The notes under the pieces: generated by a model
What the model saw: the letters and a program-made list of their open reading frames with translations, nothing else
Told to the model about the DNA's origin: nothing
Databases searched by the model: none
Position numbers and translations under genes: made by a program
Shown: positions 1 to 64,000 of the stretch, piece after piece
How the letters are laid out: each line of letters starts with the position of its first letter
How positions within the stretch are numbered: the stretch's first letter is position 1
Source of the DNA: Gemmatales bacterium
Lineage (GTDB): Bacteria > Planctomycetota > Planctomycetia > Gemmatales > HRBIN36
DNA: 64,000 nt
Direction: 5' to 3'
Assembly: GCA_041640595.1 (NCBI GenBank)
Contig: JBEPZY010000003.1
Location: 244,773-308,772 of the forward strand

Positions 1-240
1 GGGACTGTTTGCGCTGTCAATTCGTTGTCAGTGCCACCCGGACTGGATGCCTGCGATAACGAGGTTGCCTGGACGCGTTGGGCCTCTGGTTCAGTCATGA
101 CCTTCCCCGTAGCTTGTAGAAAAAGGACATGCATCCGACCTACCAGAGAAAGATAGCTGCCAAAAGAAGTGTACGCTCCTGGGCGGCGCAGGCAATACTT
201 TGCCGCTCCACACAAAGACTGCTCAGCTCCTGGAAACGCT

Positions 241-1362
241 ATGACCGCACCGGAACATGTTCTCGGACTGGACATCGGCGGCGCCAATCTAAAGGCGGCG
301 ACAGCCAGTGGCTGGGCCAGGACAATTCCTTTCGCCTTATGGCGCCAACCAGAAAGGCTGGCCCAGCAATTGAAGGAACTGGTGCAACAATTTCCTGAGC
401 CGCAGGTCCTGGCGGTTACCATGACGGGAGAGCTATGCGATTGCTTTCCGGACAAGGCGAGTGGTGTTCGGCACATTCTCAGCGCGGTGCAACAAGTCGC
501 CGGTCGCGCGACCGTGACGGTCTGGACAAGCGACGCTCGCTTCGTTTCTCTCGAAACGCTCTGGCATCAACCGAGGCTGGCCGCATCGGCCAACTGGCTG
601 GCACTTGCCTATCTGGCTGCCGAGCTATTGTACCAACGCCAGCGGGGTACACTTTCGCTGGCCAACGTGCCGCCGATGGAAACGTTTTCCAGCAGTAGTG
701 CAGTTCCGCCACCCTCGCAGCTTCGCCACGACTGGCAGATGTTGCTCGACCTCGGTTCGACTACCACGGACATCGTGCCCATTATGGACGGAAAACCGAT
801 TCCGCAAGGCAAAACTGACCTGCAACGCCTGGAGCAGGGCGAACTAATTTACCTGGGAGTGCGTCGCACACCTTTGTGCGCCTTATTGGCTGCGGTATCG
901 CTCGCCGAAAAGGAGTTTCGACCGGCCGCCGAATGGTTTGCTGACATTTACGATGCTTTTTTGGTGCTGGATATGGTACCGGAGCAGCCCGAGCTGCGGC
1001 AGACAGCTGATGGCCGACCGGCTACGCGAAGCTGGGCACGAGTGCGACTGGCTCGTATGCTCTGTGCAGAACCGGACGAGCTTGGCGAAGCCGACCTGCG
1101 CCAGGTGGCTCACGCCGCTGTTGCCAGCTGGGAACGAGAATGGCATCGAGTGTGGCAGCTTTGGTTACAGCGTTTCGGCAGGCCCCCTGGCGTGGTTATG
1201 CTGAGCGGCGAAGGGGAATGGTGGGGCAGGTACCTGCTTCGCAACAGCGGTTATCAGGGCCAAACGATTTCCCTCGGCCAGCTTTTAGGCCCATCGGTTT
1301 CGCAAGCCGCCTGCGCCTATGCGGTGGCTAAGCTCTCTCTGACCCAGCAGGCTCACAGGTAG
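241..1362 (+). CDS. Hydantoinase/oxoprolinase-family protein, H4MPT/methanofuran-linked (MfnF/Orf9-like)
   Basis: LGLDIGGANLKAA, AVTMTGELCDCF, ASANWLA, LDLGSTTTDIVPI and TADGRP motifs; ATG at 241 preferred over GTG at 169. Confidence 0.8.
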   Translation: MTAPEHVLGLDIGGANLKAATASGWARTIPFALWRQPERLAQQLKELVQQFPEPQVLAVTMTGELCDCFPDKASGVRHILSAVQQVAGRATVTVWTSDARFVSLETLWHQPRLAASANWLALAYLAAELLYQRQRGTLSLANVPPMETFSSSSAVPPPSQLRHDWQMLLDLGSTTTDIVPIMDGKPIPQGKTDLQRLEQGELIYLGVRRTPLCALLAAVSLAEKEFRPAAEWFADIYDAFLVLDMVPEQPELRQTADGRPATRSWARVRLARMLCAEPDELGEADLRQVAHAAVASWEREWHRVWQLWLQRFGRPPGVVMLSGEGEWWGRYLLRNSGYQGQTISLGQLLGPSVSQAACAYAVAKLSLTQQAHR

Positions 1363-2066
1363 AGCAAATCCACTTGCTGGTCGGCATGTTTGGAGGCATC
1401 GTACCAGGCGACCGAATTGTCCACCAGTCGGCCGGGGTTGATCACCAGGGTGTGTGCGACACGTTGCCAGCCACGGTGTTCGGTCGGGCCACCGACCAGG
1501 CACAGACTCGGATGATAGCTATCCAGAAATTCGCCAACTATCCGATTGCCATGGTGTCCACCCAGTTGACCGGACGGCGGTTGGCTGAGCACGAGTACTT
1601 TCCGCGACTGATCCGATTCCCACAGTTTGCGCAGGTAATATTCGGCGAGAGAGCGGGAGGTACGAACGCGGTTTTCGGAAAGCTCTTCGTGTTCGGTAAT
1701 CTCGCCCCCTACGCCGCAGATGGCCATGTCGGCGTCTTCCAGCAGGGTGGCATGAATGAGGTGCAGTTTGGGATGTTCACCCTCTTCATACATGCCGAGG
1801 CGAAGGAAATGGCGAAGCGGGGCATCGGCCGGGCCAGGCAAGACAGCGGTCAGTACCCCGCTCTCCGCAATACTGCCAATGGCATCGAAAAACTGTTCCC
1901 ATAACCGCAACAGCTCCCCTTCGCTGCTACGGTCTCGCTGCTCAGCGTCCACGACTCCGCCGGTGAACACTACCAGGTCGGCTTTCAGATCGTGAGCCGC
2001 CTTCTTGAGCAAATCAATCTTTCCCAGCTGTCCGTTGATCTGTCCAGCTACCAGTAATCGTCTCAT
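1353..2066 (-). CDS. Metallophosphoesterase-fold protein (TT1561-like), metal ligands degenerate
   Basis: Calcineurin-like motif spacing (ADLVVFTGG, VLPGPAD, VINPGRL), but DxH, GDxxD, GNH and GHxH are substituted. Confidence 0.65.
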   Translation of the reverse strand: MRRLLVAGQINGQLGKIDLLKKAAHDLKADLVVFTGGVVDAEQRDRSSEGELLRLWEQFFDAIGSIAESGVLTAVLPGPADAPLRHFLRLGMYEEGEHPKLHLIHATLLEDADMAICGVGGEITEHEELSENRVRTSRSLAEYYLRKLWESDQSRKVLVLSQPPSGQLGGHHGNRIVGEFLDSYHPSLCLVGGPTEHRGWQRVAHTLVINPGRLVDNSVAWYDASKHADQQVDLLYL

Positions 2067-2140
2067 GGCGTTCCCTCCTGATGGTGGGTCTAAAGGAAAA
2101 GTATGGTGCCTGGGTCACGAGGCGGGTAAGCCTATCCGTT

Positions 2141-3295
2141 TCAGTAGCGCAGCAGTGCAGCAATTCCGTCGCATTCTTCCAGGGCGGGACTGTTCCAGTA
2201 ACGGACGTGTGCGGACTGGCTGAGAGCGACGCGCACGGCTTCTTCGTAGATGTCGGGGACATGATTGACGCTGCCGCCACACTCAATGCAAGGCCCGCCG
2301 CTGAGGTGCAACCGCTGGCACTGAGTGCACACGTGGCCGTGGTAGCGCGTGTTCGGTTGCACCAGCAGATGGCCGACTCGCTGTTCCCACAGGGCACGGA
2401 AAACGCGCTCCGGACCTTTTGCCTGGCGTTCCGGTGGTGCCTCGTTGAGCTCTCGCCAGACCTGTTCAGCCTGGCGCTGGAGCAATTGACTCTCCTCCTG
2501 TTCGAGCCGTTTCTGCAACTCTGTTTTCGCGGCATGCACGGAAACTTCCCAGCGTGCGATGATCCGCTCCCTGAGATAGCGGTGCAGATGGCTCTCGAAT
2601 TGCGGCAGAATCTCCCACAATCCTCCGACAATGAGATACCGAAACGGCTCCTGCTCCCACAAACGCAAGGCGTTGTACGCAACCCGATCAAAATGGTGAT
2701 GGAAATATTCCACGTGCTTACGACGAAACTGCAATTCGCCAAAAGCATCGGGAATGCGGATTTTCGGAGGAATCTCGTCGAAAATGTAGCTCATTTCCTC
2801 TATCTGGCCCAGATACCCCAGGTACAACCGCGCTTCGTCCTTGTCCACCAGCACTATACCAAACAGGTCCGACTGATCGAGCACCTGGTGCAGGGGCCAG
2901 AGCACGAAACGGTCTTCGAGGAAGTAGCGGGAATGCACCGGCCAGGGAAGCGGTAACGCATAGGCCAGGTTCACGGGAGACGCCAGAAAGCAGGCCAGCC
3001 CGCGTAAGCCCCTTCGACCGGCACTGAGCGTCGCCAGTTCCTGGATCAGTTCTGTTTCACGCAATAATCGCTGACGTTCACCGTTGCTGATGGGCAACTG
3101 GCCAATTTTTTCGTGCAGGTGGCGGAGACTGTTTTTGGCAGCGATGCGAATGCCTTCGGCGTCTCCCCATCGCGACGGGTCCATATCCAGGTACACGCTC
3201 AGCAGTAGCTCACCGGGACGGTGCACTTCGCCCAGTTGCTTGAGCAATCGGCGCGTAATCACTCCCTCGTAAAGTGGCAGCTGGTGCAATGCCAT
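2141..3295 (-). CDS. Bacterial archaeo-eukaryotic release factor 1-like protein (baeRF10-type; possible hibernation factor)
   Basis: LLSVYLD, GLACF, IVLVDKDEARLY, LIVGG, CxxC..CxxCG zinc ribbon, C-terminal GIAALLRY; GAGGGA RBS before ATG 3295. Confidence 0.75.
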   Translation of the reverse strand: MALHQLPLYEGVITRRLLKQLGEVHRPGELLLSVYLDMDPSRWGDAEGIRIAAKNSLRHLHEKIGQLPISNGERQRLLRETELIQELATLSAGRRGLRGLACFLASPVNLAYALPLPWPVHSRYFLEDRFVLWPLHQVLDQSDLFGIVLVDKDEARLYLGYLGQIEEMSYIFDEIPPKIRIPDAFGELQFRRKHVEYFHHHFDRVAYNALRLWEQEPFRYLIVGGLWEILPQFESHLHRYLRERIIARWEVSVHAAKTELQKRLEQEESQLLQRQAEQVWRELNEAPPERQAKGPERVFRALWEQRVGHLLVQPNTRYHGHVCTQCQRLHLSGGPCIECGGSVNHVPDIYEEAVRVALSQSAHVRYWNSPALEECDGIAALLRY

Positions 3296-3365
3296 CTTGA
3301 GTTCCCTCACTCTGGAGTTCGCAATACGGATCGGTGGAAGCCTGGAATGATCAGGGAAATCGTCG

Positions 3366-3617
3366 TTAGCCAAATAGCCGGCTCAGCAGTTCGACAATTC
3401 CTCCCAGAACCAGAATCGGACTGATAAGCACCAACACCGCCAAAACAAGTGCAACCAGGAGAATCAACAGGTGCCCGCCCACGCCCACCATCGCCCAGAA
3501 TAATCCCCGCGCGCATTCGACGAGAAATTGCCACCAAGCACGGGATTGCTCCTGCGACGGCGAAGCGGACATCGGTGGAGCAGCGTGCGGTTCGGCAGGG
3601 TTCGCCAGCAGACTCAT
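3366..3617 (-). CDS. Small hypothetical membrane protein
   Basis: Long hydrophobic C-terminal segment; GGAGG upstream of ATG 3617; co-oriented within the operon. Confidence 0.55.
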   Translation of the reverse strand: MSLLANPAEPHAAPPMSASPSQEQSRAWWQFLVECARGLFWAMVGVGGHLLILLVALVLAVLVLISPILVLGGIVELLSRLFG

Positions 3618-3860
3618 GGGTCGCCCTCCTGGGACAGAACCCGCTATCTCCTTCTCCAAGTCCAAAAAGAAAAGCCCGGCAAAAAGGCTTCCGTGCCGGG
3701 TTTCCGTACCGATGTCCGCTTCCATGCTGAACGTCCCTGCCGCGTGCGGGCTTCTTTGCGATGGCTAAATGCTCATCGGCAATGAGCGGGTTTTGCGGTT
3801 ATGCCGCATGCGTCTCTGGTGGTCGCAATTGCTAAGCTTGGGACCAGCCATGTTGGGAAG

Positions 3861-4355
3861 TTATCCGGCTTTGATCGGCACCTTACGCCCTTTTGCCTCG
3901 GGTGATTTGCCGACGTGAATCTCCAGCACGCCGTTGTGATATTTCCCTTCCACGCGGTTGGGATCTACGGCGTTCGGCAAGGTCACCGTCCGGTAGAAGC
4001 TGCGATACCCGGCTTCTTCAACAGTTCGGCCACCGGCTTCTTTTTTCCGCTCGACCTTTTTCTCGGCACGAACGATCAACCGGTTGCCGCTGAGCTGGAC
4101 GTCGAACTCGTTCGGCTCAAATCCGGGGGCGTCCATACGCACCACGTATTCCTTGTCGGTCTCGTTGAAATCGAGGCCACCCCAGCGGAAAAATTCCTCT
4201 TCTTCTGCCGGCACCGGCACACGGCCGAAAAAGCGTTCCAGCAGGCGATCGAACTCTTCCCGTAATCGGGCCAGCGGTTGGAAGAAATCTTCCTGAGAGC
4301 TGACAGGCACCTTGGCCTCCGAGGTTTTCTTTTTCCACGGCAGCAGTCCAAACAT
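3861..4355 (-). CDS. Hsp20/alpha-crystallin small heat shock protein
   Basis: ETDKEYVVRMDAPG, FYRTVTLP, YHNGVLEI; GGAGG RBS. Confidence 0.92.
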   Translation of the reverse strand: MFGLLPWKKKTSEAKVPVSSQEDFFQPLARLREEFDRLLERFFGRVPVPAEEEEFFRWGGLDFNETDKEYVVRMDAPGFEPNEFDVQLSGNRLIVRAEKKVERKKEAGGRTVEEAGYRSFYRTVTLPNAVDPNRVEGKYHNGVLEIHVGKSPEAKGRKVPIKAG

Positions 4356-4474
4356 GGTTGCACCCTCCTTGTTTGGTGGGGTGGTCGGGCGAGCCAGGAA
4401 TTGGAGCGTCGCCCGGCCACCGATTCGCTGTTAGTTGTTGGCGTCCAGCACTTTCACGCCTCCGTCGGGCAGGG

Positions 4475-4864
4475 TTATTCCGCCTTGACGGTGATCCGTT
4501 TCGGCTTGACCGCTTCGCGTTTGGGCAGATGCAGGGTTAGCACGCCCTGCTTCAGTTCGGCGGTAATCTTGTCGGCGTCAATGTCCTCGCTGATGGTGAA
4601 AGTACGGTAGAAATCACCGACGCCGTACTCCCGCAGCACGAACCCTTCTGCCGGACCTCGCGGTGCGACCTTGCCGTGTATCGTCAGTTCGCCGTTTTCA
4701 AAGCGAATGTCCAAATCTTCTGGTCGCACACCGGGCAGGTCGGCGTACAACACGAGTTCGTCTGCGGTTTCCAGAATGTCCACACGCGGCGAGTAATTCA
4801 CGGTGCGAACCGGCTCGGCGGTAGCGACGTCTGAGCGGGTTTGCCGTTTTGCGATGTTGGCCAT
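4475..4864 (-). CDS. Hsp20/alpha-crystallin small heat shock protein
   Basis: PRVDILET, ADLPGV, FYRTF, AELKQGVLTLHLPK; GGAGG RBS. Confidence 0.92.
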   Translation of the reverse strand: MANIAKRQTRSDVATAEPVRTVNYSPRVDILETADELVLYADLPGVRPEDLDIRFENGELTIHGKVAPRGPAEGFVLREYGVGDFYRTFTISEDIDADKITAELKQGVLTLHLPKREAVKPKRITVKAE

Positions 4865-4938
4865 GGCTCGCCTCCTTTCTTTTGTTGATCAAGACCTGCG
4901 AATCCGGAATACCCCCTAGCCTCCACGTCTGTCGGCCA

Positions 4939-5391
4939 TTATTCAGCACGAACGGGGATTTTCTTGGGCCGGCACTCAGCACACTTGGGCATGGTGATCG
5001 TCAGCACGCCGTTTTGCAGCCTGGCTTCCACCTTGTCAGCATCTACGTCCACCGGCAGCGTGATAATGCGGTGGAACACGCCGAACGGCCGCTCTTGGCG
5101 CAGCCACTGACCCTTTTCCACCTGCGGTGCTTTCCGCTCGCCCTTGATGCTGAGCTGGTTGCGACCGGTGACGTAGATTTCAAGGTCTTCCAGGTTCATG
5201 CCCGGCAACTCTGCCTCGGCATAGACGTTCGACTCGTCCTCCCAGATGTTGACGGCCGGGTACCCTAATCCCAATTCCGGCCAGCCGTATGGCTCGAAGC
5301 CCCAGCGCTCGAACAGGCGATCCATTTCGCGGCGGAAATTCTCCATCTCCCGCCACAGTTCGGCAAAGGGTTCCCAACGAGTCCGCGGCAT
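4939..5391 (-). CDS. Hsp20/alpha-crystallin small heat shock protein
   Basis: PAVNIWED, AELPGM, ERPFGVFHR, ARLQNGVLTITMPK; GGAGG RBS. Confidence 0.92.
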   Translation of the reverse strand: MPRTRWEPFAELWREMENFRREMDRLFERWGFEPYGWPELGLGYPAVNIWEDESNVYAEAELPGMNLEDLEIYVTGRNQLSIKGERKAPQVEKGQWLRQERPFGVFHRIITLPVDVDADKVEARLQNGVLTITMPKCAECRPKKIPVRAE

Positions 5392-5500
5392 GTTGCACCT
5401 CCTTTCTTGTTTCTGACCCGTGCCCTGTTCCCCATAGCACGGACCGGCTTCTTTCTGTGTTGATTTTGGCTATCGTTTGTCTTTAGCCATGGGAGAATCA

Positions 5501-5517
5501 AGCAAGTGCCATGCCGA
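5501..5517 (-). promoter_or_regulatory. Putative sigma-54 (-24/-12) promoter for the hsp20 operon
   Basis: Minus strand reads TCGGCATGGCACTTGCT = GG-N10-GC, about 110 bp upstream of the first hsp20. Confidence 0.6.
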
Positions 5518-5664
5518 TAACGCCACCAGAAAACCTGATTACCTAACCTATTGCTGACGCACAGGTTGAGCGATGAAGAAGGGAAAGTACGTAAAGAAAA
5601 TTTCCGAAACTAAAAAGCCATTCTGGCAGTTTTTGTCGAATGCCAGACCAATTCGCCGTGTATA

Positions 5665-5677
5665 TGCCAAAATGGCA
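5665..5677. promoter_or_regulatory. Palindrome TGCCA-AAA-TGGCA, candidate enhancer-binding-protein site
   Basis: Perfect inverted repeat midway between two divergent sigma-54-like promoters in an AT-rich intergenic region. Confidence 0.4.
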
Positions 5678-5801
5678 ATTCAAATGGCCCGGTGCTGGTC
5701 GCCTACTCTGCGTTCTCTTTTGCTGTAACCTCTGGCCGGGTAATGTGTTCGCAGTGATCCCGACGGCCTGGTCATCCAAAGGACTGCTGGCCCGGTTCTT
5801 G

Positions 5802-5818
5802 TCGGCACTGGAATTGCA
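5802..5818 (+). promoter_or_regulatory. Putative sigma-54 (-24/-12) promoter for the HPF-fusion gene
   Basis: TCGGCACTGGAATTGCA = GG-N10-GC, about 60 bp upstream of ATG 5881. Confidence 0.65.
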
Positions 5819-5880
5819 CTCCCTAATAAAAGGGGCAGCATCTGCCGAAAATGCTAAATTTATCAACAAGGAGGCTCAGC

Positions 5881-6927
5881 ATGCGGACCCATGTTACCTT
5901 TCACCATTGCGACAAACCGGTTGCTGCGAACGCCAGTGCTTACTGGGAGAAAAAACTGCCCCGAATCGAACGCCTGCTGGAACATTACGCACCGGACGAA
6001 ACGGAATTGCGGCTAACCGTCTGGCATCACCCCGAGCGAGTGGGGTATGAAGCTCGAGCAGTTCTCCACCTGCCTTCCGGTACCGTGGTGGCTGACGAAA
6101 CCGATAAGGATTTACATGCCGCACTGGACGCCGCTGCCGAGACTCTGGTGCGTGTGCTGAAAAAGCACGAAGAGCGGCTTCGTCACGATGACGTTTACCG
6201 TCGTCATCGTCCCCGTCGCATGGATGTCAGTGCGGCCGGGCCGCTTCTCCAGCGCGACGTGGAGCTCGGCAGGCGAGAAACGTTTTTCCAACTATTGCAA
6301 CCCGTATTACGCAAGCTGCATCGCTATGCACGTCGGGAGTTGCTTCTGATGGAAATGGAAGGACTCCTGCCGCAGCACGAATGGACTGTGGACGATTTGC
6401 TCGACGAAGTTGCCCTGCGTGCCTGGCGGAGATACGACGAGCGTCCCAAGGATGTCGCTCTCGACGTCTGGTTGATGGATCTGTTGCACGAAGTGCTGGG
6501 TGAATGGACACAGGCACCTGCCGCCGAATCCCTCGAACAACCGGTCCCCAGCAGCGAGAAGGAAGAAGAGGAAGAAGAATCGTGGTGGAGTGAGCCACTC
6601 GGCTACAAAGAGGAACTCTACCTGGAAGACCTGCTTCCGGATTATCACGCCGAGCCAAGCTGGGAAGCTCTTTCGAGCACTGAACAGCGGGAAAAACTGC
6701 TTGCCTGGCTGAGCAAACTGCCCGCACCGCAACGCCAGGCCTTTTTGCTGCACGCTTTGGAAGACTACCAGCCATTTGAAATTGCCATGATCCTGGATCG
6801 CAGTGAAGAGCAGGTGCGTAAGGACATCGAAGCAGCGCGTAAGTATCTCGCCGAGCAACTTTGTGCCGCTGGGTACACGACCCCGAAGGCGGGCGCCTCT
6901 GCAACCGAGGAAGATCGTGCATCGTAG
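5881..6927 (+). CDS. HPF/RaiA (S30AE) domain fused to a C-terminal sigma-70 region-4-like domain
   Basis: N-terminal YWEKKLPRIERLL..LHLPSGTVVA..DLHAALDAAAETLVRVLKKH; C-terminal LSKLPAPQRQAFLLHALEDYQPFEIAMILDRSEEQVRKDIEAARKYL; AAGGAGG RBS. Confidence 0.8.
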   Translation: MRTHVTFHHCDKPVAANASAYWEKKLPRIERLLEHYAPDETELRLTVWHHPERVGYEARAVLHLPSGTVVADETDKDLHAALDAAAETLVRVLKKHEERLRHDDVYRRHRPRRMDVSAAGPLLQRDVELGRRETFFQLLQPVLRKLHRYARRELLLMEMEGLLPQHEWTVDDLLDEVALRAWRRYDERPKDVALDVWLMDLLHEVLGEWTQAPAAESLEQPVPSSEKEEEEEESWWSEPLGYKEELYLEDLLPDYHAEPSWEALSSTEQREKLLAWLSKLPAPQRQAFLLHALEDYQPFEIAMILDRSEEQVRKDIEAARKYLAEQLCAAGYTTPKAGASATEEDRAS

Positions 6928-7000
6928 GTTCACTAACTGGCAAAAACCGGTTCCCGTGCGGACGGCATCAGTCTGGTGCTGCTGAATGCCTGGCACCGCT

Positions 7001-7484
7001 GAACACGGCAACCCATCTTTCCTTTCGTTAACGCAACGTGGAGGCGAACGACGGTCGGACTACGTCTGCCGGCGAACACGGTAACCCACCTTTCTTTTCG
7101 TCGCCGCAACGCCAAGCTGTGCCGCGATGCCTGCTTATTCGGTGGACTAAACAGTCACGTTGCCCGAGTTGGCCCGCCGTCACCGCAGCCGACAGCGTCA
7201 TCGGCTTCGCTGATTCTGGACTCCCCGCGTAATGTGGAACAGATGGGGCTAGTGGCATCCCTTGCAGGTGGGGTAATCCGCAGCAACGATGCGAATGTGA
7301 AGCTCGTCGTCGGGCTAATCCCGAATCTATAGCCGCTAACCGACACCCTCCTCGTCCGTAACGAAACGAATGTGAATCTCGTCGTCGGGCTAACGGCGTT
7401 GCCAGCAGGCGAGCTAATTCAATCCGGCAAGCGTCAGTGGTTCCGCTGTGACCAGCTAATGGCCGTTGCCTGCAGGCGACCTAA
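7001..7484. repeat. Three repeat-insert-repeat duplications: 7001-7038/7074-7111 (38 bp), 7283-7318/7358-7393 (36 bp), 7389-7417/7455-7484 (29-30 bp)
   Basis: Direct alignment by eye; unique inserts of 35, 39 and 37 bp. Confidence 0.8.
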
Positions 7485-7538
7485 GGCCCTCCGGCCGAAC
7501 GGCTCGCCAGTGCTAATCGCCGGCAGAAACGGGTCGGA

Positions 7539-10500
7539 CTAAGGAGCAGCGCCGCGGGATTTTTGCAGCTCCTGCCAGACGGCCAGCAAGTCTTTATGTT
7601 CCGGATCGTCCAGCAGTTGGCGGAAGCGCGGTTGCAGTTCTGGTTCCTGCCAGAAACTGGCCAGCAGTTCGGCAGTGCGACGCATGGCTAACTCACGCTG
7701 TTTCGGTTCCGGCAGGCGTTTCGCTTCCTGATATTTGCAGTAAACCAGGTTGTAGCAAGCGTCCAGGTAAACCCGTCGGATCATGCCACCTCGTTCCAGA
7801 TGTGGCTGCAAGGCCGTGCGTAATTGATCCCAGCGAGCAATAGCACCGCGCGGACCGCTGTAAAGCTCCTGCTCCTGCATGAGCAGAATCTGCAGGGCCA
7901 CGTATTGCGGATGTTTTTCGAGTTTGGCTTTTTTCATGCCTTCCAGCAGTATTTTGTCGGCTTCTAGCAGCAGGGCAGTGGCCTTGTCGGGCATGTTGGC
8001 TTTCTTGAGCGTCTGTGCTTGCAGTCGCATGCTGTCCACTTCCAGATACAGCGCCTGGCCATAAATCCGCGTTTGTTCTTCGGCGCTGGTCTCCGGAAGG
8101 TTGAAAGCCTGTTCACGGAGTCCGCGCGCCACCTGGGCTGCGGCTTCGTGTTCGCCGATGCTCTGGTAGCTGGTAACGATCCAGAAGCGAAACTCTGTGG
8201 GCAGTTTTTCGTCCTTGCTGAGGTCGTCGAGGAAGGCCTTGAAATTACGGCGTGTTTGTTCCAGTTCTTTAGCAGCCGCGGGACCCTGGCTTTCAAGCAA
8301 GCGGATTTGTTCGCGCAACTGTGTGCCCATTTCTCGCAAGATCGGCAACACCCCCTGGCCGAGTTCTTGTTGCTTTCCGGCACGATAAAGCTCTTGCAGC
8401 AGTTTCCTCGCCTCATCCATCCGCTTGAGTTGCACATAACTACGCAGAGCCAGCGTGATTACTCGTCCGGTGGTCCCCTGGGGTAAACTGGCGGGCAATT
8501 CGTTTTTGATAGCCCGCGGCAAAATGACCTGCAGATACTTGAGGGATTCGTCCGGTTTATTGATCAAAGCCAGGGCTTCGGCCAGGAAAACGAGTGCCTG
8601 GATGTAACGGGTTTCTTCGGGACTATTCGGAGTGGGTTTGCTCTTATCGTATGCTGCCAGAGCATCGCGTAAAAGTTTAATGGCCTTATCCAGATCGGGA
8701 GAGGGGGTGGACAGTGGTTTCCCCTCCTTGGTCATTAGCGTGGCGTGAAGACGAAACGCCAGTTCGCCAGCCTCGGCGCAAGCGGCGGCGTAGAAGGGTG
8801 AGTTAGGACTCACCGCCTCCCATTGCTTCAGGGCATCCCGATGGCGACCGTTTGCAAAGTAGATAAATCCGAGGCGAAATCTGGCCGTATCGGCTTCCGG
8901 TTCTTTCGGCCAACGCTCGACGATGAGTTCGGCCATGCGGCGCAAGCGCTGGGCATCGGCCACCAGAGCGGCTGGATTGTCGCGCTGGCGCTGAACCAGT
9001 TCACCGTACAAGGTCATGGCCGCCAGGGCAGCTCGGCGAGCGGTCGCCGGACTGAACCGCGGCTCCTGAGCGGCGTATTCGAGCAACACGGCGGCCCGGT
9101 AGAGATCACCTTGCCCCTGCAGGTAACCACTGACCAGGTACTGCAACAGGTTCTCCCGGTCGCTAACGCTGGCTTCTGCACCGGCGCGTTGCCAGGCGCG
9201 ACGCGCTGCTGTCAACAGATTCGTGAAGTGCTCCTGAACCTGCTGTTGCAATTTTTGCTTTTCTTCGGCAGATGCCTTTTCGATGGCTTGCAATTTTTCC
9301 TGGATTTCCTCAGCTTCGAGGCTGGCACGGAGCAGAAGTTCCTCGAAGGTGGTCAGTTCTTCTATGCGGCGTGCGGTTACCCGCCCGGAAAGGCGCAAGG
9401 TGTTGAACTTCACCCATCGGGCAACGTTGGCAAATTCCGGATTGCCTTCGATGTCTTTATCAAGCAGGCTCAGTACCTGGTCCACCATTTTCTGGCCCGT
9501 GGGGCTTTGCCGGACAGGGGGTTTCATCTCCTGCAGTTCATCGCGGATGGTCATGGCCAGAATGAGCCGCAAATGCTGCGCTTCTCGGGAGGAATAAACG
9601 GTTTTGAAGTCCGGGCTCTTGGGTGAAGCGAAAGAATTGAGCCAGGTGCGGATGTCGTTTTGCAGGGCCAGCCTTTCTTTGGCAGGCAAGCCAGGCGCAT
9701 AACGCCCGCGGATGCGGAAATAGCCGACGAGACGTTTGGCTTCGAAAGCTAACGGCTCTTTTACGGACTCAATGAGCTTGAAAGCGTTTTGCTGCTCGGT
9801 TTCGTTGAGGCCGGACTGACTCACGCCATACCACGCCCATCCGACCCAACCCAACGCATGCTCTTTACGGAAATCAAACATGGTCTTGAACAACTCCGCT
9901 GCCTGCTGGCGTGTCTTACCGGCGTCAGCCTCTTGCTTGAGGTAACGCTGCTGAAGGATAGATTTGGCCAGGAGCGCGCGACCGTGTTCCAGCAACGTTT
10001 GCAGATACATCTCGGTGCGGTTACGGGCGGTGCCGAGCTGAGTTTTCAACATTCCCTCCGCCTGGGTGAACATCTTGTCGGCCTGGTCGAAGATTTGCAC
10101 CGCATGTTTGGCCAGCTCAACCTGCGCGCTCTTATCAGCGGTGTAAGTAATTTCGCTTACTTTACCATGTCCTTCATCCGCCAGTAACGTGGCCAGTTGC
10201 CGATAGGCCTCGCCCAGTGCCGGGCTTTTGGATTTGGCCTTATCGTTGACAAACGCTTGATACATATTGCGTGCCTCGTCGAGCAACCGTCGGCGTTCGG
10301 AATCCTGTGTGGCCTGGGCAGCCTGTTGCCGTTTGGCCGATGCTTCCTCCATATACAACCAGTCGCGGACGTCTTCCGGTACGTCTTTGCGTTGCCGCAA
10401 CTGCGCGGAATACTCGTCGGCCAGGTCGTAAAATCCACGTTGTCGGAGACCGCGAATGAAATCCAGATAAGGTGGGGTGGCTGCCGGTTCCTGTGCCAAC

Positions 10501-10565
10501 GCAAATATCCCACCTATCAGCCACGCGATACCGACGAATGTGAGCGGTCGCATGATTGTCCTCAC
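7539..10565 (-). CDS. Large secreted alpha-helical/TPR-like hypothetical protein
   Basis: Signal peptide ending ALA-QEP; helical repeats such as IVERWPKEPEADTARFRLGFIYF; 1008 aa. Confidence 0.7.
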   Translation of the reverse strand: MRTIMRPLTFVGIAWLIGGIFALAQEPAATPPYLDFIRGLRQRGFYDLADEYSAQLRQRKDVPEDVRDWLYMEEASAKRQQAAQATQDSERRRLLDEARNMYQAFVNDKAKSKSPALGEAYRQLATLLADEGHGKVSEITYTADKSAQVELAKHAVQIFDQADKMFTQAEGMLKTQLGTARNRTEMYLQTLLEHGRALLAKSILQQRYLKQEADAGKTRQQAAELFKTMFDFRKEHALGWVGWAWYGVSQSGLNETEQQNAFKLIESVKEPLAFEAKRLVGYFRIRGRYAPGLPAKERLALQNDIRTWLNSFASPKSPDFKTVYSSREAQHLRLILAMTIRDELQEMKPPVRQSPTGQKMVDQVLSLLDKDIEGNPEFANVARWVKFNTLRLSGRVTARRIEELTTFEELLLRASLEAEEIQEKLQAIEKASAEEKQKLQQQVQEHFTNLLTAARRAWQRAGAEASVSDRENLLQYLVSGYLQGQGDLYRAAVLLEYAAQEPRFSPATARRAALAAMTLYGELVQRQRDNPAALVADAQRLRRMAELIVERWPKEPEADTARFRLGFIYFANGRHRDALKQWEAVSPNSPFYAAACAEAGELAFRLHATLMTKEGKPLSTPSPDLDKAIKLLRDALAAYDKSKPTPNSPEETRYIQALVFLAEALALINKPDESLKYLQVILPRAIKNELPASLPQGTTGRVITLALRSYVQLKRMDEARKLLQELYRAGKQQELGQGVLPILREMGTQLREQIRLLESQGPAAAKELEQTRRNFKAFLDDLSKDEKLPTEFRFWIVTSYQSIGEHEAAAQVARGLREQAFNLPETSAEEQTRIYGQALYLEVDSMRLQAQTLKKANMPDKATALLLEADKILLEGMKKAKLEKHPQYVALQILLMQEQELYSGPRGAIARWDQLRTALQPHLERGGMIRRVYLDACYNLVYCKYQEAKRLPEPKQRELAMRRTAELLASFWQEPELQPRFRQLLDDPEHKDLLAVWQELQKSRGAAP

Positions 10566-10695
10566 TCGCCCTTGCTCAGGATTGCTTGAAATGCCCGGTT
10601 GGCCGGACGGCTCTGGTAACTTCTGGGAGCAGAAGCCAGCCTTTCTTCCTTAGTATAAGGTTAAAGCAAGGCTCGCCAAAGTGGAGGGAAGACGC

Positions 10696-12018
10696 GTGAA
10701 GGTCTTAGTCGTCGGCAAGGGTGGTCGAGAACACGCCCTGTGCTGGAAGCTGCGACAATCGCCGCGAGTGCAGGCCGTTTACTGCGCCCCGGGCAACGCG
10801 GGCACAGCTCAGGATGCCATCAACATAGACATCGAACCCACCGACATCGAACGTCTGGTACGTTTCGCGCAGCAAGAGGGGATCGGCCTGACGGTGGTCG
10901 GCCCGGAAGAACCTCTGGCACTGGGCATTGTGGACGCCTTTGAAAAAGAGGGACTGCGCATCTTCGGCCCGACCAAGGCAGCTGCGGAGCTGGAAGCCAG
11001 CAAGGTCTTCGCCAAAGAGCTGATGCGGCAGTTCGACATTCCCACTGCCGATTTTCGCATTTTTGACCATCCTGACGCAGCCCGAAAGTACATCGAGACG
11101 CGCGACTATCCGGTCGTGGTCAAGGCTGACGGACTGGCCGGGGGCAAAGGGGCTGTCGTATGCAGCACCAGGGAAGAAGCGCTGGCGGCCGTGGATAAGA
11201 TCATGGTGCAGCAAGCCTTTGGTCCGGCCGGAAGGCGCATCGTCATCGAACGCCGGCTCGAAGGTCAAGAGCTGAGCGTCCTGGCTCTGGTCAGCGGTCG
11301 CACTATCGTTATGCTCGAACCCACGCAAGACCATAAAGCCGCCTTTGACGAAGACCGCGGTCCGAACACCGGAGGCATGGGAGCATACTGCCCGGCTCCG
11401 ATCGGCACACCGGAGCTGATGCGGGAAATCGAGCGCACTGTGCTGGTGCCGGCTGTGCATGGCATGCGACGATTGCACCGACCGTTTCGCGGCGTGCTTT
11501 ACGCCGGACTCATGATTACGCCGCAGGGACCGCGGGTTCTGGAATTCAACGTCCGCTTCGGCGATCCCGAGACCCAACCGTTGATGGTACGGCTGAAGAC
11601 CGACCTGTGTGCCTTGCTGGAGGCGGTCGTGGACGGTCAGCTGGAGACCTTCGCCGAGCAAGGCCTGGAATGGGACAGTCGCCCTGCCGTGTGTGTGGTG
11701 CTGGCCTCGGAAGGTTATCCGGGCCCGTATCAGAAAGGGCGAACTATCACCGGGTTAGACCGTGCGGCTCAACTGCCTGACGTCAAAGTTTTCCACAGCG
11801 GTACGAAATTTTCGGACGGGCGCATTGTCACCGACGGCGGACGGGTTTTGTCGGTTACTGCTTTAGGGGAAAACTTGCTGGAGGCTAAACGTCGGGCCTA
11901 CGAGGCGGTGAAGTGCATCGAATTTGCCGGCATGTTTTACCGTCGCGATATTGCTGACCGGGCTATTCGCCGTTTACGTCTCACTCAGCCAGGCAGTGAA
12001 ACCGTGAGCGGATCGTGA
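10696..12018 (+). CDS. purD: Phosphoribosylamine--glycine ligase
   Basis: GGREHAL, APGNAG, VVGPEEPL, KADGLAGGKG, GPNTGGMGAY, EFNVRFGDPETQ. Confidence 0.97.
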   Translation: MKVLVVGKGGREHALCWKLRQSPRVQAVYCAPGNAGTAQDAINIDIEPTDIERLVRFAQQEGIGLTVVGPEEPLALGIVDAFEKEGLRIFGPTKAAAELEASKVFAKELMRQFDIPTADFRIFDHPDAARKYIETRDYPVVVKADGLAGGKGAVVCSTREEALAAVDKIMVQQAFGPAGRRIVIERRLEGQELSVLALVSGRTIVMLEPTQDHKAAFDEDRGPNTGGMGAYCPAPIGTPELMREIERTVLVPAVHGMRRLHRPFRGVLYAGLMITPQGPRVLEFNVRFGDPETQPLMVRLKTDLCALLEAVVDGQLETFAEQGLEWDSRPAVCVVLASEGYPGPYQKGRTITGLDRAAQLPDVKVFHSGTKFSDGRIVTDGGRVLSVTALGENLLEAKRRAYEAVKCIEFAGMFYRRDIADRAIRRLRLTQPGSETVSGS

Positions 12019-12025
12019 AAGTGCT

Positions 12026-12574
12026 ATGATGGCGGTCAATTGCCAGAACGCAGCGGTGCAAAGGTGTGATGAGCCGCGTTTCGTTTGCGACGCCATGCTG
12101 GGCGGTTTGGCCCGCTGGCTGTGTGCCTGGGGATATGATGCGATTTTCCTTCGGGATGTTGCCGACTGGGACCTGATTCGCGTGGCTCAGCAACAAGGAC
12201 GGATTCTGTTGTCCAGTGATCGCGGCATCTTTCAGATTGGCTGGGTGAGGGACGGGGATTTACCGGCACTGTTCATTCCGCCCGGCATCCACCGGCAGCA
12301 ACAGCTCGAACTGGTCTGTCAGCATTTCCGGTTGCCTCGCCGTGAACCTCACTGCATGCGCTGCGGTGGTCAGTTGCACGAAGTTGCCAAACAAGATGTC
12401 TGGGAGCGAATTCCTCCGAAAACTCGCCTCTGGCTCGACCATTTCTATCAGTGCCAGCGCTGTGGTCAGCTATTCTGGGAAGGAACCCACTGGCAGCAGA
12501 TCGAACGCCATCTCGAATCGCTGCACGAGAAACTCGCCACCACTGAGTGCGTCACCAGGTCTTCCCAGCGCTAG
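12026..12574 (+). CDS. Mut7-C RNase (PIN-like) domain protein
   Basis: RFVCDAMLGGLARWL..GYDA, RILLSSD, CMRCGG and CQRCGQLFWEGTHW. Confidence 0.88.
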   Translation: MMAVNCQNAAVQRCDEPRFVCDAMLGGLARWLCAWGYDAIFLRDVADWDLIRVAQQQGRILLSSDRGIFQIGWVRDGDLPALFIPPGIHRQQQLELVCQHFRLPRREPHCMRCGGQLHEVAKQDVWERIPPKTRLWLDHFYQCQRCGQLFWEGTHWQQIERHLESLHEKLATTECVTRSSQR

Positions 12575-12617
12575 CGCCAGTGTCTTGTCGAAAGGCGTTT
12601 ACAGCGAGTCAGTCGGC

Positions 12618-13994
12618 CTACTTATTTTCGCCAGGCTGCCCTTCAGGCTTTTCTTCCGGTTTTTCGTCGGACTTCTTTTCCTGTTGCGGTGGCGGGGTAA
12701 ACAGCAGCCGGTGGTACACCTGCACCTGGGCGCACTGCGGATCGCGATCGCGCAAGCAATGCAGATGGTTACTGGCATCCAGCAAGTACAACCGGTCAGT
12801 AAAGGAATTCGGAATGGCCAGCACATTGCCGTCCAGCCTGACCGCAGCCAGCACTCGACCATCGCGGCGGTTCAGAGCCAGCATCTGGCCCTGTCTGTCC
12901 ATCGCCAACACCATGCGGGGCGATGCACTGAGAAACTTGCGGGCCTCGAGTTGCTGCCACCGGATTTGTCCACTGTCCCGATCCAGACAGAATAACCCCC
13001 GCTGGTTGGTGGCGACGAATACTTCCTGTCCCAGCATTACCGGAGCGCTGTGGGCACTATCGCCAAGCACCCGCTGCCACGCCGGTGCCGGTTTGCCCTG
13101 CTGAAGAAGGAAGGCGTAAACCGCCCGGTCCTGGCAGGGCACGATCAACCAGGATTCCCAACTGGCCACTTTTTCGCCAGGGCGTTGTATCAGGCGAAAT
13201 GCCATGGGGGCACTTGCCCCGGCCGGCAACTGCCATTCTCCCGCAATCTGGTGCTGCAGCGACGAAACCACGCGGAGTTTCCCTTCCCGATTGACAAACA
13301 CCACATCCACGTGGTGAGCACAAACGGGCGGCATGGCGATCCCGGCCGGGTCGTCGAAATCCCATAGCCGTGCTGGTTCCCGCAAAGTCTGTCGGCGAAT
13401 CTCGTAACTGCTTACGCCGCCATCGTACACTGACCTTCCTGCCGGCTTGGTCTGGGCTGCTACTCCGGTCGTACCAGTGGCCAACAGCCGCTCAATGTCG
13501 GGCACAAATAAACACCGCATGCGTGTGGTTCCTTCGCAGACGGTCAGTTGCCAGTCATCGCAAGCCGGTGCGCTTTCCGGCAAATCACGCAGCTCCACGC
13601 GCCACAAAACCACGCCCGATTGCCGTTCCAAACCGATCAGACTCAAATCAGCTGGCACAATCACCAGCCGGGTCGCGGCAATAGCAGGCCGCTGATAAGT
13701 CTGATACGGTTTGCCCACACTGGCTCGCCATTTCACCAGGCCCGTCTGGGCGTCCACCGCGAGCATAACCGCAGATCGCATCTGCACCAGGAGCAAATCG
13801 CTGTCGAGTAACTGGGCTGCCAGCACGCTGTCTCGCGGATCCGGTCGAGACAGGGGCAACGACCAGACTGGCTGCAAGCCGAGTCGGGCAGCCCATGCGG
13901 TTACGTCCTGCCGCGGTGTCTGCCCTGCGCTCAGCGCCACCAGACTCCACGCCACGCACACAAAACACGCCGTACGCCAAACTTTTCCCCGCAT
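12618..13994 (-). CDS. PQQ-like beta-propeller repeat protein (BamB-like), secreted
   Basis: Signal peptide; repeated AVDAQTGLVKWR / CLDRDSGQIRWQ / ALNRRDGRV motifs. Confidence 0.75.
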   Translation of the reverse strand: MRGKVWRTACFVCVAWSLVALSAGQTPRQDVTAWAARLGLQPVWSLPLSRPDPRDSVLAAQLLDSDLLLVQMRSAVMLAVDAQTGLVKWRASVGKPYQTYQRPAIAATRLVIVPADLSLIGLERQSGVVLWRVELRDLPESAPACDDWQLTVCEGTTRMRCLFVPDIERLLATGTTGVAAQTKPAGRSVYDGGVSSYEIRRQTLREPARLWDFDDPAGIAMPPVCAHHVDVVFVNREGKLRVVSSLQHQIAGEWQLPAGASAPMAFRLIQRPGEKVASWESWLIVPCQDRAVYAFLLQQGKPAPAWQRVLGDSAHSAPVMLGQEVFVATNQRGLFCLDRDSGQIRWQQLEARKFLSASPRMVLAMDRQGQMLALNRRDGRVLAAVRLDGNVLAIPNSFTDRLYLLDASNHLHCLRDRDPQCAQVQVYHRLLFTPPPQQEKKSDEKPEEKPEGQPGENK

Positions 13995-14145
13995 GGTTTT
14001 GTCCCTTTCTGGCTGCCTGCGCTGACGATAGCGGCTGGTTCCTCAAGGCCGACTTCTCAGTATCCGCATCTATCCAGAAATTCGCCAGTGGCTGCATGCG
14101 ACCGCTTGTCCGGATAGGAGCCCCGACCAATCGGCCGCTGCTATG

Positions 14146-14706
14146 CTAGGATAGCTTCTGCTCCGGCTCGGTGCGTGAGGATCGGCGACGTTGTCGGAAA
14201 AAGTCGCGGAGCAATTCTTGACATTCCGCTTCCCGCACCCCGCCGACTACCATGGCGCGATGATTGAGCCGCGGGTCTTGCGGGATGGAATAGAGCGACT
14301 GGCAAGCGCCGGCCTTGCTATCGAAGGCTCCGAAGACCACCAGCGGCAATCGCGCCTGCACGATGGCTCCCGCACACATCGGGCAAGGTTCCAGCGTTAC
14401 ATACAGCGCACACCCTTCTAAGCGCCAGCTCTGCAAGGCCGAGGCTGCCTGCGTGATGGCCAGCATCTCGGCGTGCGCGGTTGGGTCCTGCAATTGTTCC
14501 CGTTGATTGTGAGCCCGGGCAATTACTCCCTTTTCCCAGGATACGATAACTGCCCCGACCGGTACCTCATCTTCCGCATAAGCCGCTCGCGCTTCCTCGA
14601 GCGCAATCTCCATTAGCAGCGCATGCAACGGGTGCCTGGCATCGCTGAGTGTTTTCAAGTCGGGTATCTGGTCTATCAGCGGAAACATAATGCTTAGCTC
14701 TTGCAC
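14146..14706 (-). CDS. tadA: tRNA adenosine(34) deaminase
   Basis: [32 protein letters not shown]; start uncertain. Confidence 0.93.
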
Positions 14707-14857
14707 GTGCTACTTAGACCTTTTCAAGATATGCACGGTGCCATTGGCCGCACACGGTTCATCTGAAGTATAGGCCTTGCTTTTTGTATAGTACAGGCCG
14801 GCCCTGTCGCCGAATTATTTTCCGCGGTGTCGCTTCTAATGGTTGCCAGCGCCTCCG

Positions 14858-16441
14858 TCATTGTAACTGAATGCGCGGGAAAAGCGGTGCCAGTTTTCCA
14901 TCCGCTCCCGGACGCACCAGGACACGTAAATCTTCTGTAGGTCGCGGATAAACGTAACAATCTTCGCAACGGACTTCCTGCCAGTCGCGGCCAAAATTGA
15001 AGCTGCGATAAATGCGTTCCGCTGTTCGGGGCAGGAACGGTTTGAGCAAGATCGCCACCACGCGCAGCGATTCCACCAGATCAAAAAGAACCCGACGTGC
15101 CGCCTCAACATCTTCCTTGACCAGTTTCCAGGGCTCCTTACGATCGGCATAACGGTTGGCCGGGTCTAATATATAGTGCCAGATGCGCTGCAACGCGAGT
15201 TGATACTCGCAGCGCTCGATATGCTCCTGCACTTGCTGTACCGTAGCTTCTAAGTCTTGTTCGGCGTAAATCTCACCTGGCTCCCATTCCCGCGAACCCG
15301 CCAGGTGTCCTTCGAAATGCCGCAAAATCAACGTGATTACGCGTGCATAGAGGTTGCCGAGATTATTAGCTAAATCCGCATTATAGACTTCCGCAAAACG
15401 CGACCAGCTAAATTCACCATCGCCAGGAAATGGACACTCGCGCAGGAAGTAGTATCGAAAAGCCTCGCTGCTGAACTTAGTGATAATTTCCATTGGCTCG
15501 ACAACATTACCCAGGCTCTTACTGATTTTCTCGACGGCTCCGGTTTGCTCGTTCTTGATATAAACCCAGCCGTGGGCGAAAACCTGTCGTGGTAACGGTA
15601 GGCCGGCGGCTAAAAGCATGGCGGGCCATAAAGCGCAGTGGAAGCGAGTAATGTCCTTGCCGATGAAATGGATATCGGCTGGCCACCAGGTGCGAAATCG
15701 CTCTTCGTCCCAACCATAACCGATCGCTGTTATATAGTTGAGCAGGGCGTCAAACCATACGTAAATGGTGAAGCGATTATCAAAGGGTACCCGAATTCCC
15801 CATTCCTGGCCAATGCGGGTAATGTTAACATCCTGCAGACCGCTACGTACTAAACTCACGACCTCATTACGTCTTGATTCCGGCTGAATAAATTCAGGAT
15901 GCGCTTCGTAATAATCCAGTAATGCCGATTGAAAGCGGGATAAAGCGAAATAGTAGCACGGTTCGCTCCGTTCCACCGGAGGGACACGGTGAATGGGACA
16001 AACGCCCCCAGCCTCTTTGATTTCCGTCTCCGTTTTGAAGGACTCGCATCCTTCGCAATACCAGCCGCGATAACTTCCGGAGTAAATGTAACCGCGGTCG
16101 TAAACCAGTTGCATAAACTTCTGGCATCCCGCATGGTGGCGCGGATCGCTGGTCTGGATAAAGTAGTCGTAACTGATGTCGAGAGCCCGCCAGACCTCCT
16201 GAAACTGTTGCGCCATTTCGTCGCAATAGCGTTTGGTATCCAGACCGAGTTCGGCAGCCCGACGGGCGACCTTGATGGTGTTTTCGTCGTTGCCCATCAG
16301 GAAGAAAACATCGTAGCCTTCCATGCGGCGATAGCGGGCCTGAACATCCGCACCGATTTTTTCAAAAGCGGTGCCGATATGGGGCCGGCTGTTCGGATAA
16401 TCAATTGCCGTCGTCAGGTAGAAGCGGTTCCGAGCATTCAT
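14858..16441 (-). CDS. metG: Methionine--tRNA ligase (short form)
   Basis: FYLTTAIDYPN, PHIG, CEGC/CPIH zinc knuckle, YVWFDALLNY, IGKDI, KISKS, ADLANNLGNL. Confidence 0.93.
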   Translation of the reverse strand: MNARNRFYLTTAIDYPNSRPHIGTAFEKIGADVQARYRRMEGYDVFFLMGNDENTIKVARRAAELGLDTKRYCDEMAQQFQEVWRALDISYDYFIQTSDPRHHAGCQKFMQLVYDRGYIYSGSYRGWYCEGCESFKTETEIKEAGGVCPIHRVPPVERSEPCYYFALSRFQSALLDYYEAHPEFIQPESRRNEVVSLVRSGLQDVNITRIGQEWGIRVPFDNRFTIYVWFDALLNYITAIGYGWDEERFRTWWPADIHFIGKDITRFHCALWPAMLLAAGLPLPRQVFAHGWVYIKNEQTGAVEKISKSLGNVVEPMEIITKFSSEAFRYYFLRECPFPGDGEFSWSRFAEVYNADLANNLGNLYARVITLILRHFEGHLAGSREWEPGEIYAEQDLEATVQQVQEHIERCEYQLALQRIWHYILDPANRYADRKEPWKLVKEDVEAARRVLFDLVESLRVVAILLKPFLPRTAERIYRSFNFGRDWQEVRCEDCYVYPRPTEDLRVLVRPGADGKLAPLFPRIQLQ

Positions 16442-16531
16442 AGACTTCCTCTAAATCAGGTGGCCTGGAGAAATGGATTCCGTTCTTAGCTAAGCTATCC
16501 ACAATTCCATCAGCAGGCGAGGGATGGATGC

Positions 16532-16990
16532 ATGATTCAGGCAAGCGGTGAGCAGCAGCTTCCGACCAGCGCTGAGATTGTACGGGAACGGTTGAGGCAA
16601 ATGCACTGGTTGGTTTCGCAGATGCCGAATCTCGCTCGCGTGGAACTGGTGGCGGAAGAGCGGGCTCGCTTTGTGGTACGGCCAGGATTTTCCTTCTTGC
16701 GCGGCGAAATGACCGTGCAGTTGGAGCGGCTCGCTGAACCGGATGGTTTGGCTTGGAGAATGGAAGTGCGAGGCATCGGTTCCTCAGCCAAAGCCACGGT
16801 GCGGTGCAGCATCGTAAAGACCGGCCCGGACTCCTGCCGTCTGGAGTACCAGGTTGTCATCGAAGAGCTTGGCGGTTTATTGCGAACCCTGCACCGTTCC
16901 TTATTGCAAGCTGCCGTCGAAAAAACCGTGCAGGATTTCCTTGCTAATTTGCAGCGCAGTTTCGCTCCTTCCGCCGACTCAGGCAATTAG
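16532..16990 (+). CDS. SRPBCC/CoxG-like protein
   Basis: About 150 aa; N-terminal SGEQQLP..VRERL..MPNL, C-terminal helix ending VQDFLANL. Confidence 0.7.
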   Translation: MIQASGEQQLPTSAEIVRERLRQMHWLVSQMPNLARVELVAEERARFVVRPGFSFLRGEMTVQLERLAEPDGLAWRMEVRGIGSSAKATVRCSIVKTGPDSCRLEYQVVIEELGGLLRTLHRSLLQAAVEKTVQDFLANLQRSFAPSADSGN

Positions 16991-17438
16991 GGGCGTCTAT
17001 GTGCTGGAAAGCGCAGACCCGACGGTCCGGCCGCGACTCAGACAATTATCGAAGCGAAAACAGATGTTAGGGGCGCCGCAAGACTGTCGGCAACGGCTTT
17101 CTATTGGCACTGGTGAGTGCCAGGCGAATCGAAGCGTGGACTGATCCAATTTCCTGTAAAGTACGCGGCTTTTACGTGGATAGAGCGAACGGAATGGATG
17201 CAAGCCGCAGGGGCACGCTCACACAAGGAAGCAATGTGCCCAGCCTCCTGCCACCGCGACAACATCTATCGTCGCGCCAACGCCTGGAACCTGGCACCGT
17301 CGCGGCGAGACCGATAGGTCGCATCAACACCTCGCCCGGGCGCCGGGTTGCTGGGCACTGCTACACGGACGAACAGGGGGAATGAACGGTTTGGGGGAGT
17401 GAGTTCGCAACAGTTGACCGTCGAAACTCGACGATGTG

Positions 17439-19415
17439 CTAATCCCAGCGGAGGGAGAAAAAGCGAGCGAGTTTCTTCCAGCCCAAAAGCTTGAATAGTC
17501 GGGCATACTCTCGTGCCAGCCAGCGAATCGCACTGCGACCGGGTTCGCCGCAACATGCGACAATCGCCCCGAGGATGGTGCCGAAGATGTACCACACGGC
17601 CACGCTGATTAGCGGGAATTGAGCGAGGAACGGAGAGGCCCGGTTGAGCAGTTGGGACAGGACGGGTTCGGTATGGCGAAGCAAAGCAGCGACGACGAAA
17701 CCGAGAATCACTCCCAGCAGTCCTCCGCCGATCAAGCCCAGGAAAGCCGCCTCGAACGCCCGTTCCCGCCGCCAGAATTTCCAGGCCGACCAGCAACCGA
17801 TCAGCAGTCCGACAGTGGCAGCCTGACACCAGCTATAAACCCGCAACCAGGGAGCGGTGGCTTGAACCAGGAGCGAGCCGAATTGTTGCGGTCGGAAAAG
17901 CAGATCGGGCCACGAGACCAGTAATCGCAGTCCGGAAGCGGCCAGGGCGCCGACCAGACTGCCCAGGAACATCCAGAGTGCTGCAGGCAACGAGGCTTCC
18001 GCATACTCGACGCGGACAGGCAGGGTTAATCGCTGGCCACCGTTTCCTTCGATTTGCACCTGCGTTTCATACCGTCCAGGTCCGGGCAACGCCGCCGGCA
18101 ACACCGTCAAAGAAAAGTAGGCCCGTTGTGGCCCGTAAATCATGGTCGGTTCTGCTTCCAGCCAGGGTTCGGTCGAGGTGATTTTGGCATAGACCCATTT
18201 GGGGTCCGGGGAGCGGAACAGCACATCAAAGCGTCGCGGTTCTTCGGACTGGAGTGTGCATTCAATTTTGACCGGCTCAATTTCGAGGCGAGGCGGTTTG
18301 TTGACGCCGAGTGCTTCGTAGAACTGCTGAACTGCGGCAATGCCGGGAGCGGTGTCGCCAATGACCGGCCAAACCCAGTGATTGGTTTCGAACCATTGCC
18401 GGATCGCTCCCTCACGCAACAAACGTGCTGCTTCCCGGGCGTGTAACCGCATCTGGGCGGCCAGATATTTCGGCTCGGTGATGCCGCGGAATGGCTCGTC
18501 CGGAAAGGGGACCGGGCTGACCTCGATCTCCACCGGCACTTCCACCGTGCCACCGTTGGTTTCGAGGATCAGGGTCGCATGGAAAACTTGTCCGGCCGGC
18601 AAATCTTCGGTGCTGGCAACGATCCGCACTTCCTGCGTCGTCCATGTCGAAATGGTGTAGGACTGTTCGTAGGGCTGAGCGGATGGAATCAGCTCGGCCA
18701 GCGGTACATCGTCGTCAAGAACTTCAACCGCCGGTGCATCGTTCGGGTCTTGATGACCTGTGCCGGTTTGGGAACCGCTTGTCGCAGAAGGATGGGCGAA
18801 GTTTGCCGCGTTCGTTGGGCCATTCGGAGCTGGCGCAGCCACCGACGCGGCTCCGTAGGCCAGGGGAGTTTCCGACGAAACGAGTAGATTCTCACCCGAC
18901 TGGATCGTCAACCAGGAAACACCTTCCAGCCGGATGCGACCGCGTAACAAGCCTTTACCTTTGTTGGAGATGCGGAGAACAAGAGTGCGTTTATCGCCAG
19001 CCAGCACGCGTCCAAATTGCAGCTTACGGGGCGAGTAATCCAGTACGGGGCGGACTGGTTCCTTGGTGGGAAGTCGGGTGAGCAAGTAGTCCAGGGCTTC
19101 GTCGGCGTCGAGATGGCGTTCGACAGCCTGCCAGACGACCTGAGCCACGTCCGCGCGGCCGATGGAAGAAAAAAACTGCTGGAAGGCGCCACGCCGCAAT
19201 AACTCCCGGGCAGCCGGCCAATCGCCCATGCAGGCATCCACCAGTTCGTCGAACGTGCGACACCGCTGCCCAGACGGAAAAACGAATTCTTTGCCCAGCT
19301 GCCAGGGATCTGCCTGGCCGGGCATCACCAGTCGCAAGTCCTGCCCGTCGAAATAGCAGTAAGCTGCCTCCTCAGGACAGGCGCGACGGCAGCGCGGACA
19401 AAAACGCACACTCAT
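17439..19415 (-). CDS. Hypothetical membrane protein with N-terminal zinc ribbon and two helical+Ig-like (BACON-like) modules
   Basis: CPRC..CYFDG; twice-repeated pattern ending ETNGGTVEVPVEIE / EGNGGQRLTLPVRVE; C-terminal hydrophobic helices. Confidence 0.6.
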   Translation of the reverse strand: MSVRFCPRCRRACPEEAAYCYFDGQDLRLVMPGQADPWQLGKEFVFPSGQRCRTFDELVDACMGDWPAARELLRRGAFQQFFSSIGRADVAQVVWQAVERHLDADEALDYLLTRLPTKEPVRPVLDYSPRKLQFGRVLAGDKRTLVLRISNKGKGLLRGRIRLEGVSWLTIQSGENLLVSSETPLAYGAASVAAPAPNGPTNAANFAHPSATSGSQTGTGHQDPNDAPAVEVLDDDVPLAELIPSAQPYEQSYTISTWTTQEVRIVASTEDLPAGQVFHATLILETNGGTVEVPVEIEVSPVPFPDEPFRGITEPKYLAAQMRLHAREAARLLREGAIRQWFETNHWVWPVIGDTAPGIAAVQQFYEALGVNKPPRLEIEPVKIECTLQSEEPRRFDVLFRSPDPKWVYAKITSTEPWLEAEPTMIYGPQRAYFSLTVLPAALPGPGRYETQVQIEGNGGQRLTLPVRVEYAEASLPAALWMFLGSLVGALAASGLRLLVSWPDLLFRPQQFGSLLVQATAPWLRVYSWCQAATVGLLIGCWSAWKFWRRERAFEAAFLGLIGGGLLGVILGFVVAALLRHTEPVLSQLLNRASPFLAQFPLISVAVWYIFGTILGAIVACCGEPGRSAIRWLAREYARLFKLLGWKKLARFFSLRWD

Positions 19416-19617
19416 GGTTGCTCGCTTGCGGAGTCGGCTAAGGCAAACCCGACTGTCGCGGCAGGTCCTCCCGTGTTACTGCCTGTCGTTGGCCTGATTG
19501 GCGCCATGTAAAGAATCCCGCATGCGAATACTTTGTTCCAAAGCACTCACGCACCCAGCACAGGCGAATGTTTCCGTCCTCGGCAGGTGCTTTCTGGAGT
19601 CCTGGCTCCGATCCCGC

Positions 19618-20607
19618 TTATTTGCCAGGTTTGTCGGGGAGTAAAATCGCTTCCGGGATTGTCGGTGGCGTGGCAGGAGAAGCGGCACGGTTCTGTTCTG
19701 CGCGTGCCGGCACAGCTTGGCTTCGTTGTTGGAAAAGGAGCAGCACATCTCCGAGCTGGATGCGATGGCCGTCGAGTAGCTCGCATTCCCCGGCGACGGG
19801 ACGACCGTTGACCAGCGTATATTGCGGAGCACCGCCTGTGTTGACCAGAAAGTAACGTCCATCGCGGACGACGATGCGAGCATGCCATTTTTCAACTTTC
19901 ATATCCCGCAGCAGCAATATGTCGGCCCGTTCGTCGCGCCCCAGGGTAGTTTCGCGTTTGAGGATGGAAAATTCGCGGCCCTCACGCCAGCCCCGCAAGA
20001 TTTTCACCGACGCCGGCTTCAGAGCTTCCTCCACACTGGCAATCAACGAACCGATGCTGGCCCCCAGAATCACCAGGGCACTCGCTTGCCCCCAGACATA
20101 AGTCCATTCCTGACGCTGACTGCCGATGAGCAGCGCCGCGAAGACCGCTCCGCCGAAAAAACCGCCCAGACTACCGCCGACGGCTCCATAACTGGTTTTC
20201 AATAGCGATCGGGCAACCCAGCCTTCGGCCAGGCCAATGGTCAATCCAAACACCATCCAGCCCAACCCGCGGGCCAGTACGCCGATCACCAATGGACTCA
20301 ACCACGCTCCCATCTGGAGAGCGTAATTGATAAGCTCGCCCAGAACCAATCCCAGCGCCCCACCGAGAGCACCCAGCAAACACCCCTGCGTTCCGGTGCG
20401 CAAAAACCGCATCGCCGAGCCGTCCACCAGATATTCCCATCCCACAACGACGTAACCGATAATCCCACCGATAATGGCTCCCGCAGCCAGCATCCCCGCC
20501 AACCAGGGCCAGCTTGGTTCCACCAGAAAGCCAAACACCAGCCAGCCCACTAATCCCGCCGCGCCACCAACGATGGCGTTGTAATATATCCTCCAGAAGC
20601 GATGCAT
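19618..20607 (-). CDS. Multi-pass membrane protein with C-terminal FHA domain
   Basis: Gly-rich TM repeats followed by TLGRD..DILL..HARI..TLVNG..LLDGHRIQLG. Confidence 0.85.
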   Translation of the reverse strand: MHRFWRIYYNAIVGGAAGLVGWLVFGFLVEPSWPWLAGMLAAGAIIGGIIGYVVVGWEYLVDGSAMRFLRTGTQGCLLGALGGALGLVLGELINYALQMGAWLSPLVIGVLARGLGWMVFGLTIGLAEGWVARSLLKTSYGAVGGSLGGFFGGAVFAALLIGSQRQEWTYVWGQASALVILGASIGSLIASVEEALKPASVKILRGWREGREFSILKRETTLGRDERADILLLRDMKVEKWHARIVVRDGRYFLVNTGGAPQYTLVNGRPVAGECELLDGHRIQLGDVLLLFQQRSQAVPARAEQNRAASPATPPTIPEAILLPDKPGK

Positions 20608-20694
20608 GCTCCGCTCCTTATTGCTCGACGATGCGGAACAACCAGATGCTGGCCGCAAGGCCGTCCCATCCCGTCCACACTACCGAACCATTTT

Positions 20695-21177
20695 ATGATG
20701 CCGCAACCCAATGAGCTGGCTGTGCCGGACTCCTTGAAGCCACTGCTGGCCGGATTCCCCGTGACGGTGACCTTCCCGGTCCACTGGGGAGAAATGGACG
20801 CCTATCGCCACGTGAACAACGTGGTGTATTTTCGCTACTTCGAGAGTGCGCGAGCCGCCTATTTCCGTGCGGTAAACTGGCCAGAAATCGAAATGGCAAC
20901 AGGAATCGGACCAATCCTGGCCTCAGCGGAATGCCGATTTCGCCGGGCCTTACGCTATCCCGATACGGTCACCGTGGCGATTCGTGTCGTGCCGCCTTTG
21001 GCGGAGGATCGTTTCACCATGGAGTTTCGCATCGTCAGCCATGAGCAACTCGCCCTTGCCGCCGAGGGCAAGGGAGTTATTGTCGGTTATCACTACGGCC
21101 AGATGCAAAAGGCAGCGCTTCCGACCGAATTACGGCAACGCATCGCCCAGCTGGAAAACTGGCCGGCTGAGCAATAA
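20695..21177 (+). CDS. Acyl-CoA thioesterase (4HBT/YbgC family)
   Basis: WGEMDAYRHVNNVVYFRYFESAR, LRYPD. Confidence 0.92.
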   Translation: MMPQPNELAVPDSLKPLLAGFPVTVTFPVHWGEMDAYRHVNNVVYFRYFESARAAYFRAVNWPEIEMATGIGPILASAECRFRRALRYPDTVTVAIRVVPPLAEDRFTMEFRIVSHEQLALAAEGKGVIVGYHYGQMQKAALPTELRQRIAQLENWPAEQ

Positions 21178-21380
21178 TCCATCCGCCTTTGTCCGCGGGG
21201 ATAGAAACCATTTTGCTTGGTCGAAAACATCCTGGCGCGGGGCAGGAGCATTCAGGACGCTTCCTCGTCGAACACGACCACGATAGCTTTCGACGGCAGC
21301 ACCACGACTCTGTACCCGAGCACATCCCTGGTAAGATATTCCCACCACAGAAGCTCCCGATGGAATCACCGCGCGCCAGG

Positions 21381-22394
21381 ATTATCTAGGATGCTTAGTC
21401 ATCGAAGGACGCGGATGCTTAACCTTGATTTGCCGCAGTCCATGTGAGTATTAGACAAGATGCTCGGTCATGGTAGGAACCCATTTGCTCTTGTCTCTAA
21501 CCAGGACGGAATAGGCATTAGCTTAGGAGATGTCGCTTCCGGTAGGAACTAGCTGGCGCTTCAAACGCCAAACAGAGGACGGACTAGGACTTAGCACAGC
21601 AGGTCTTGCTTTCCCTATTCGTATCCTGACAGCCGGAACAAATTCACTTAGTCCCAGTTGACTATGTGTGGATTGACATCTGCAGGAGTCTTACAATCCT
21701 AACAGCCGGAACAAGTTCCCTCAGTTCCAGTTGGCACCCCGGCGATAAAGAAGATTAGGCCCAGCAGTGTGATTTCGCTGACGTACTGATGACATATTGT
21801 TCGCCCCAGCGGTAAAGAGGATTAGGCCGAGCAGTTTTTCTGTTTTGTAATACTTGACGACGGTTGTTAACCCAGCGGTGAAGAGGATTAGGCCCAGCAG
21901 CCCCGGCTTTAAACGTCCACCAAGTTCAACCTTAGAGTTGCCACCCTGGCGGCAAAGAAGACCAAACCCAGCACCGAGACGCTACACTGTCCGCCACAGT
22001 TTGCCGGCCCAGCGGGAAAAATTGAGCTTGGCAACCAGGCGCCACACTGTCGGCCACACTTGAGGCCGATATGCAGCGATTGCAAAGAAAAGCTGCACGG
22101 GACTGGCAACCAGGCTCCACACTGTCAGCCACACTTGAGTGCATAGGGGGAATGGAAGCTCAACCACTAAATGTCCGGCGGCTTAGTAGGTTTTTAATAA
22201 TGACGCAATAACTTAGCTGGTGGAAGCTCAACCATTAAATGTCCCGCGGCGGCCAGATGCTCGCTGATAACTGGTGCCAGCGCGGGAGTGGAGGCTCAAC
22301 CATGAAATCTCACGCGAGATTGCTGGTCGACATCCGAAAATGTGGCTTCAGGGCATAGGGGGAGCGGAGGCCGAACCATGAGATGGCTCTGCGG
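21381..22394. repeat. Compound stack of CRISPR-geometry mini-arrays with six different repeat families
   Basis: Families E (21381/21450/21517, weak), F (21503/21576), A (21623-21660/21696-21733), B (21738/21805/21871/21945), C (21971/22029/22104), D (22153/22221/22289/22365); periods mostly 66-76 bp; unique, often AT-richer inserts. Confidence 0.85.
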
Positions 22395-22457
22395 TTATTC
22401 GCCCACGCTGTTCGCCCTTAGTTTGCGCCTGCACGCTGCAGGTACGTCGCTTAATGG

Positions 22458-23720
22458 CTAGTCCTTAAGCCCTTCGCGAACGTGAGCGACGCGCAGGAGT
22501 TTGCCATTTTCAGCGTCGTAATAGTACACGTGGCCTGTGCCTGCAGCCACTAGCAGAGTTTTTTCTCCAGGAACAAACGCAACATCCAGTATCTTCATCC
22601 ATAAGCCTGCTAACGGAAAATCGAGTTGTTGCAACGCCCGCTCTACCCAGCGCAGGTGCCTGTCGTCTCGAAATGCAATCCGTCCCGTACTTGCCTCTAA
22701 AACAACCAGTTCGCCAAGTGGATTGGTGACCGACGCGATGAACTTCCCCTGGCTGTCCATTCGTGCAATGAAAGGAAACACCGGGTCTTTTTCCCTTTCG
22801 GTGTAAAGCTTTAGCAAGCCATGCGTCATCGCTCTTTCCAACGTCAAGTTGTTGCGTTTATGATAATACATTTCGGAGCCAGAAAACAAATACATACCAT
22901 CGTCCGCAGGATTCACCGCGACCCAAGGATACGTACTGTTGTTGTGAAGGAGCTCATCCTTAGTCACTTTGCCTTTCTCCACGTCCAGATAACATGCGCG
23001 GATAGAGCTGGGCAAAGCAAAGAGGCTAACCCCGTCATCGGGGACGGAGCTCTTCCTCTCGCCTTTCGGCGTCTTATCATCGGGCATCGCTTGATAGATG
23101 AGCCTGATACGCCCATCAATGAGGTCACCATACAACACTTCGAGCACAGCCATCGGGACCGACCATTCATGTTGTAACCGCATACCCTTATCTTGCCGAC
23201 TATAGTAGCGCATCGCTAACTTGGAAGTTCGCAATGAGCCCCTATCAATAAGGATCAGATGGTTATCATCTAAGCTCAGCAGTTGAATATACCGATCTGG
23301 AATAGCCTCGGGCAAAGCCTCAGCGCGGGGAAGGTCAATGAGATATACAACCGACGTCGGCGGCAGAGCAGGGCGGACTGTCCCAGTAATAATCAGCCAG
23401 GGCTGCCGTCCCAAGTGGGGGCTCGGGATGACAAACCCTTGTTGCAAGTCCATAAGCGGAATCTCAATCGGTCTTTTGTTCGTTAATCGGAGCGACGGCA
23501 TTTCCCAACACGCCAAACTAAACTCGCCCGTTTCGGTAGGATTGGAGTCCATTGTGTACAAATACAGCCGCCCGTTCTGCTGTACGAATTGTCCGAGAAT
23601 CAAGCTGTCGCGACTGTGTTTCCACTGCTTGTCAGCGGCGTTCTGAGCCGGTACAATTGAATACCTGCAACCTAAACCCACCAGTACTAAGCCAGCGATA
23701 AGCATGATTCTGAAGGACAT
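22458..23720 (-). CDS. Secreted hypothetical protein, possible beta-propeller; lower GC than flanks
   Basis: 420 aa ORF with GGAGG RBS and hydrophobic signal; C-terminal ILDVAFVPGEKTLLVAAGTGHVYYYDAENGKL resembles a WD40 blade. Confidence 0.65.
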   Translation of the reverse strand: MSFRIMLIAGLVLVGLGCRYSIVPAQNAADKQWKHSRDSLILGQFVQQNGRLYLYTMDSNPTETGEFSLACWEMPSLRLTNKRPIEIPLMDLQQGFVIPSPHLGRQPWLIITGTVRPALPPTSVVYLIDLPRAEALPEAIPDRYIQLLSLDDNHLILIDRGSLRTSKLAMRYYSRQDKGMRLQHEWSVPMAVLEVLYGDLIDGRIRLIYQAMPDDKTPKGERKSSVPDDGVSLFALPSSIRACYLDVEKGKVTKDELLHNNSTYPWVAVNPADDGMYLFSGSEMYYHKRNNLTLERAMTHGLLKLYTEREKDPVFPFIARMDSQGKFIASVTNPLGELVVLEASTGRIAFRDDRHLRWVERALQQLDFPLAGLWMKILDVAFVPGEKTLLVAAGTGHVYYYDAENGKLLRVAHVREGLKD

Positions 23721-23832
23721 GGTTTGCCTCCTTTTGTAATGTTTCTGGGAGTTTTATTAACCGCCTTATAGCATCGGGTCGCCCGCTGCCCGCGCGGCGG
23801 CCGACTACCGATAGGCACCGACCGAGGTGGAG

Positions 23833-23937
23833 ACGGCCACCGTCGCAGCTCAAGCGACCGCAATCGCAGGTAAAGCAACCGCAATCGCAGCCCAAGCGAG
23901 CGCAATCGCAGGTGAAGCGACCGCAATCCAAGGTGAA
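23833..23937. repeat. Five degenerate 21-bp tandem repeats (consensus about GCGACCGCAATCGCAGGTGAA)
   Basis: Units start at 23833, 23854, 23875, 23896 and 23917. Confidence 0.8.
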
Positions 23938-24341
23938 GTTACCAAAAAACACGCCGCCGGTCAAAAGCAAAATCGAAAAATTTTCACTGCGGCGGTAATT
24001 TTCGGCAAGTTGCGGAATGGATAGAAGCTGCCGAGGCGGCGGACGGGCACGATGCGGGAATTGTGCGAAACGCGGAAACTCGGTCCAACCGTGTGTAGCC
24101 GGCGGGTGGGACAGGTACCGTCTGTGAATTTTGCCAGACTAAGAAAGGGTCGCATTGGGCGCTGGTGGCCTGGCTAATGTTCTTGTGAGACCGGCAAGCT
24201 GCGAGTTGACAGGGATCTCATTTAGCCACAATGGCCTGGCCATCCGGTACATGTGCGACACTCAGAAAGGGGCCTATTCCTGACGCGAACTGGACGATAT
24301 TTCGGCCACCGAAGAAAGGCCGCCGGATCGCCCAGAAAGAT

Positions 24342-24452
24342 TCCTGTTGCCGATGCAAACTATAATCCTGCGTCAGGCGCGCTACTGGCGAGTGAGTTCG
24401 CTGGCAGGACCCCGCATCCTATTGTCGGTGCAAACTGTAATCCTGCGTCTGG
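24342..24452. repeat. 36-bp direct repeat pair flanking a 39-bp unique insert
   Basis: 24342-24377 vs 24417-24452, 5 mismatches. Confidence 0.8.
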
Positions 24453-24574
24453 GCCAAATGTTGCTCGTGCGGAGGTGATTTCGTTTAGTCAATGCACGGG
24501 TTGCGGACAGCGCCGGTGGTTTCGCCACCAATGCGCCGGCTGATTTCGGCCAGGGTCCATGTCGTGGGCGAAGC

Positions 24575-25408
24575 TCAATGGCGGGACTGGCCCTGTGGTT
24601 TCGTTGCGGATGGTTTTTGCAGAATAGGTGGTTTGCCAGCGAGGATGTCCTGCTCCCACTGGTCGAGCAGTGGCCAGGAGACCGCACAGGTGCCGAAATC
24701 GGCCATGTACTGGTAGCGTCGCAGGCGGTCTATAGTCCGCTGGATCATCGCGCGATCGTGTGGAAAGACCGGGCCGTGACTGGGCAGCAAATACTCGACG
24801 TCGGCATCGCGGATACGTTCCAGCGACCGAATGAAATCGGGGATATTCGAGCCGTGATGGGCATCAATCACGCCGACACAGCCATCGGCAAAAAGGTTGT
24901 CGCCACTGAAAAGCAAGCGATCGAGTTGCAGGGCGATCTGGCCCGGAGTGTGTCCGGGAGTATGCCAGACCTTCAAGCGAAGTTCGCCGACTTCGATTTC
25001 GTCGCCGTCCTGCAAACGGATGTCCACGCGGCAGGGGGGCATTTCCAGAGCGATTCCCTGGGCCTTGATCTGGGCGAAGGTCAGGATCGGGTCGCCGGTC
25101 TCCAGCGCTGGAACGCTCTCTGAATGGGCGGCCACGCGCGTCTTGAACAACGCGCTGGCGCGGGCCAGACCCTGGGCGTGATCGGCGTCGGCGTGGCTGG
25201 CGATGATCATTTTGCAAGCCGATAAGCTGTAATCCATCCGCAACAGCAGGTCGGCAATCTCTTCGACAGTGTCGGCGTAACCGATGTCAATGAGGATGTA
25301 CTCCGAGCCACCGTCAACCACATAGACGTTGGCACCCAGCCGACGCCCGGCCTGGTAATTGAGTTCGAGCACACGATAATCGGGGAAAAGATATTTTCGG
25401 CGCGTCAT
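24575..25408 (-). CDS. MBL-fold metallo-hydrolase
   Basis: LIDIG, SHADADH, HTPGHTPG, LFSGD, LLPSHG. Confidence 0.88.
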   Translation of the reverse strand: MTRRKYLFPDYRVLELNYQAGRRLGANVYVVDGGSEYILIDIGYADTVEEIADLLLRMDYSLSACKMIIASHADADHAQGLARASALFKTRVAAHSESVPALETGDPILTFAQIKAQGIALEMPPCRVDIRLQDGDEIEVGELRLKVWHTPGHTPGQIALQLDRLLFSGDNLFADGCVGVIDAHHGSNIPDFIRSLERIRDADVEYLLPSHGPVFPHDRAMIQRTIDRLRRYQYMADFGTCAVSWPLLDQWEQDILAGKPPILQKPSATKPQGQSRH

Positions 25409-25453
25409 TTTCAGGGACCAGTGGTCGGTCGATAGTGACCAGTTGCTCGTGAA

Positions 25454-26041
25454 TTATGGTGTGGTTGGCAAATAGAGTCGCTGCTGAGCAATATAGCACT
25501 CGACGGCCCGCGGTACCAGATAGCGAATGGAACGCCCCTGGCGAATCCGCTGGCGTATATCGGTGCTGGAGATTTCGATGAGCGGGGATTGCACCCAGCG
25601 CACGCGAAACTCCGGCGGCAACGATTCGGGCCTGGTGTAGCCCGGCCGAGCTGCCACCACCAGCGTCGCCATCTGGGCGATAGCAAAAGGTTCGTACCAG
25701 GTCGGAAATTCGCACAAACTGTCGGCCCCCAGCAGGAGGAACCATTCCGCTTCGGGGAATTGCTCGCGCAAGTGTCGCAGCGTCTGCACTGTGTAATTGG
25801 GCACCGGCAGCCGTGTTTCGAGATCGCTTACAACAAAAGCCTCGTGTCCACCTACCGCCAAGCGCAGCATTTCCAGCCGGTGCTCCACGGATGTCAGTGG
25901 CCGATTCAGTTTGTGCGGCGGGTGTGCCGCTGGCATAAACCACACCTGCTCCAGCTCCACCTGTTCGCGGCACTGCTCGGCCACGATGAGATGGCCCAGG
26001 TGCACCGGATCGAAGGTGCCACCGAAAATTCCGATACGCAT
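25454..26041 (-). CDS. nadD: Nicotinate-nucleotide adenylyltransferase
   Basis: IGIFGGTFDPVHLGH, PPHK, LLGADSL, ISSTDIR. Confidence 0.95.
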   Translation of the reverse strand: MRIGIFGGTFDPVHLGHLIVAEQCREQVELEQVWFMPAAHPPHKLNRPLTSVEHRLEMLRLAVGGHEAFVVSDLETRLPVPNYTVQTLRHLREQFPEAEWFLLLGADSLCEFPTWYEPFAIAQMATLVVAARPGYTRPESLPPEFRVRWVQSPLIEISSTDIRQRIRQGRSIRYLVPRAVECYIAQQRLYLPTTP

Positions 26042-26188
26042 TCCACTTCTCCCGCTCAGCCGGTCGCCCGCCATCCCTCCGCTGCAGGTTTTTCAGTTGC
26101 CCGCCCTCCAGCCACGCCACATCTTTAGCAACGCAACCCTTGTGTCCGGATTCTCTGCGATTGCACTCTCTTGGCCGCCACAGACGAG

Positions 26189-26848
26189 TTAGCCCTGCGG
26201 CGTCTGGGTTGACGCACCCGGCAGCCGGAACAGTTCCGCCACCGCACACGTGAAGCCGGGCAGCACATCCTCGCCGTCCAGCACTTCATTTTCCTCCAGC
26301 ACTCGCGGTTCACGGCCTGCCCGGTACACCGTCACATTCCGGCTCTCCCCGTCCACTACCCACACCATCGCTATGCCCGCCCGCAGATACTGCTGCACCT
26401 TCCGCATCACCATCCCCAGCCGATCCGATGGCGACAACACCTCCACCACCAAATCCGGTAACCGCTTCGGTGGGCCCGCAGCAAGCTCGCTCAAAGGCAC
26501 TGTTTCCCTGTAGTAGGCGACGTCCGCTCCTCGCACCACCGGCGGATCAAGTTGCAGAACCAGACCAACGTCATTGGAAATCACCCGCCCTTGTCCCCCT
26601 CGTTCCAAATACGCTAGCAGTGCGCGTATGACCAGGACACAAACTGCCCCATGCAGCTCACCAGGCAAAGCCATGACCACGAGCCTCCCTTCGTCCAGCT
26701 CCAGTTGCCTGTCCGCATACTCCGGCCGCTCGCATAACGCCAGAAATTCCTCCACCGTCAGCAGCTTCCCCGCATCGCTTCCGGTGCGACCATCCCCGGC
26801 CGCTCGCCGCTCTTCCGTCCGTTCTGCCGCCACCGTCCCTACGCTCAT
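26189..26848 (-). CDS. Uma2-family (DUF820) PD-(D/E)XK endonuclease-like protein, copy 5
   Basis: ELDEGRLVVM..H..VRGADVAYY..PDLVVEVLSPSD..KVQQYLRAGIAMVWVVD..LPGF; ATG overlaps the upstream TGA. Confidence 0.9.
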   Translation of the reverse strand: MSVGTVAAERTEERRAAGDGRTGSDAGKLLTVEEFLALCERPEYADRQLELDEGRLVVMALPGELHGAVCVLVIRALLAYLERGGQGRVISNDVGLVLQLDPPVVRGADVAYYRETVPLSELAAGPPKRLPDLVVEVLSPSDRLGMVMRKVQQYLRAGIAMVWVVDGESRNVTVYRAGREPRVLEENEVLDGEDVLPGFTCAVAELFRLPGASTQTPQG

Positions 26849-27534
26849 CGCTGTTCCCCCTTGGCGGTCTCGCTCACTGTGCTCGCCGCCGTCGTTCCCA
26901 TCACCGTTCCAGGAAGGCGGAATAACTCGCTTACGGCACACGTGAAGCCGGGCAGCACTTCTTCCCCGTCCAGCACCTCGTTTTCCTCGAGCACTCGCGG
27001 TTCACGACCTGCCCGGTACACCGTCACATTCCGGCTCTCCCCGTCCACTACCCACACCATCGCTATGCCCGCCCGCAGATACTGCTGCACCTTCCGCATC
27101 ACCATCCCCAACCGATCCGATGGCGACAACACCTCCACCACTAAATCCGGTAACCGCTTCGCCAATCCAGGCGAGATTTCCTCGAGCCGCACATTCTCCC
27201 GGTAATATGCCAAATCCGGGGCCCGCACCGTGTCCGGATCTCGACTCAGCAGCAAACCAGGATCGTTGCAGGCTACACGACCCACACCGGTTCGCCGGAT
27301 GTAGTCAGCCAGCAGAACTCCGATGTACCAGCATTGCGTTCCGTGAGCGTCTCCCGCTGGTGGCATGACCACGAGCCTCCCTTCGTCCAGCTCCAGTTGC
27401 GTGTCCGCATACTCCGGCCGCTCGCATAACGCCAGAAACTCCTCCACCGTCAGCAGCTTCCCCGCATCGCTGCGACCATCCCCGGCCGCTCGCCGCTCTT
27501 CCGCCCGTTCTGCCGCCACTGTCCCTACGCTCAT
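26845..27534 (-). CDS. Uma2-family endonuclease-like protein, copy 4
   Basis: Same motifs; ATGA overlap. Confidence 0.9.
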   Translation of the reverse strand: MSVGTVAAERAEERRAAGDGRSDAGKLLTVEEFLALCERPEYADTQLELDEGRLVVMPPAGDAHGTQCWYIGVLLADYIRRTGVGRVACNDPGLLLSRDPDTVRAPDLAYYRENVRLEEISPGLAKRLPDLVVEVLSPSDRLGMVMRKVQQYLRAGIAMVWVVDGESRNVTVYRAGREPRVLEENEVLDGEEVLPGFTCAVSELFRLPGTVMGTTAASTVSETAKGEQR

Positions 27535-28223
27535 CGCTGTTCCCCCTTGGCGGTCTCGCTCACTGTGCTCGCCGCGGTCGTTCCCATCACCGTTCCAGGA
27601 AGGCGGAATAATTCGCTTACGGCACACGTGAAGCCAGGCAGCACATCCTCGCCGTCCAGCACCTCGTTTTCCTCGAGCACTCGCGGTTCACGACCTGCCC
27701 GGTACACCGTCACATTCCGGCTCTCCCCGTCCACTACCCACACCATCGCTATGCCCGCCCGCAAATACTGCTGCACCTTCCGCATCACCATCCCCAACCG
27801 ATCCGATGGCGACAACACCTCTACCACCAGATCGGGCAGTTCTGTCGTTACCTCATCAGCTAACTCATTCAGGTGCAGCTTGTCGCAGTAGAATGCGAAA
27901 TCAGGACGACGAACCGCTGGCGGTTCGCCGCCCAGAAGAATGCCTGACTCAGCACTTCCGACTCCCTTGCCCATCCGCCGACTGTATTCGGCGAACAACG
28001 CCCCTATTGCCCAAACGATGCCCCCGTGAAGCGGCGATGGTGGTGGCATGACGACAAGCCTCCCTTCGTCCAGCTCCAGTTGCCTGTCCGCATACTCCGG
28101 CCGCTCGCATAACGCCAGAAACTCCTCCACCGTCAGCAGCTTCCCCGCATCGCTTCCGGTGCGACCGTCCCCGACTAGTCGCCGCTCTTCCGCCCGTTCT
28201 GCTGCCACTGTCCCTACGCTCAT
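27531..28223 (-). CDS. Uma2-family endonuclease-like protein, copy 3
   Basis: Same motifs; most divergent central segment. Confidence 0.9.
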   Translation of the reverse strand: MSVGTVAAERAEERRLVGDGRTGSDAGKLLTVEEFLALCERPEYADRQLELDEGRLVVMPPPSPLHGGIVWAIGALFAEYSRRMGKGVGSAESGILLGGEPPAVRRPDFAFYCDKLHLNELADEVTTELPDLVVEVLSPSDRLGMVMRKVQQYLRAGIAMVWVVDGESRNVTVYRAGREPRVLEENEVLDGEDVLPGFTCAVSELFRLPGTVMGTTAASTVSETAKGEQR

Positions 28224-28909
28224 CGCTGTTCCCCCTTCGTTGCCTCTCCCGCTACGCTCGCCGCCGTCGTTCCCATCACCGTTCCAGGGAGGCGGAATAA
28301 TTCGCTTACGGCACACGTGAAGCCAGGCAGCACATCCTCGCCGTCCAGCACCTCGTTTTCCTCGAGCACTCGCGGTTCACGACCTGCCCGGTACACCGTC
28401 ACATTCCGGCTCTCCCCGTCCACTACCCACACCATCGCTATGCCCGCCCGCAGATACTGCTGCACCTTCCGCATCACCATCCCCAGCCGATCCGATGGCG
28501 ACAACACCTCCACCACTAAATCCGGTAACCGCTTCGCCAATCCAGGCGAGATTTCCTCGAGCCGCACATTCTCCCGATAATATGCCAAATCCGGGGCCCG
28601 CACCGTGTCCGGATCTCGGCCCAGCAACAAGCCGGGGTCATTCGTGGCCAGTCTGCCCGTTTGCGTAGCTTCAATGTGCCTGGTCAATGCCCGAATCACC
28701 AACCAACACACTGTTCCATGTAGTTCGCCCGCTGGTGGCATGACCACTAGCCTCCCTTCGTCCAGCTCCAGTTGCCTGTCCGCGTACTCCGGCCGCTCGC
28801 ACAACGCCAGAAATTCCTCCACCGTCAGCAGCTTCCCCGCATCGCTGCGACCATCCCCGGCCGCTCGCCGCTCTTCCGTCCGTTCTGCCGCCACCGTCCC
28901 TACGCTCAT
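28220..28909 (-). CDS. Uma2-family endonuclease-like protein, copy 2
   Basis: Same motifs; ATGA overlap. Confidence 0.9.
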   Translation of the reverse strand: MSVGTVAAERTEERRAAGDGRSDAGKLLTVEEFLALCERPEYADRQLELDEGRLVVMPPAGELHGTVCWLVIRALTRHIEATQTGRLATNDPGLLLGRDPDTVRAPDLAYYRENVRLEEISPGLAKRLPDLVVEVLSPSDRLGMVMRKVQQYLRAGIAMVWVVDGESRNVTVYRAGREPRVLEENEVLDGEDVLPGFTCAVSELFRLPGTVMGTTAASVAGEATKGEQR

Positions 28910-29580
28910 CGCTGTTCCCCCTTCGTTGCCTCTCCCGCTACGCTCGCCGCCGTCGTTCCCATCACCGTTCCAGGAAGGCGGAATAATTCGCTTACGGCGC
29001 ACGTGAAGCCGGGCAGCACTTCTTCCCCGTCCAGCACCTCGTTCTCCTCCAGCACACGCGGTTCACGACCTGTGCGGTACACGGTCACATTCCGGCTCTC
29101 CCCGTCCACTACCCACACCATCGCTATGCCCGCCCGCAGATACTGCTGCACCTTCCGCATCACCATCCCCAACCGATCCGATGGCGACAACACCTCCACC
29201 ACCAAATCGGGCAACCGCTTCGCCAGGCCAGGTGAAATTTCCTCCAGCCGCACATTCTCGCGGTAATATGCCAAATCCGGGGCCCGCACCGTGTCCGGAT
29301 CCCGGCTCAGCAGCAAACCAGGATCGTTGCACAGCACGGCTCCCCCTGCCCGGCGAGCGTAGTCCATCAGCAAGGCCACGATCCACGCACACTGTCTACC
29401 GTGTAGTTCCCCCGCTGGTGGCATGACGATGAGCCTCCCTTCGTCCAGCTCCAGTTGCCTGTCCGCATACTCCGGCCGCTCGCACAACGCCAGAAACTCC
29501 TCGCAAGAAATCTGCCCGCTGGAAACAGGCGATGGTGTTCGCAAACCCGATTCACGTTCGCTGACCAGGATTGCACTCAT
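28906..29580 (-). CDS. Uma2-family endonuclease-like protein, copy 1
   Basis: Same motifs; unique N-terminus; GGGGAG RBS. Confidence 0.9.
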   Translation of the reverse strand: MSAILVSERESGLRTPSPVSSGQISCEEFLALCERPEYADRQLELDEGRLIVMPPAGELHGRQCAWIVALLMDYARRAGGAVLCNDPGLLLSRDPDTVRAPDLAYYRENVRLEEISPGLAKRLPDLVVEVLSPSDRLGMVMRKVQQYLRAGIAMVWVVDGESRNVTVYRTGREPRVLEENEVLDGEEVLPGFTCAVSELFRLPGTVMGTTAASVAGEATKGEQR

Positions 29581-29718
29581 GGTGGACTCCCCGTGCGTCG
29601 GCCAAAATGACCGCCTGTGGGCATTGTAGCCGACGAAAGCCCAACCGCTCGCGTACCGCTGTGCCGCGTTTGCCGCACCGTCCGATGAAGAAAAACTCCA
29701 CTGGAGCGCGTATGTACG

Positions 29719-32301
29719 CTAGACGTCGAGGTTGCGGACTTCGAGGGCGTGTTTCTCGATGAACTCGCGGCGGGGCTCGACCTGGTCGCCCATGAGGATG
29801 CGGAACATTTCGTCGGCCTTCATAGCGTCGGAGAGTTGCACTTTCAGCAACGTTCGCCGGGCCGGGTCCAGCGTGGTTTCCCAGAGTTCCTCCGGGTTCA
29901 TTTCGCCGAGGCCTTTGAAGCGTGTGATGGTGCGACCTTTTTCGCCGAGTTGCCGAATGCGTGCGGGCAAATCACGTAAGTGCAACAGTGGCTCGGAGCG
30001 GCTGTCGGTATCGAGGAAGAATCGCGGCGGCGGTTCCTGCCCGGCAACGGACCTCGGTGGCACGAGACAGTCCGCATCCAGACTCAACTGGCGCAACTTT
30101 TCCAGGTTGCGGGCCAGCGGTTTCACCTCGTGCAATTCCTGAACCTCGATCGCTTCCTGCCCGCCGCTGGGCAGGTCGTCGGCCACTTCGAGCTCCTGCC
30201 CACGCCGATCTTTTTCTGCCCGAACGAAGGCTTCCACCTCGGCCGGTGTGTAAAACCAGTGCTCCCGAGTGCCGACCACGACACGGAATTGTGGAAGCAG
30301 GTAACCGGCCTCCGTCTTTTGCGCTCGCTCAAGCAACACCGGCAGGCTGAACCCACGCCGTTCGAGAATCCGCATTGCTTCCTCAAGCTGGCCCAGCACT
30401 TCGACCAGTTGCCGCAAGCTCTCCCCCTCAAACACGCGCGGTGGGTCGAGCTGGCGGAGCCGGGCTCCTTTCAAACCTCGTTCGAGCAGGTCGCGATTCA
30501 TTTCCTCCTGCGTTTGCACATACCGTACCTGGTTGCGTTCGGTGATCTTGTAAAGCGGAGGCTGGGCGAGGTAAACGTGTCCTTCTGCCACCAGTCGCGG
30601 CATTTGCCGATAAAAGAAGGTCAACAGCAGCGTGCGAATGTGGCTGCCGTCCACGTCGGCATCGGTGAGGATGATGATACGTTCGTAGTTGCGTTTGCTG
30701 ACGTCCTGGTCTTCGCCGATGTCCGTACCGACGGCGGCGATGATGCTGCAGATTTCGTCGTTGGAGAGCATTTTCTCGATGCGTGCTTTCTCGACGTTGA
30801 GGATTTTGCCTCGCAACGGCAGAATCGCCTGGAAAACACGATCTCGCCCGCCGTCAGCCGATCCGCCCGCGGAGTCTCCTTCGACCAGGAAGAGTTCGCA
30901 CTCATCACGATCCTTGGAAGTGCAATCCATGAGTTTGCCGGGCAGACCGTTGCTATTGAGGATATTTTTCCTCTCCTTGAGCTGTTTTCTGGCGCGGGCT
31001 GCGGCTTCCCGTGCCTCTGCGGTCAGGGCTACCCGCTGCACGATCTTTTTCGCCACCTGCGGGTTCTCTTCCAGGAACCGGCTGAGATGTTCATTGACCA
31101 CGCTGGTTACAATGCCTTCCACTTCGGGATTGTTGAGGCGGACCTTGGTCTGGCTCTCAAACTGCGGATGAGCCACGCGCACACTGACGATGGCCGTCAG
31201 CCCTTCTCGGAAATCCTCGCCAGTCAGGCTCAGTCCTTCCTTGAGCAGGTTTTCCCGGCCGGCGTAGAAATTCACCGTTCGCGTCAGGGCCGAGCGGAAC
31301 CCCGTCAGATGCGTTCCGCCCAGCGGCGTATGCACGTTGTTGACGTAGGAATGGACGCGTTCCTCCTCGCCGGATGTGTACTGGAACGCCACTTCTACCC
31401 ACACTCCCTCCCGAACCTCGTGGATGTAGATCGGCTTATGCAGTGTGGTTTCGCCGCGGTTCAGCCACTCCACGAACTCCACAATCCCGCCGTCGTAGCG
31501 GTACACTTCCTCCCGACCGTCCCGCTCGTCGGTGAGTTTGATAGTCAAGCCTTTGTTGAGGAAAGCCAGTTCCCGGAGCCGGCTGGCCAGCGTTTCAAAG
31601 TCCACGCTCAACTGGCCAAAAATTTCCGGGTCCGGCTTGAAGGTAATGCGTGTACCAGTACGCCGGCTGACACCGATTTCCCGCACCTCGCTGACGGGTA
31701 CGCCCCGCTCGTAGTCCTGCTGGAACACCTTACCGTCGCGGCGAACCTCCACTTCCAGCCATTCGCTCAGGGCGTTCACTGCCTTGACGCCGATGCCATG
31801 CAGGCCTGCGGACATGGCGTAAACGTCCTTTTTGAACTTTCCCCCCGCGCCAACCTCACACATCACCAGTTCGAGCGTGTTGCGGCCCTCCGTTGGATGC
31901 ATGCCGACCGGGATGCCCCGTCCGTCATCGGCGACGGTTACACTGCCGTCCACGCCGATCTTGACATGGATGTTTTTGCAGTAGCCAGCCATGGCCTCGT
32001 CCACGCTGTTGTGCACCAGCTCATAGACGAGGTGGTGCAAACCACGCGGCCCGACGTCGCCGATGTACATACCGGGATTGGCGCGGACGTGCGCAGCGTT
32101 TTTGAGCACCTGAATGTTGGCGGCGGTGTAGCCACCATCTCCAGCGTGCAACTGCTCCTGGCCGTCCGCGTGTTCTGCAACACCAGCCGAATCCGCAGAC
32201 TGCTCCGAATCCCGCGTCGCATCTTGCACACTCGCAGACGCAGCGCGTTCCTGCACCGCAAGCGTTTCCGAATCGTCCATTCGCATCCGTTTTTCGTCCA
32301 T
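29719..32301 (-). CDS. gyrB: DNA gyrase subunit B (with TOPRIM insertion)
   Basis: PGMYIG, ELVHNSVDE, DDGRGIP, GLHGIG, VEGDSAGGSA, PLRGKILN, DADVDGSHI, RFKGLGEMN. Confidence 0.96.
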   Translation of the reverse strand: MDEKRMRMDDSETLAVQERAASASVQDATRDSEQSADSAGVAEHADGQEQLHAGDGGYTAANIQVLKNAAHVRANPGMYIGDVGPRGLHHLVYELVHNSVDEAMAGYCKNIHVKIGVDGSVTVADDGRGIPVGMHPTEGRNTLELVMCEVGAGGKFKKDVYAMSAGLHGIGVKAVNALSEWLEVEVRRDGKVFQQDYERGVPVSEVREIGVSRRTGTRITFKPDPEIFGQLSVDFETLASRLRELAFLNKGLTIKLTDERDGREEVYRYDGGIVEFVEWLNRGETTLHKPIYIHEVREGVWVEVAFQYTSGEEERVHSYVNNVHTPLGGTHLTGFRSALTRTVNFYAGRENLLKEGLSLTGEDFREGLTAIVSVRVAHPQFESQTKVRLNNPEVEGIVTSVVNEHLSRFLEENPQVAKKIVQRVALTAEAREAAARARKQLKERKNILNSNGLPGKLMDCTSKDRDECELFLVEGDSAGGSADGGRDRVFQAILPLRGKILNVEKARIEKMLSNDEICSIIAAVGTDIGEDQDVSKRNYERIIILTDADVDGSHIRTLLLTFFYRQMPRLVAEGHVYLAQPPLYKITERNQVRYVQTQEEMNRDLLERGLKGARLRQLDPPRVFEGESLRQLVEVLGQLEEAMRILERRGFSLPVLLERAQKTEAGYLLPQFRVVVGTREHWFYTPAEVEAFVRAEKDRRGQELEVADDLPSGGQEAIEVQELHEVKPLARNLEKLRQLSLDADCLVPPRSVAGQEPPPRFFLDTDSRSEPLLHLRDLPARIRQLGEKGRTITRFKGLGEMNPEELWETTLDPARRTLLKVQLSDAMKADEMFRILMGDQVEPRREFIEKHALEVRNLDV

Positions 32302-32456
32302 GGCTCTCCTGCCCAGAAGGTTTGTCGTATCCGTGTGGCCGGGTCTATCCCCGACCGGTCGGTTTCAGTTGGCCACAACCCGATGCGTGCCTGGCTTATC
32401 GAGTCGGGAACCCTGGGCTTATTCGGGCAACCGCACCGTGACCGTCGCGGTGCCCG

Positions 32457-32813
32457 TCAGCCCAGCCGAAATCGCAAGCGCGTTACCAGGCCCGGCCCCA
32501 GTTCTTCCTGCAATCGTTCCAGCAGCCGCACCGCCTCAAACTGTGCCAGCCGGTGCAGCAACGCGGCATCGGAAGCGATGATTTCCAGCACACCCCTTCG
32601 CCAGGCACCGAGACGCAATTTCTGAGCCTGCTCTGCTCCCACAATTTCGACCCACGCCGATTCCAGACGCCGACGGGCCTCCACTCGCCGCAGACCGCGA
32701 CGCCAGATCACCTCGGCGACCGCTTCTGCCAGGGGCACGGGGCCGGTCTGCCCGGAACCATCCCCTTCGTACCCGCAGCCTCGGCTGGGCCGCACTTGTT
32801 CTTTCGCCATCAC
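32457..32813 (-). CDS. DUF721/DciA-family protein
   Basis: W.EIVG..A..GVLEIIASD..L..L..LRFRLG; position between dnaN and gyrB. Confidence 0.8.
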   Translation of the reverse strand: MMAKEQVRPSRGCGYEGDGSGQTGPVPLAEAVAEVIWRRGLRRVEARRRLESAWVEIVGAEQAQKLRLGAWRRGVLEIIASDAALLHRLAQFEAVRLLERLQEELGPGLVTRLRFRLG

Positions 32814-33931
32814 GCACCCTCTCGTGCCATGGGCATGACCACGTACAGATAATCGCTCCCGGCACGAAAAGCCGCCGCCTTCTCCCGTCCCTGATACTCG
32901 AAGACGACCTCCTGGTCGGCATCCAGCACCGACAGCATCTCCACCAGGAAACGTGGATTGAATCGCACCTCCAGCTTCTCACCGGCGTACTCAATCGGCA
33001 ACTGCACCTTGGCCCGACCACCGCGATCCTGCGAGCTGGCCTCAAGCACCAGCTTGTTTCGCTGGAATGTCAGGTCCACGCCATGCCCACGCTCCGGATC
33101 GGCAACAACTGCCGCCTGCTTCACCGCCGCCAGCAAAGGCCCTGCCGTCAGGGTTACCTTCGCAGTCACGTTCTTGGGAATCACTTCCCGATACGGCGGG
33201 AATCGGCCTTCGACCAGCCGCGCGTGCAACACCAACCGCGAGGTTCGGAACAGGCAATCCTGCTGCCGCAGGCGAACGAAAACCGGCTCACCAGGATCGC
33301 CAAGGTTGCGTTCGAGAATGGTCATTGCCCGTGTCGGCACCACCGGACTTCCCTGGCTCGCATGAGCACCATGCCGAATCGCAACCCCATCAGCTATTGC
33401 CAACCTTCGGCCGTCCGTAGCAACAAGCCGCACCTTTTCCCCGTCCAGCTCCCAGAGCACCCCATTCATCGCATACCGAAAACTCTCCTGAGCCGTGGCG
33501 AAAACCACTCGTTCGATCAACCGCCGCAGAGCATCGGCCTGCACCTGATGACTGTCGCCTTCTTCAAACCCCGCTACTTCGGGATACAGTTGCGGATCCT
33601 CAGCCGGCAACTCATATTCGCTGTACTCGCCGGAAATCCGCACACTGCTGTCGCCGCTCTCCAGCACCACTTCCTCATCGGTCAACGCACGCAGCATCTG
33701 CACCAGTTGCGCCGCGGGAATCAGCACATCTCCCGCCTCGTCCACACGGACACTGCGAAGCTCCATCGTCAGGCCGATCGTCTCCAGATCGGTCGCCTGC
33801 AGCCGGGCGCCGTTCTCTTCGACGATCAGTCGCAGGTTCTCCAGAATCGGCCGCGGTGAGCGGCTTGGCACCACCGAATTGACGATGTTGGCTGCTTGCA
33901 GTAACGCTTCGCGGTCGAATGTTGCCTTCAC
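32810..33931 (-). CDS. dnaN: DNA polymerase III beta sliding clamp
   Basis: RPILEN, ATDLE, RYAMNGV, VATDGRRLA, RLVEGRFPPY, FNPRFL, YVVMPM. Confidence 0.96.
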   Translation of the reverse strand: MKATFDREALLQAANIVNSVVPSRSPRPILENLRLIVEENGARLQATDLETIGLTMELRSVRVDEAGDVLIPAAQLVQMLRALTDEEVVLESGDSSVRISGEYSEYELPAEDPQLYPEVAGFEEGDSHQVQADALRRLIERVVFATAQESFRYAMNGVLWELDGEKVRLVATDGRRLAIADGVAIRHGAHASQGSPVVPTRAMTILERNLGDPGEPVFVRLRQQDCLFRTSRLVLHARLVEGRFPPYREVIPKNVTAKVTLTAGPLLAAVKQAAVVADPERGHGVDLTFQRNKLVLEASSQDRGGRAKVQLPIEYAGEKLEVRFNPRFLVEMLSVLDADQEVVFEYQGREKAAAFRAGSDYLYVVMPMAREGA

Positions 33932-34722
33932 GATCCCGTGTCTCCGTTGATGTTAGAGATTCATTCAGCCATCCAGAGGCTCAGCAGCGCAGATGCGCCG
34001 AGAAGTTCCGGCTTCTGTTGGTGAAGATGCGAAAGTGGTCTTCGGGCCGCCGATTAGTGCGTTCGGCAGTGTGCACGGCGCGGTCGGTAACGGCGTGGAT
34101 GGGCGTGGAAAGTAGCTAACAGCTGCAGGCCTGACCGGTACCGGGGGCAGCTGTGCACACTCTCCAACACTCAGGCCACGCCAGGAGCAACCGTGCTGTG
34201 CATGCTGAGGCCGGAGTTTGGACATTGCGGGTAGAGCTTTCATAAGCCAATACTATTTTACGAAACGGACGCCGCTGGGAAAAGGCGTGATTTCTGGGCG
34301 TAAGCTGTTCCGTGACAGTAACTTGCGTCTCGAATGTGCGGGAATTGGACGGCGTGTGTGGGTGGATTTGCGTTGACGGAACGGGCGGGTTCACGCGGCG
34401 GGGTGGGGGCAAATGTTTCGGCGTGCGAAACGGTTGCGGCCGGGAACGGTGCATCAGGCGACTGGTCGCGTGGGGGACACAGGGGCGGCGTGGGTCAGCT
34501 TTCGGGCGGGGAAACGGCGACGGTAGCAGGCTCTCGCGCCAGCGTTTCGGTTGGTGAACGGTGTAAGGGCGGGGCTTCGCGGCGAAGGAGCGGGTGCTGG
34601 CTCGCGGAGACGAGGTTCCTGTAAGATTACACGGTAGCCTGTAGGGCAGAACTTTGCTCGCTGGACAGGGCGACGAACCGCAAAGACCTGCGGGGTCTGC
34701 CTCGCCGCTGCGGGGACTGGGA

Positions 34723-35130
34723 ATGATCGGGCAGCAGTATCGGCCAGTGGCATTACGCCGCACAGGGACAATCGGTGTCGAGATTGATTGGAGCGACGGG
34801 CACCGCAGCGAGTACACCTGGCGATGGCTGCGGGAAAACTGTCCCTGCGCCAATTGCCGTCAGCAACGGGAAGGTGCACAGCAGCAGGTCTTACCGACCG
34901 GGCAAGGCGCACCTTCGCCAACCGGCGGCAAAATCTCCCTGGCCGTGGTCGGGCCGGGTCAGGTAGGAGGTAATCCTTTCGAGGCTGTGTCGGTTACTCC
35001 AGTTGGCCGATACGCTTACAAGATCGTCTGGGCCGACGGGCACGACACCGGCATCTACAGCTTTGAGTTGCTGCGCCAGCTATGCCAGTGTAGCGATTGC
35101 CGTGCGCGAAAGCAGGTCAGCGCGAAGTAA
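34723..35130 (+). CDS. DUF971 / GBBH-like N-terminal domain protein
   Basis: IDWSDGH..LRENCPCANC..VGRYAYKIVWADGHDTGIYSFELL. Confidence 0.88.
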   Translation: MIGQQYRPVALRRTGTIGVEIDWSDGHRSEYTWRWLRENCPCANCRQQREGAQQQVLPTGQGAPSPTGGKISLAVVGPGQVGGNPFEAVSVTPVGRYAYKIVWADGHDTGIYSFELLRQLCQCSDCRARKQVSAK

Positions 35131-35375
35131 GTCCTTCCGTCGGCGTGACGGCATCAAGGCGGGATGTGGAAATTGGCGAAGGCTTCCGTCGAGGCTATGG
35201 TGTCGGTTGCGGGCAGCTCGAATCGGCGCGACTGTTGCGTAAACTACCTCAGAGTCCCGGTGTGAGCCTGGTGGCGAAGTGCGGGACCTTGCGGATTCGA
35301 GAGCGGCAGGTTCGCATCGTCGGTGCGTTTCCTGCTGGAGCAGATGCAATAAACCCATTCGGGAAGGAGCGCGAT

Positions 35376-36194
35376 ATGTCTATGCCGGGAATGGCGGCAC
35401 GCAAGATCGTGCTGCCGGGCGTGAGCTATACACTGGCTGTCGCCAGCGGCAAAGGGGGCGTGGGCAAGTCCACGGTCGCGGTGAACCTGGCCCTGGCACT
35501 AAGGCAGAAGGGTAAGCGGGTCGGCTTGCTCGACGCGGACATCTACGGCCCCAGTGTCCCCATGATGCTCGGGCTGGGCACAGTGGATCCGCGGCTGGCA
35601 ACGTTTCCGCTGGAAAAGTTCGGCATGAAGGTGATGTCCATGGGCTTCCTCGTCCCGCCGGATCGCGCTGTGATCTGGCGGGGACCGATGGTGCATAAAG
35701 CGGTGGAGCAGTTTCTCAGCGACATTGACTGGGGGGAGCTCGATTTTCTGGTGGTGGACTTGCCACCAGGAACAGGCGATGCCCAGCTCACGCTGACCCA
35801 GTCGGCACCGCTCACCGGCGCGATCATCGTAACGACGCCGCAGGATGTCAGCCTCATTGATGCACGCAAGGGTTTGCGCATGTTTCAGGAGGTACGTGTC
35901 CCGGTGTTGGGCATCGTCGAGAACATGAGCTACTTCATCTGTCCCAAATGCGGCGAGCGGTGGGAAATCTTCCGACACGGCGGCGGACAGCGGTGCGCTG
36001 CGGAACTGGGTGTCCCGTTTCTGGGAGCGATTCCGATCGATCCAACGGTGGCGGTGCAGGGTGATAGCGGCGTGCCCATTGTGGAAAGCCATCCTGACTC
36101 CGAGGTGGCTCGCGTCTATCACGAACTGGCTGACCGGGTCATCGCCGCCGCAGCTTCAGCGAAAGAACAGGAATCGCCCTTGCCGTCACTCTAG
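35376..36194 (+). CDS. mrp: Mrp/NBP35 Fe-S cluster carrier ATPase
   Basis: SGKGGVGKST, DADIYGPS, WRGPM, DLPPGTGD, TTPQ, ENMS..CPKC. Confidence 0.93.
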   Translation: MSMPGMAARKIVLPGVSYTLAVASGKGGVGKSTVAVNLALALRQKGKRVGLLDADIYGPSVPMMLGLGTVDPRLATFPLEKFGMKVMSMGFLVPPDRAVIWRGPMVHKAVEQFLSDIDWGELDFLVVDLPPGTGDAQLTLTQSAPLTGAIIVTTPQDVSLIDARKGLRMFQEVRVPVLGIVENMSYFICPKCGERWEIFRHGGGQRCAAELGVPFLGAIPIDPTVAVQGDSGVPIVESHPDSEVARVYHELADRVIAAAASAKEQESPLPSL

Positions 36195-36398
36195 CGGCAA
36201 CCGACCACGCTGCGAGGGATGGTTGTGCACAACGGAGCCGCTCGATCCCCGGACAAGGGATCGATCTGGGCTATCCCAGGTACGGTTTCTGAACATGGTC
36301 GATTCGCTGGATTTCGGCCTGACACCAGAGCCCAGCCCTGGGCTTGTTGATGTTACACCGGGAAGAAGCGCAGGTAGTGAACGGCTGGAAGGGCACGG

Positions 36399-36797
36399 TT
36401 ACCATTGCTTGAGTTCCCACCAGCCCCAGAACAGGGTCGTCAGGGCGACCAGCCACAATGCCCAGAAACACACCCGAGCGAAAACTCCAGAAACAGGTTC
36501 GAACACGGGCCAGATGACCTGGTCCGCCAGGGCGATAAGTGCAGCACCTGCGGTCATCTTGGCCTGGGCGGTTTGCCACCAGGGTCGGTGTTCGATGCCG
36601 ACGCGGCGAAGGTAAACGTAGGCACTTTCGACTTCGGGTGCTTCGACCCGTTCGCGTTGGTGGTAAATAGCCGCGGCGATAGCAGCTTGTTCCAGGGCCT
36701 GTTCAACCAGACCGATCAGGGCGTGCTTCCTCTGTATGGCCTGGCGTGACCATCGCACCCGCGACGGCTGGTCTGACGAAGCGCTAGCCCGACTCAT
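36399..36797 (-). CDS. Hypothetical membrane protein
   Basis: 132 aa, two C-terminal hydrophobic helices, 3 bp from the upstream gene. Confidence 0.55.
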   Translation of the reverse strand: MSRASASSDQPSRVRWSRQAIQRKHALIGLVEQALEQAAIAAAIYHQRERVEAPEVESAYVYLRRVGIEHRPWWQTAQAKMTAGAALIALADQVIWPVFEPVSGVFARVCFWALWLVALTTLFWGWWELKQW

Positions 36798-36800
36798 ACG

Positions 36801-37151
36801 CTATTCCTGAGGAGTGCAAGCAGGTTCGGAAGAGGAGGCCAGGTATGTCTCCATCTGATTCAGAAACGGTTGAATCACGTCGGCATGTTCGGGGTGGGAT
36901 TCGACGTAGAGTTTGAGCGCATCTTCGAGCACTCGTGCAGCCCGCCGGGCATGTTCCAATCGCACCAGCGGACGAGGTGTGGTTGCGCGGGAGAAGGACT
37001 GGTCTTCGAGGGCGAACTTCGCGGCAAGCTCGGTGATCAGTTCGTCGAGTTGCCTGGGGAGCCAGTCAAACACCCGAAGCGCGTCGCCAGAGATGTCGAA
37101 GTCGGTGGGCAGTTCTAGCTTCGTCGGCGGCATGGTTGCGGCTCCGCTCAT
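36801..37151 (-). CDS. Hypothetical protein
   Basis: 116 aa, coupled to the upstream gene, protein-like composition. Confidence 0.55.
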   Translation of the reverse strand: MSGAATMPPTKLELPTDFDISGDALRVFDWLPRQLDELITELAAKFALEDQSFSRATTPRPLVRLEHARRAARVLEDALKLYVESHPEHADVIQPFLNQMETYLASSSEPACTPQE

Positions 37152-38095
37152 TTAGCTTCCAGTTTCGGCATGGACGGGCGCTCGCTGCTGACATGGGAAC
37201 GGTACTTGGTTTCCTGTTTGATCTCCATAGTGGAAGTGGGTTCGGCATCGGCGGGTTTGCCGGCGGCAAGTACCAGCACCACGCGAAGACGGTAGCTGGA
37301 ATTAAGTTCGCTCCGGGCGAGCCGGCCGGCCTCACGGTCAAACCACAGCGTGCCTTTCCAGTCCTGTTCGAGGATTTCGCCTTTGCTCACCTGCACAGGC
37401 AAATCCCCGGCGGCTTTCGGCAGCGTGTAGGTCGCGGTCGCGGTCGAACGGATGCGGTCCAGGACTTTTCCTTCCACGGTTTCCGTACCATCGTAGGTCA
37501 GCTTCTGGCGGAGATTGAAAGTGCCGAGAGGCCCGGCGGGGATGGTGAACTGTCGTTCCCACTGGTCGCCGGGCTTGACTGGCTTGTCCGGCAGGAAATT
37601 GAACTCGCCCTGAATCTGCTCGCGCAGCGAGGCTTCGCTCACCATTTCCTGCAAAACTTTCCCCGCCACGGGGTCGTCGGCGCCGATTTTCTTGAGCAGT
37701 TCCTGATGCCCTTCCAGCTTGGTAATCTTGAAGCTGCGGTCCATGTGCACTTTCAGCTTGATGCCGCGCATCTGCGCGAAAATGCTGCCGAGCAGGTCAC
37801 GGTTATCGGTGGCCACGTCTTCTACGGTGTGTTCCAGCACATAGCCGTTCGGAGATGCTTCGAGAACCTGATAGCGATAGAGCATCACCACGCGCATGCG
37901 CTGGGAAACAGTCTGGTCTTTGAGGGTCGTGTCGCTCCTGGCTTCGGTGTCGGTAAGGAGATAAAAGACTTCTCCGGGGCGGAGTTTCCAGTTCAGGGAG
38001 ACTTCCTGAGCAGGCACAGGTGCAGCGACGCACACCAGCCCGACACAGACCAGCCAACCCGTCCCCACCAACCGGCGAATGGCAAAGCGCGACAT
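37148..38095 (-). CDS. Secreted hypothetical protein (DUF6263-like)
   Basis: Signal peptide; LNWKLRPGE, LPDKPVKPGDQW, GTLWFDREAGRL; GGAGG RBS. Confidence 0.65.
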   Translation of the reverse strand: MSRFAIRRLVGTGWLVCVGLVCVAAPVPAQEVSLNWKLRPGEVFYLLTDTEARSDTTLKDQTVSQRMRVVMLYRYQVLEASPNGYVLEHTVEDVATDNRDLLGSIFAQMRGIKLKVHMDRSFKITKLEGHQELLKKIGADDPVAGKVLQEMVSEASLREQIQGEFNFLPDKPVKPGDQWERQFTIPAGPLGTFNLRQKLTYDGTETVEGKVLDRIRSTATATYTLPKAAGDLPVQVSKGEILEQDWKGTLWFDREAGRLARSELNSSYRLRVVLVLAAGKPADAEPTSTMEIKQETKYRSHVSSERPSMPKLEAK

Positions 38096-38770
38096 ACGTT
38101 CCTCCTCCTGTGCGCGAAGGTGATAGTGGTACGCCACTGGATTTGGCAAGTGTGGCGAAGCTCGCAGCAATCGCCGACATTGTAACGTTTCGCCCCAGCA
38201 TGACCAGCCTGAGTCGCGGCAGCGCTGGGGTTAAGCGTAAGGCTCGGCAGCAAAAACGAATCCGCAGGCAGCCCAGTTCGTATCGGCTTACCCGAACCGA
38301 GCAACATCGCCTGGAGTATCGCACCGGCCTTTTCGACAGCCAGCTGGCCGCAGGCAGAACCAAGGCAGCGAAAGAACGTTCGAGCATCGCACCGGGTGCT
38401 TGGCTAGCTCGCAATTGCATGCGATTTATCGTGCCTTGCCTATGGTGCCGTTCTTTTGGACCGCCGACAGTGGCGGCGAGACAAGCTGCGTGAGTCAATG
38501 CTGCGAATTTCGGTGGGGCAAGTGCGAAGTAACTAATGGGTCGAGCCGATCGGCTCGCCGCATTATGCGGGGGAGCAAGGGGCAAGCGGCTGTCCGCTAC
38601 AATGATGGCAGAGCGAACAGGCCAACGTGTCCCAATGGCGGAGGATGTGAATCACGGCTGCCTTGCCCATACGGGGGGACTCGTTGCACCGCAGGGTGGC
38701 GTGATCGGTCAGAGGGGGAATAAAGCTTCCGCGGGGCTGCCAGCCAAAGCAGGTAGGCGAGGAGTTAGCC

Positions 38771-39334
38771 ATGTCCGAACCGATACGTGAACCGCCAGAC
38801 GAGCACCGAGACAAACCGCAACCCGAACCGACCGATGGGCAGGAAGTTCCAGAGCAGACCGAAACACGACCCATCGAGGAGTGGCTGGCGGAGCTCGATG
38901 GTGTTTGCCAGGAGATGGCCAAGCGCCTCCCGAACGTAGAAGAGCGGCTCGATAAGTGTGAAGCACAGCTCAAGGAACATAGCGAAGCGCTGGAAACGCT
39001 GCGTACCCAGCGGCCAGCCGGGGAAGCCTCCGACCCGGTGGAAGCAATGCCCAGCCGCTGGCTGATCGCCGACATCTGGCACGATGTGCGTCTGGTAGTG
39101 CGGATGTTTCGGGATGCGCGTTATCGAGTGGCATGGACGACATCCATCATAGCGTTGGGAGCGTTGATTTATCTGCTGTTCGGGACCTGGTTGCGGAACT
39201 GGCTGGGCTGGGGTTGGAATGTGCCGGTGCTCAGCTATGTTGATATTGTGGTGGTGGCGTATCTCGGGCTGAAAGTGCTGAGCCGGGAGCTCCGCCGCTA
39301 CGAGTATTTCCTGCAGACACGGAGGGGACGATGA
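38771..39334 (+). CDS. Hypothetical coiled-coil membrane protein
   Basis: GGAG RBS, coiled-coil N-half, two TM segments, overlaps pdxJ start. Confidence 0.7.
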
Positions 39335-40065
39335 TTCGATTAGGAGTGAACATAGACCACGTGGCGACGGTTCGACAGGCACGCCGTGGCCGAGAACCGG
39401 ATCCGGTCTGGGCAGCGGTCGAGGCTCAGCTCGGCGGTGCCGACGGGATCACCGTTCACCTGCGGGAAGACCGCCGACATATCCAGGACCGCGATGTGCG
39501 TTTGCTGCGGGAGATTGTGGCGGTGCGGCTCAATCTGGAAATGAGCCTGAACGAGGAGATCGTTCGCTTCGCCTGTGAGGTGCGTCCCGACGAAGCCACG
39601 CTGGTACCGGAACGCCGGCAGGAGTTGACGACCGAAGGCGGCCTGGATGTAGTGGCACTGGAAGATCGCGTGCAGGAAGTGGTGGCACGGTTGAAGGAAC
39701 GGGGTATCCTCGTTTCGCTGTTCATCGAGGCGGATGCCCGGCAAATCGAAGCGGCACGACTGGTGGGAGCGGACGCCGTGGAATTCCACACCGGCCGTTA
39801 CGCCAACGCTGCCGATCACGAGTCGCTACGTCAGGAGCTCGACGCTCTCACGCACGCCGCACGCCGTGCTCACGAAGCCGGACTGCGGGTACACATGGGA
39901 CACGGGTTGAATTATCAGAATGTCTGCGCCATCGCGGCCATTCCGCATGTGGAAGAACTCAACATCGGGCACAGCATCGTCGCTCGCGCTATTTTCGTGG
40001 GCATGCGACAGGCTGTGCGCGAGATGAAGGAGGTGATTTGCCTGGCCGAACGGCGAGCCCGGTAG
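39331..40065 (+). CDS. pdxJ: Pyridoxine 5'-phosphate synthase
   Basis: [46 protein letters not shown]. Confidence 0.97.
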
Positions 40066-40106
40066 CTCGTTCGGGCCAACCGTAAGACATGGCATCGCGG
40101 TGAAGA

Positions 40107-40889
40107 TCACCGGGTTTCCAAGGCCCGGCGTCGGGCAATGAGTGCCGCGACATAGCCGCCTTTGAACCCGCTATCAATGTTGACGACAACCACGTTGGCG
40201 GCGCAACTGTTGAGCATGCCCAGGAGCGCAGCCAATCCGCCGAACGATGCCCCATAGCCAACACTGGTAGGCACGGCAATCACCGGGCAACTCACCAGTC
40301 CGCCGACAGCGCTGGGCAACGCCCCTTCCATGCCCGCTACCACGACCAGCACGTCCATCTGCCGCAATCGTTCCAGGTGGCGGAACAGGCGATGAATACC
40401 GGCGACGCCGACATCGGCGATCAACTCGGCCTGGCATCCGAACGCGCGCACGGTCGCCAGCGCTTCGCGTGCCACCGGGAGATCGGCGGTTCCAGCCGTC
40501 ACGATGCCAACCCATCCCGCCGGGCTGGGCCGGTCAGAAACTTCACCCGGTAGCCAGAAGGTTCGCCCCAGGCGATCCTGCTCCGCCTGCGGGAAACGCT
40601 GGCGTAACAACTCCGCCTGGCTGTCATTGACACGGGTAGCCAGACAGGCCTGGCCAGCCTTCCGCAGTTCTTCGACGATCGCCACCACCTGTTCCGGTGT
40701 TTTGCCCTCGCAAAAGATCACTTCTGGAAAACCGCAGCGGCGCTGGCGGTCCATGTCCACCTGGGCAAAACCGAGATCGGCCACGGCGGTTTGGTCCAAC
40801 AGTGCCAGCGCTGCCTCGACCGTCAATTCCTGGCGGTGAAGGCGCTCGAGAATTTCCCGACGCGAAAGAGCGGTGACGGCTAGCGACAT
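40107..40889 (-). CDS. larB: Nickel pincer cofactor biosynthesis protein (PurE-like)
   Basis: RQRRCGFPEVIFCEGKT, AGTADLPVA, DVGVAGIHRL, AGMEGALPS, VPTSVGYG, VVNIDSGF. Confidence 0.92.
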   Translation of the reverse strand: MSLAVTALSRREILERLHRQELTVEAALALLDQTAVADLGFAQVDMDRQRRCGFPEVIFCEGKTPEQVVAIVEELRKAGQACLATRVNDSQAELLRQRFPQAEQDRLGRTFWLPGEVSDRPSPAGWVGIVTAGTADLPVAREALATVRAFGCQAELIADVGVAGIHRLFRHLERLRQMDVLVVVAGMEGALPSAVGGLVSCPVIAVPTSVGYGASFGGLAALLGMLNSCAANVVVVNIDSGFKGGYVAALIARRRALETR

Positions 40890-40903
40890 GGCCTGGAGCG
40901 GGG

Positions 40904-42328
40904 TCAGGGTTGTGCGGGTGCGAAGACGTACAGCTCGGTAACTTTGGGTGGCTGGTTGTCGAGGAATTTGAGCAGCGGATTGATGTCAATGGGTTTGCTC
41001 AAGTCGCGGGCGCGGGTGAGTTCGTCGAGCGGCTTGATCATGAGCGGCAGGAGTTTCTGCACATAGGATTGTTTGGCGTAAGCGGGGTGGCTTTGCACTT
41101 CCAGAAGCCGGGCCCGGAGCAGAGCCGCGTAGAACTGCCACGGTTGGCGGCGTCCTTCGGTGTCGGCGTTGGCCTGGGTAATCAGCTCGGCGACAAACCG
41201 GCCGACCTCGTGGAAAGCGTAGTCGCTCTGGTAGGGCCCTTTCGCATCGGGCAGCAGTGCCAGCAATCCTGCCGCCGCTTCTACCTGTTCGGCGAGGGAA
41301 GGTTGTGGGCTGAATTTCGCGGCTGGGTCAGCTTTCATGACCTGGAGAAAAATTTCCGCGACTCGGCCGGTCTTGGGATTGGCCGGGTCGAGCAGGGGTC
41401 GGCGAAGGTGAGCCAGTGCGCGTAATCCCGCCCGACGGAACGACTGCCAGCCCGCCTGTTCTTCCGATGGCCAGGTTTTGATCAGGGCCGGATCGAGATG
41501 GTAGGCCCAGGTGAGCCAGCGTTCGATGAGGGTAGCGGCTCGGGTTACGATTTCCGGCGGCAAAATGATCCGCTTCGGATCGCGGTTGCTGGCCACGGCG
41601 TGAAACAGCTCACCAAAACCGCGGATCGCCCAGTAGCGCTCGGATTGGTGCGCTGCCGAAGCATCTATCGGATACTTTTCCAGCGGATACAAAAGGACAG
41701 GGTAGATCTCGCCGATCCCTCGTTCGGCAAACAGGTAGGCCATGCGCATCGCGTTGATGCGTACAATCGGTCGCGGATCCTGCAAAACCCGCAGCAAGGC
41801 CGGAACGAACGCTCTGGCCAGTTCGCTGGCGTACTGGCGAACGCGGCGAGTCTGTTCGGGCGGAATATCCTCGCTCAATTCCAGGGCGCGGGCAAACGGT
41901 AACACCGTTTTGGCAAGCTGATCCATGTGTTCGCGGAGGGCGTTTGGTGTCGTGTACATCGGATTTTCATGGGTAAGTCTGTAGGCGTAAAACCGTGCCA
42001 CCTGTTCGAGCAACTTGCGGCGCTCCTGCTCATCCATGCTGAACTCGACATCGCCACTTCGCAACCGCGCCAGGGGAATTCGGTGGGCAGGAAGCAACTT
42101 TCCCTCGTCGAGACGGAGCGATTCTGCGGTCAGTGCGATGCCGGGCGCGACCGGTTTGGCAGGTGCTTTGTCCCCCGCCTTCTGGGCTGCGGGATCCTCG
42201 GCCGGCTTAGCGGGGGCTGGTTTGTCGGTGGGCTTGTCTTTATCGGGCTTTTCCGGCGCGGATTTCTCCTGTGCCACCACCAGTGCCGCAACCACCATCA
42301 AAATAGCGCAGACTGATTTGTGCCGCAT
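40904..42328 (-). CDS. Secreted helical hypothetical protein
   Basis: Signal peptide, K/P/D-rich linker, HEAT-like helices; start uncertain. Confidence 0.65.
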   Translation of the reverse strand: MRHKSVCAILMVVAALVVAQEKSAPEKPDKDKPTDKPAPAKPAEDPAAQKAGDKAPAKPVAPGIALTAESLRLDEGKLLPAHRIPLARLRSGDVEFSMDEQERRKLLEQVARFYAYRLTHENPMYTTPNALREHMDQLAKTVLPFARALELSEDIPPEQTRRVRQYASELARAFVPALLRVLQDPRPIVRINAMRMAYLFAERGIGEIYPVLLYPLEKYPIDASAAHQSERYWAIRGFGELFHAVASNRDPKRIILPPEIVTRAATLIERWLTWAYHLDPALIKTWPSEEQAGWQSFRRAGLRALAHLRRPLLDPANPKTGRVAEIFLQVMKADPAAKFSPQPSLAEQVEAAAGLLALLPDAKGPYQSDYAFHEVGRFVAELITQANADTEGRRQPWQFYAALLRARLLEVQSHPAYAKQSYVQKLLPLMIKPLDELTRARDLSKPIDINPLLKFLDNQPPKVTELYVFAPAQP

Positions 42329-42536
42329 GAGGTGTCTCCCAAGGCGGATTGACTGGACTACCTGAAGCAGAGCCCGGCCCCCCAACTGAGATGCCTCCAC
42401 CATCAGGTTATCACCGCATCTCCACCGCGTCAAGCATCAGCGAAGCCGGAGACTTGCGACTGCGGTTCGATCTGACTGTCGGCCACTCACCTGCGAGAGA
42501 ATCGCTCTCTCGCAATGACGGCTGCCGTCGCAGTAC

Positions 42537-42873
42537 CACGGCGGGCTGACGCCCACCGCTCTTGGTCGTGCGTGCGTATGTGCAGCGTAAAAATCGTTTT
42601 TTCGCCGGCAGAGATGCGCGTTCCGCCACAAGAGCGGGGGGCGTTAGCCCCCCGTGGCGCCGATAAACGCGAATGCAACGGCAATCCGCACACACACCGT
42701 CGGCGGTCTGCCGACGAATAGCGGGCGTGTGTGCGGATGCGATTTTGCCGGCCCACGGCGGGCTGACGCCCGCCGCTCTTGTTCGGATGTGCGGATGTGC
42801 AGCGTAAAAATCGTTTTTTCGCCGGCAGAGATGCGCGTTCGACCGCAAGAGCGGGGGGCGTTAGCCCCCCGTG
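42537..42873. repeat. REP/REPIN cluster 1 (four alternating 26-bp hairpin REPs, ~217-bp unit duplicated)
   Basis: CACGGCGGGC-TGAC-GCCC(A/G)CCGCTCT at 42537 and 42754; inverted AGAGCGGGGGGC-GTTA-GCCCCCCGTG at 42631 and 42848. Confidence 0.85.
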
Positions 42874-43044
42874 GTGTTGCTCTACGCGATGGCAACCCTA
42901 AGGCGACCACAATGGCCTACTGATTTAGTAACGCGTTAGCCCCCCGTGGTGTTGCTCTACGCGATGGCAACGACGGGGTCTGCAAAGTTATCGTGGACCC
43001 CGACGGTCGTTAGCCCCCGTGGTGTCGCTCCACGCGATGGCAAC
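42859..43044. repeat. CRISPR-like mini-array: three 37-38 bp repeats, two unique spacers (37 and 36 bp); repeat derived from a half-REP plus flank
   Basis: CGTTAGCCCCCCGTGGTGTTGCTCTACGCGATGGCAAC at 42859-42896 and 42934-42971 (identical) and 43008-43044 (3 differences). Confidence 0.85.
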
Positions 43045-43156
43045 GGCGGTCGGCACACGTACTCTCGGCGGTCTTCCGAGCGTTCGCGCTCGGGCCGGAT
43101 AGTACTTACGGGCGATCGTAGCAACCGCGAGGGGGTTTGCGAACCGGAGCAGAGCG

Positions 43157-44128
43157 TTACTCGGCGGGGAAGAGCGGTGTACTCAGATACCGTTCGCCGA
43201 GGTCGGGGATGATGACGACGATGACCTTACCTGCATTTTCCGGCCGATGGGCTACCTGTAAGGCCGCCCAGGTCGCCGCACCGGCACTGATCCCGCACAG
43301 GATACCTTCTTCCCGTGCCAGCCGACGCGACATCTCGAAGGCATCCTCATCCTGGACGGTGATAACCTCATCAATGATGTTGAGATTGAGCACATCGGGA
43401 ATGAAACCGGCACCGATACCCTGAATGCGATGTCGGCCGGGCTTGATCGGCTCACCGCGTAGCCGCTGGCTAATGACCGGGCTGGCGGCCGGCTCGACGG
43501 CAATGCAGCGGAAGGTGGGTTTGCGTTTCTTGATTACCTCGCCCACGCCGGTGATGGTTCCGCCTGTGCCCACGCCGCTGACCAGGATGTCGGCAGCGCC
43601 GCCGGTGTCGTTCCAGATTTCTTCGGCAGTGGTTCGGCGATGGATTTCCGGGTTGGCGGGGTTCTTGAACTGCTGCGGCATGTAGGCGTTGGGGGTTTTG
43701 GCCAGGATTTCCTCGGCTTTGGCAACCGCCCCACGCATCCCCTGATCGCCGGGCGTCAGGATGATTTCCGCACCGAATGCTTTGAGCAACCGCCGACGCT
43801 CGATGCTCATCGTTTCCGGCATGGTGACGATGAGCTTGTAGCCTTTGGCAGCGCAGGTGAACGCCAGAGCAATTCCCGTGTTGCCGCTGGTCGGTTCGAC
43901 AATCACGCTCTCGCCGGGTTTGATTTTCCCCTCGCGTTCTGCGGCTTCGATCATGGCCACGCCGATTCGATCCTTCACCGACCATAGCGGGTTGAAATTC
44001 TCCAGTTTCGCCAGCACGGTCGCTTTGGCGTCGCCGACCACGCGGCGGAGTTTGACCAGTGGCGTGTGGCCGATGGTTTCGGTAATGCTTTCATACACGC
44101 GACCACGAAACGGCAATGGATATTTCAT
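43157..44128 (-). CDS. cysK: Cysteine synthase A
   Basis: [50 protein letters not shown]. Confidence 0.95.
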
Positions 44129-44466
44129 CTCTCGTCCCTCACTGGCATGGCCGGCGTCCCTGGGCCTGGCTCAGTGAGCGGGTTCCAGAGCGTCGGCGCG
44201 GCCGGTCACCGGAACTGCATGCGGCAGCCGGATCAGCGGCGTTGACTCACTCTCCACCAGGTGAAATCCCGCGGCAAGAACATCAGTTCTGCTCGCCAGT
44301 GCCCTGGCGGTGTTCCCCTGCGATCGGCATTTTTAGAATATAGGCGGATTGCGGCGACGAATCCAGGTCAGTTTTGCTGGGGCCGTCTGCGCACGCACGG
44401 CCATCTTGTCTGCCCTTCCGCTTCAGCCGCGTTCCCTGCGATCAGCCGTGTTCCCAGCGATGGGTC

Positions 44467-45378
44467 TTAGCGCGAGCCGGAACGCAGGTGCTTGTCGAAA
44501 AAGTCGGCGATCGTCTTGCGGATCTCCGGGGTGTTGAACTGCGGGCCACCGTGACCAGCACCGTCCAATTTGACCAGCGTAACTTCCACGCCGGCCTTCT
44601 TGAGAGCATCGGCCAGGATTTCGCTCTGGCTGACCGGCACCAGTTTGTCCGCCGTACCGTGCAGGATCAGGAATGACGGGTCGTCTTTGCTGACATGAGT
44701 AACCGGACTGGCGAGCCGGGCCAGGTCTTTCTTTTCCTCCACCGTGCCGCCGAACAAACGCGAGATCGCGGACTTCGGATCACGGTTGGCCGGTTCGAAG
44801 CGGAGAAAATCGGTGGGGCCGAACAGGTCGCACACCGCCTGGACGCGACTGGAAACGCCGGTCGTGCCGAGTTCGCCTTCCAGTTCTTTGACATCCCCGC
44901 CGGTGCCCAGTAATGCTACCAGATGCCCGCCGGCAGAACCTCCGGCCACACCGATCCGCTGCGGGTCTATGCCGTATTTGGAAGCGTTGGCCCGAAGCCA
45001 GCGAATCGCCGCTTTGCAATCGTGAATCTGGGCCGGAAAGACTGCGTGCTGGCTCAGCCGATAACCGACACTCGCCACGGCGTAGCCGCGTTCCAAAAGC
45101 CAGAGCATCGGCACATTATCTTTCGAGCCGGCCTGCCAGCCGCCGCCGTGAATCCAGACCACCAGCGGCAGGGGAGACGTTGCTTTCTCCGGCAGGTACA
45201 GGTCGAGCTTCTGCCGTTCGTGTCCGTTGGGAACGTACTCCAGGTCGCGCAGTACCTTGGTTCCCGGCGGCAAAGTCGGTTTGGGCTTCGCTTTCTCCTG
45301 CGCCGGGGTCTGCAAGAGCAGGCACGCAGTCAGCAGCCCGGCCAGTAGCAGTTGCGGCAGCGTTCGCGGCATGGCCAT
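44467..45378 (-). CDS. Secreted alpha/beta hydrolase (carboxylesterase-like)
   Basis: HGGGW, GGSAGG nucleophile elbow, HGTAD, GAGHG; signal peptide. Confidence 0.9.
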
Positions 45379-45540
45379 TCCTCCTGGCACCTTATTATGG
45401 CGCTCCGTCTCACATCCGCCCCGCTGGCGAATGTCCCGGAGCGACAATCTTCGCTGCAAAATCGAGACGTTGTTCTGGCACAAGCAGTGGATAGGCAGGC
45501 CGATTCCCGCTCGACCGTCTTCCGGTTGGTCGGATCGCCC

Positions 45541-46500
45541 TCACTGGAACAACGCGCTGACCGATTCGTTGCGGTGGATGCGGCGGATAGCTTCGCCCAG
45601 CATCGGCGCCAGGCTGAGGATGCGCAGGTTGGGGAGCCGTTTTTCCGGCGGCACAGGAATGCTGTCGGTGACCACGATTTCGTTGAAAGGAGCTTCGCGG
45701 AGTCGCTCAATTGCGGGGCCGCACAACACCGCATGGGTAGCGAAAGCGTAGATGCTGCGGGCACCGTTGCGAGCACACACCTGGGCAGCTCCGACGATGC
45801 TCCCACCCGTCGCGATCATGTCGTCAAAGAGCAGTGCCACTTTGCCCCGCAGCGGATCGCCAATGAGATTCGCCTGACGCGTTTCGGTGGCGCTCGACCG
45901 GCGTTTGTCCACGATGGCCAGACCACCGCCCAGTTTCTTCTGGTGAGCCAGCGCCATTTTGATCCGCCCTTCGTCCGGGCTGACGATCACCAGTTCGTCG
46001 CTCTCCAGTCGCAGCGTTCGCTTGATGTATTCATCGAAAACCGGCGCTGCCAGCAGATGGTCAACCGGAATGTCGAAGAATCCTTGAATCTGATAGGCAT
46101 GCAAATCCACGGTCAACACGCGATTGGCGCCGGCTACCGTGAGCAGATTGGCCACCAGCTTGGCGGAGATCGGCACGCGGCCGACATCCTTGCGATCCTG
46201 CCGGGCGTAACCGTAATACGGCAACACCGCCGTGATCCGTGCCGCACTGGCCCGCCGAAAGCTGTCGATCATGATCAGCAGTTCCATCAGGTTCTCGTTG
46301 ACCGGCGGGCAGGTCGGCTGCACCAGGAACACATCGCGGCCCCGCACATCCTCCTCGATGCGCACCGAAATTTCCCCATCCGGAAAGTTGCCCAGCGACA
46401 TCTTGCCCAACGGCACACGCAACGCCTGGCAGATATCCGCGGCCAGTTGCGGATGAGCCCGTCCGCTAAAAATCTTCATCTCGAAGTTGTTATCCTGCAT
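45541..46500 (-). CDS. prs: Ribose-phosphate pyrophosphokinase
   Basis: FPDGEI, PYYGYARQDRK, VDLHAYQIQGFF, VSPDEG, DDMIATGG. Confidence 0.96.
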   Translation of the reverse strand: MQDNNFEMKIFSGRAHPQLAADICQALRVPLGKMSLGNFPDGEISVRIEEDVRGRDVFLVQPTCPPVNENLMELLIMIDSFRRASAARITAVLPYYGYARQDRKDVGRVPISAKLVANLLTVAGANRVLTVDLHAYQIQGFFDIPVDHLLAAPVFDEYIKRTLRLESDELVIVSPDEGRIKMALAHQKKLGGGLAIVDKRRSSATETRQANLIGDPLRGKVALLFDDMIATGGSIVGAAQVCARNGARSIYAFATHAVLCGPAIERLREAPFNEIVVTDSIPVPPEKRLPNLRILSLAPMLGEAIRRIHRNESVSALFQ

Positions 46501-46817
46501 GGTGCGCATATCCTCGGCGAAACCCCCAACACGCCTGCCGCCATTATCGCCCATCGGTTCTCTTTCGTCAACCAAAAACCGAGGCCAGGCCCATCTTCTC
46601 AAGCCGACCAGTATCGTCTTGTTGAGGTGTTACTCGTTGGGCATCCACTGGTGCTACTAGGTTGTGGGAAGTTCGTCCATTCGGGTAAGCCAGACAATAC
46701 CTTCGCCAACTATCATACCTTGGAACTGGCTTCGGATTACGATAACCTCAGCCATCTGGTTCAGATGGTTTCTCTACACACAGCGATTCGCAGAATAGCG
46801 AATGAAGGGTACGAAGC

Positions 46818-47795
46818 ATGAACCGACCGATGCAGCTGACCTTCGATCTTACATCCGAGCAAGAAGCAGAAGTGGAGCAGTTGCAGTCCCTGCTCGTGGC
46901 GGAAATGAGAAATAAGAACAAAAGCGGTAAAGTCTTAGCGATTCGCTGGTACGGTGGTAAGTTTAGCCATCTGGACTGGCTACTACCGCTTTTACCTCGA
47001 TGTCAGCATTTCTGCGAACCGTTCGGTGGCTCTGCAGCGGTTCTGCTAAACAGGGATCCAGCGCCGGTGGAGACGTACAACGACATTGATGGTGACCTCG
47101 TCAACTTTTTCCGAGTGCTGCGGGACAAACCGGAAGAGCTTATCGAGAAACTGGTATTGACGCCATTCTCGCGGGAGGAATTTCGTGCGGCTTACCAGAT
47201 GCGTGGCAGAGCCGACCTACCCGACGTCGAAAGAGCACGCCTGTTTTTTGTCCGTGCAGAACAGGTACGAATCGGACTAGCCCAAACCTCCACGGCGGGA
47301 CGATGGGCTTGGTGCAAGCTTACCAGTAGAAGGGGCATGTCAGGCTCCATTTCCCGATGGCTCAACAGGATAGATGCACTGTGGGCTGTGAGCGAGAGGC
47401 TCCGGAGAGTTCAGATCGAAAATCGGGATGCCATCGAGCTGATCGAGCAGTATGACAGCCCGGAAACGCTATTCTATGTGGACCCACCTTATCCCCACGA
47501 GGCCCGCGGGGACGTTCACTCCTATGCTTACGAGCTGACAGAAGCGGATCACGAAAAACTCGCCTCCGTCCTGCATTCCGTAAGGGGCAAAGTCGCTCTT
47601 TCAGGATACCGCTCTCCGCTCACCGACCGACTTTACCGCGACTGGACGCGAATAGACGCTCCTCAGGCTATCATTCACTCCGTCAAAAAACCACGCACAG
47701 AATCCGTTTGGATCAATTACAAACTCGCGGAGATTGGCCAGTCGGCCGTTCGCAAATTAAAGGAGTTAGGAGTCAAGTTCCATGTCCACGCCTAA
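46818..47795 (+). CDS. DNA adenine methyltransferase (Dam/D12-like, alpha class)
   Basis: WYGGK, EPFGGSAAV, YNDID, FYVDPPY, LSGY. Confidence 0.9.
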   Translation: MNRPMQLTFDLTSEQEAEVEQLQSLLVAEMRNKNKSGKVLAIRWYGGKFSHLDWLLPLLPRCQHFCEPFGGSAAVLLNRDPAPVETYNDIDGDLVNFFRVLRDKPEELIEKLVLTPFSREEFRAAYQMRGRADLPDVERARLFFVRAEQVRIGLAQTSTAGRWAWCKLTSRRGMSGSISRWLNRIDALWAVSERLRRVQIENRDAIELIEQYDSPETLFYVDPPYPHEARGDVHSYAYELTEADHEKLASVLHSVRGKVALSGYRSPLTDRLYRDWTRIDAPQAIIHSVKKPRTESVWINYKLAEIGQSAVRKLKELGVKFHVHA

Positions 47796-48888
47796 GGATT
47801 TACAAGCCGAAGCAAAAGCGGTGCTGGAGTCGGCATGGGAACAAGTGAAGCGTATCCCCACAGAAGACCTTGAGAGCCACCACTTTGTGGCCGAGGTCGA
47901 GCTTCAAGCAAAGATAAAGGAGTTGATCACTGCTCGCACCACGGCTTTCCGGTATGCAGTTCTGACTCAGGCTCTCGCCAAGGCTTCACAACAAGACCTA
48001 AACTGTCTCGTGCTTCAAGCTGGCGCGGGTCTCCCAGGGGCATTCGACGCCAGGTCGCTTTGTAAAAAAGTCGTCGTTCCGTTTGAGAGGCGATATTTCC
48101 CAGGCGTTCTTGGAACATCTCAGGATCCCTATGTTAGCAAGCCGCTTCGGCGTCCGTGCGTTACTTTGGAAAAGCGGGTTCTTCGCGAAATCAAAAACAA
48201 GGGCGAATGGGAGAAGCTATATGATTTGTTGAACGCGATCGAGCAGCGCAACGACCCCGACTTTAGTCAACGTGTACTCAGGCAGGTCTTGTTGGAAATA
48301 CGCAGGCTCGCATCGCAGCGACTGCCACCTTTGCCCAAAAACATAAGCGCGGGGGCGATTCGGGCCATTTTGGAGAAATACCTTGCCCGTTCTACCCTGG
48401 GTTTGGGACCCCAAGCTGTTGCTTATGCGTTACTGAAAGTTTTCAACAAACGAACTCGCGCCTATCAGGAGGTGATCAGCAATCAGCCAACCACCCCCGA
48501 TGCTGCTGCCGGCCGTGCAGCCGATATCGAGTGCACGGGCCCAGATGGTACTTTGCAGCTCGCTGTCTGTGTAACCCAGAGACTGGATGTTCAAAAACTG
48601 GAAGAGGATTTGAGAAAGTGCAGCCAAAGTGCGGTAGCCAACGTTTTATTCCTGGCCTCCCAGATTACTGTGGACTTGGAGGAGGCGTATCGAAAGGCGG
48701 CCGAGCACGGGGTCAATGCCACGATTAACACGCTCCGTGACTTTGTGTTATCTGTTACGGCTCTGCTGAACGGCGAAATGCGACGGGAATTGATCGAGGA
48801 GGTCGTGCAAGTTCTGGATGATTGGGGCGGTATCAGCGCCGTGACCGAGTTGACCGACGTGATCAGGGAGATATTGGGCTTGCCGTAA
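47782..48888 (+). CDS. Putative type II restriction endonuclease (SacI-like family)
   Basis: Overlaps the MTase; FDARSLCKKVVVPF..SQDPYVSKPLR and D..GRAADIE resemble SacI-family REases. Confidence 0.65.
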   Translation: MSTPKDLQAEAKAVLESAWEQVKRIPTEDLESHHFVAEVELQAKIKELITARTTAFRYAVLTQALAKASQQDLNCLVLQAGAGLPGAFDARSLCKKVVVPFERRYFPGVLGTSQDPYVSKPLRRPCVTLEKRVLREIKNKGEWEKLYDLLNAIEQRNDPDFSQRVLRQVLLEIRRLASQRLPPLPKNISAGAIRAILEKYLARSTLGLGPQAVAYALLKVFNKRTRAYQEVISNQPTTPDAAAGRAADIECTGPDGTLQLAVCVTQRLDVQKLEEDLRKCSQSAVANVLFLASQITVDLEEAYRKAAEHGVNATINTLRDFVLSVTALLNGEMRRELIEEVVQVLDDWGGISAVTELTDVIREILGLP

Positions 48889-48991
48889 GCCAGTCGTGTG
48901 AACGCCGTTGTGATGCGTTGGTGAGCCGCGGCGTTCCTGGGAAACATGCGTTTGTGCACCGCGAATCTCGTTATTTTTGAGTGAACAAACG

Positions 48992-49577
48992 ACGTGCACC
49001 AGGAGCGGCTGGCGTGAGTCAGCCGTGGACAAAGTAACGCGCCCGTCCCTGAAAAGCGCATATCTGCAACCGCATCCGCACGTGCACCAGGAGCGGCTCG
49101 CGTAAGCCAGCCGTGGTTCAGGATAGTCGCACTGGCAGGGGACTGCGCCTTCCGACGATGACCGCGGGTCGCTTGTGTTCATCCGTCGCATCGTCGGCGA
49201 ACAGTACCGGATTTTCGCGGCACAGCGTTCGGTCTGTCGAGCCACGGCGGGCTGACGCCCGCCGCTCTTGCGAGTGGGCGTTCGCACATCGCAAAAATCG
49301 TTTTGTCGCTCGCAGACATCCGTACACCAACACAAGAGCGGGGGGGGTGTAAGCCCCCCGTGGTACCTATTTAACGCGAGTGCAACGGCGATCCGCACAA
49401 ACACCGTCGGCGGTCTGCCGAACAAGTGCGCTTGTGTCTGCGAGAACGTGTTTCCCACACGCACGGCGGGCTGACGCCCGCCGCTCTTGGTTGGACGCAC
49501 GCCTCCGCATCGCAAGTCGCACATCTCGCACCGAACAAACGCCGTGCACCAGGAGCGGCTGGCGTAAGTCAGCCGTG
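48992..49577. repeat. REP/REPIN cluster 2
   Basis: About six REPs of the three stem variants; 49243-49490 is homologous to 42537-42780 and 53494-53726. Confidence 0.85.
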
Positions 49578-50071
49578 TTCGCAGTAGCGTAGCCCAGGTA
49601 AAGAGCGCTTATGCTCGGTAAGCACAATCAGCCTCCGTGCGAAACGAGCAGGGCAACGAAACAAGGAGCGCGGTCCTGTCCGTCTTGGTCGGCATGCAGT
49701 CCCCGATACAAAAGAGCGGTTGCTCCCACTCGGGGTTCACGGACAGTTCCCACGAAGCATAACGCTACAATTGCCGATGGGATATCTCCGTATTGCGTTA
49801 ATCGTCCGTAACGCAAATTTCACGGTTTGCACGACAGACACGCACCCTGGCATCGCCCGTCGCTCGCTGGCTCCAGGTGGAGCAACGCTTACCACTTCAG
49901 GCACGCTGCTGGCGTTTGTCGTGGTGGGCGTCAGGGGAACAGCATTCTGGACGCTATGCTCGCCGGTGCCGTTGGGCCGAATAAAATGGGCAGTCCTCCT
50001 CAATACCCGTTCAACTCGCAACCACCTGGATGTTCGCCGGTACAGCGATCGGGTTCGTACAATGCTGGGGG

Positions 50072-50758
50072 ATGACAGGGGTGGATTTTTCGCAGCTGGG
50101 GAGGGAGGGACCGCTGGCGGTGCTGGTCAGCGGGGGCGTGGACAGTGCCGTGCTGGTGGGTTTAGCGGCGCGGCAGATGGTTTTGCTCCATCCGCTTTAC
50201 ATTCGCTGCGGCTTGCACTGGGAGGAGGTGGAACTTTTGTACTTGCGGCGGTTTTTGGCGGCGCTGAATGCACAACAGGTGCGGCCACTGGTGGTGCTGG
50301 AACTGCCGGTGCGGGATTTGTACGGCGAGCACTGGAGCGTTCATGGTCGGCAGGTGCCGGATGCCGATTCTCCCGATGAAGCGGTCTATCTGCCGGGCCG
50401 GAATGTGATCTTGTTGAGCAAGGCGTTGCTGTGGTGCCATCTGCACCGGGTGCCGGTGCTGGCACTGGGGACGTTGCGGGGCAATCCCTTTGCCGACGCC
50501 ACGCCGGAATTTTTGTCGCGGATGGCTGAAGCGGTGAACCAGGCCTGCGGCGATCGGTTGCGGGTGGTGCAACCGTTGCGGCATCTGGACAAGGCCCAGG
50601 TGGTGGCTCTGGGTCGGGAACTGCCGCTGGGCTGGACGTTTTCCTGCGTGGCTCCGCAGGGTCAACTGCATTGCGGTCGCTGTAACAAGTGTGCCGAACG
50701 TCGCCGGGCTTTTGCCGCCTGTAACCTGCCCGACCCCACCGTCTATGCCCATGCTTGA
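50072..50758 (+). CDS. queC: 7-cyano-7-deazaguanine synthase (QueC family)
   Basis: VLVSGGVDS, YLPGRN, FADAT, TFSC..HCGRCNKCAER. Confidence 0.85.
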   Translation: MTGVDFSQLGREGPLAVLVSGGVDSAVLVGLAARQMVLLHPLYIRCGLHWEEVELLYLRRFLAALNAQQVRPLVVLELPVRDLYGEHWSVHGRQVPDADSPDEAVYLPGRNVILLSKALLWCHLHRVPVLALGTLRGNPFADATPEFLSRMAEAVNQACGDRLRVVQPLRHLDKAQVVALGRELPLGWTFSCVAPQGQLHCGRCNKCAERRRAFAACNLPDPTVYAHA

Positions 50759-50783
50759 ACAAGAGCGGCCAGGGAGGTAGTGC

Positions 50784-51194
50784 ATGTATCGGATCAGCCG
50801 CGAGATTTATTTCTGTTACGGTCATCGCCTGCTCAATTACGAGGGGAAATGTCGCTATTTGCACGGCCACAACGGCAAGGCGATCATCACTCTGGAAGCT
50901 GCCGCCTTGGATAGTCGCGGCATGGTGCTCGATTTTGCCCAGATCAAACGGGTCATTCAGGGCTGGATTGATACGCACCTCGACCACAAAATGATCCTGC
51001 ACCGCGACGATCCAATCGTGCCGTATTTGCGGCAGCTGGGCGAACCGTTTTACCTGCTGGACGTGAATCCGACGGCGGAAAACATTGCCCGGCTGATTTA
51101 CGAATACGCCCGGCAGGAAGGTTTTCCCGTGGTGTCGGTGAGTCTCTGGGAAACGGAAAGTTGCTATGCTACCTATATGCCGGAATCACGCTGA
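50784..51194 (+). CDS. queD: 6-carboxytetrahydropterin / 6-pyruvoyl-tetrahydropterin synthase
   Basis: GHRL..CRYLHGHN, GMVLDF, LDH, NPTAENIA, LWETE. Confidence 0.9.
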   Translation: MYRISREIYFCYGHRLLNYEGKCRYLHGHNGKAIITLEAAALDSRGMVLDFAQIKRVIQGWIDTHLDHKMILHRDDPIVPYLRQLGEPFYLLDVNPTAENIARLIYEYARQEGFPVVSVSLWETESCYATYMPESR

Positions 51195-51259
51195 GCCAAG
51201 ACACGGGCCCCGGCGTGAACGGATCGGCAGCAGACCCGAATTCGGGCGGGAGGAGGAGC

Positions 51260-51604
51260 ATGGTCGAGTTGCGTGTGCTCAGTGACGAAGAAATCCAGCA
51301 GCGCTTGCAGCAACTTCCTCAGTGGGAATACCGCGAAGGCTGGCTGCGACGAAAATATCGCACACCCGGCTACGCCCACACATTGCTTCTGGCCAACGCC
51401 ATCGGATACATTTCCGAGGCGGCTTATCATCATCCTGATCTGACCCTGGGCTATGCCGAACTCACCGTCAAATTGCAGACGCACAAAGTACGCGGTATTA
51501 CCGAACTCGATTTCGAGCTGGCCAGACGCATCGAACAACTGGCCACCTGGAAACCCGAACCCGGTTCGCCCTTACCAGGTTTTCCGAAAAAGTGGGTAGA
51601 ATGA
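51260..51604 (+). CDS. Pterin-4-alpha-carbinolamine dehydratase
   Basis: EAAYHHPDL, TH..GITELDFELARRIE; GGAGG RBS. Confidence 0.88.
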   Translation: MVELRVLSDEEIQQRLQQLPQWEYREGWLRRKYRTPGYAHTLLLANAIGYISEAAYHHPDLTLGYAELTVKLQTHKVRGITELDFELARRIEQLATWKPEPGSPLPGFPKKWVE

Positions 51605-51673
51605 GCCGGACAATCGTCGGCGTGGGAATGGTGGCGTGGAAAGCGCCGACCGTCTGGGTGAGCGTTGCCGGCC

Positions 51674-53098
51674 ATGCGCTATTTATTCGTCACCGGCAAA
51701 CTGGCGGAACCGGCCTTGCGACAGGTGCTGGCCCAACTCGCCCCCAAGGCCGGGTTTGAATACGAGATCGCCGTTCTCAACATCAGCGTCGCCGCCCTGA
51801 TGACGCCGGATTGGATCGCCCGACATCTTGAGGTTCCCGACGCGGTGGATCGGATCATGATCCCCGGCTGGTGCGGCGAGGATGCCCGGCCCATCCAGGA
51901 AAAGACGCATTTGCCCGTGGAGATTGGCCCGAAAGACCTGCTCGATTTGCCCGTCTATTTCGGTCAGCGACGCCAGGTGGACCTGCAGGAATATCGCATC
52001 GAAATTCTCGCCGAGATCAATTACGCATCCCGGCTGGATCGGCAGAGTTTGTTAGCCGAGGCCCGGCGATTGCATGCCGAAGGAGCCGATGTGATCGATC
52101 TCGGTTGCGATCCGGCCACGGTGTGGACAGACATTGCCGATGCGGTGAAATGTTTGCGTGAGGCCGGGCTGCGGGTGTCGGTGGATAGTTTCCATCCTCG
52201 GGAAATCGCCGAAGCAGTCCGTGCAGGTGCGGAGCTGGTGCTCAGCGTCAACAGCAGCAATATCGAGGCGGCCCCCGATTGGGGATGCGAAGTGGTGTTG
52301 ATTCCCGATAGCCCGCACCGTTCGGGTGATTCCCGCGCAGACAGTGACAGCTGGCTGACAACGCTGGATCGGCACATGGAATGGCTGGCGAAGCACGGCG
52401 TGGCGTTTCGCGTGGACCCGATCGTCGAGCCGATCGGCAGCGGGTTTGCCGACTCCCTGGGACGGTATCTGGAGTTTCGGCGAAGGTATCCGCAGGTGCC
52501 CATGCTCATGGGAATCGGCAATCTCACGGAACTGTCCGAGGTGGACTCGGCGGGGGTGAATCTGCTGCTGCTGGGATTGTGCGAGGAGTTGAACATCGGC
52601 AGTGTGTTGACCACGCAGGTGGCCAACTGGTGTCAAAGCTGTGTCCGCGAGTGCGATTTAGCCCGACGCCTTGTGCATTACGCCGTTCGACACGGGGTGC
52701 CACCCAAAAACCTCGACCCGCGCCTGGTCATGCTGCGGGATAGCCGATTGCGACGCTACGGAACCGACTGGATCGAACAACTGGCCAGCCGCGTTCGCGA
52801 TCCCAATTTCCGCATCTTTGCCGAGAACGGCCAGGTACACCTGCTCAATAACCGCGGCTACTGGCGTGATGCCGATCCGTTTCGGCTTATTCGGGAAGTC
52901 TTGCGGCAGCAGGCGATTTCGCCCGACCATGCCTTTTACCTCGGCTACGAAATGGCCAAAGCGGTTATCGCTCTCAGTCTCGGCAAAAACTACGTGCAGG
53001 ATGAACCGTTGCAATGGGGCCTGCTCACCCGCCCCGAGCGACCGCATGGCGAAATTAGCGCGGAAGCCCCCGCACCGACGCCCGACCAGCAACGGTAG
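51674..53098 (+). CDS. Dihydropteroate-synthase-like protein (Orf20/DUF6513-type, methanopterin-linked)
   Basis: FVTGKLAEPAL, GPKDLLDLP, GADVIDLGC, SVDSF, MGIGNLTEL, HAFYLGYEMAKA..GKNYVQDEPL. Confidence 0.8.
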   Translation: MRYLFVTGKLAEPALRQVLAQLAPKAGFEYEIAVLNISVAALMTPDWIARHLEVPDAVDRIMIPGWCGEDARPIQEKTHLPVEIGPKDLLDLPVYFGQRRQVDLQEYRIEILAEINYASRLDRQSLLAEARRLHAEGADVIDLGCDPATVWTDIADAVKCLREAGLRVSVDSFHPREIAEAVRAGAELVLSVNSSNIEAAPDWGCEVVLIPDSPHRSGDSRADSDSWLTTLDRHMEWLAKHGVAFRVDPIVEPIGSGFADSLGRYLEFRRRYPQVPMLMGIGNLTELSEVDSAGVNLLLLGLCEELNIGSVLTTQVANWCQSCVRECDLARRLVHYAVRHGVPPKNLDPRLVMLRDSRLRRYGTDWIEQLASRVRDPNFRIFAENGQVHLLNNRGYWRDADPFRLIREVLRQQAISPDHAFYLGYEMAKAVIALSLGKNYVQDEPLQWGLLTRPERPHGEISAEAPAPTPDQQR

Positions 53099-53208
53099 CA
53101 GGAGCCGGCAGCAGAGCGGGAGTTCGCTACGCAGGAGGAGTTTGTTGCATGGAAAAAGTTTGCGGCACCGGAGGCGGTTGCTGCATTTCGTCAACAACAT
53201 TGCTTGCT

Positions 53209-53830
53209 GCCCGCCGCTCTTGGTTGCATGTGCGTCTCCGGGTCGCAAATCGCGCATGTTGCAGCCAACGAACGTCGTGCACCAGGAGCGGCTGGCGTGA
53301 GCCAGCCGTGGTAGAGGAAGCGTGCTGGTGGATGGACGACGCAGCTTTGCGCCGGCATTCGGGCATGCAAGGAGGAGCGGCTGGCGTAAGCCAGCCGTGG
53401 TTAGCGAGTCGCGTTTGCAAAAGCGAAACCGCGACTCGCCGGTTACGCCGACCGGTCGCTTCAACGAAACGCCGTTGCAAGTGCGTTACCGAACCACGGC
53501 GGGCCGACGCCCGCCGCTCTTGCGAATGGGCGTTCGCACATCGTAAAAATCGTTTTTTCGCTCGCGGACGTCCGTACACCAACACAAGAGCGGGGGGCGT
53601 CAGCCCCCCGTGGTACCTATATAACGCGAGTGCAAGGGCGATCCGCAGATACACCGTCGGCGGTCTGCCGAACAAGTGCGCTTGTGTCTGCGCGAACGTG
53701 TTTCCCACACGCACGGCGGGCTGACGTGCGGCGCTGTTGATTCTGTGTTGGCCAGTCGCCGAGCATTACGCGATTCTGACCGCAAGACGTTCGGTTCACC
53801 GAGCCACGGCGGGCTGACGCCCGCCGCTCT
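53209..53830. repeat. REP/REPIN cluster 3
   Basis: Multiple full REPs, plus half-REPs at 53209-53220 and 53712-53726. Confidence 0.85.
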
Positions 53831-53905
53831 TGGTTGCATGTGCGTCTGCCCATTGCATCATGCGCGTTTCCGTTGGACGCGGTCGTGATAATGCGCCTGG
53901 TCGCG

Positions 53906-54104
53906 GTGGTAATGGCGTGGATCGTGGTACCGCGGAATGGAGCTCCACGAGTCAGAGACGCAGTGCACACGGAGGGATGTGGTAATGGCGTGGGTCGCAA
54001 TGCCGCCAGATGGGGCGGTACAATGACAGCGTTCGGGCCGGCTGGCTGTCTCTGGCACACCAAGAAGGTCGCGATGCCGCCAGATGGGTCGGTACAATGA
54101 CAGC
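53906..54104. repeat. Two offset repeat-insert-repeat duplications upstream of pabB
   Basis: 53993-54030/54067-54104 (38 bp, 2 mismatches, 36-bp insert) and 53906-53942/53979-54015 (37 bp, more diverged). Confidence 0.8.
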
Positions 54105-54130
54105 AACGGGCGAGCACTGAGGGTAGCGGG

Positions 54131-55645
54131 ATGGCTATGTCGGCTGGTGTACAGACGCAGCAACGCTTACGCACCGCACTGCCGCTGGCGGTGACGTTGC
54201 CGTTGCCGCTTTCGCCATTCGAGGCGTTGCGGCGTGTGGCCCGACTACCGATGGCGATATTGCTGGAAAGTGCGCTGGCGGGTGGCGAATGTGGGCGATA
54301 TTCGTGGCTGAGTGCCGATCCGTTTGCCACGCTGCGAGTGCGCGGCCAGGAGTTATGGTGGCAGTATCGCGGGGCGAGTTACCGTGAGCATGGCCATCCC
54401 TGGCTGGCGTTGCGGCGGGTTCTGGCGACGATGCGACAATGGCCGCGACCGGATTTGCCGCCGTTTCCCGGTGGCGTGGCCGGCGTCTGGAATTATGAGC
54501 TGGCCCAGCATCTGGAGCGCTTGCCGCGAGCTGCCCAGGATGATTTCGCCCTGCCCGAACTGGTGGTCGGCTTTTACGATTGGGTCGCCGTCTGGGATCA
54601 TGCCAGCGGACAGAGCTGGCTGATCAGTACCGGCTGGCCGGAACACGATCCCGAACGCCGATACCGTCGCGCTCAACAACGGCTCGAACAGGTGCGGGCC
54701 TGGTTAGAGTGTGCCGAACCGCAGCCCCTCGAAGCTCGCCATCCCGTCCAGCAAGCCGACTCCGATCTGCGACTGGCCCCGCAATTTCCGTTGCCGCGAC
54801 TGGCCGATTTGGCCAGCAACTTCAGCCGCACCGCTTACTGCCAGGCTGTGCAACGGGCCATTGACTATGTGCATGCCGGCGATTGTTTTCAGGTGAACCT
54901 GGCGCAACGGCTTTTGTATCCGGCCCGGCTCAGTCCGCTGGAACTGTATGGGCGATTGCGGCAGGTCAATCCGGCTCCGTTTGCGGGCTATTTCGACGCC
55001 GGGGATTACGTACTTTGCAGTGCTTCGCCCGAACTGTTTCTGCGAGTGCAACCGGACGGCTGGGTGGAAACCCGCCCGATCAAGGGAACTCGTCCCCGCA
55101 GCGACGATCCTCAGCAGGATGAACAGCATCGCCTCGAATTGCTCGCCAGCGGCAAAGACCGTGCGGAAAATGTCATGATCGTGGACCTGCTCCGTAACGA
55201 TCTCGGTCGCGTTTGCCGCTACGCTACGGTGCAGGTGTCGGCGGTGTGTCAGCTGGAGACGTATCGCACGGTGCATCACCTGGTCAGTGTCGTGCGGGGT
55301 CAGTTGCGGCCGGAATGCGACGCTCTTGATCTGTTGCAGGCGACCTTTCCGGGGGGTTCGGTGACCGGTGCCCCGAAAATCCGCGCCATGCAGATCATTG
55401 CCGAACTCGAACCGACCGTTCGCGGGCCTTACTGCGGCTGTCTCGGCTACCTCGGTTTCGATGGCAGTGCCGAGTGGAACATCCTCATCCGCACCTGCAC
55501 GGTGGCGCGAGGCTGGGTGCAATTTCCCGTGGGTGGCGGTATCGTTGCCGACTCCCGGCCCGAACTCGAATACGAAGAGACTCTCCACAAGGCCGAGGGC
55601 ATTCTCCGCGCTCTCGAAGAACCTGCCTTGTCTCCGCGAGCCTGA
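54131..55645 (+). CDS. pabB: Aminodeoxychorismate synthase component I
   Basis: LLESA..GRYS, GDCFQVNL, SPELFL, PIKGTR, KDRAENVMIVDLLRND, PGGSVTGAPK, GGGIVADS. Confidence 0.88.
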   Translation: MAMSAGVQTQQRLRTALPLAVTLPLPLSPFEALRRVARLPMAILLESALAGGECGRYSWLSADPFATLRVRGQELWWQYRGASYREHGHPWLALRRVLATMRQWPRPDLPPFPGGVAGVWNYELAQHLERLPRAAQDDFALPELVVGFYDWVAVWDHASGQSWLISTGWPEHDPERRYRRAQQRLEQVRAWLECAEPQPLEARHPVQQADSDLRLAPQFPLPRLADLASNFSRTAYCQAVQRAIDYVHAGDCFQVNLAQRLLYPARLSPLELYGRLRQVNPAPFAGYFDAGDYVLCSASPELFLRVQPDGWVETRPIKGTRPRSDDPQQDEQHRLELLASGKDRAENVMIVDLLRNDLGRVCRYATVQVSAVCQLETYRTVHHLVSVVRGQLRPECDALDLLQATFPGGSVTGAPKIRAMQIIAELEPTVRGPYCGCLGYLGFDGSAEWNILIRTCTVARGWVQFPVGGGIVADSRPELEYEETLHKAEGILRALEEPALSPRA

Positions 55646-55648
55646 GCC

Positions 55649-56272
55649 GTGATCCTCGAAGGACTGGTAACCACCCTGACTCCCGACGGTCAATTGCATC
55701 TGGCACCGATGGGGGCGACGCTTTTTGCGGAAGACCTTGGCCCGACCGGCAGACCGGATGGCACGTTGCGGCGCTTCCTGTTACGGCCGTTTCAAACCGC
55801 CCAGACCTACCGCAACCTCGTCGCGCACCGGGAAGGCGTTTTCCATCTGAGCGATGATGTGCTGTTGCTGGCGCAGTCGGCTATTGGTGCGGTGGAACCG
55901 TTCCCGCCGGTTCGCCCCGCTTCACACATTCTCGGCTACGTGCTCGAGGATGCCTGCCGGTATTACGAGTTTCGCGTCGTCCGTCTCGATGACCGTCAGG
56001 AACGGGCCGTGCTGGAAGCGGAAGTGCTGGCGAGTGGGCGAGGCCGGGAATTCCTCGGCTTCAATCGCGCCCGCCACGCCGTTCTCGAAGCCGCCATCCT
56101 GGCCACCCGTGTGCATCTGCTGCCGCGTGAGCAGATCGTGGAGGAGTTTCGCCGACTGGCACCGCTGGTGGAAAAGACCGGCGGCCCCCGCGAACTCGCC
56201 GCCTTCCGCCTCCTGCACGACTACCTCACCACCTCCCGCCCTGCTTCCCACTCCGCAACGTCTGCTCCGTAA
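55649..56272 (+). CDS. DUF447-family protein (Orf22-like)
   Basis: ILEGLVTT..HLAPMG..TYRNL..GFNRARHAVLEAAILATR. Confidence 0.82.
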   Translation: MILEGLVTTLTPDGQLHLAPMGATLFAEDLGPTGRPDGTLRRFLLRPFQTAQTYRNLVAHREGVFHLSDDVLLLAQSAIGAVEPFPPVRPASHILGYVLEDACRYYEFRVVRLDDRQERAVLEAEVLASGRGREFLGFNRARHAVLEAAILATRVHLLPREQIVEEFRRLAPLVEKTGGPRELAAFRLLHDYLTTSRPASHSATSAP

Positions 56273-56311
56273 CGCCGGGCGGCAGGCCACGCCGGGCAAG
56301 CCGCAGGCCCC

Positions 56312-56640
56312 GACTCCCCATTCCGCAACGCTTGAGCCGCAGTTGCCAACGCCTGACTTCCTATTCCCAGTCCCTAAAACCAAGCCCCAATCCGCTATCT
56401 CCAATTCCCGATTGCCCAACCCGAATCCCGAATCCCCGACTGCCAACTTCTAATCCCCAATCGGCAATCCCTGATTCCAAATCCGCTTGCCAGACGCCCA
56501 TCGTGAATGGCCGGTTCCCAGTGCCCAATTCGCAAACTCCTATTCGCAACCCGCAATGGTAAATTGCCGATGGCCCCTCGCTGATTCCCGGTTGTGGATT
56601 CCTCTGCGCCAGCGCTCTCCGCAATTTCCCGCCCTAGCCA
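56312..56640. repeat. Degenerate heptamer tandem repeat tract (about CCCGAAT/CCCCAAT) between convergent genes
   Basis: ctccaat-tcccgat-tgcccaa-cccgaat-cccgaat-ccccgac-tgccaac-ttctaat-ccccaat-cggcaat-ccctgat. Confidence 0.7.
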
Positions 56641-56652
56641 GCCACTCGCCGC

Positions 56653-59600
56653 TCATTTCAAATCGCCGATGTACCAGACTCGAATGGTCTTGTCTTCGCT
56701 TCCCGACACGACGTATTTGCCATCGGGCGTCACCGCAACGCTATTGACGTAATCCGAGTGCCCCGTGAACCGCCGCACTTCTTGCCCCGTCGCCAGGTCC
56801 CACACACGCACCGTTCTGTCCCCGCTTCCTGAAACGACGTATCGGCCATCGGGGGTCACTGCGACGCTCAACACCGTGCCCTCGTGCCCCGTGAACCGCC
56901 GCACTTCTTGCCCCGTCGCCAGGTCCCACACACGCACCGTTTTGTCCCCGCTTCCCGAAACGACGTATTTGCCATCGGGCGTCACCGCAACGCTCCTGAC
57001 CCCCCACTTGTGCCCCGTGAACCGGCGCACTTCTTGCCCCGTCGCCAGGTCCCACACACGCACCGTTTTGTCATCGCTTCCCGAAACGACGTATTTGCCA
57101 TCGGGCGTCACCGCGACGCTCCAGACCCAACCCGCGTGCCCCGCGAACCGCCGCACTTCTTGCCCCGTCGCCAGCTCCCACAAACGCACCGTTTTGTCAT
57201 CGCTTCCCGAAACGACGTATTTGCCATCGGGCGTCACCGCGACGCTCCTAACCCAATCCTGGTGTCCCGTAAGCCGCCGCACCTCTTGCCCCGTCGCCAG
57301 CTCCCACAAACGCACCGTTTTGTCATCGCTTCCCGAAACGACGTATTTGCCATCGGGCGTCACCGCGACGCTCTCGACCGAACTCTCGTGCCCGGTGAAC
57401 CGCCGCACTTCCTTGCCCGTCGCCAGCTCCCACAAACGCACCGTTTTGTCGCGGCTTGCCGAAACGACGTATTTGCCATCGGGTGTCACCGCGACGCTCG
57501 TGACCCCACTATGGTGTTCCGTGAACAGCCGTAGCACGAATGATACGTCCCAGTGCCGAGCCAGAACGCCGGAACTGAAACCCTTGCTGTCCACCGCGCG
57601 AAATTCCAGAGCTAGGCTGTCTCCTTTAACCTGTGGGATCAGCAGTTTCGGCTCCGCTAGCCGTTGCCACTGGGACTGTCCCGCATAGCGCCACTCGACG
57701 TGGACGGCTCGGCCCGGCGGCGAAGCCACCTCGAACTCAACGGTGAATGGGTCGCCCGCTATCGGGCCGTTCGGCGGTATATGTCTGGCGAGCTTCAAAA
57801 TAGGGGGACTGGGAGGGGTAACCTGCCAGCGCTGGTCCACAACAAAACCGACGATGCCCTTGCTGTCCACGGGGCGGAATTCGAGGGCGAGAGTGTCGCG
57901 CTGCACTTCCGGAATCTGCAACTTCGGCTCGGACAAGCGCCGCCACTGGGCCTGTCCCGCATAGCGCCACTCGACGTGGACGGCTCGGCCCACCGGCGAG
58001 GTCACTTCGAACTCAAGAGTGAATGGATCACCTGCTACCGGGCCATTAGGCGGATTCTGCTTGGCGAGTTTGAGCCTCGGGACGGGAACGAAGACCGCCC
58101 AGCGCTCTCGGACGATGGAACCGACGACGCCCTTGCTGTCCACGGCGCGGAATTCGAGAGCCAGAGCGTCGCCGTTGATTTCGGGAATCTGCAACTTTGG
58201 ATCGGTCAAGCACCGCCACTGGGCTTGGCCCGCATAGCGCCATTCGACGCGCACCGGACGGCCCACCGGCGAGGTCACTTCGAACTCAATAGTGAATGGG
58301 TCTCCCGCTACCGGGCCATTGGGCGGATTCTGCTTGGTGATTTTCAGCGTCGGAACCGGAACGAAGACCGCCCAGCGCTCTCGGACGATGGAACCGATGA
58401 AGCCCTTGCTGTCCACGGCGCGGAATTCGACGGCGAGAGTGTCACCCTGGATTTCGGGAATCTGCAACTTGGGGTCGGACAAGCGCCGCCACTGGGCCTG
58501 GCCCGCATAGCGCCACTCGACCTGCACCTCGCGGCCGACTGGTGAGTTGGCCTTGAACTCGATGGTGAACGGCTCGCCGGCGATGGGGCCCTTTTCGGAC
58601 TGGTGTCGAGTAATAGTCAACGTCGGCCTTCTGGCCTCGTACCAGGAGGCGGCAAATGGCGGCGGGCGAACGGCAAACTGGTCGGGTATCCAGCCCAGGG
58701 CGAGAACAGCCACTGCCGAGCCGGCCGATGCGAAAAGCAGACTTCTGAACAGCAAGAGCCGCCAGTCCTGAATTGGTCCGGCTCGCACTGGCACTGCGTA
58801 AGACCAGACGGCAGCACCGGTGCCGACCACCAGCCCCACGAGCGCGCCGAGCCACCAGCAGTTCACTGGCCACCACCACTCGGTCAACACCGCAAGGATG
58901 AGAGCCAGTGTCGCAGATGGCACCCCGACAGCCATCACAGCGGGGATGGTTTGCTTCTCGTTGATCCAGGCGAGGCAGAGGGCAAGCAAGACGAAGGGGG
59001 TGAGCACCACCAGGGCCGCGTAAAGAGGCCCCAGGATCGCCCCGACTAGGCAACCAACCACGGTGCCAGCAAGCACGGGAACCAAGGCCCGCAGCAGGGT
59101 GAGGAACGGATTCCAATTTCTGGCAACCCTGGCCGGTTGGAAAATTTGTGGCGTTGACGGCTGAAGCTGGGTTGCGTTACTGTGCAGATTCGGTTGGGTA
59201 GTCGGAACGGGGATCGGTGCCAGGCCGGGCGAGGCTCTCAGTTGGGGGCGGGCGGAAGCTGAGCCGGTCAGTGGTGCGGCATTGGGCACGGAGCGGTCAG
59301 CGAGACCAGCGCTGGCAAACGACACAGAAGTGGCACTGCTTTGCGGCGATAGAGAACCATTGCGCAGTACCTCTTCGACCTGCCCCTGCTGCAACGCCGT
59401 CAAGGGCCGCACCCAACCAGTAGCCGCATCCGGCACCAGTTCCTGCAAACTGGGCGTTTGCTCAAACGGCTGCACACACGCCAGAATCAGGTGCCCCACC
59501 AGGTTCCGCGTGTTCAGCTCCCGGCAGTTCTTCCACAACTCCCGAAACAACTCCGACCGGCCCGGCTGAGCATAATCCTCCTGGCCAAACACCAGCCTCT

Positions 59601-60345
59601 GGTCGCTGAAGTGTCTGGCCAGCTGCTGGTCGAGCATCAGGCAGCGGAGCGTGGTGTAAATGACCAGGTGGGGAAAGCGGTCCATGAGTGGGCCGTAACG
59701 TCGTTGCGGGTGCTGATAGTTGGGCTGACCGCTTTCATTGCTGGGGAGCGTGTCGAGAGCCGGCACCCAGACGCCATCGTAGTCCACCAGCCGAAGCTTG
59801 ACGCTGTTGGGCCGGTTGCCGGGAATGAACAGGACGTTGCCATGCTGCAAATCGCCGTGGGCAAGGCGGTCGCGTTCGAGTTCGCTGGCCAGTCGGTGCC
59901 ACAACTGGGCCATCGCTTCCAGCAGTTCGCGGGTCTGCGGCCCCGGGCGTTGCAGATGGTGTTGCAGAAACTCATCCAGCCGCTGGCCTTCCACCCACTC
60001 CATCCGCACAATCGGGAACCATTGACCGTTGACGAGGATGCCGCGTGGCTGGTACTGGAAGCGTACCAGGTAGCCCGGACGGCGGTTGCTCAGGTGCTTA
60101 TCGAATGCAGCGTAGCGCGTCTCCAGATTGCGGATGTCGCGGTAGAAGCATTTGATGGCGAATTTGCTGCCATCGGGGGATTGGAGCTGGAAGACCGCCG
60201 CGAAACCGCCCGACCAAACCAGAGGCAGGCCCTGCTTATTCAGGGCAGGCTTGCAGCGTTTCAATTCCGGGTCGGCCAGGAAGAGGTGAGGGTTTTGCAC
60301 CGCCTCGCGGTAATCACTGGTGCCGGGCAGACTCGCGGTGCTCAT
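56653..60345 (-). CDS. Protein kinase-like domain + TM region + 4 Ig-like repeats + 7 WD40 repeats (TerY-P-type triad kinase)
   Basis: GGFAAVF, AIK, MEWVEG, HGDLQHGN, VDYDG, NYQHP; ~91-aa repeats at 57540-58626; 42-aa WD40 repeats at 56660-57525. Confidence 0.85.
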   Translation of the reverse strand: MSTASLPGTSDYREAVQNPHLFLADPELKRCKPALNKQGLPLVWSGGFAAVFQLQSPDGSKFAIKCFYRDIRNLETRYAAFDKHLSNRRPGYLVRFQYQPRGILVNGQWFPIVRMEWVEGQRLDEFLQHHLQRPGPQTRELLEAMAQLWHRLASELERDRLAHGDLQHGNVLFIPGNRPNSVKLRLVDYDGVWVPALDTLPSNESGQPNYQHPQRRYGPLMDRFPHLVIYTTLRCLMLDQQLARHFSDQRLVFGQEDYAQPGRSELFRELWKNCRELNTRNLVGHLILACVQPFEQTPSLQELVPDAATGWVRPLTALQQGQVEEVLRNGSLSPQSSATSVSFASAGLADRSVPNAAPLTGSASARPQLRASPGLAPIPVPTTQPNLHSNATQLQPSTPQIFQPARVARNWNPFLTLLRALVPVLAGTVVGCLVGAILGPLYAALVVLTPFVLLALCLAWINEKQTIPAVMAVGVPSATLALILAVLTEWWWPVNCWWLGALVGLVVGTGAAVWSYAVPVRAGPIQDWRLLLFRSLLFASAGSAVAVLALGWIPDQFAVRPPPFAASWYEARRPTLTITRHQSEKGPIAGEPFTIEFKANSPVGREVQVEWRYAGQAQWRRLSDPKLQIPEIQGDTLAVEFRAVDSKGFIGSIVRERWAVFVPVPTLKITKQNPPNGPVAGDPFTIEFEVTSPVGRPVRVEWRYAGQAQWRCLTDPKLQIPEINGDALALEFRAVDSKGVVGSIVRERWAVFVPVPRLKLAKQNPPNGPVAGDPFTLEFEVTSPVGRAVHVEWRYAGQAQWRRLSEPKLQIPEVQRDTLALEFRPVDSKGIVGFVVDQRWQVTPPSPPILKLARHIPPNGPIAGDPFTVEFEVASPPGRAVHVEWRYAGQSQWQRLAEPKLLIPQVKGDSLALEFRAVDSKGFSSGVLARHWDVSFVLRLFTEHHSGVTSVAVTPDGKYVVSASRDKTVRLWELATGKEVRRFTGHESSVESVAVTPDGKYVVSGSDDKTVRLWELATGQEVRRLTGHQDWVRSVAVTPDGKYVVSGSDDKTVRLWELATGQEVRRFAGHAGWVWSVAVTPDGKYVVSGSDDKTVRVWDLATGQEVRRFTGHKWGVRSVAVTPDGKYVVSGSGDKTVRVWDLATGQEVRRFTGHEGTVLSVAVTPDGRYVVSGSGDRTVRVWDLATGQEVRRFTGHSDYVNSVAVTPDGKYVVSGSEDKTIRVWYIGDLK

Positions 60346-60381
60346 GGGCGGCTCCTCAGCAACCGGGCACGCTCCGCATAA

Positions 60382-61404
60382 TCAGCACTGGATGATCAGT
60401 AGCGTAACATCATCATTAGCCAGTTTATTCAGCTTCCGCAAGTGGCCGACCCAGGAACGGAATCGCTCCTGAGCCTGCGTCGCCACCGTAGTGGCGGTGC
60501 CAGAGGCGAGAGGCTGTGATGCGTGATTTTCGCTTTGCTGGGTCAGGTTGGCTGAGTGATTCGGCGTCGTTTCCGGGGAAGCGTGAACAACTGCTGCTGG
60601 CGGGCCGGCTTCGGCGACCGCAGCGGGGTTCGCGGGAGTATCGGCGTCAGGCTCGAGCAACTGGCGATGGATTTCCTGCCACGGCTGGTTTCCCGATTCG
60701 TATTCGCTCAGAAACCAGCGAGCCAGAGCATCGGTCATCAGCAGGAACGTATCGCCTGTCTTCCAGCGGCGAATGCGCCAGCGCACCGGGGCCGTCGGCC
60801 AGGCAGGCGGTCGGCTCTGGGAACAAAGAAGCGGTGGAGTGTTGCTGAAATCCGCCGCTTTTCGCACGGGGAAGCTGAACACCAGCCGAGTATCCCGCCT
60901 CTGCTGGTCATCCCGCAGATGGAACATGCAGGCATCGCCGACGGCCAGGCAGAAGTAGCGCCGGTTTGCCGACCGGCCCGGTTGGTGCCGCTGGCAGCAC
61001 CTGGTCGGGCGCTGCATGTCGGGCAACAGCACCAGTCCGCAGAACGTGGCTACTGCTCCTTCCCGAATCCGGTCTTCCACGAACCAGGGCCACTGCCCGC
61101 CGCGGGAGCTTTTCAGCTCCCCCAGTCGTTCGCGCCACCGCTTGCGCATCGCTTCCAGCCACCGCGAACATTGCTGCTGAATATCCTGGCGCCATTGCGA
61201 CCGGCCACGGGCTTGCTGGAAAAGACCCGTCCAGCTTGCATCCGTCGCGAAGCCCTCGACGAGAATGTTCGCCCATTCTCGGGAAAACGAGCTTTCGGTA
61301 GCCCCGTCGGCCACGGCAAACCGACATGCCCGGTGAGCGCAGGCATCCTCGTATTCGGCTTCGCTATTGCCTTCTTTCTGAAGCCAGAAATGGTGCACAC
61401 GCAC
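60382..61404 (-). CDS. PP2C-like protein phosphatase
   Basis: EYEDA, FAVADGATES, VGDAC, LMTDAL, NDDVTL. Confidence 0.85.
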   Translation of the reverse strand: MRVHHFWLQKEGNSEAEYEDACAHRACRFAVADGATESSFSREWANILVEGFATDASWTGLFQQARGRSQWRQDIQQQCSRWLEAMRKRWRERLGELKSSRGGQWPWFVEDRIREGAVATFCGLVLLPDMQRPTRCCQRHQPGRSANRRYFCLAVGDACMFHLRDDQQRRDTRLVFSFPVRKAADFSNTPPLLCSQSRPPAWPTAPVRWRIRRWKTGDTFLLMTDALARWFLSEYESGNQPWQEIHRQLLEPDADTPANPAAVAEAGPPAAVVHASPETTPNHSANLTQQSENHASQPLASGTATTVATQAQERFRSWVGHLRKLNKLANDDVTLLIIQC

Positions 61405-61417
61405 GTCCAGGCCCTAA

Positions 61418-62299
61418 CTATTGCGGCGCAATAGGCTGAGTAGCTCGAGTGCCGATGTTGAAAAATTTTATTACTCCTTCCAGGTCGCCCTGGTAAACAA
61501 AACCCCGTGCTGTGTCGGCAATCCGACACTGGGGCAGCAACTTGCGGGCCTCAGCGATCAGGAGCTCAGGCATCACGCTCGTCAATCGAAACATCAGCCG
61601 AGCGTATTCATCGGGCAATACGCTCTCGTTGTCCGGAAAGTAGATCACAGGGCCAGGCATCGCCGAAATACACGCATTGAAAAGCAGCACCTGTCCGTCG
61701 GTGGTTTGCAGGTTGCGAATGCGTTGCACCGCCAATTCCACCTGCTGCAGGACCGTCGGCGTCATCCGACCGGATTCATCGGTGGGCTGACCGTCGGTCA
61801 AATTCATGACCACCGGCGGATAGGCATTCGGATATCGCTGCACAAAAGCCTCCAGTGCGCGATAAGCCAGTTCCAGAGCCTCGAACATCGGGGTCGGGCC
61901 CTCGGCTTTTGGCTCGAACCAGATAGGAAAATTCACCGTATACGTGGTCAACCCGCCCGCGCCATCGTAAATCGTTTTATCACGACGCTCGACCCGCAGC
62001 GGATTCATGGCAATCTGGCTGATCGGAAGCAACTCCCCGGACTGCAGCGTTCCGCCCAGGGTGAAGCCCACGTCCGCACCATATCCGATGATGCCCACGA
62101 AATACCGATCCAGTATTTCGTCTCCTTTCGTTGCTCGGGAGACCAGTTCGGCCAAACATCGGTTCAGGGCATCCGCGACACCGTCGGCTTTGCGAATGTT
62201 GGGGTTGTTGCCAAACGGTTCGCTCATCGAACCGGACTGATCGATCAGGAACAGGAAGCAGGTCGGATTTCGGCGACTGATTTCCGCACTGTAAGCCAT
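61418..62299 (-). CDS. von Willebrand factor A domain protein (TerY-like)
   Basis: FLIDQSGSM (MIDAS DxSxS), GPTPM, NLTDGQPTD. Confidence 0.88.
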   Translation of the reverse strand: MAYSAEISRRNPTCFLFLIDQSGSMSEPFGNNPNIRKADGVADALNRCLAELVSRATKGDEILDRYFVGIIGYGADVGFTLGGTLQSGELLPISQIAMNPLRVERRDKTIYDGAGGLTTYTVNFPIWFEPKAEGPTPMFEALELAYRALEAFVQRYPNAYPPVVMNLTDGQPTDESGRMTPTVLQQVELAVQRIRNLQTTDGQVLLFNACISAMPGPVIYFPDNESVLPDEYARLMFRLTSVMPELLIAEARKLLPQCRIADTARGFVYQGDLEGVIKFFNIGTRATQPIAPQ

Positions 62300-62394
62300 G
62301 CCGCATCCTCCAACGGTCGAGCCACGATTTTCCAGACGCCGCTGGCTATACGAATTTCATTATTACGGCCCAATAGCCGCCGGACAAGCAGCCC

Positions 62395-62501
62395 GGACAG
62401 CCGTCGGCCGAGCAGCGGGAAACATGCCCGTCGAACATCGCTGGCTCGAATCCGGCCGCTCGGTTGGACACTCGTGGGCCGGGCTGCGGGGAACATGCCC
62501 G
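62395..62501. repeat. 36-bp direct repeat pair flanking a 35-bp unique insert
   Basis: 62395-62430 vs 62466-62501, 6 mismatches. Confidence 0.75.
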
Positions 62502-62559
62502 GCTCAACGCCAGCGCACACCGAGCCAATCGCGTCTATGTCCTGGCCCCGCGGGTGGCG

Positions 62560-63540
62560 TTACTGGCCGGGACGCCACAGGTACCAGAAGACGGCCGCGG
62601 AGCTCTCGGTGCCGAACACGGTATCCAGCCCTGGCACATGCACGCGAACATCCACGCGGCTGGGAAAGCGTGGCCCGGCGTAGATGCTCCCCCGATAACC
62701 GCCTTCCCGATCGTAGGCGACTACGTAAGCGTCGCGGATACCAGCCAGCTCCTTCGCACGGGCAATAGCATCGTCGAGGTAACCGATTTCGTCCACCAGT
62801 CCGTACTGTTTGGCCTCCGCAGCGGTATAAACGCGACCATCGGCGAGTCGGCGGACGTATTCTTCCGGCAATTTTCGTCCAGCACAGACGACAGCGATGA
62901 ACTGGTCGTGATACTGGTTGACGATGTTTTGCAGGATGGTTCGTTCTTCCTCGGTCATTTTGCGAGCGGGATTGCCGAGGTCTTTGTTGACGCCGGATTT
63001 AATGGGCTCGGAGGTAATGCCGAGTTTGCTACACAGCCCCTCCAGATTGTACAGGCTCATGATCACGCCGATGCTGCCGGTGGTGGTTGTCGGATGAGCG
63101 ACAATCCAGTCGCAGGCAGTGGCGACGTAATACCCGCCGCTGGCTGCCACGTCCATCAGGCAAGCCACCACTGGTTTGCCGGTGGTCTGGCGGAAGGCGA
63201 GCAGGTCGCGGTGCATGATGTCGCTGGCGGTCACGGCTCCGCCGGGGCTGTTGATGCGCACCACCACCGCTCGGACGTAAGGATCGCCGGCCGCCGTCTC
63301 CAGTTTCTCCCGAAACTCCGAGACCGGATTGCTCCCATCACTGAGGAAGCCGGGCTTTCGCTCGTTGACGATCAGGCCGTTGACGTCCACCAGGGCGATT
63401 TTCTGCAGTGTCCAGCCGCGGGCCTCCTGAACAATTTGCTCCTCAAAAGGCCCGTCGCTGTGGATAGGTTTGATGAGCAGGGCATTCGCACAGCCACTCA
63501 GCAGCGGTATCAGGAGCACAGCCAGAGTCGCGCGCGTCAT
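62560..63540 (-). CDS. sppA: Signal peptide peptidase, S49 family (lipoprotein)
   Basis: LSGC lipobox, RINSPGG, AASGGYY, TGSIGVI, KSG..KD, DGRVYT, GLVDEIG. Confidence 0.92.
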   Translation of the reverse strand: MTRATLAVLLIPLLSGCANALLIKPIHSDGPFEEQIVQEARGWTLQKIALVDVNGLIVNERKPGFLSDGSNPVSEFREKLETAAGDPYVRAVVVRINSPGGAVTASDIMHRDLLAFRQTTGKPVVACLMDVAASGGYYVATACDWIVAHPTTTTGSIGVIMSLYNLEGLCSKLGITSEPIKSGVNKDLGNPARKMTEEERTILQNIVNQYHDQFIAVVCAGRKLPEEYVRRLADGRVYTAAEAKQYGLVDEIGYLDDAIARAKELAGIRDAYVVAYDREGGYRGSIYAGPRFPSRVDVRVHVPGLDTVFGTESSAAVFWYLWRPGQ

Positions 63541-64000
63541 AGCGGGATTCCTGCGTGGGGGATAGCAAGTCCTGGATTTTCAGGCCGGAGGTGGCGATGT
63601 ATAATGAAGAGAAATTCCGCTGTCAACGGCGTAGTGGTTGTCGCCGCAACACGAACTCTTCCGCCAATTTCCCGCCGACTTCGAGGGAGAAGGAGAATGG
63701 TAGCCACACTGCCCGGATGCGACGTGATCGTCATGGGGGGCGGTCCAGCCGGTGGCCCAATCTCCAGGGGAGGGCTTGTGCCTTTCTACCAATAGACCGG
63801 TGCAAGGGATGGACCATGTTCCATTCGCCACGGTAGCTTCTGGTGACAGCCACACGCAGTTTGTCATCAACCGGCGTGCAGGTGCATGTGTGTTCCGCGA
63901 AAGCAGCCTCGATATCGGCCCAAACGTGTCTCGTCCACCGATGCGCTCGCTACGGGTATTGCCACCTCCACCGGCAAAAGGCGTATGCAGTTCCTTCGAT

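What the first reader, a model, noticed from the sequence alone, without database searches (positions are those of the whole stretch)
7001..62501. Window-wide family of duplication-plus-insert scars with CRISPR geometry but locus-specific repeats (candidate natural neo-CRISPR / promiscuous spacer-integration system)
Seen in sequence: six unrelated intergenic regions (7001-7484, 21381-22394, 24342-24452, 42859-43044, 53906-54104, 62395-62501) show a local segment directly repeated around a unique insert. Sizes fall mostly into two classes: 36-38 bp repeat with period 71-76, and ~30 bp repeat with period 66-68. Inserts are typically 35-39 bp. Repeat sequences differ between loci, and copy divergence ranges from identical to about 30%, implying events of different ages. 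Established knowledge: Cas1-Cas2 duplicates a repeat-length target when inserting a spacer, and off-target integration producing new mini-arrays has been shown experimentally in E. coli. Inference: an integrase with a fixed ruler (perhaps two Cas1-Cas2 systems with ~37 and ~30 bp repeats encoded elsewhere, or an unknown enzyme) has repeatedly written short DNA pieces into non-CRISPR sites, and only intergenic hits survived. No cas gene lies in this window, so the enzyme is unidentified.
Basis: partly seen in the sequence, partly recalled or inferred. Interest (0 to 1): 0.92.

Follow-up and report, generated by a model that had tools for sequence, protein, structure and literature searches.

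The report
Misplaced CRISPR spacers across a genome
The repeat-insert-repeat units in this window are most likely scars left where the bacterium's two CRISPR spacer-inserting enzymes pasted spacers into ordinary non-coding DNA, an error known from laboratory work and preserved here about two hundred times in a wild hot-spring planctomycete.

Summary
All six loci hold locus-specific direct repeats around unique inserts. Outside the true arrays, an offset scan finds 177 hits at period 65-68 and 243 at 72-76. Background is about 2-5 per offset, and a simulated genome gives 0. Duplication length follows period: about 30 nt and about 37 nt. The genome has two CRISPR arrays with exactly these dimensions: a 30-nt repeat with period 66-67, and a 37-nt repeat with period 73-74. 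Each lies beside its own module, cas2-cas1-cas4 or cas2-RT-cas1. Inserts are unrelated to their flanks. One insert nearly equals a true-array spacer. Others match a co-assembled element (C15) that 32 true spacers target, own genes, or 23S rDNA, some beside the array's CCN PAM. Sampled relatives show almost none. No pre-insertion allele was seen and nothing was tested at the bench. The mechanism is known (neo-CRISPR, Nivala 2018); the natural scale is not. This scan reached the same reading earlier on other windows of this genome.

The parts
7001..7111 (.). 37-nt-class scar: 38-nt duplication (84% identical), period 73, around a 35-nt insert
7285..7393 (.). 37-nt-class scar: 34-nt duplication (91%), period 75
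7397..7495 (.). 30-nt-class scar: 32-nt duplication at 81% (21-nt core at 90%), period 67
21623..21733 (.). 37-nt-class scar, period 73, 87%; first unit of the multi-unit locus
21730..21974 (.). Four-copy mini-array with mixed rulers: periods 67 and 66 (30-nt class) followed by 74 (37-nt class), all sharing the same right-hand boundary; three different inserts
21969..22139 (.). Three-copy family: a weak older copy (period 60, 69%) and a 36-nt pair at period 75 (94%)
22134..22385 (.). 30-nt-class mini-array at 22153/22221/22289 (periods 68 and 68; 93% and 86%), plus older copies at 22270 and 22346
24342..24452 (.). 37-nt-class scar, period 75, 86-88%. A weaker pair at 24263/24333 (period 70, 72%) is doubtful
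42858..42971 (.). Youngest scar in the window: 39-nt duplication, 100% identical, period 75; the target begins inside a REP-type hairpin
42941..43049 (.). Older scar (92%, period 73) whose duplicated segment overlaps the younger one but is shifted by 5-8 nt, so the site was re-used out of register
   Evidence: X2, X3 and X17 contigs cover its insert and third repeat copy (records 9, 17 and 1)
53906..54016 (.). Old 37-nt-class scar: 38 nt at 76% (19-nt core at 95%), period 73
53993..54104 (.). 37-nt-class scar: 38-nt duplication, 95%, period 74, just upstream of the anthranilate synthase gene
   Evidence: Spanned by contigs of two other runs (X2 record 11 and X17 record 6)
62395..62501 (.). Old scar: 36-nt duplication, 83%, period 71
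   Evidence: Spanned by X17 record 8 and X2 record 16; three runs carry a 3-nt insertion behind 62464
4818..4853 (.). Likely source (protospacer) of a 37-nt-class insert that sits elsewhere in the genome (C1:519557): about 31 of 36 bases match by my count of the printed pair, both ends match, and the flanks are unrelated
   Evidence: n20

Best explanation
These units are scars of off-target (non-canonical) spacer integration by the genome's own two Cas1-Cas2 integrases.

Inferred mechanism: each enzyme makes its two staggered strand-transfer attacks a fixed distance apart. The distance is 30 bp for the cas2-cas1-cas4 module beside array A and 37 bp for the cas2-RT-cas1 module beside array B. 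The enzyme joins a prespacer of about 36-37 nt between the attack points, and gap repair duplicates the intervening host segment. That segment becomes a locus-specific 'repeat' on both sides of the insert.

Targets are not repeat-like, apart from a preference for G at the first base and C at the last base of the 30-bp segment. Once formed, some sites are used again and grow into arrays of 3-4 units. Scars persist mainly in non-coding DNA and then decay by mutation.

What is shown: the geometry, the match to the two arrays, the presence of the enzymes, the foreign and self origin of some inserts, and gain or loss of whole units between paralogous copies. What is inferred: the chemistry, which module made which class, and selection as the reason for the intergenic location.
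For: 1. Geometry. Outside the true arrays there are 177 hits at d=65-68 and 243 at d=72-76, with a background of about 2-5 per offset and 0 in a Markov-simulated genome.
2. Ruler. The duplicated length has mode 30 (IQR 28-32, n=176) for d=65-68, and mode 36-38 for d=72-76 (n=240). The insert (d minus L) is mostly 35-39 nt in both classes.
3. True arrays. Array A has 344 repeats of 30 nt with spacers of mode 36. Array B has 247 repeats of 37 nt with spacers of mode 37. The intergenic period spectra mirror the arrays.
4. Enzymes. The genome has exactly two Cas1 and two Cas2 matches. One pair sits with cas4, cas3, cas5 and cas7 plus a Cmr module beside array A; the other sits as cas2-RT-cas1 beside array B's leader.
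5. Inserts are unique DNA. Their identity to the adjacent flank is 0.265 against 0.243 for random DNA, and 240 of 269 resemble no other insert.
6. Inserts share the spacer pool.
   - The insert at C2:174386 matches the true A spacer at C8:12369-12404 (31-nt alignment, 1 mismatch).
   - 31 A spacers and 1 B spacer hit contig C15, with a 5'-CCN PAM at 26 of 31 and 29 of 32 alignments on one strand.
   - Three inserts (n95 and its paralog n160, and n132) also match C15.
   - n49, n168 and n150 each match a single own-genome site with unrelated flanks. Of the five independent 30-nt-class sources, CCN lies next to three (n49, n168, n132), one is ambiguous (n150) and one lacks it (n95/n160). This is my reading.
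   - n150 and n158 come from the 23S rRNA gene.
7. Boundaries. The 30-nt class starts with G in 33 of 63 (p=1e-4) and ends with C in 34 of 63 (p=3e-5). This matches the rule for off-target integration by P. furiosus Cas1-Cas2 in vitro, 'guanines and/or cytosines 30 base pairs apart' (PMC6698737, abstract and passages read).
8. Growth. Two paralogous copies with about 93% identical flanks (my estimate from the alignment) differ by whole-unit indels: 135 nt, which equals 68+67, exactly at a repeat boundary, and a second block of two units. There are 21 in-register continuations with new inserts, where uniform placement predicts about 0.5 (my arithmetic).
9. Specificity. Samples of relatives scanned the same way gave: G027 (no cas1 found), 0 non-triplet hits in 400 kb; G004, 0 in 196 kb; G002 (only the RT-type cas1), 1 scar of the 37-nt class and none of the 30-nt class in 193 kb; G003, 2-3 scars in 376 kb. 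This genome's C2 gives 104 hits in 400 kb.
10. Not an assembly artefact. Contigs from runs of other studies span loci 5 and 6 with the units present.
Against: - No pre-integration (empty) allele was observed. Relatives are only 78-82% identical in the neighbouring gene and their intergenic DNA does not align. Metagenome contigs break at the one scar with identical repeats.
- Only about 10 of 269 inserts have an identifiable source. The PAM evidence rests on five loci whose boundaries are uncertain by 2-4 nt, and one of the five lacks the PAM.
- Targets do not resemble the true repeats: the mean best match is 12.5 of 30 against 12.0 for the control, and 14.6 of 37 against 14.4. Target choice is therefore largely unexplained.
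- Close relatives carry the same modules yet have few scars, and I could not find the reason.
- The 25 'coding' pairs are mostly triplet periods, and several are plain protein repeats, so they do not prove in-frame survival.
- Gene calls come from a crude codon-usage caller of my own.
- Nothing was tested biochemically.
Confidence: 0.9

Rival explanations
1. An unknown integrase or mobile element with a fixed ruler, unrelated to Cas1-Cas2, inserts short DNA and makes 30-bp or 37-bp target-site duplications.
For: Targets do not resemble CRISPR repeats. No enzyme was tested.
Against: This would need two unknown rulers that happen to equal the two arrays' repeat lengths, and an insert length spectrum that equals the arrays' spacer spectra. 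Inserts are unique, not copies of an element: 240 of 269 resemble no other insert. One insert nearly equals a true spacer, and others derive from the element that the array targets.
Confidence: 0.03
2. Ordinary tandem duplication or replication slippage of units of about 70 bp, with one half of each unit decaying faster than the other.
For: A few full-length tandem duplications with similar periods do exist, in this genome (L greater than d) and in G003.
Against: In the clean set the similarity stops sharply after 30 or 37 nt, while the repeat halves are still 85-100% identical. The insert is at random-level identity to the next unit (0.265 against 0.243; 1 of 269 above 0.6). Slippage predicts neither two exact rulers nor inserts that match distant loci.
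Confidence: 0.02
3. They are decayed or horizontally acquired fragments of many different foreign CRISPR arrays (mini-arrays brought in by mobile elements).
For: 4 of 140 pairs of the 30-nt class carry degenerate copies of the true A repeat (for example C3:328836). These may be displaced or orphan pieces of a real array.
Against: It would take about 196 loci with unrelated repeats, all sharing only the host's two geometries. The repeats have host-like composition and are continuous with host intergenic sequence. Paralogous host loci differ by whole units. The flanks are ordinary housekeeping genes with no mobile-element genes.
Confidence: 0.03
4. They are functional cis-regulatory or small-RNA repeats kept by selection at a fixed spacing.
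For: Many lie upstream of genes. Older scars are shared among strains from several hot-spring samples.
Against: The sequences are locus-specific, with no shared motif beyond the end bases. Rfam and tRNA searches found nothing. There is no excess of secondary structure (p=0.10 and p=0.20) and no preference for one type of intergenic region (p=0.13). The copies decay continuously from 100% to about 80% identity.
Confidence: 0.02

Closest known systems
Neo-CRISPR loci from non-canonical spacer integration (Nivala, Shipman and Church 2018, Nat Microbiol 3:310). The paper itself is not held. I know it through citing texts: 10.1101/148544 and PMC7054753 (passages read).
   Same: A spacer is inserted outside the array, a repeat-length host segment is duplicated around it, and the new site can become a small array.
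   Different: That work used E. coli over-producing type I-E Cas1-Cas2. Natural evidence was called 'circumstantial' for two other species (10.1101/148544, passage read). Here about 200 fixed events lie in one wild genome, made by two different modules (one with Cas4, one with a reverse transcriptase), and the targets do not resemble the repeats.
Off-target full-site integration by Pyrococcus furiosus Cas1-Cas2 in vitro (PMC6698737; abstract and passages read)
   Same: Paired attacks 30 bp apart at G/C positions in non-CRISPR DNA. My 30-nt class starts with G in 33 of 63 and ends with C in 34 of 63.
   Different: That system is in vitro on plasmids, and its preferred sites shared several conserved positions with the repeat. 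Here the events are natural and fixed in a genome, and no overall likeness to the repeat is detectable.
Isolated or orphan CRISPR arrays (Shmakov et al. 2020, CRISPR J; not held; known through PMC13142298, passages read)
   Same: Off-target spacer acquisition is one of the three proposed origins of arrays that lie away from cas genes.
   Different: Those are arrays with recognisable CRISPR repeats, found by CRISPR finders. Here most units are single repeat-insert-repeat scars whose 'repeats' are ordinary host sequence.
RT-associated CRISPR adaptation modules
   Same: Array B is flanked by cas2, a stand-alone reverse transcriptase and cas1. One insert of the 37-nt class derives from 23S rRNA sequence.
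   Different: My four literature searches turned up no description of off-target integration by such a module. RNA origin of the inserts is not shown.
Transposon or casposon target-site duplications
   Same: A staggered integration followed by gap repair duplicates the target.
   Different: The inserts are about 36 nt of unique DNA, not copies of an element with ends and genes. From my own recollection, not checked here, known target-site duplications are much shorter.

Membership tests
Off-target Cas1-Cas2 spacer integration (neo-CRISPR) | A host segment of exactly repeat length is duplicated around an insert of spacer length | tested here: met
   Duplication mode is 30 nt at period 65-68 and 36-38 nt at period 72-76; inserts are 35-39 nt.
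Off-target Cas1-Cas2 spacer integration (neo-CRISPR) | The dimensions equal those of a cognate CRISPR array in the same genome | tested here: met
   Array A: 30-nt repeat, spacers of mode 36. Array B: 37-nt repeat, spacers of mode 37. The period spectra match.
Off-target Cas1-Cas2 spacer integration (neo-CRISPR) | cas1 and cas2 are present in the genome | tested here: met
   Two Cas1 and two Cas2 matches, each pair beside an array.
Off-target Cas1-Cas2 spacer integration (neo-CRISPR) | Inserts are drawn from the same pool and by the same rules as true spacers (shared targets, PAM) | tested here: inconclusive
   One insert nearly equals a true spacer, and three match the targeted contig C15. 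CCN lies beside 3 of 5 independent sources, 1 is ambiguous and 1 lacks it. About 10 of 269 inserts have any source.
Off-target Cas1-Cas2 spacer integration (neo-CRISPR) | A precise empty (single-copy) allele exists in relatives or strains | tested here: inconclusive
   Relatives are too diverged. Contigs break at the youngest scar. As a proxy only, paralogous loci differ by exact whole units.
Off-target Cas1-Cas2 spacer integration (neo-CRISPR) | The enzyme is shown to make such products | not testable with these tools
   This needs integration assays or genetics.
Canonical CRISPR array | One conserved repeat sequence shared by the array and recognised by the system's processing enzyme | tested here: not met
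   Repeats are locus-specific. Likeness to the true repeats is at control level, except in 4 of 140 pairs.
Transposable element with target-site duplication | The inserts are copies of one element family | tested here: not met
   240 of 269 inserts resemble no other insert; the 29 that do lie in paralogous loci.
Ordinary tandem duplication | The whole unit (repeat plus insert) is duplicated | tested here: not met
   Identity of the insert to the next flank is 0.265 against 0.243 for random DNA; 1 of 269 exceeds 0.6.

The most novel reading that the evidence does not exclude
In this lineage both integrases work in vivo with almost no dependence on repeat or leader sequence, needing only a ruler and G/C ends, so all non-coding DNA is a substrate. 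The re-used sites would then be CRISPR arrays caught at birth: there are 21 in-register continuations, arrays of up to four units, and paralogs that differ by whole units. If so, the genome is a natural, datable record both of how new arrays arise and of what the cell's integrases sampled, including its own rRNA and a resident small virus or plasmid. A lineage-specific change in a fidelity factor or in expression would explain why sister genomes with the same modules have 30-50 times fewer scars.
Probability: 0.3. Interest if true: 0.9.

Novelty: new member of a known kind. Interest (0 to 1): 0.78.

Why it matters
Off-target spacer integration has been shown in engineered E. coli and in test tubes. 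How often it happens in nature, and whether it can seed new arrays, is open; the citing literature speaks of circumstantial evidence in two species (10.1101/148544, passage read).

This genome offers about 217 fixed intergenic events from two unlike adaptation modules, with an age spectrum running from identical repeats down to about 80% identity. That makes several questions directly measurable:
- the in vivo target rules (G and C ends, no likeness to the repeat);
- the natural fidelity of leader recognition;
- re-use of new sites;
- the cost to the genome, roughly 15 kb of added DNA by my arithmetic (217 units of about 70 nt).

It is also a warning for annotation. CRISPR finders will call these units 'questionable arrays', while Tandem Repeats Finder misses them altogether.

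Tried and rejected
- **Known RNA genes.** The period is tRNA-sized, but ARAGORN found 0 genes and Rfam found 0 hits in the window.
- **Third peak at period 87-93.** This is a different thing: a dispersed REP-like hairpin element with the same sequence everywhere.
- **Targets resemble the true repeats.** Rejected. Similarity is at control level apart from 4 of 140 pairs.
- **Targets are hairpin or cruciform DNA.** Rejected. MFE does not differ from intergenic controls (p=0.10 and p=0.20), and REP hairpins occur at 2 of 217 targets against 128 of 3000 controls.
- **Different repeat families abut as a rule,** as they do in the window's large locus. Rejected. Only 4 of 64 neighbouring families abut.
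- **Multi-unit loci belong to a mobile element or a gene family.** Rejected. Only pieces of 57-90 nt are shared, and the neighbouring 420-aa gene has no paralog beside other loci.
- **Preference for convergent, divergent or tandem intergenic regions.** Not significant (p=0.13).
- **Loss of HU/IHF as the cause.** Rejected at the level of gene presence: 2 copies here and 2 in each same-genus relative.
- **Empty sites from relatives.** The orthologous upstream regions in G003, G002 and G005 have no such repeats, but the G003 and G002 regions do not align with the window (59% column identity), so this is not evidence.
- **Empty sites from public runs.** No contig joins across a unit at the loci shown. 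Contigs end at the identical repeats of locus 4, and the joints table was cut, with 143 joints not shown. This neither supports nor contradicts polymorphism.
- **In-frame survival in genes.** The coding pairs are mostly triplet periods, but several are plain protein repeats, so the argument is dropped.
- **C15 identity.** No PHROG hit for 9 of 9 ORFs. Pfam gives a matrixin-like peptidase and a below-cut-off match to a protein-primed DNA polymerase.
- **Papers not obtainable.** Nivala 2018 and Shmakov 2020. What they report about natural sites is known to me only through citing papers.

Full report
**Observation.** That parse gives 15 such pairs. A sixteenth row (23843-23938, period 63) is a 21-nt coding tandem repeat and is unrelated. 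Tandem Repeats Finder reports none of these units. ARAGORN and Rfam find no RNA gene in the window. The flanking genes are ordinary: cysteine synthase-type PALP enzyme, anthranilate synthase, S49 peptidase, metallo-beta-lactamase fold, thioesterase and FHA protein.

**Genome-wide test.** The window is C3:244773-308772 of a 4.45-Mb assembly in 42 contigs. I counted, for every offset from 10 to 250, the places where a 30-nt window matches itself at that offset in at least 25 positions. After removing three blocks that are true CRISPR arrays, 177 hits remain at offsets 65-68 and 243 at offsets 72-76. Neighbouring offsets hold about 2-5 hits each, and a first-order Markov genome of the same size gives 0 at every offset from 60 to 79. 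A third peak at 87-93 is a dispersed REP-like hairpin element with the same sequence everywhere, so it is a different phenomenon.

**The ruler.** Extending each hit without gaps, the duplicated segment has its mode at 30 nt (IQR 28-32, n=176) for periods 65-68, and at 36-38 nt for periods 72-76 (n=240, with a tail of longer true tandem repeats). The insert is mostly 35-39 nt in both classes. A clean set, filtered by length, holds 269 pairs (140 of the 30-nt class and 129 of the 37-nt class) in 196 loci. Eleven of these pairs lie in this window.

**The true arrays and their enzymes.**
- Array A runs from C10:65244 across a contig break to C8:21080. It has 344 repeats of 30 nt and 341 spacers of 35-40 nt (mode 36).
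- Array B (C1:359742-377934) has 247 repeats of 37 nt and 246 spacers (mode 37).
- The genome has exactly two Cas1 and two Cas2 matches.
- Beside array A lie cas2, a 458-aa cas1, cas4, cas3, cas5, cas7 and a type III-B Cmr set.
- Beside the leader of array B lie cas2, a 550-aa reverse transcriptase and cas1.

The period spectra of intergenic scars follow those of the arrays. For the 30-nt class they are 65:15, 66:47, 67:40, 68:16 against the array's 36, 155, 95, 26. For the 37-nt class they are 72:6, 73:33, 74:35, 75:21, 76:4 against 12, 81, 99, 38, 11.

**Nature of the inserts.** Inserts are no more like the sequence after the second repeat, or before the first, than random DNA (median identity 0.265 against 0.243; 1 of 269 above 0.6). 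Also, 240 of 269 inserts resemble no other insert; the 29 that do lie in paralogous loci.

Some inserts have sources:
- The insert at C2:174386 matches a spacer of true array A over 31 nt with 1 mismatch.
- 31 A spacers and 1 B spacer hit contig C15 (9.6 kb, 50% GC). Most of them lie in the cas-proximal, newest part of array A. They show a 5'-CCN motif at 26 of 31 protospacers, and 29 of 32 alignments fall on one strand. This marks an active type I system with primed adaptation.
- Three inserts at locus-specific or degenerate repeats also match C15 (n95 and its paralog n160, and n132).
- Three more match single own-genome sites with unrelated flanks (n49, n168, n150).
- For the 37-nt class, n20 matches window 4818-4853, and n158 matches the 23S rRNA gene, as does n150.

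Reading the printed flanks, CCN adjoins 3 of 5 independent sources of the 30-nt class; one is ambiguous and one lacks it. The boundaries are uncertain by 2-4 nt, so this support is modest.

**Targets.** The duplicated host segments do not resemble the true repeats. The mean best match is 12.5 of 30 against 12.0 in controls, and 14.6 of 37 against 14.4. Four of 140 pairs are degenerate true repeats. The 30-nt class does start with G (33 of 63, p=1e-4) and end with C (34 of 63, p=3e-5); the 37-nt class shows the same bias weakly. This agrees with the in vitro rule reported for P. furiosus Cas1-Cas2, which integrates off-target where G or C lie 30 bp apart (PMC6698737, abstract and passages read). 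Hairpin propensity, REP hairpins and type of intergenic region do not explain target choice.

**Location and age.** My crude codon-usage gene caller covers 79% of the genome. By its calls, 217 of 269 pairs are fully intergenic, 27 partly coding and 25 coding. The coding pairs have mostly triplet periods, but several are plain protein repeats, so I draw no conclusion from them. Repeat-pair identity runs from 100% (17 pairs) down to the detection floor near 80%. The 30-nt class is younger on average: 32 of 118 intergenic pairs are at least 95% identical, against 12 of 99 for the 37-nt class.

**Growth of sites.** Two paralogous loci (C1:296501-297100 and C1:328701-329400), whose flanks are about 93% identical by my estimate from the alignment, differ by a 135-nt gap. 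That gap equals two units (68+67) and lies exactly at a repeat boundary. A second block of two units also differs. Genome-wide, 21 pairs continue the same register with a new insert, whereas uniform placement in 935 kb of intergenic DNA predicts about 0.5 (my arithmetic). In the window, locus 4 shows an older and a younger event on overlapping segments shifted by 5-8 nt. The four-copy array at 21730-21974 mixes 30-nt and 37-nt events that share one boundary.

**Relatives and strains.** I ran the same scan on samples of related genomes:

| Genome | cas1 status | DNA sampled | Result |
|---|---|---|---|
| G027 (same order) | none found | 400 kb | only triplet-period hits |
| G004 (same family) | one cas1 | 196 kb | no hits |
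| G002 (same genus) | RT-type only | 193 kb | its own 37-nt-repeat array and one scar of that class; none of the 30-nt class |
| G003 (same genus) | both types | 376 kb | 2-3 scars |
| This genome, contig C2 | both types | 400 kb | 104 hits |

The accumulation is therefore specific to this lineage. HU/IHF gene number does not differ from the same-genus relatives. Twenty public runs from 15 studies, mostly hot-spring metagenomes, hold this DNA or close strains. Contigs of runs from other studies span loci 5 and 6 and the older unit of locus 4 with the units present. No empty allele was seen, and the youngest scar was not bridged. The best named relative of a flanking gene is a Planctomycetota MAG at 78% identity.

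**What is known.** Off-target integration giving 'neo-CRISPR' loci was shown in E. coli by Nivala et al. 2018. That paper is not held. Citing texts say natural evidence was circumstantial, in two species (10.1101/148544; PMC7054753). Off-target acquisition is one proposed origin of isolated arrays (Shmakov 2020, not held; cited in PMC13142298). HU raises integration fidelity in a Thermotoga system (PMC13769266, abstract read). Four full-text searches found no description of hundreds of natural scars in one genome, nor of off-target integration by an RT-linked module. Supplements and the two papers I could not read may hold more.

**Earlier notes.** Earlier notes of this scan on other windows of the same genome reached the same reading. 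I formed mine before reading them, and I do not count them as evidence.

**Verdict.** The mechanism is a known kind. The natural scale, the involvement of two modules and the re-use of sites make it a valuable case.

Noticed in passing
window 42754-42781, 42846-42874 and 53805-53832; genome-wide pairs at period 87-93: A dispersed REP-like hairpin (CCACGGCGGGCTGACGCCCGCCGCTCTTG and variants) occurs in pairs around a unit of about 62 nt. It gives 217 offset hits genome-wide and very high contig depth around window 53300-53990.
   Followed up: partly
G000 contig C15 (locus L016, 9585 bp): A small 50%-GC contig hit by 31 array A spacers and 1 array B spacer. It is mostly ORFans, with a matrixin-like peptidase and a below-cut-off match to protein-primed type-B DNA polymerase. 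It is probably a small virus or plasmid of this host.
   Followed up: partly
G000 C5:166219-170885 (locus L017 6220-10886): The 23S rRNA gene is the source of two off-target inserts, one of each class (n150, n158). The n158 copy differs from the host gene at several positions.
   Followed up: partly
G000 C8:21500-21700 (between the last array A repeat and cas2): The presumed leader of array A holds three copies of a G-rich motif of about 29 nt, spaced roughly 63-72 nt apart, so it may itself contain scar-like units.
   Followed up: no
G000 C8:22440-23816 (locus L003 1141-2517, minus strand): The cas1 beside array A encodes 458 aa, with the Cas1 domain only at residues 157-412. The N-terminal part of about 150 aa has no Pfam match. 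The G003 ortholog sits in a similarly long open frame (477 aa).
   Followed up: no
window 56653-60345 (minus-strand ORF, 1230 aa): A large gene with 126-nt (6.7 copies) and 273-nt (3.1 copies) tandem repeats. Paralogs of this repeat family are the likely source of one 37-nt-class insert (n144).
   Followed up: no
window 23843-23938: A 21-nt tandem repeat (4.6 copies) inside a small ORF without a Pfam match.
   Followed up: no
locus L035 12975-13187 (G002 C115 end): The same-genus relative G002 has an array whose 37-nt repeat differs from array B's repeat at four positions. It starts right after its cas1 and runs off the contig end.
   Followed up: no

What the first reader, a model, noticed from the sequence alone, without database searches (positions are those of the whole stretch)
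21381..22394. 1-kb array of arrays: six abutting or overlapping repeat families with nested insertions
This ORF-free, lower-GC region contains: A 21623-21660/21696-21733 (38 bp, 5 mismatches, 35-bp insert); B 30-bp cores at 21738, 21805, 21871, 21945; C 22029-22064/22104-22139 (36 bp, 2 mismatches, 39-bp insert) plus a diverged copy at 21971; D 30-bp cores at 22153, 22221, 22289, 22365; and weaker E and F families upstream. The last copy of each family abuts or overlaps the first copy of the next. The outer copies share longer matches (21729-21767 with 21936-21974; 22134-22174 with 22346-22386) than the inner copies do, consistent with an older long duplication followed by ~30-bp duplications nested inside. 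Inference: about a dozen insertion events expanded a short ancestral sequence into a hotspot; alternatively it is an unknown multi-repeat guide-RNA array.
Basis: partly seen in the sequence, partly recalled or inferred. Interest (0 to 1): 0.85.

Follow-up and report, generated by a model that had tools for sequence, protein, structure and literature searches.

The report
Misplaced CRISPR spacers stacked in transposon
The 'array of arrays' is most likely a dead IS5-type transposon fragment that the cell's two CRISPR spacer-inserting enzymes hit by mistake about a dozen times, nearly tripling its length and growing small CRISPR-like arrays out of ordinary transposase DNA.

Summary
The repeats are real (15 pairs vs 0.4 in shuffles). 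The region 21212-22436 is a decayed, internally deleted IS5-family remnant. Sibling copies in the same genome act as empty alleles. Removing 11 locus-specific duplication-plus-insert units shrinks it from 1225 to 449 bp, 74% identical to a sibling. Each unit is about 30 bp duplicated with period 66-69, or about 37 bp with period 73-76. These are the dimensions of the genome's two CRISPR arrays (type I-B Cas1, 30-bp repeat; RT-associated Cas1, 37-bp repeat). 347 of 393 low-copy duplication-insert pairs outside the arrays fall in these two classes. A congener with only the RT-type Cas1 shows 0 of 22 at periods 64-68. One insert in a sibling IS copy matches a contig targeted by the I-B array. Best reading: iterated, nested off-target Cas1-Cas2 integration into neutral DNA, not a guide-RNA system. 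This scan noted the genome-wide scars before on other DNA of this genome; I reached the reading before looking. This locus adds nesting of both classes, re-use of an ectopic repeat, IS enrichment and strain polymorphism. No source was found for this window's own inserts, and the enzyme is inferred, not shown.

The parts
21212..22436 (+). Internally deleted IS5-family remnant, expanded from about 449 bp to 1225 bp; right terminal repeat missing in this genome
   Evidence: sibling fragments hit NF033579 (IS5 transposase) below cut-off; full-length PF01609 homologs
21212..21230 (+). Left terminal inverted repeat of the IS (its reverse complement closes sibling copies)
21242..21405 (+). Unit H: ancient duplication shared with sibling copies (period 67 there; 134 here because unit G landed inside it)
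   Evidence: 22/30 at d=134 here; 22/30 and 20/30 at d=67 in C1:296k and C1:328k
21277..21373 (+). Unit G: about 30-bp duplication, 37-bp insert, period 67 (weak, 21/30)
   Evidence: (67 extra bases vs C1:328.7k)
21380..21478 (+). Unit F: about 30-bp duplication, about 39-bp insert, period 69 (weak, 21/30)
   Evidence: (136 = 67+69 extra vs C1:296.5k)
21503..21612 (+). Unit E: 36-37-bp duplication of transposase 5' codons, 36-bp insert, period 73 (27/37)
21623..21733 (+). Unit A: 37-38-bp duplication of transposase codons, 35-36-bp insert, period 73 (33/38)
   Evidence: profile of 31 transposases hits 21601-21669 (profile 20-42, iE 0.0036, score 5.4 vs max 2.5 in 100 shuffles)
21730..21974 (+). 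Unit B outer: 37-38-bp duplication (21730-21767 / 21937-21974), insert 21901-21936, original period 74 (207 minus 67 minus 66)
21738..21900 (+). Unit B inner neo-array: three 30-bp repeats (21738, 21805, 21871) with 37- and 36-bp inserts, periods 67 and 66
21971..22061 (+). C0/C1 pair, period 60: does not fit either class; inferred to be an older repeat-plus-insert unit shared with sibling copies (periods 57 and 66 there), duplicated whole
22029..22139 (+). Unit C: 36-37-bp duplication, 38-39-bp insert, period 75 (34/36)
   Evidence: (287 = 75+212 extra vs C2:80k)
22137..22385 (+). Unit D outer: about 37-bp duplication, about 39-bp insert (about 22311-22348), original period 76 (212 minus 68 minus 68)
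   Evidence: (212 extra vs C1:329.7k)
22153..22318 (+). Unit D inner neo-array: three 30-bp repeats (22153, 22221, 22289) with two 38-bp inserts, periods 68 and 68; nearly the same register was hit with different inserts in two other IS copies
   Evidence: a different 36-base insert between D-type copies in run X4
22367..22436 (+). Transposase 3' end and right flank of the IS
   Evidence: 56/73, 62/81, 42/52 identity to siblings
22458..23720 (-). Adjacent 420-aa gene with an N-terminal hydrophobic, lipoprotein-like start; not part of the feature
   Evidence: no Pfam hit over cut-off, 2 homologs; the 81%-identical homolog in L017 has no array beside it

Best explanation
A non-autonomous IS5-family fragment became neutral DNA. 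The host's two adaptation modules (type I-B Cas1b-Cas2-Cas4 with a 30-bp ruler; RT-associated Cas1-Cas2 with a 37-bp ruler) repeatedly made full-site integrations of spacer-sized DNA into it. Each event duplicated one repeat length of whatever sequence was hit. Later events landed next to or inside earlier ones, and twice (B, D) re-used the same 30-bp ectopic repeat, giving three-repeat neo-arrays. SHOWN: IS ancestry, empty alleles, insert and duplication lengths, match to both canonical arrays, the genome-wide bimodal pattern, and class absence tracking Cas1 content in a congener. INFERRED: that Cas1-Cas2 is the enzyme, which module made which unit, the order of events, and that the array has no function.
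For: (1) Empty alleles: this copy has 67, 136 (67+69), 74, 212 (76+68+68), 287 (75+212) and 346 extra bases against four sibling copies; collapse gives 449 bp, 285/383 identical to C1:296.5k. (2) Canonical arrays: 37-bp repeat with periods 70-77 (peak 73-74, 244 spacers); 30-bp repeat with periods 65-70 (peak 66, 341 spacers). Cas1, Cas2, RT, Cas1b and Cas4 are present. (3) 347 of 393 low-copy pairs outside arrays have period 64-69 (160, duplication mode 30) or 71-77 (187, mode 37-38); all 11 window units pair the expected duplication length with the expected period. (4) G001 has one Cas1 (354-aa frame, like the RT-linked one) and no 30-bp repeat: 22 pairs in 357 kb, periods 69-76, none at 64-68, vs 153 of 347 in G000. 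G003 has both Cas1 types: 3 at 66-67 and 3 at 72-74 in 506 kb. (5) Sources: an insert in a sibling IS copy (C2:407699, copied at C3:561426) matches contig C15 at 28/30; C15 is hit by 33 canonical 30-bp-array spacers with CCN flanks in 26 of 34 alignments; 0-1 hits in 50 shuffles of 310 inserts. Insert C3:643266 is 37/37 identical to a chromosomal gene with CCN adjacent. Insert C2:174386 matches a canonical spacer 30/31. (6) Sharp ectopic duplications end in AC like the repeats: 14/38 and 14/39 vs 8-10% background. (7) Only 15 of 347 lie in called genes; IS remnants carry 3.4 per kb vs 0.33 per kb non-coding. (8) In vitro precedent: P. furiosus Cas1-Cas2 makes full-site integrations at non-CRISPR sites 30 bp apart (PMC6698737, passages read).
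Against: No source was found for any of this window's own inserts: three 17-mer scans of viral contigs gave 22 hits, none extending beyond 24/36, and 11 inserts had no genome hit. The window's duplicated segments match the canonical repeats only at background level (5-13 of 30 or 37). No leader similarity and no exact IHF consensus were found in the IS. The C0/C1 pair (period 60) fits neither class. Units E, F and G are weak (21/30 to 27/37); only 6 of the 11 pass the genome-wide threshold. The C15 match has no clear CCN flank, and two other chromosome-derived inserts are ambiguous for PAM. G014 and G019 have Cas1 but 0 pairs in 120 kb each, and G003 has few, so Cas1 presence alone does not predict scars. 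G001 is 87% complete and only 30 of about 370 contigs were scanned. The 347 include some false positives (5 leucine-rich-repeat codon repeats on C4, tandem copies on C8, one degenerate orphan repeat on C3).
Confidence: 0.88

Rival explanations
1. The duplications were made by another integrase or transposase-like enzyme (or by RT-templated insertion) that happens to give 30- and 37-bp target duplications, not by the CRISPR adaptation modules.
For: Targets barely resemble the repeats and no leader is present; enrichment in an IS family; an RT sits beside one Cas1; 4 tyrosine recombinases are in the genome.
Against: Both classes reproduce the period distributions of the two arrays; class presence follows Cas1 type in G001 and G003; inserts come from the same contig and PAM type as canonical spacers; the same scars occur all over non-IS non-coding DNA.
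Confidence: 0.05
2. Made by off-target integration but since recruited: the neo-arrays are transcribed and processed into working guides or regulatory RNAs.
For: The array is kept in runs from 4 studies with extra or different inserts; an RNA run's contigs cover the region; repeats were re-used at B and D.
Against: Repeat copies decay (70-94% identity); families are unrelated to each other and to the Cas6-type repeat end; sibling IS copies carry scars at other positions; the only sigma-70-like sites found lie outside the array and are at chance level; no Rfam match over the array; contig depth cannot show expression.
Confidence: 0.05
3. An unknown guide-RNA array serving the adjacent 420-aa gene.
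For: Adjacency and lower GC shared with the gene.
Against: The repeats are IS5 transposase sequence; the homolog in L017 has no array; the protein looks secreted, with no nuclease domain.
Confidence: 0.01
4. Ordinary replication slippage or tandem duplication followed by local divergence.
For: May explain the C0/C1 pair and the tandem amplification seen at C8:39335-39770.
Against: Inserts are unrelated to the flanks and absent from siblings; lengths are sharply bimodal.
Confidence: 0.01

Closest known systems
Non-canonical (off-target) spacer integration producing 'neo-CRISPR' loci (Nivala, Shipman and Church 2018, Nat Microbiol 3:310; not held in the library, seen only as cited in PMC11788318, bioRxiv 10.1101/148544, PMC9456107 and PMC6698737)
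   Same: Cas1-Cas2 inserts a spacer at a non-array site and duplicates a repeat length of target; can seed new arrays.
   Different: Here the events are fixed in a wild genome, come in two size classes nested in one another, re-use ectopic repeats, and show little resemblance to the repeat and no exact IHF consensus.
P. furiosus Cas1-Cas2 in vitro integration at non-CRISPR sites (PMC6698737, passages read)
   Same: Full-site integration 30 bp apart, leader-independent, with G/C borders; G/C at both borders in 21 of 38 sharp 30-bp scars here vs 33% background.
   Different: In vitro on plasmids; those sites shared several repeat bases, whereas the window's targets match the repeat only at background level.
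IS5-family insertion sequences and their non-autonomous derivatives (NF033579, PF01609)
   Same: Terminal inverted repeat, DDE transposase remnants, multiple copies.
   Different: Here the element is only the substrate: no intact ORF, internal deletion, right end lost; it carries and has copied spacer-like inserts between loci.
Canonical CRISPR arrays (the host's own type I-B and RT-linked arrays)
   Same: Repeat and spacer lengths, unique inserts, three-repeat runs.
   Different: Six or more unrelated repeats, no leader, no ATTGAAAC end, no cas genes nearby, decaying copies.

Membership tests
Off-target Cas1-Cas2 integration (neo-CRISPR) | Target duplication equal to the host repeat length | tested here: met
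   30 bp with periods 66-69 and 36-38 bp with periods 73-76 in all 11 units; host repeats 30 and 37 bp
Off-target Cas1-Cas2 integration (neo-CRISPR) | Unique insert of spacer length, absent from the empty allele | tested here: met
   inserts 35-39 bp vs canonical 33-40
Off-target Cas1-Cas2 integration (neo-CRISPR) | Host encodes matching Cas1-Cas2 | tested here: met
Off-target Cas1-Cas2 integration (neo-CRISPR) | Insert traceable to a protospacer with PAM | tested here: inconclusive
   none for this window; one clear case elsewhere in the genome (37/37 with CCN) and one match to the targeted contig C15 in a sibling IS copy
Off-target Cas1-Cas2 integration (neo-CRISPR) | Target resembles repeat or leader, or has an IHF site | tested here: inconclusive
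   weak AC-end bias genome-wide; background level in the window; no leader match or exact IHF consensus, motif recalled
Off-target Cas1-Cas2 integration (neo-CRISPR) | Catalysis by Cas1-Cas2 shown directly | not testable with these tools
   needs biochemistry or genetics
Canonical CRISPR array | One near-identical repeat throughout | tested here: not met
   six or more unrelated families, 70-94% identity within pairs
Canonical CRISPR array | Leader and repeat recognisable by the host's Cas proteins | tested here: not met
Canonical CRISPR array | Transcribed and processed into crRNA | not testable with these tools
   only contigs were available for the RNA run
IS5 family element | DDE transposase of the IS5 type | tested here: inconclusive
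   sibling fragments hit NF033579 at E 5e-8 to 8e-7, below cut-off; 29 of 31 full-length homologs carry PF01609; the window holds only short pieces
IS5 family element | Terminal inverted repeats | tested here: inconclusive
   left end present at 21212-21230; both ends in siblings; right end missing here but seen as a loose end at 22436 in runs X3 and X16
IS5 family element | Intact transposase ORF (autonomy) | tested here: not met
   no ORF of 80 aa or more; internal deletion
IS5 family element | Short target-site duplication at element ends | not tested
   right end is lost in this copy
Non-CRISPR guide arrays (TIGR-type; features recalled) | Regular conserved repeats next to an RNA-guided effector gene | tested here: not met
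Integron attC array (features recalled) | Imperfect palindromic sites flanking cassettes | tested here: not met
   one inverted pair only, outside the units; no Rfam match over the array

The most novel reading that the evidence does not exclude
This locus is a natural snapshot of CRISPR array genesis with repeat switching. Once an ectopic site has taken a spacer it is preferentially re-used, and adjacent sequence becomes the next repeat. Two unrelated integrases take turns, and IS copies act as intrinsic hotspots that carry acquired virus-derived spacers around the genome. CRISPR adaptation would then be a major, ongoing mutagenic force that builds new arrays from arbitrary DNA, with some possibly processed into guides.
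Probability: 0.3. Interest if true: 0.82.

Novelty: new variant of a known kind. Interest (0 to 1): 0.62.

Why it matters
How new CRISPR arrays and new repeat sequences arise is open. The citing literature I could read describes off-target integration as a laboratory result with only circumstantial natural cases (10.1101/148544, passage read). This locus gives a datable, nested natural record with built-in empty-allele controls. It shows two rulers (30 and 37 bp) acting on the same 450 bp, re-use of an ectopic repeat, and variation among wild strains. It makes integrase specificity, and the role of leaders and host factors, directly testable with two named Cas1-Cas2 modules, one RT-linked. It also warns that such scars can be mistaken for new guide-RNA systems.

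Tried and rejected
Hydrophobic peptides on the minus strand of family B suggested signal-peptide cassettes; rejected because spacings break frame and the plus strand is transposase-derived. Integron attC reading rejected. Rfam: one chance hit outside the array. Promoter and terminator counts at shuffle level. No tRNA in the window. The IS DNA was not found in 40 relatives, and the array was not found in 60 relatives, where only the thioesterase matched; in three congeners the thioesterase is followed by DNA matching window 32.8-33.9 kb. Viral scans for 3 of 11 inserts gave only chance 17-mer hits. No relatives of a C15 protein in viral contigs and no PHROG hits for 8 C15 proteins. Leader and IHF searches negative. 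Loose ends in X3 and X4 that look like empty A and C alleles were not counted as evidence, since homogenised repeat copies or sibling IS copies explain them too. The RNA run cannot show expression or processing. The 36-base insert seen in run X4 was not searched for a source. Growth polarity of B and D could not be settled. Literature: 8 searches listed no paper reporting genome-wide natural scars or nested scars in an IS. The library lacks most subscription papers and Nivala 2018 itself, and no supplements were read.

Full report
Observation. The repeat families are at the coordinates given. Fifteen ungapped pairs passed the score cut in 21150-22480, against a mean of 0.38 and a maximum of 2 in 60 dinucleotide shuffles. 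No ORF of 80 aa or more lies in the region, Rfam has no match over it, and only one inverted pair was found, outside the units.

Ancestor. BLAST against the own genome (G000, 4.45 Mb, 42 contigs) found the same segments, in the same order but without most inserts, at seven other loci. A wider search gave 14 stretches. Siblings begin and end with an inverted repeat and hold transposase fragments: PF01609 hits below cut-off, NF033579 IS5 transposase at E 5e-8 to 8e-7 below cut-off, and 31 full-length homologs, 29 with PF01609. A profile of those 31 hits window 21601-21669 (iE 0.0036; score 5.4 vs a maximum of 2.5 in 100 shuffles), with a weaker echo at the second A copy. So families E and A are duplicated transposase 5' codons, and D lies at its 3' end. 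The left terminal repeat is at 21212-21230; the right one is missing here.

Empty alleles. Global alignments to four siblings put the extra bases of this copy at 67, 136, 74, 212, 287 and 346, which equal sums of the unit periods (67; 67+69; 73+1; 76+68+68; 75+212; 60+75+212-1). Removing 11 units (G67, F69, E73, A73, B-outer 74, B 67 and 66, C75, D-outer 76, D 68 and 68) leaves 449 of 1225 bp, 285 of 383 aligned bases identical to C1:296526-296985. An older unit (H, period 67) is shared with two siblings and contains G. The C0/C1 pair (period 60) does not fit either class. I infer it is an old unit shared with siblings (periods 57 and 66 there) and duplicated whole.

Agent. The genome has two Cas1 and two Cas2 genes. 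One Cas1 is type I-B, with Cas4, Cas3, Cas5, Cas7 and a III-B Cmr module; the other lies behind a group II-like RT. Their arrays have a 30-bp repeat (344 copies, periods 65-70, peak 66) and a 37-bp repeat (246 copies, periods 70-77, peak 73-74). Outside the arrays, 523 duplication-insert pairs were found; 130 multi-copy ones were dropped. Of the remaining 393, 160 have period 64-69 (duplication mode 30) and 187 have period 71-77 (mode 37-38). A few of these 347 are false (five leucine-rich-repeat codon repeats, tandem copies on C8, one orphan repeat). In the window every unit pairs the expected duplication length with the expected period, though only 6 of 11 pass the genome-wide threshold.

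Natural experiment. G001 has one Cas1 of the RT-linked size and no 30-bp repeat (87% complete). In 357 kb (30 contigs of about 370) it has 22 pairs with periods 69-76 and none at 64-68, against 153 of 347 in G000. G003 has both Cas1 types and shows 3 at 66-67 and 3 at 72-74 in 506 kb. G002 shows 2 (74, 75) in 215 kb, G004 2 (71, 75) in 186 kb, and G010 2 low-complexity pairs at 66 in 175 kb. G014, G006 and G019 show 0 in 120, 140 and 120 kb, although G014 and G019 have Cas1. The trait is therefore lineage-specific and variable.

Sources. Contig C15 (9.6 kb, no PHROG hits) is matched by 33 of the 341 spacers of the main 30-bp arrays; 26 of 34 alignments have a 5' CCN flank. Among 310 ectopic inserts tested, one in a sibling IS copy (C2:407699, also at C3:561426) matches C15 at 28/30 without a clear CCN; shuffled inserts gave 0-1 hits in 50 rounds. 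One insert is 37/37 identical to a chromosomal gene with CCN adjacent; two more chromosome-derived inserts are ambiguous for PAM. One matches a canonical spacer 30/31. None of this window's inserts was traced: 11 were compared with the genome and held loci, and 3 were scanned in viral contigs.

Specificity and clustering. Sharp scars end in AC, as both repeats do, in 14 of 38 and 14 of 39 cases vs 8-10% background (both copies were scored in the real set, which inflates it slightly). The window's own targets match the repeats only at background level, and no leader or exact IHF consensus was found (motif recalled). Only 15 of 347 scars lie in genes called by a crude codon model; density is 0.33 per kb non-coding and 0.44-0.51 in long blocks. 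The IS remnants carry 28 in 8.3 kb (3.4 per kb); by my tally about 20 are independent once tandem and shared copies are removed. Three of the four densest 1.3-kb windows belong to this IS family. Six strict events in this block have a Poisson probability of 6e-5 at the long-block rate, before correction for the number of blocks. Nearly the same register near the transposase 3' end was hit with different inserts in C1:321769, C2:407699 and window D, and C1:328964-329190 holds a four-repeat neo-array. Some inserts are shared between IS copies, so the element or segments of it moved after acquiring them. Whether the excess reflects age, neutrality or true preference is not settled.

Population. 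L016 is 99.98% identical over 13.9 kb and has the same array. Twenty runs, mostly hot-spring or mat metagenomes, hold part of the stretch. In four runs from four studies laid at 88% likeness (contigs only), X4 has a 36-base insert not in the window between D-type copies, X5 and X16 have foreign letters before D3, and X3 and X16 show a further duplicated segment at 22400-22453 plus the IS right end. These suggest extra units in other strains but could come from paralogous copies.

Neighbour. The 420-aa gene has 2 homologs and no Pfam hit over cut-off. Its 81%-identical homolog in L017 has no array beside it.

Comparison. It works like off-target spacer integration. Nivala et al. 2018 was not held; I saw it only as cited in passages of PMC11788318, 10.1101/148544, PMC9456107 and PMC6698737, and in the reference list and one passage of PMC11394691. 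PMC6698737 passages describe leader-independent full-site integration 30 bp apart at non-CRISPR sites. PMC8616872 passages held nothing relevant. It is not a canonical CRISPR array (no common repeat, no leader). Eight literature searches listed no report of such natural scars at genome scale, within the library's limits. Five earlier notes of this scan reached the same genome-wide reading on other DNA; I had formed it. Look-ups for a nested transposon case or look-alike stretches returned nothing.

Verdict. A real feature and a new variant of a known process. Confidence in off-target Cas1-Cas2 integration is 0.88; function is unlikely; interest 0.62.

Noticed in passing
G000 contig C15 (L096:1-9585): 9.6-kb, 50% GC contig matched by 33 recent type I-B spacers with CCN flanks; eight ORFs without PHROG hits and no relative in viral contigs for the one tested; probably an undescribed small virus or plasmid of this host.
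   Followed up: partly
G000 C1:356211-359617 (L023): Cas2, a separate 550-aa group II-like RT and Cas1 in front of the 246-repeat array, with no effector genes seen in the 20 kb upstream; the III-B Cmr module lies on C8 beside type I-B.
   Followed up: partly
G000 C1:328964-329190 (L018): Four copies of one 30-bp transposase segment with three unique inserts (periods 66, 68, 67): the longest neo-array seen; the first insert is shared with C1:296755.
   Followed up: partly
G000 C8:39335-39770 (L020): A 148-bp block of two period-74 units tandemly amplified inside another copy of the IS.
   Followed up: no
window 7001-7111, 7285-7393, 24342-24452, 42858-43049, 53993-54104: Further single duplication-insert scars (periods 73-75) in the same window.
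   Followed up: partly
window 26189-29580: Five tandem Uma2-type genes with near-identical 3' halves and variable middles (Pfam checked for the first only).
   Followed up: no
window 23771-24078: 21-bp tandem repeat region with a close copy at G000 C3:617593-617901.
   Followed up: no
window 21180-32800: In three congeners the thioesterase gene is followed directly by DNA matching window 32.8-33.9 kb, so gene order differs here.
   Followed up: partly
L053:3767-4280 (G001, contig with Cas1): Three perfect duplications (26/26, 37/37, 37/37) within about 4 kb of that genome's array, suggesting recent off-target events near the cas locus.
   Followed up: no
G000 C3:328836 and C20:1210-1581: An orphan two-repeat variant of the 30-bp repeat whose spacer matches C15 with a CCG flank, and a six-repeat array with a third 30-bp repeat variant.
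   Followed up: partly
G000 C3:60599, C4:173690, C5:104343: Period-66 scars inside long ORFs that keep the frame, possibly adding 22 residues to real proteins.
   Followed up: no

What the first reader, a model, noticed from the sequence alone, without database searches (positions are those of the whole stretch)
42859..43044. Three-repeat mini-array whose repeat begins in the middle of a REP hairpin
The 38-bp repeat is identical at 42859 and 42934 and has 3 differences at 43008; the spacers are unique (37 and 36 bp). Only the first copy is preceded by the left arm of the REP (AGAGCGGGGGG); the other copies carry only the loop and right arm. This is what two successive insertions with target-site duplication into pre-existing genomic DNA would leave. 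The polarity is CRISPR-like, with identical repeats on the REP side and the degenerate repeat distal. It is the clearest evidence that the repeats derive from host sequence, and suggests the REP cluster may act as a surrogate leader (inference). Spacer 2 contains a GGGGTC/GACCCC inverted repeat.
Basis: partly seen in the sequence, partly recalled or inferred. Interest (0 to 1): 0.86.

Follow-up and report, generated by a model that had tools for sequence, protein, structure and literature searches.

The report
Misplaced CRISPR spacers in REP hairpin
This mini-array is most likely a scar left where the cell's own CRISPR spacer-inserting enzyme twice pasted a short piece of DNA into an ordinary repeated hairpin that happens to resemble a CRISPR repeat; such hairpins were hit at the same base several times here and in a related species.

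Summary
The repeat is host DNA: the REP loop, its right arm and 22 bp of linker, and unduplicated paralogs exist. S1 and S2 are unique in the genome; a metagenome contig carries a one-spacer allele. The geometry (38-39 bp duplication, 36-37 bp insert) fits the host's RT-Cas2-Cas1 array (37 bp repeat, period 73-75). It is one of about 290 scars whose periods peak at 66 and 73-75, matching the two arrays. This scan reported that genome-wide pattern before, on other DNA of this genome. New here: duplications start at the same REP base at 4-5 other loci or locus families, and at 3-4 of 36 REPs in a congener. That base is where REP modules best match the CRISPR repeat, read on the opposite strand. 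So the REP behaves as a repeat mimic, not a surrogate leader; about 98% of scars are not REP-anchored. One older captured spacer was copied into 6 REP modules. Enrichment is modest and post hoc, no protospacer was found for S1 or S2, and immune function is unlikely.

The parts
42536..42564 (-). REP-like hairpin, first of an inverted pair in the cluster
   Evidence: I3; family has 862 full copies by the stem/loop definition
42629..42657 (+). REP-like hairpin of the empty sister module
   Evidence: I2, I3, D1
42641..42714 (+). Empty paralog of the target: REP loop + right arm + 22 bp ending GCAAC, followed directly by the linker that follows R3
   Evidence: D2 79%, D3 77%
42753..42781 (-). REP-like hairpin; also a terminator-like match at 42756-42775, which is no more than chance
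   Evidence: 1 found, 0.9 expected
42846..42874 (+). REP-like hairpin that holds the start of the duplication (stem 42851-42859 / loop GTTA 42860-42863 / stem 42864-42872)
42858..42896 (.). R1: target-site copy, 39 bp (38 if counted from C 42859)
42897..42932 (.). S1: younger insert, 36 bp (37 if the repeat is 38); unique in the genome; absent from allele L029; no protospacer found
42933..42971 (.). R2: identical to R1, without the REP left arm
42972..43007 (.). S2: older insert, 36 bp, with an internal hairpin; unique in the genome; present in L029 and L030; no protospacer found
43008..43044 (.). R3: 37 bp copy, one C lost, ancestral bases at two positions
43045..43110 (+). Ordinary REP-cluster linker that originally followed the target
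   Evidence: D3; D7
43157..44128 (-). cysK, cysteine synthase A; its 3' end points into the cluster
   Evidence: TIGR01139, 467.9 bits, cut-off 350.95
40904..42330 (-). Flanking ORF of about 474 aa with no Pfam or NCBIfam match

Best explanation
The mini-array is the scar of two off-target spacer integrations by the host's own 'system A' integrase (RT, Cas2 and Cas1 on contig C1; 37-bp repeat; 33-40 bp spacers). Step 1, shown: REP modules offer a pre-made 37-39 bp stretch from the base 5' of the loop to a GCAA(C) in the linker, which read on the opposite strand resembles the CRISPR repeat at both ends. Step 2, inferred: Cas1-Cas2 attacks both ends, inserts a 36-bp spacer, and repair duplicates the target (S2). 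Step 3, shown by sequence: the two copies drift apart by three changes. Step 4, order inferred: a second attack hits the copy that still completes the hairpin and adds S1. The REP acts as a weak repeat mimic, possibly helped by hairpin extrusion (untested), not as a leader. The product is probably non-functional, but REP-cluster recombination can copy such inserts around the genome.
For: Geometry: of 329 filtered isolated direct repeats, 146 have period 64-69 and 140 have 71-77, with repeat-length modes 30 and 37; only 30 fall outside 63-78 over periods 40-130. The canonical arrays have periods 65-70 (30-bp repeat) and 70-77 (37-bp repeat). Two cas1 and two cas2 genes, with an RT beside one. 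264 of 299 scars lie outside predicted genes although 79% of the genome is coding. Congeners with only an A-type cas1 found show almost only 71-78 scars (G001 10 vs 1; G002 4 vs 0); G003, with both, shows 4 and 4; four other genera show 0 in 792 kb. A motif learned from scars converges on T..CAA (A) and GG|GT....AAC (B) even from a shuffled seed, like the canonical leader-repeat junctions. One other scar spacer matches canonical spacer B185 at 30 of 31 bases; others match a contig hit by about 30 canonical spacers, a host gene or 23S rRNA (8-9 of 291 score 27 or more, vs 1 of 291 reversed controls). At this site: empty paralogs, a one-spacer allele, unique spacers. REP anchoring: same left edge in 11 events, all 74-75 apart. 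The best match of 862 REP modules to repeat A among 91 offsets x 2 strands is at that edge on the reverse strand (14.2/37, background about 9). Five hit modules score 15-19 (permutation p 0.005).
Against: No protospacer or PAM for S1 or S2. The duplication is 38-39 bp, not 37. Enrichment at the REP loop is 6 observed vs 1.17 expected (p 0.0013), but the window was chosen after seeing this site; without the focal and one doubtful hit it is 4 vs 1.17 (p about 0.03, by hand). A mirror-image offset on the forward strand scores almost as well (13.9 at -33) and shows no events. The focal site's orientation is ambiguous (14 vs 15 of 37) and its reverse score is only median for REPs. L029 is syntenic only from about 107 bp upstream of the repeat, and its linker is about equally close to both sister modules (93.5 vs 92.5%), so it may be a deletion product rather than the ancestor. 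Three relatives with cas1 show no scars, so Cas1 alone is not enough. No integration was shown directly.
Confidence: 0.85

Rival explanations
1. Surrogate leader: the REP cluster or hairpin recruits the integrase as a leader does, so new spacers enter in polarised fashion next to the REP and the site is a growing neo-array.
For: R1=R2 and S1 is the spacer missing in L029, so the younger insertion is at the copy with the intact hairpin. The forward strand of this site matches the last 14 bases of repeat A at 10 positions (read from the sequences), which would put the REP on the leader side.
Against: One event, 50% by chance. In 5 of 6 REP-anchored sites the reverse orientation scores better. 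About 98% of scar boundaries are not at REP loops, and other REP offsets are depleted (6 seen, about 20 expected, expectation by hand). The real leaders of four A arrays carry conserved motifs near -88 and -50 that the REP lacks. No polarity in three-copy scars (7:5:1).
Confidence: 0.15
2. REP-cluster dynamics without Cas1: a tandem module lost its left arm, or hairpin-tip cleavage and repair (or a RAYT-type enzyme) captured DNA. The block is then a fixed part of a larger repeat.
For: Half-REPs also occur 88-96 bp behind REPs with recurrent linkers. One REP-anchored 36-bp insert recurs in 6 modules, and another in 2-3.
Against: S1 and S2 have no second copy in the genome. R1/R2 share the 22 bp beyond the REP and part exactly at AAC. 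No Y1/RAYT transposase found (assembly 95% complete). The same geometry occurs at about 280 loci, nearly all away from REP loops. G009, with REPs and no cas1 found, has 0 of 13.
Confidence: 0.08
3. A functional or once-functional mini-CRISPR of its own repeat family, or a remnant of one.
For: Three repeats with spacers of canonical length. The genome has Cmr, type I-B effectors and a cas6.
Against: No Rfam match. Only 14-15/37 identity to repeat A, and the canonical CCCC/GGGG stem with 3' handle is not formed. No cas1 or cas2 on this contig. No promoter-like site. The repeat is a slice of a common host element.
Confidence: 0.05

Closest known systems
Neo-CRISPR loci from non-canonical (off-target) Cas1-Cas2 integration in E. 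coli (Nivala, Shipman, Church 2018; paper not held, seen only through citing passages in bioRxiv 10.1101/148544 and PMC7054753)
   Same: Spacer-sized insert with a repeat-sized duplication of host DNA outside the array, at sites that resemble the repeat.
   Different: There: type I-E with artificially up-regulated adaptation, and only circumstantial evidence in two other species (per 10.1101/148544). Here: wild lineage, about 290 fixed events from two integrases (type I-B-like and RT-linked), repeated hits, and a recurrent site inside a multicopy REP.
Repeat-like non-CRISPR integration sites of Pyrococcus furiosus Cas1-Cas2 in vitro (Grainy et al. 2019, PMC6698737; passages read)
   Same: Off-target sites are one repeat length wide, have G/C at the borders, share scattered bases with the repeat and need no leader.
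   Different: In vitro on plasmids with a 30-bp repeat; here chromosomal, in vivo and inherited.
Isolated CRISPR arrays attributed to off-target acquisition (Shmakov et al. 2020; not held, seen through a citing passage in PMC13142298)
   Same: Array-like unit far from cas genes, with off-target acquisition as a proposed origin.
   Different: By my recall those arrays resemble known CRISPR repeats; this repeat has only 14-15/37 identity and comes from a REP.
REP/BIME clusters and REPtrons (Di Nocera et al. 2013, PMC3733652; passages read)
   Same: Hundreds of extragenic 20-40 bp GC hairpins in clusters with conserved linkers.
   Different: No terminal GTAG or CGTC tag and no RAYT found. Some linkers appear to be CRISPR-type inserts, which I found described in none of nine literature searches.
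HU-dependent fidelity of a type III-A Cas1-Cas2 (PMC13769266; abstract and passages read)
   Same: A thermophile's type III-type integrase is error-prone without a host architectural factor.
   Different: In vitro. This genome has two HU/IHF-family genes, like its congeners; two other genera without scars have three. No cause is established.

Membership tests
Bona fide CRISPR array | Repeat belongs to a CRISPR repeat family or equals the host's canonical repeat | tested here: not met
   No Rfam hit in the window; 14-15/37 identity to repeat A
Bona fide CRISPR array | Repeats separated by unique spacers of regular length | tested here: met
   36-37 and 36 bp, unique in the genome
Bona fide CRISPR array | Leader with promoter or integrase motifs | tested here: not met
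   Flanks are REP and linker; no promoter-like site; leader motifs of four A arrays absent
Bona fide CRISPR array | Polarised addition at the leader end | tested here: inconclusive
   Orientation ambiguous here; 7:5:1 over 13 three-copy scars
Bona fide CRISPR array | Processing into crRNA by Cas6 | not testable with these tools
   Predicted fold differs from the canonical repeat; only contigs, no raw RNA reads, were offered
Off-target (neo-CRISPR) integration scar | Target-site duplication of about the cognate repeat length | tested here: met
   38-39 bp vs 37; genome-wide modes 30 and 37
Off-target (neo-CRISPR) integration scar | Insert of cognate spacer length | tested here: met
   36-37 bp; array A modes 36-37
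Off-target (neo-CRISPR) integration scar | Target exists unduplicated; alleles with fewer spacers exist | tested here: met
   Empty paralogs; one-spacer allele L029 (caveat). An empty ortholog was not securely seen
Off-target (neo-CRISPR) integration scar | Cognate Cas1-Cas2 in the genome | tested here: met
Off-target (neo-CRISPR) integration scar | Target resembles the repeat or the leader-repeat junction | tested here: met
   weak for the focal site alone
Off-target (neo-CRISPR) integration scar | Insert has a protospacer (with PAM where the system uses one) | tested here: inconclusive
   None for S1/S2; 8-9 of 291 other inserts have a source; PAM register ambiguous
Off-target (neo-CRISPR) integration scar | Integration shown with the enzyme | not testable with these tools
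   needs reconstitution
REP/BIME (GTAG/CGTC families, REPtrons) | Multicopy extragenic GC hairpin in clusters | tested here: met
   748-1175 copies by three definitions; fold
REP/BIME (GTAG/CGTC families, REPtrons) | Terminal GTAG or CGTC tag | tested here: not met
   Ends read CAAGAG and CCACGG; CGTC/GTTAG occurs only at the loop; definition from PMC3733652 abstract
REP/BIME (GTAG/CGTC families, REPtrons) | Associated RAYT transposase | tested here: not met
   PF01797 and NF047646: no match in the 95%-complete assembly

The most novel reading that the evidence does not exclude
In this genus a multicopy REP-like element is a built-in CRISPR-repeat mimic: hundreds of decoy sites that the RT-linked Cas1-Cas2 writes into at one fixed base, in at least two species. 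REP-cluster recombination then amplifies some captured spacers, so that the adaptation machinery supplies new linker sequence to REP clusters. If the RT supplies the inserts, the scars are a natural long-term record of RNA, and a route by which new arrays with new repeats arise.
Probability: 0.35. Interest if true: 0.86.

Novelty: new variant of a known kind. Interest (0 to 1): 0.72.

Why it matters
Off-target spacer integration is known from over-expression in E. coli and from in vitro work; whether it happens in nature at a rate that shapes genomes, and whether it can seed new arrays, was open in the passages I read. This genus holds hundreds of fixed events. This locus adds an internal replicate: the same multicopy target, hit independently at the same base in two species, with empty and filled copies side by side. 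That gives a ready substrate series for asking what Cas1-Cas2 reads in a repeat, and a link between CRISPR adaptation and the evolution of REP clusters. It does not show a new immune system.

Tried and rejected
Protospacers of S1/S2: three exact scans of viral contigs gave 0; phage blastn gave only partial hits at E 1-6; the own genome gave none. Two scans with array-A spacers, to find their target and test scars against it, gave 0. Empty ortholog: congeners lack the cluster or have another gene order at cysK. Read laying on 4 of 24 listed runs (contigs only; the top holder left out as a possible source) showed the S1 unit at lower contig depth than the flanks (22.7 vs about 30; 5.5 vs 16-20; 4.8 vs 23-25; not among the rows shown for the fourth run) and one joint 42853 to 43005 that could be an empty allele or a paralog; contig depth is no share of cells, so both are hints only. 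RAYT: none. Loss of HU/IHF as cause: two genes present. General proximity of scars to REPs: not enriched over non-coding DNA at 0-200 bp, though the filter removes REP-containing hits. PAM of scar spacers: array B uses CCN (27 of 30), but register freedom makes the 5 or so scar cases inconclusive. Spacer-2 hairpin as a functional signal: rejected. First histogram was inflated by N runs and coding repeats; redone with filters (458 hits, 129 whole-REP tandem hits dropped, 329 kept). Literature: nine searches found no report of REP-anchored or genome-wide natural scars; Nivala 2018 and Shmakov 2020 are not in the library, so their text and supplements could hold such cases.

Full report
Observation. 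The unit is as described: two identical 38-mers, a third copy of 37 bp with three differences, and unique spacers. It lies in a non-coding REP-like cluster between an unknown gene and the 3' end of cysK. The REP is a GC hairpin with a GTNA loop present in roughly 750-1200 copies depending on definition. The repeat consists of the last stem bases, the loop, the right arm and 22 bp of linker ending GCAAC. No Rfam family matches the window.

The repeat is host DNA. The sister module 217 bp upstream has the same arrangement without duplication (D1-D3). Further empty copies are at C4:323790 and in metagenome locus L031, each followed by the linker that follows R3. R3 shares TCG and CAC with L031, so R1/R2 carry the derived C>T changes; the first duplication is old, and the second left no differences. 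Of 3 metagenome loci matching the repeat pattern, L030 has the same two-spacer allele, L029 has S2 only, and L031 is a paralog. L029 is 98% identical on the cysK side and its 107-bp upstream module matches this cluster best, but it then runs into another gene, and its linker is about equally close to both sister modules. It shows that S1 is variable, not whether it was gained or lost.

The agent. The genome has two adaptation modules. System A: RT, cas2 and cas1 beside 247 repeats of 37 bp with 33-40 bp spacers. System B: type I-B with cas4 and a type III-B Cmr module, 344 repeats of 30 bp on two contigs, PAM CCN. A scan for isolated direct repeats at periods 40-130, outside the arrays, kept 329 after filters: 146 at 64-69, 140 at 71-77, 30 outside 63-78, with length modes 30 and 37; a shuffled contig gave 0. 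They form 282 loci, 16 with more than one insert, and avoid genes (11 of 299 inside, own crude gene caller). In sampled stretches of relatives the class follows the cas1 found: G001 10 long and 1 short in 141 kb, G002 4 and 0 in 362 kb (one probably a coding repeat), G003 4 and 4 in 351 kb; G004, G005, G006, G017 0 in 792 kb; G009 one REP-related hit in 174 kb. These are parts of genomes, and the G003 contigs were chosen partly for their REPs. Target motifs learned from the scars reproduce the canonical junctions even from a shuffled seed. A few inserts have sources, including canonical spacer B185 and a contig targeted by array B. The focal geometry belongs to system A. I reached this reading, which showed that earlier reports of this scan had found the genome-wide pattern on other DNA of this genome.

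What is special about the REP site. Duplications that begin at the REP loop recur with unique inserts at C2:165823, C3:358805, C5:180127 and, more weakly, C2:578700. In G003, 4 of 36 REP contexts carry one (3 clear), two of them in neighbouring modules next to an empty third; G009 has 0 of 13. Over these 11 events, picked by hand from those calls, the left edge is sharp, between -2 and -1, and the period is always 74-75. With one detector over all non-coding DNA, 6 of 496 boundaries fall in the 5-base window vs 1.17 expected; without the focal and one doubtful hit, 4. The other 86 offsets hold 6. So the REP is a modest, position-specific warm spot within otherwise cold DNA. The likely reason is sequence: averaged over 862 modules, the best match to repeat A among 182 offset-strand pairs is at -1 on the reverse strand, and the hit modules are better mimics than average (15-19 of 37; p 0.005), though the focal one is only median. 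On that strand the linker's TTGCAA end plays the repeat's 5' end and the REP arm and loop play its GGGG...AAC 3' end. Matching both ends at this locus needs 39 bp, which would explain the long period (inference). A contribution from hairpin extrusion is possible (recalled from Nunez et al. 2015, not read) and untested.

Leader and polarity. On the favoured strand the leader side lies away from the REP, and the younger spacer is trailer-side. The focal site fits both strands about equally, so this cannot be settled here. Over 13 scorable three-copy scars there is no significant polarity. The surrogate-leader idea is therefore not supported.

Fate. One older REP-anchored 36-bp insert now sits in 6 modules on three contigs, and another in 2-3. 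Function as crRNA is unlikely: the repeat lacks the canonical stem and handle and no promoter-like site was found.

Literature seen. Passages: PMC6698737, PMC7054753, bioRxiv 10.1101/148544, PMC3733652, PMC13142298; abstract and passages: PMC13769266. Nivala 2018 and Shmakov 2020 were not available; what I say of them rests on citing passages and recall. Nine searches found no natural REP-anchored case.

Verdict. A real feature that works like a neo-CRISPR off-target integration and meets the testable features of that class except a protospacer; it is not a member of a CRISPR repeat family. Confidence 0.85 in the Cas1-Cas2 origin, about 0.6 in the repeat-mimic hot spot, 0.15 in a leader role. 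New variant of a known kind; interest 0.72.

Noticed in passing
window 21623-22330: Four different scars in 700 bp: one long-period pair (21623), a short-period array of 3-4 copies (21737-21975), one long-period pair (22029) and a short-period three-copy array (22153-22320). A local hot spot without a REP.
   Followed up: partly
window 7001, 7285, 24342, 53993, 62395: Further single repeat-insert-repeat scars of period 71-75 in non-coding DNA.
   Followed up: partly
G000:C1:359749-377934: Array A beside the RT: 104 of 246 spacers overlap another spacer, 87 pairs on the same strand and 3 on opposite strands (array B: 15 and 6). This suggests RNA-derived spacers from a small, variable target; two viral scans found none.
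   Followed up: partly
G000:C3:484615 and C3:554067: Two scar inserts match 23S rRNA-like sequence on C5 (33/34 and 31/35); the rRNA label is recalled from its sequence, not from a tool.
   Followed up: no
G000:C15 (9.6 kb): Contig hit by about 30 array-B spacers with a CCN PAM and by three scar inserts; probably a mobile element binned with the host.
   Followed up: partly
G000:C7:74723-75100: Stand-alone cas6 next to an APE2256-family gene, far from both cas loci; a similar cas6 is found in G001 and G002.
   Followed up: partly
G000:C3:328836: Remnant mini-array with a near-canonical system-B repeat (26/30) far from cas genes; one spacer matches C15 with a CCG PAM.
   Followed up: partly
G000:C20:1210-1580: Small array with a third 30-bp repeat type on a 4.7-kb contig.
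   Followed up: no
whole genome G000: About 900 REP-like hairpins but no RAYT/Y1 transposase found; two of three congeners lack the REP altogether. The mobiliser is unexplained.
   Followed up: partly
window 25314-29580: Five to six tandem ~687-bp units, each with an ORF of 224-311 aa.
   Followed up: no
window 56653-60345: 1230-aa ORF with 126-bp and 273-bp internal repeats.
   Followed up: no
L029:1-1180 (reverse strand): In this strain or assembly the cysK cluster joins a gene that lies on another contig in G000 (C2:146714), i.e. a rearrangement or misjoin through a REP cluster.
   Followed up: partly
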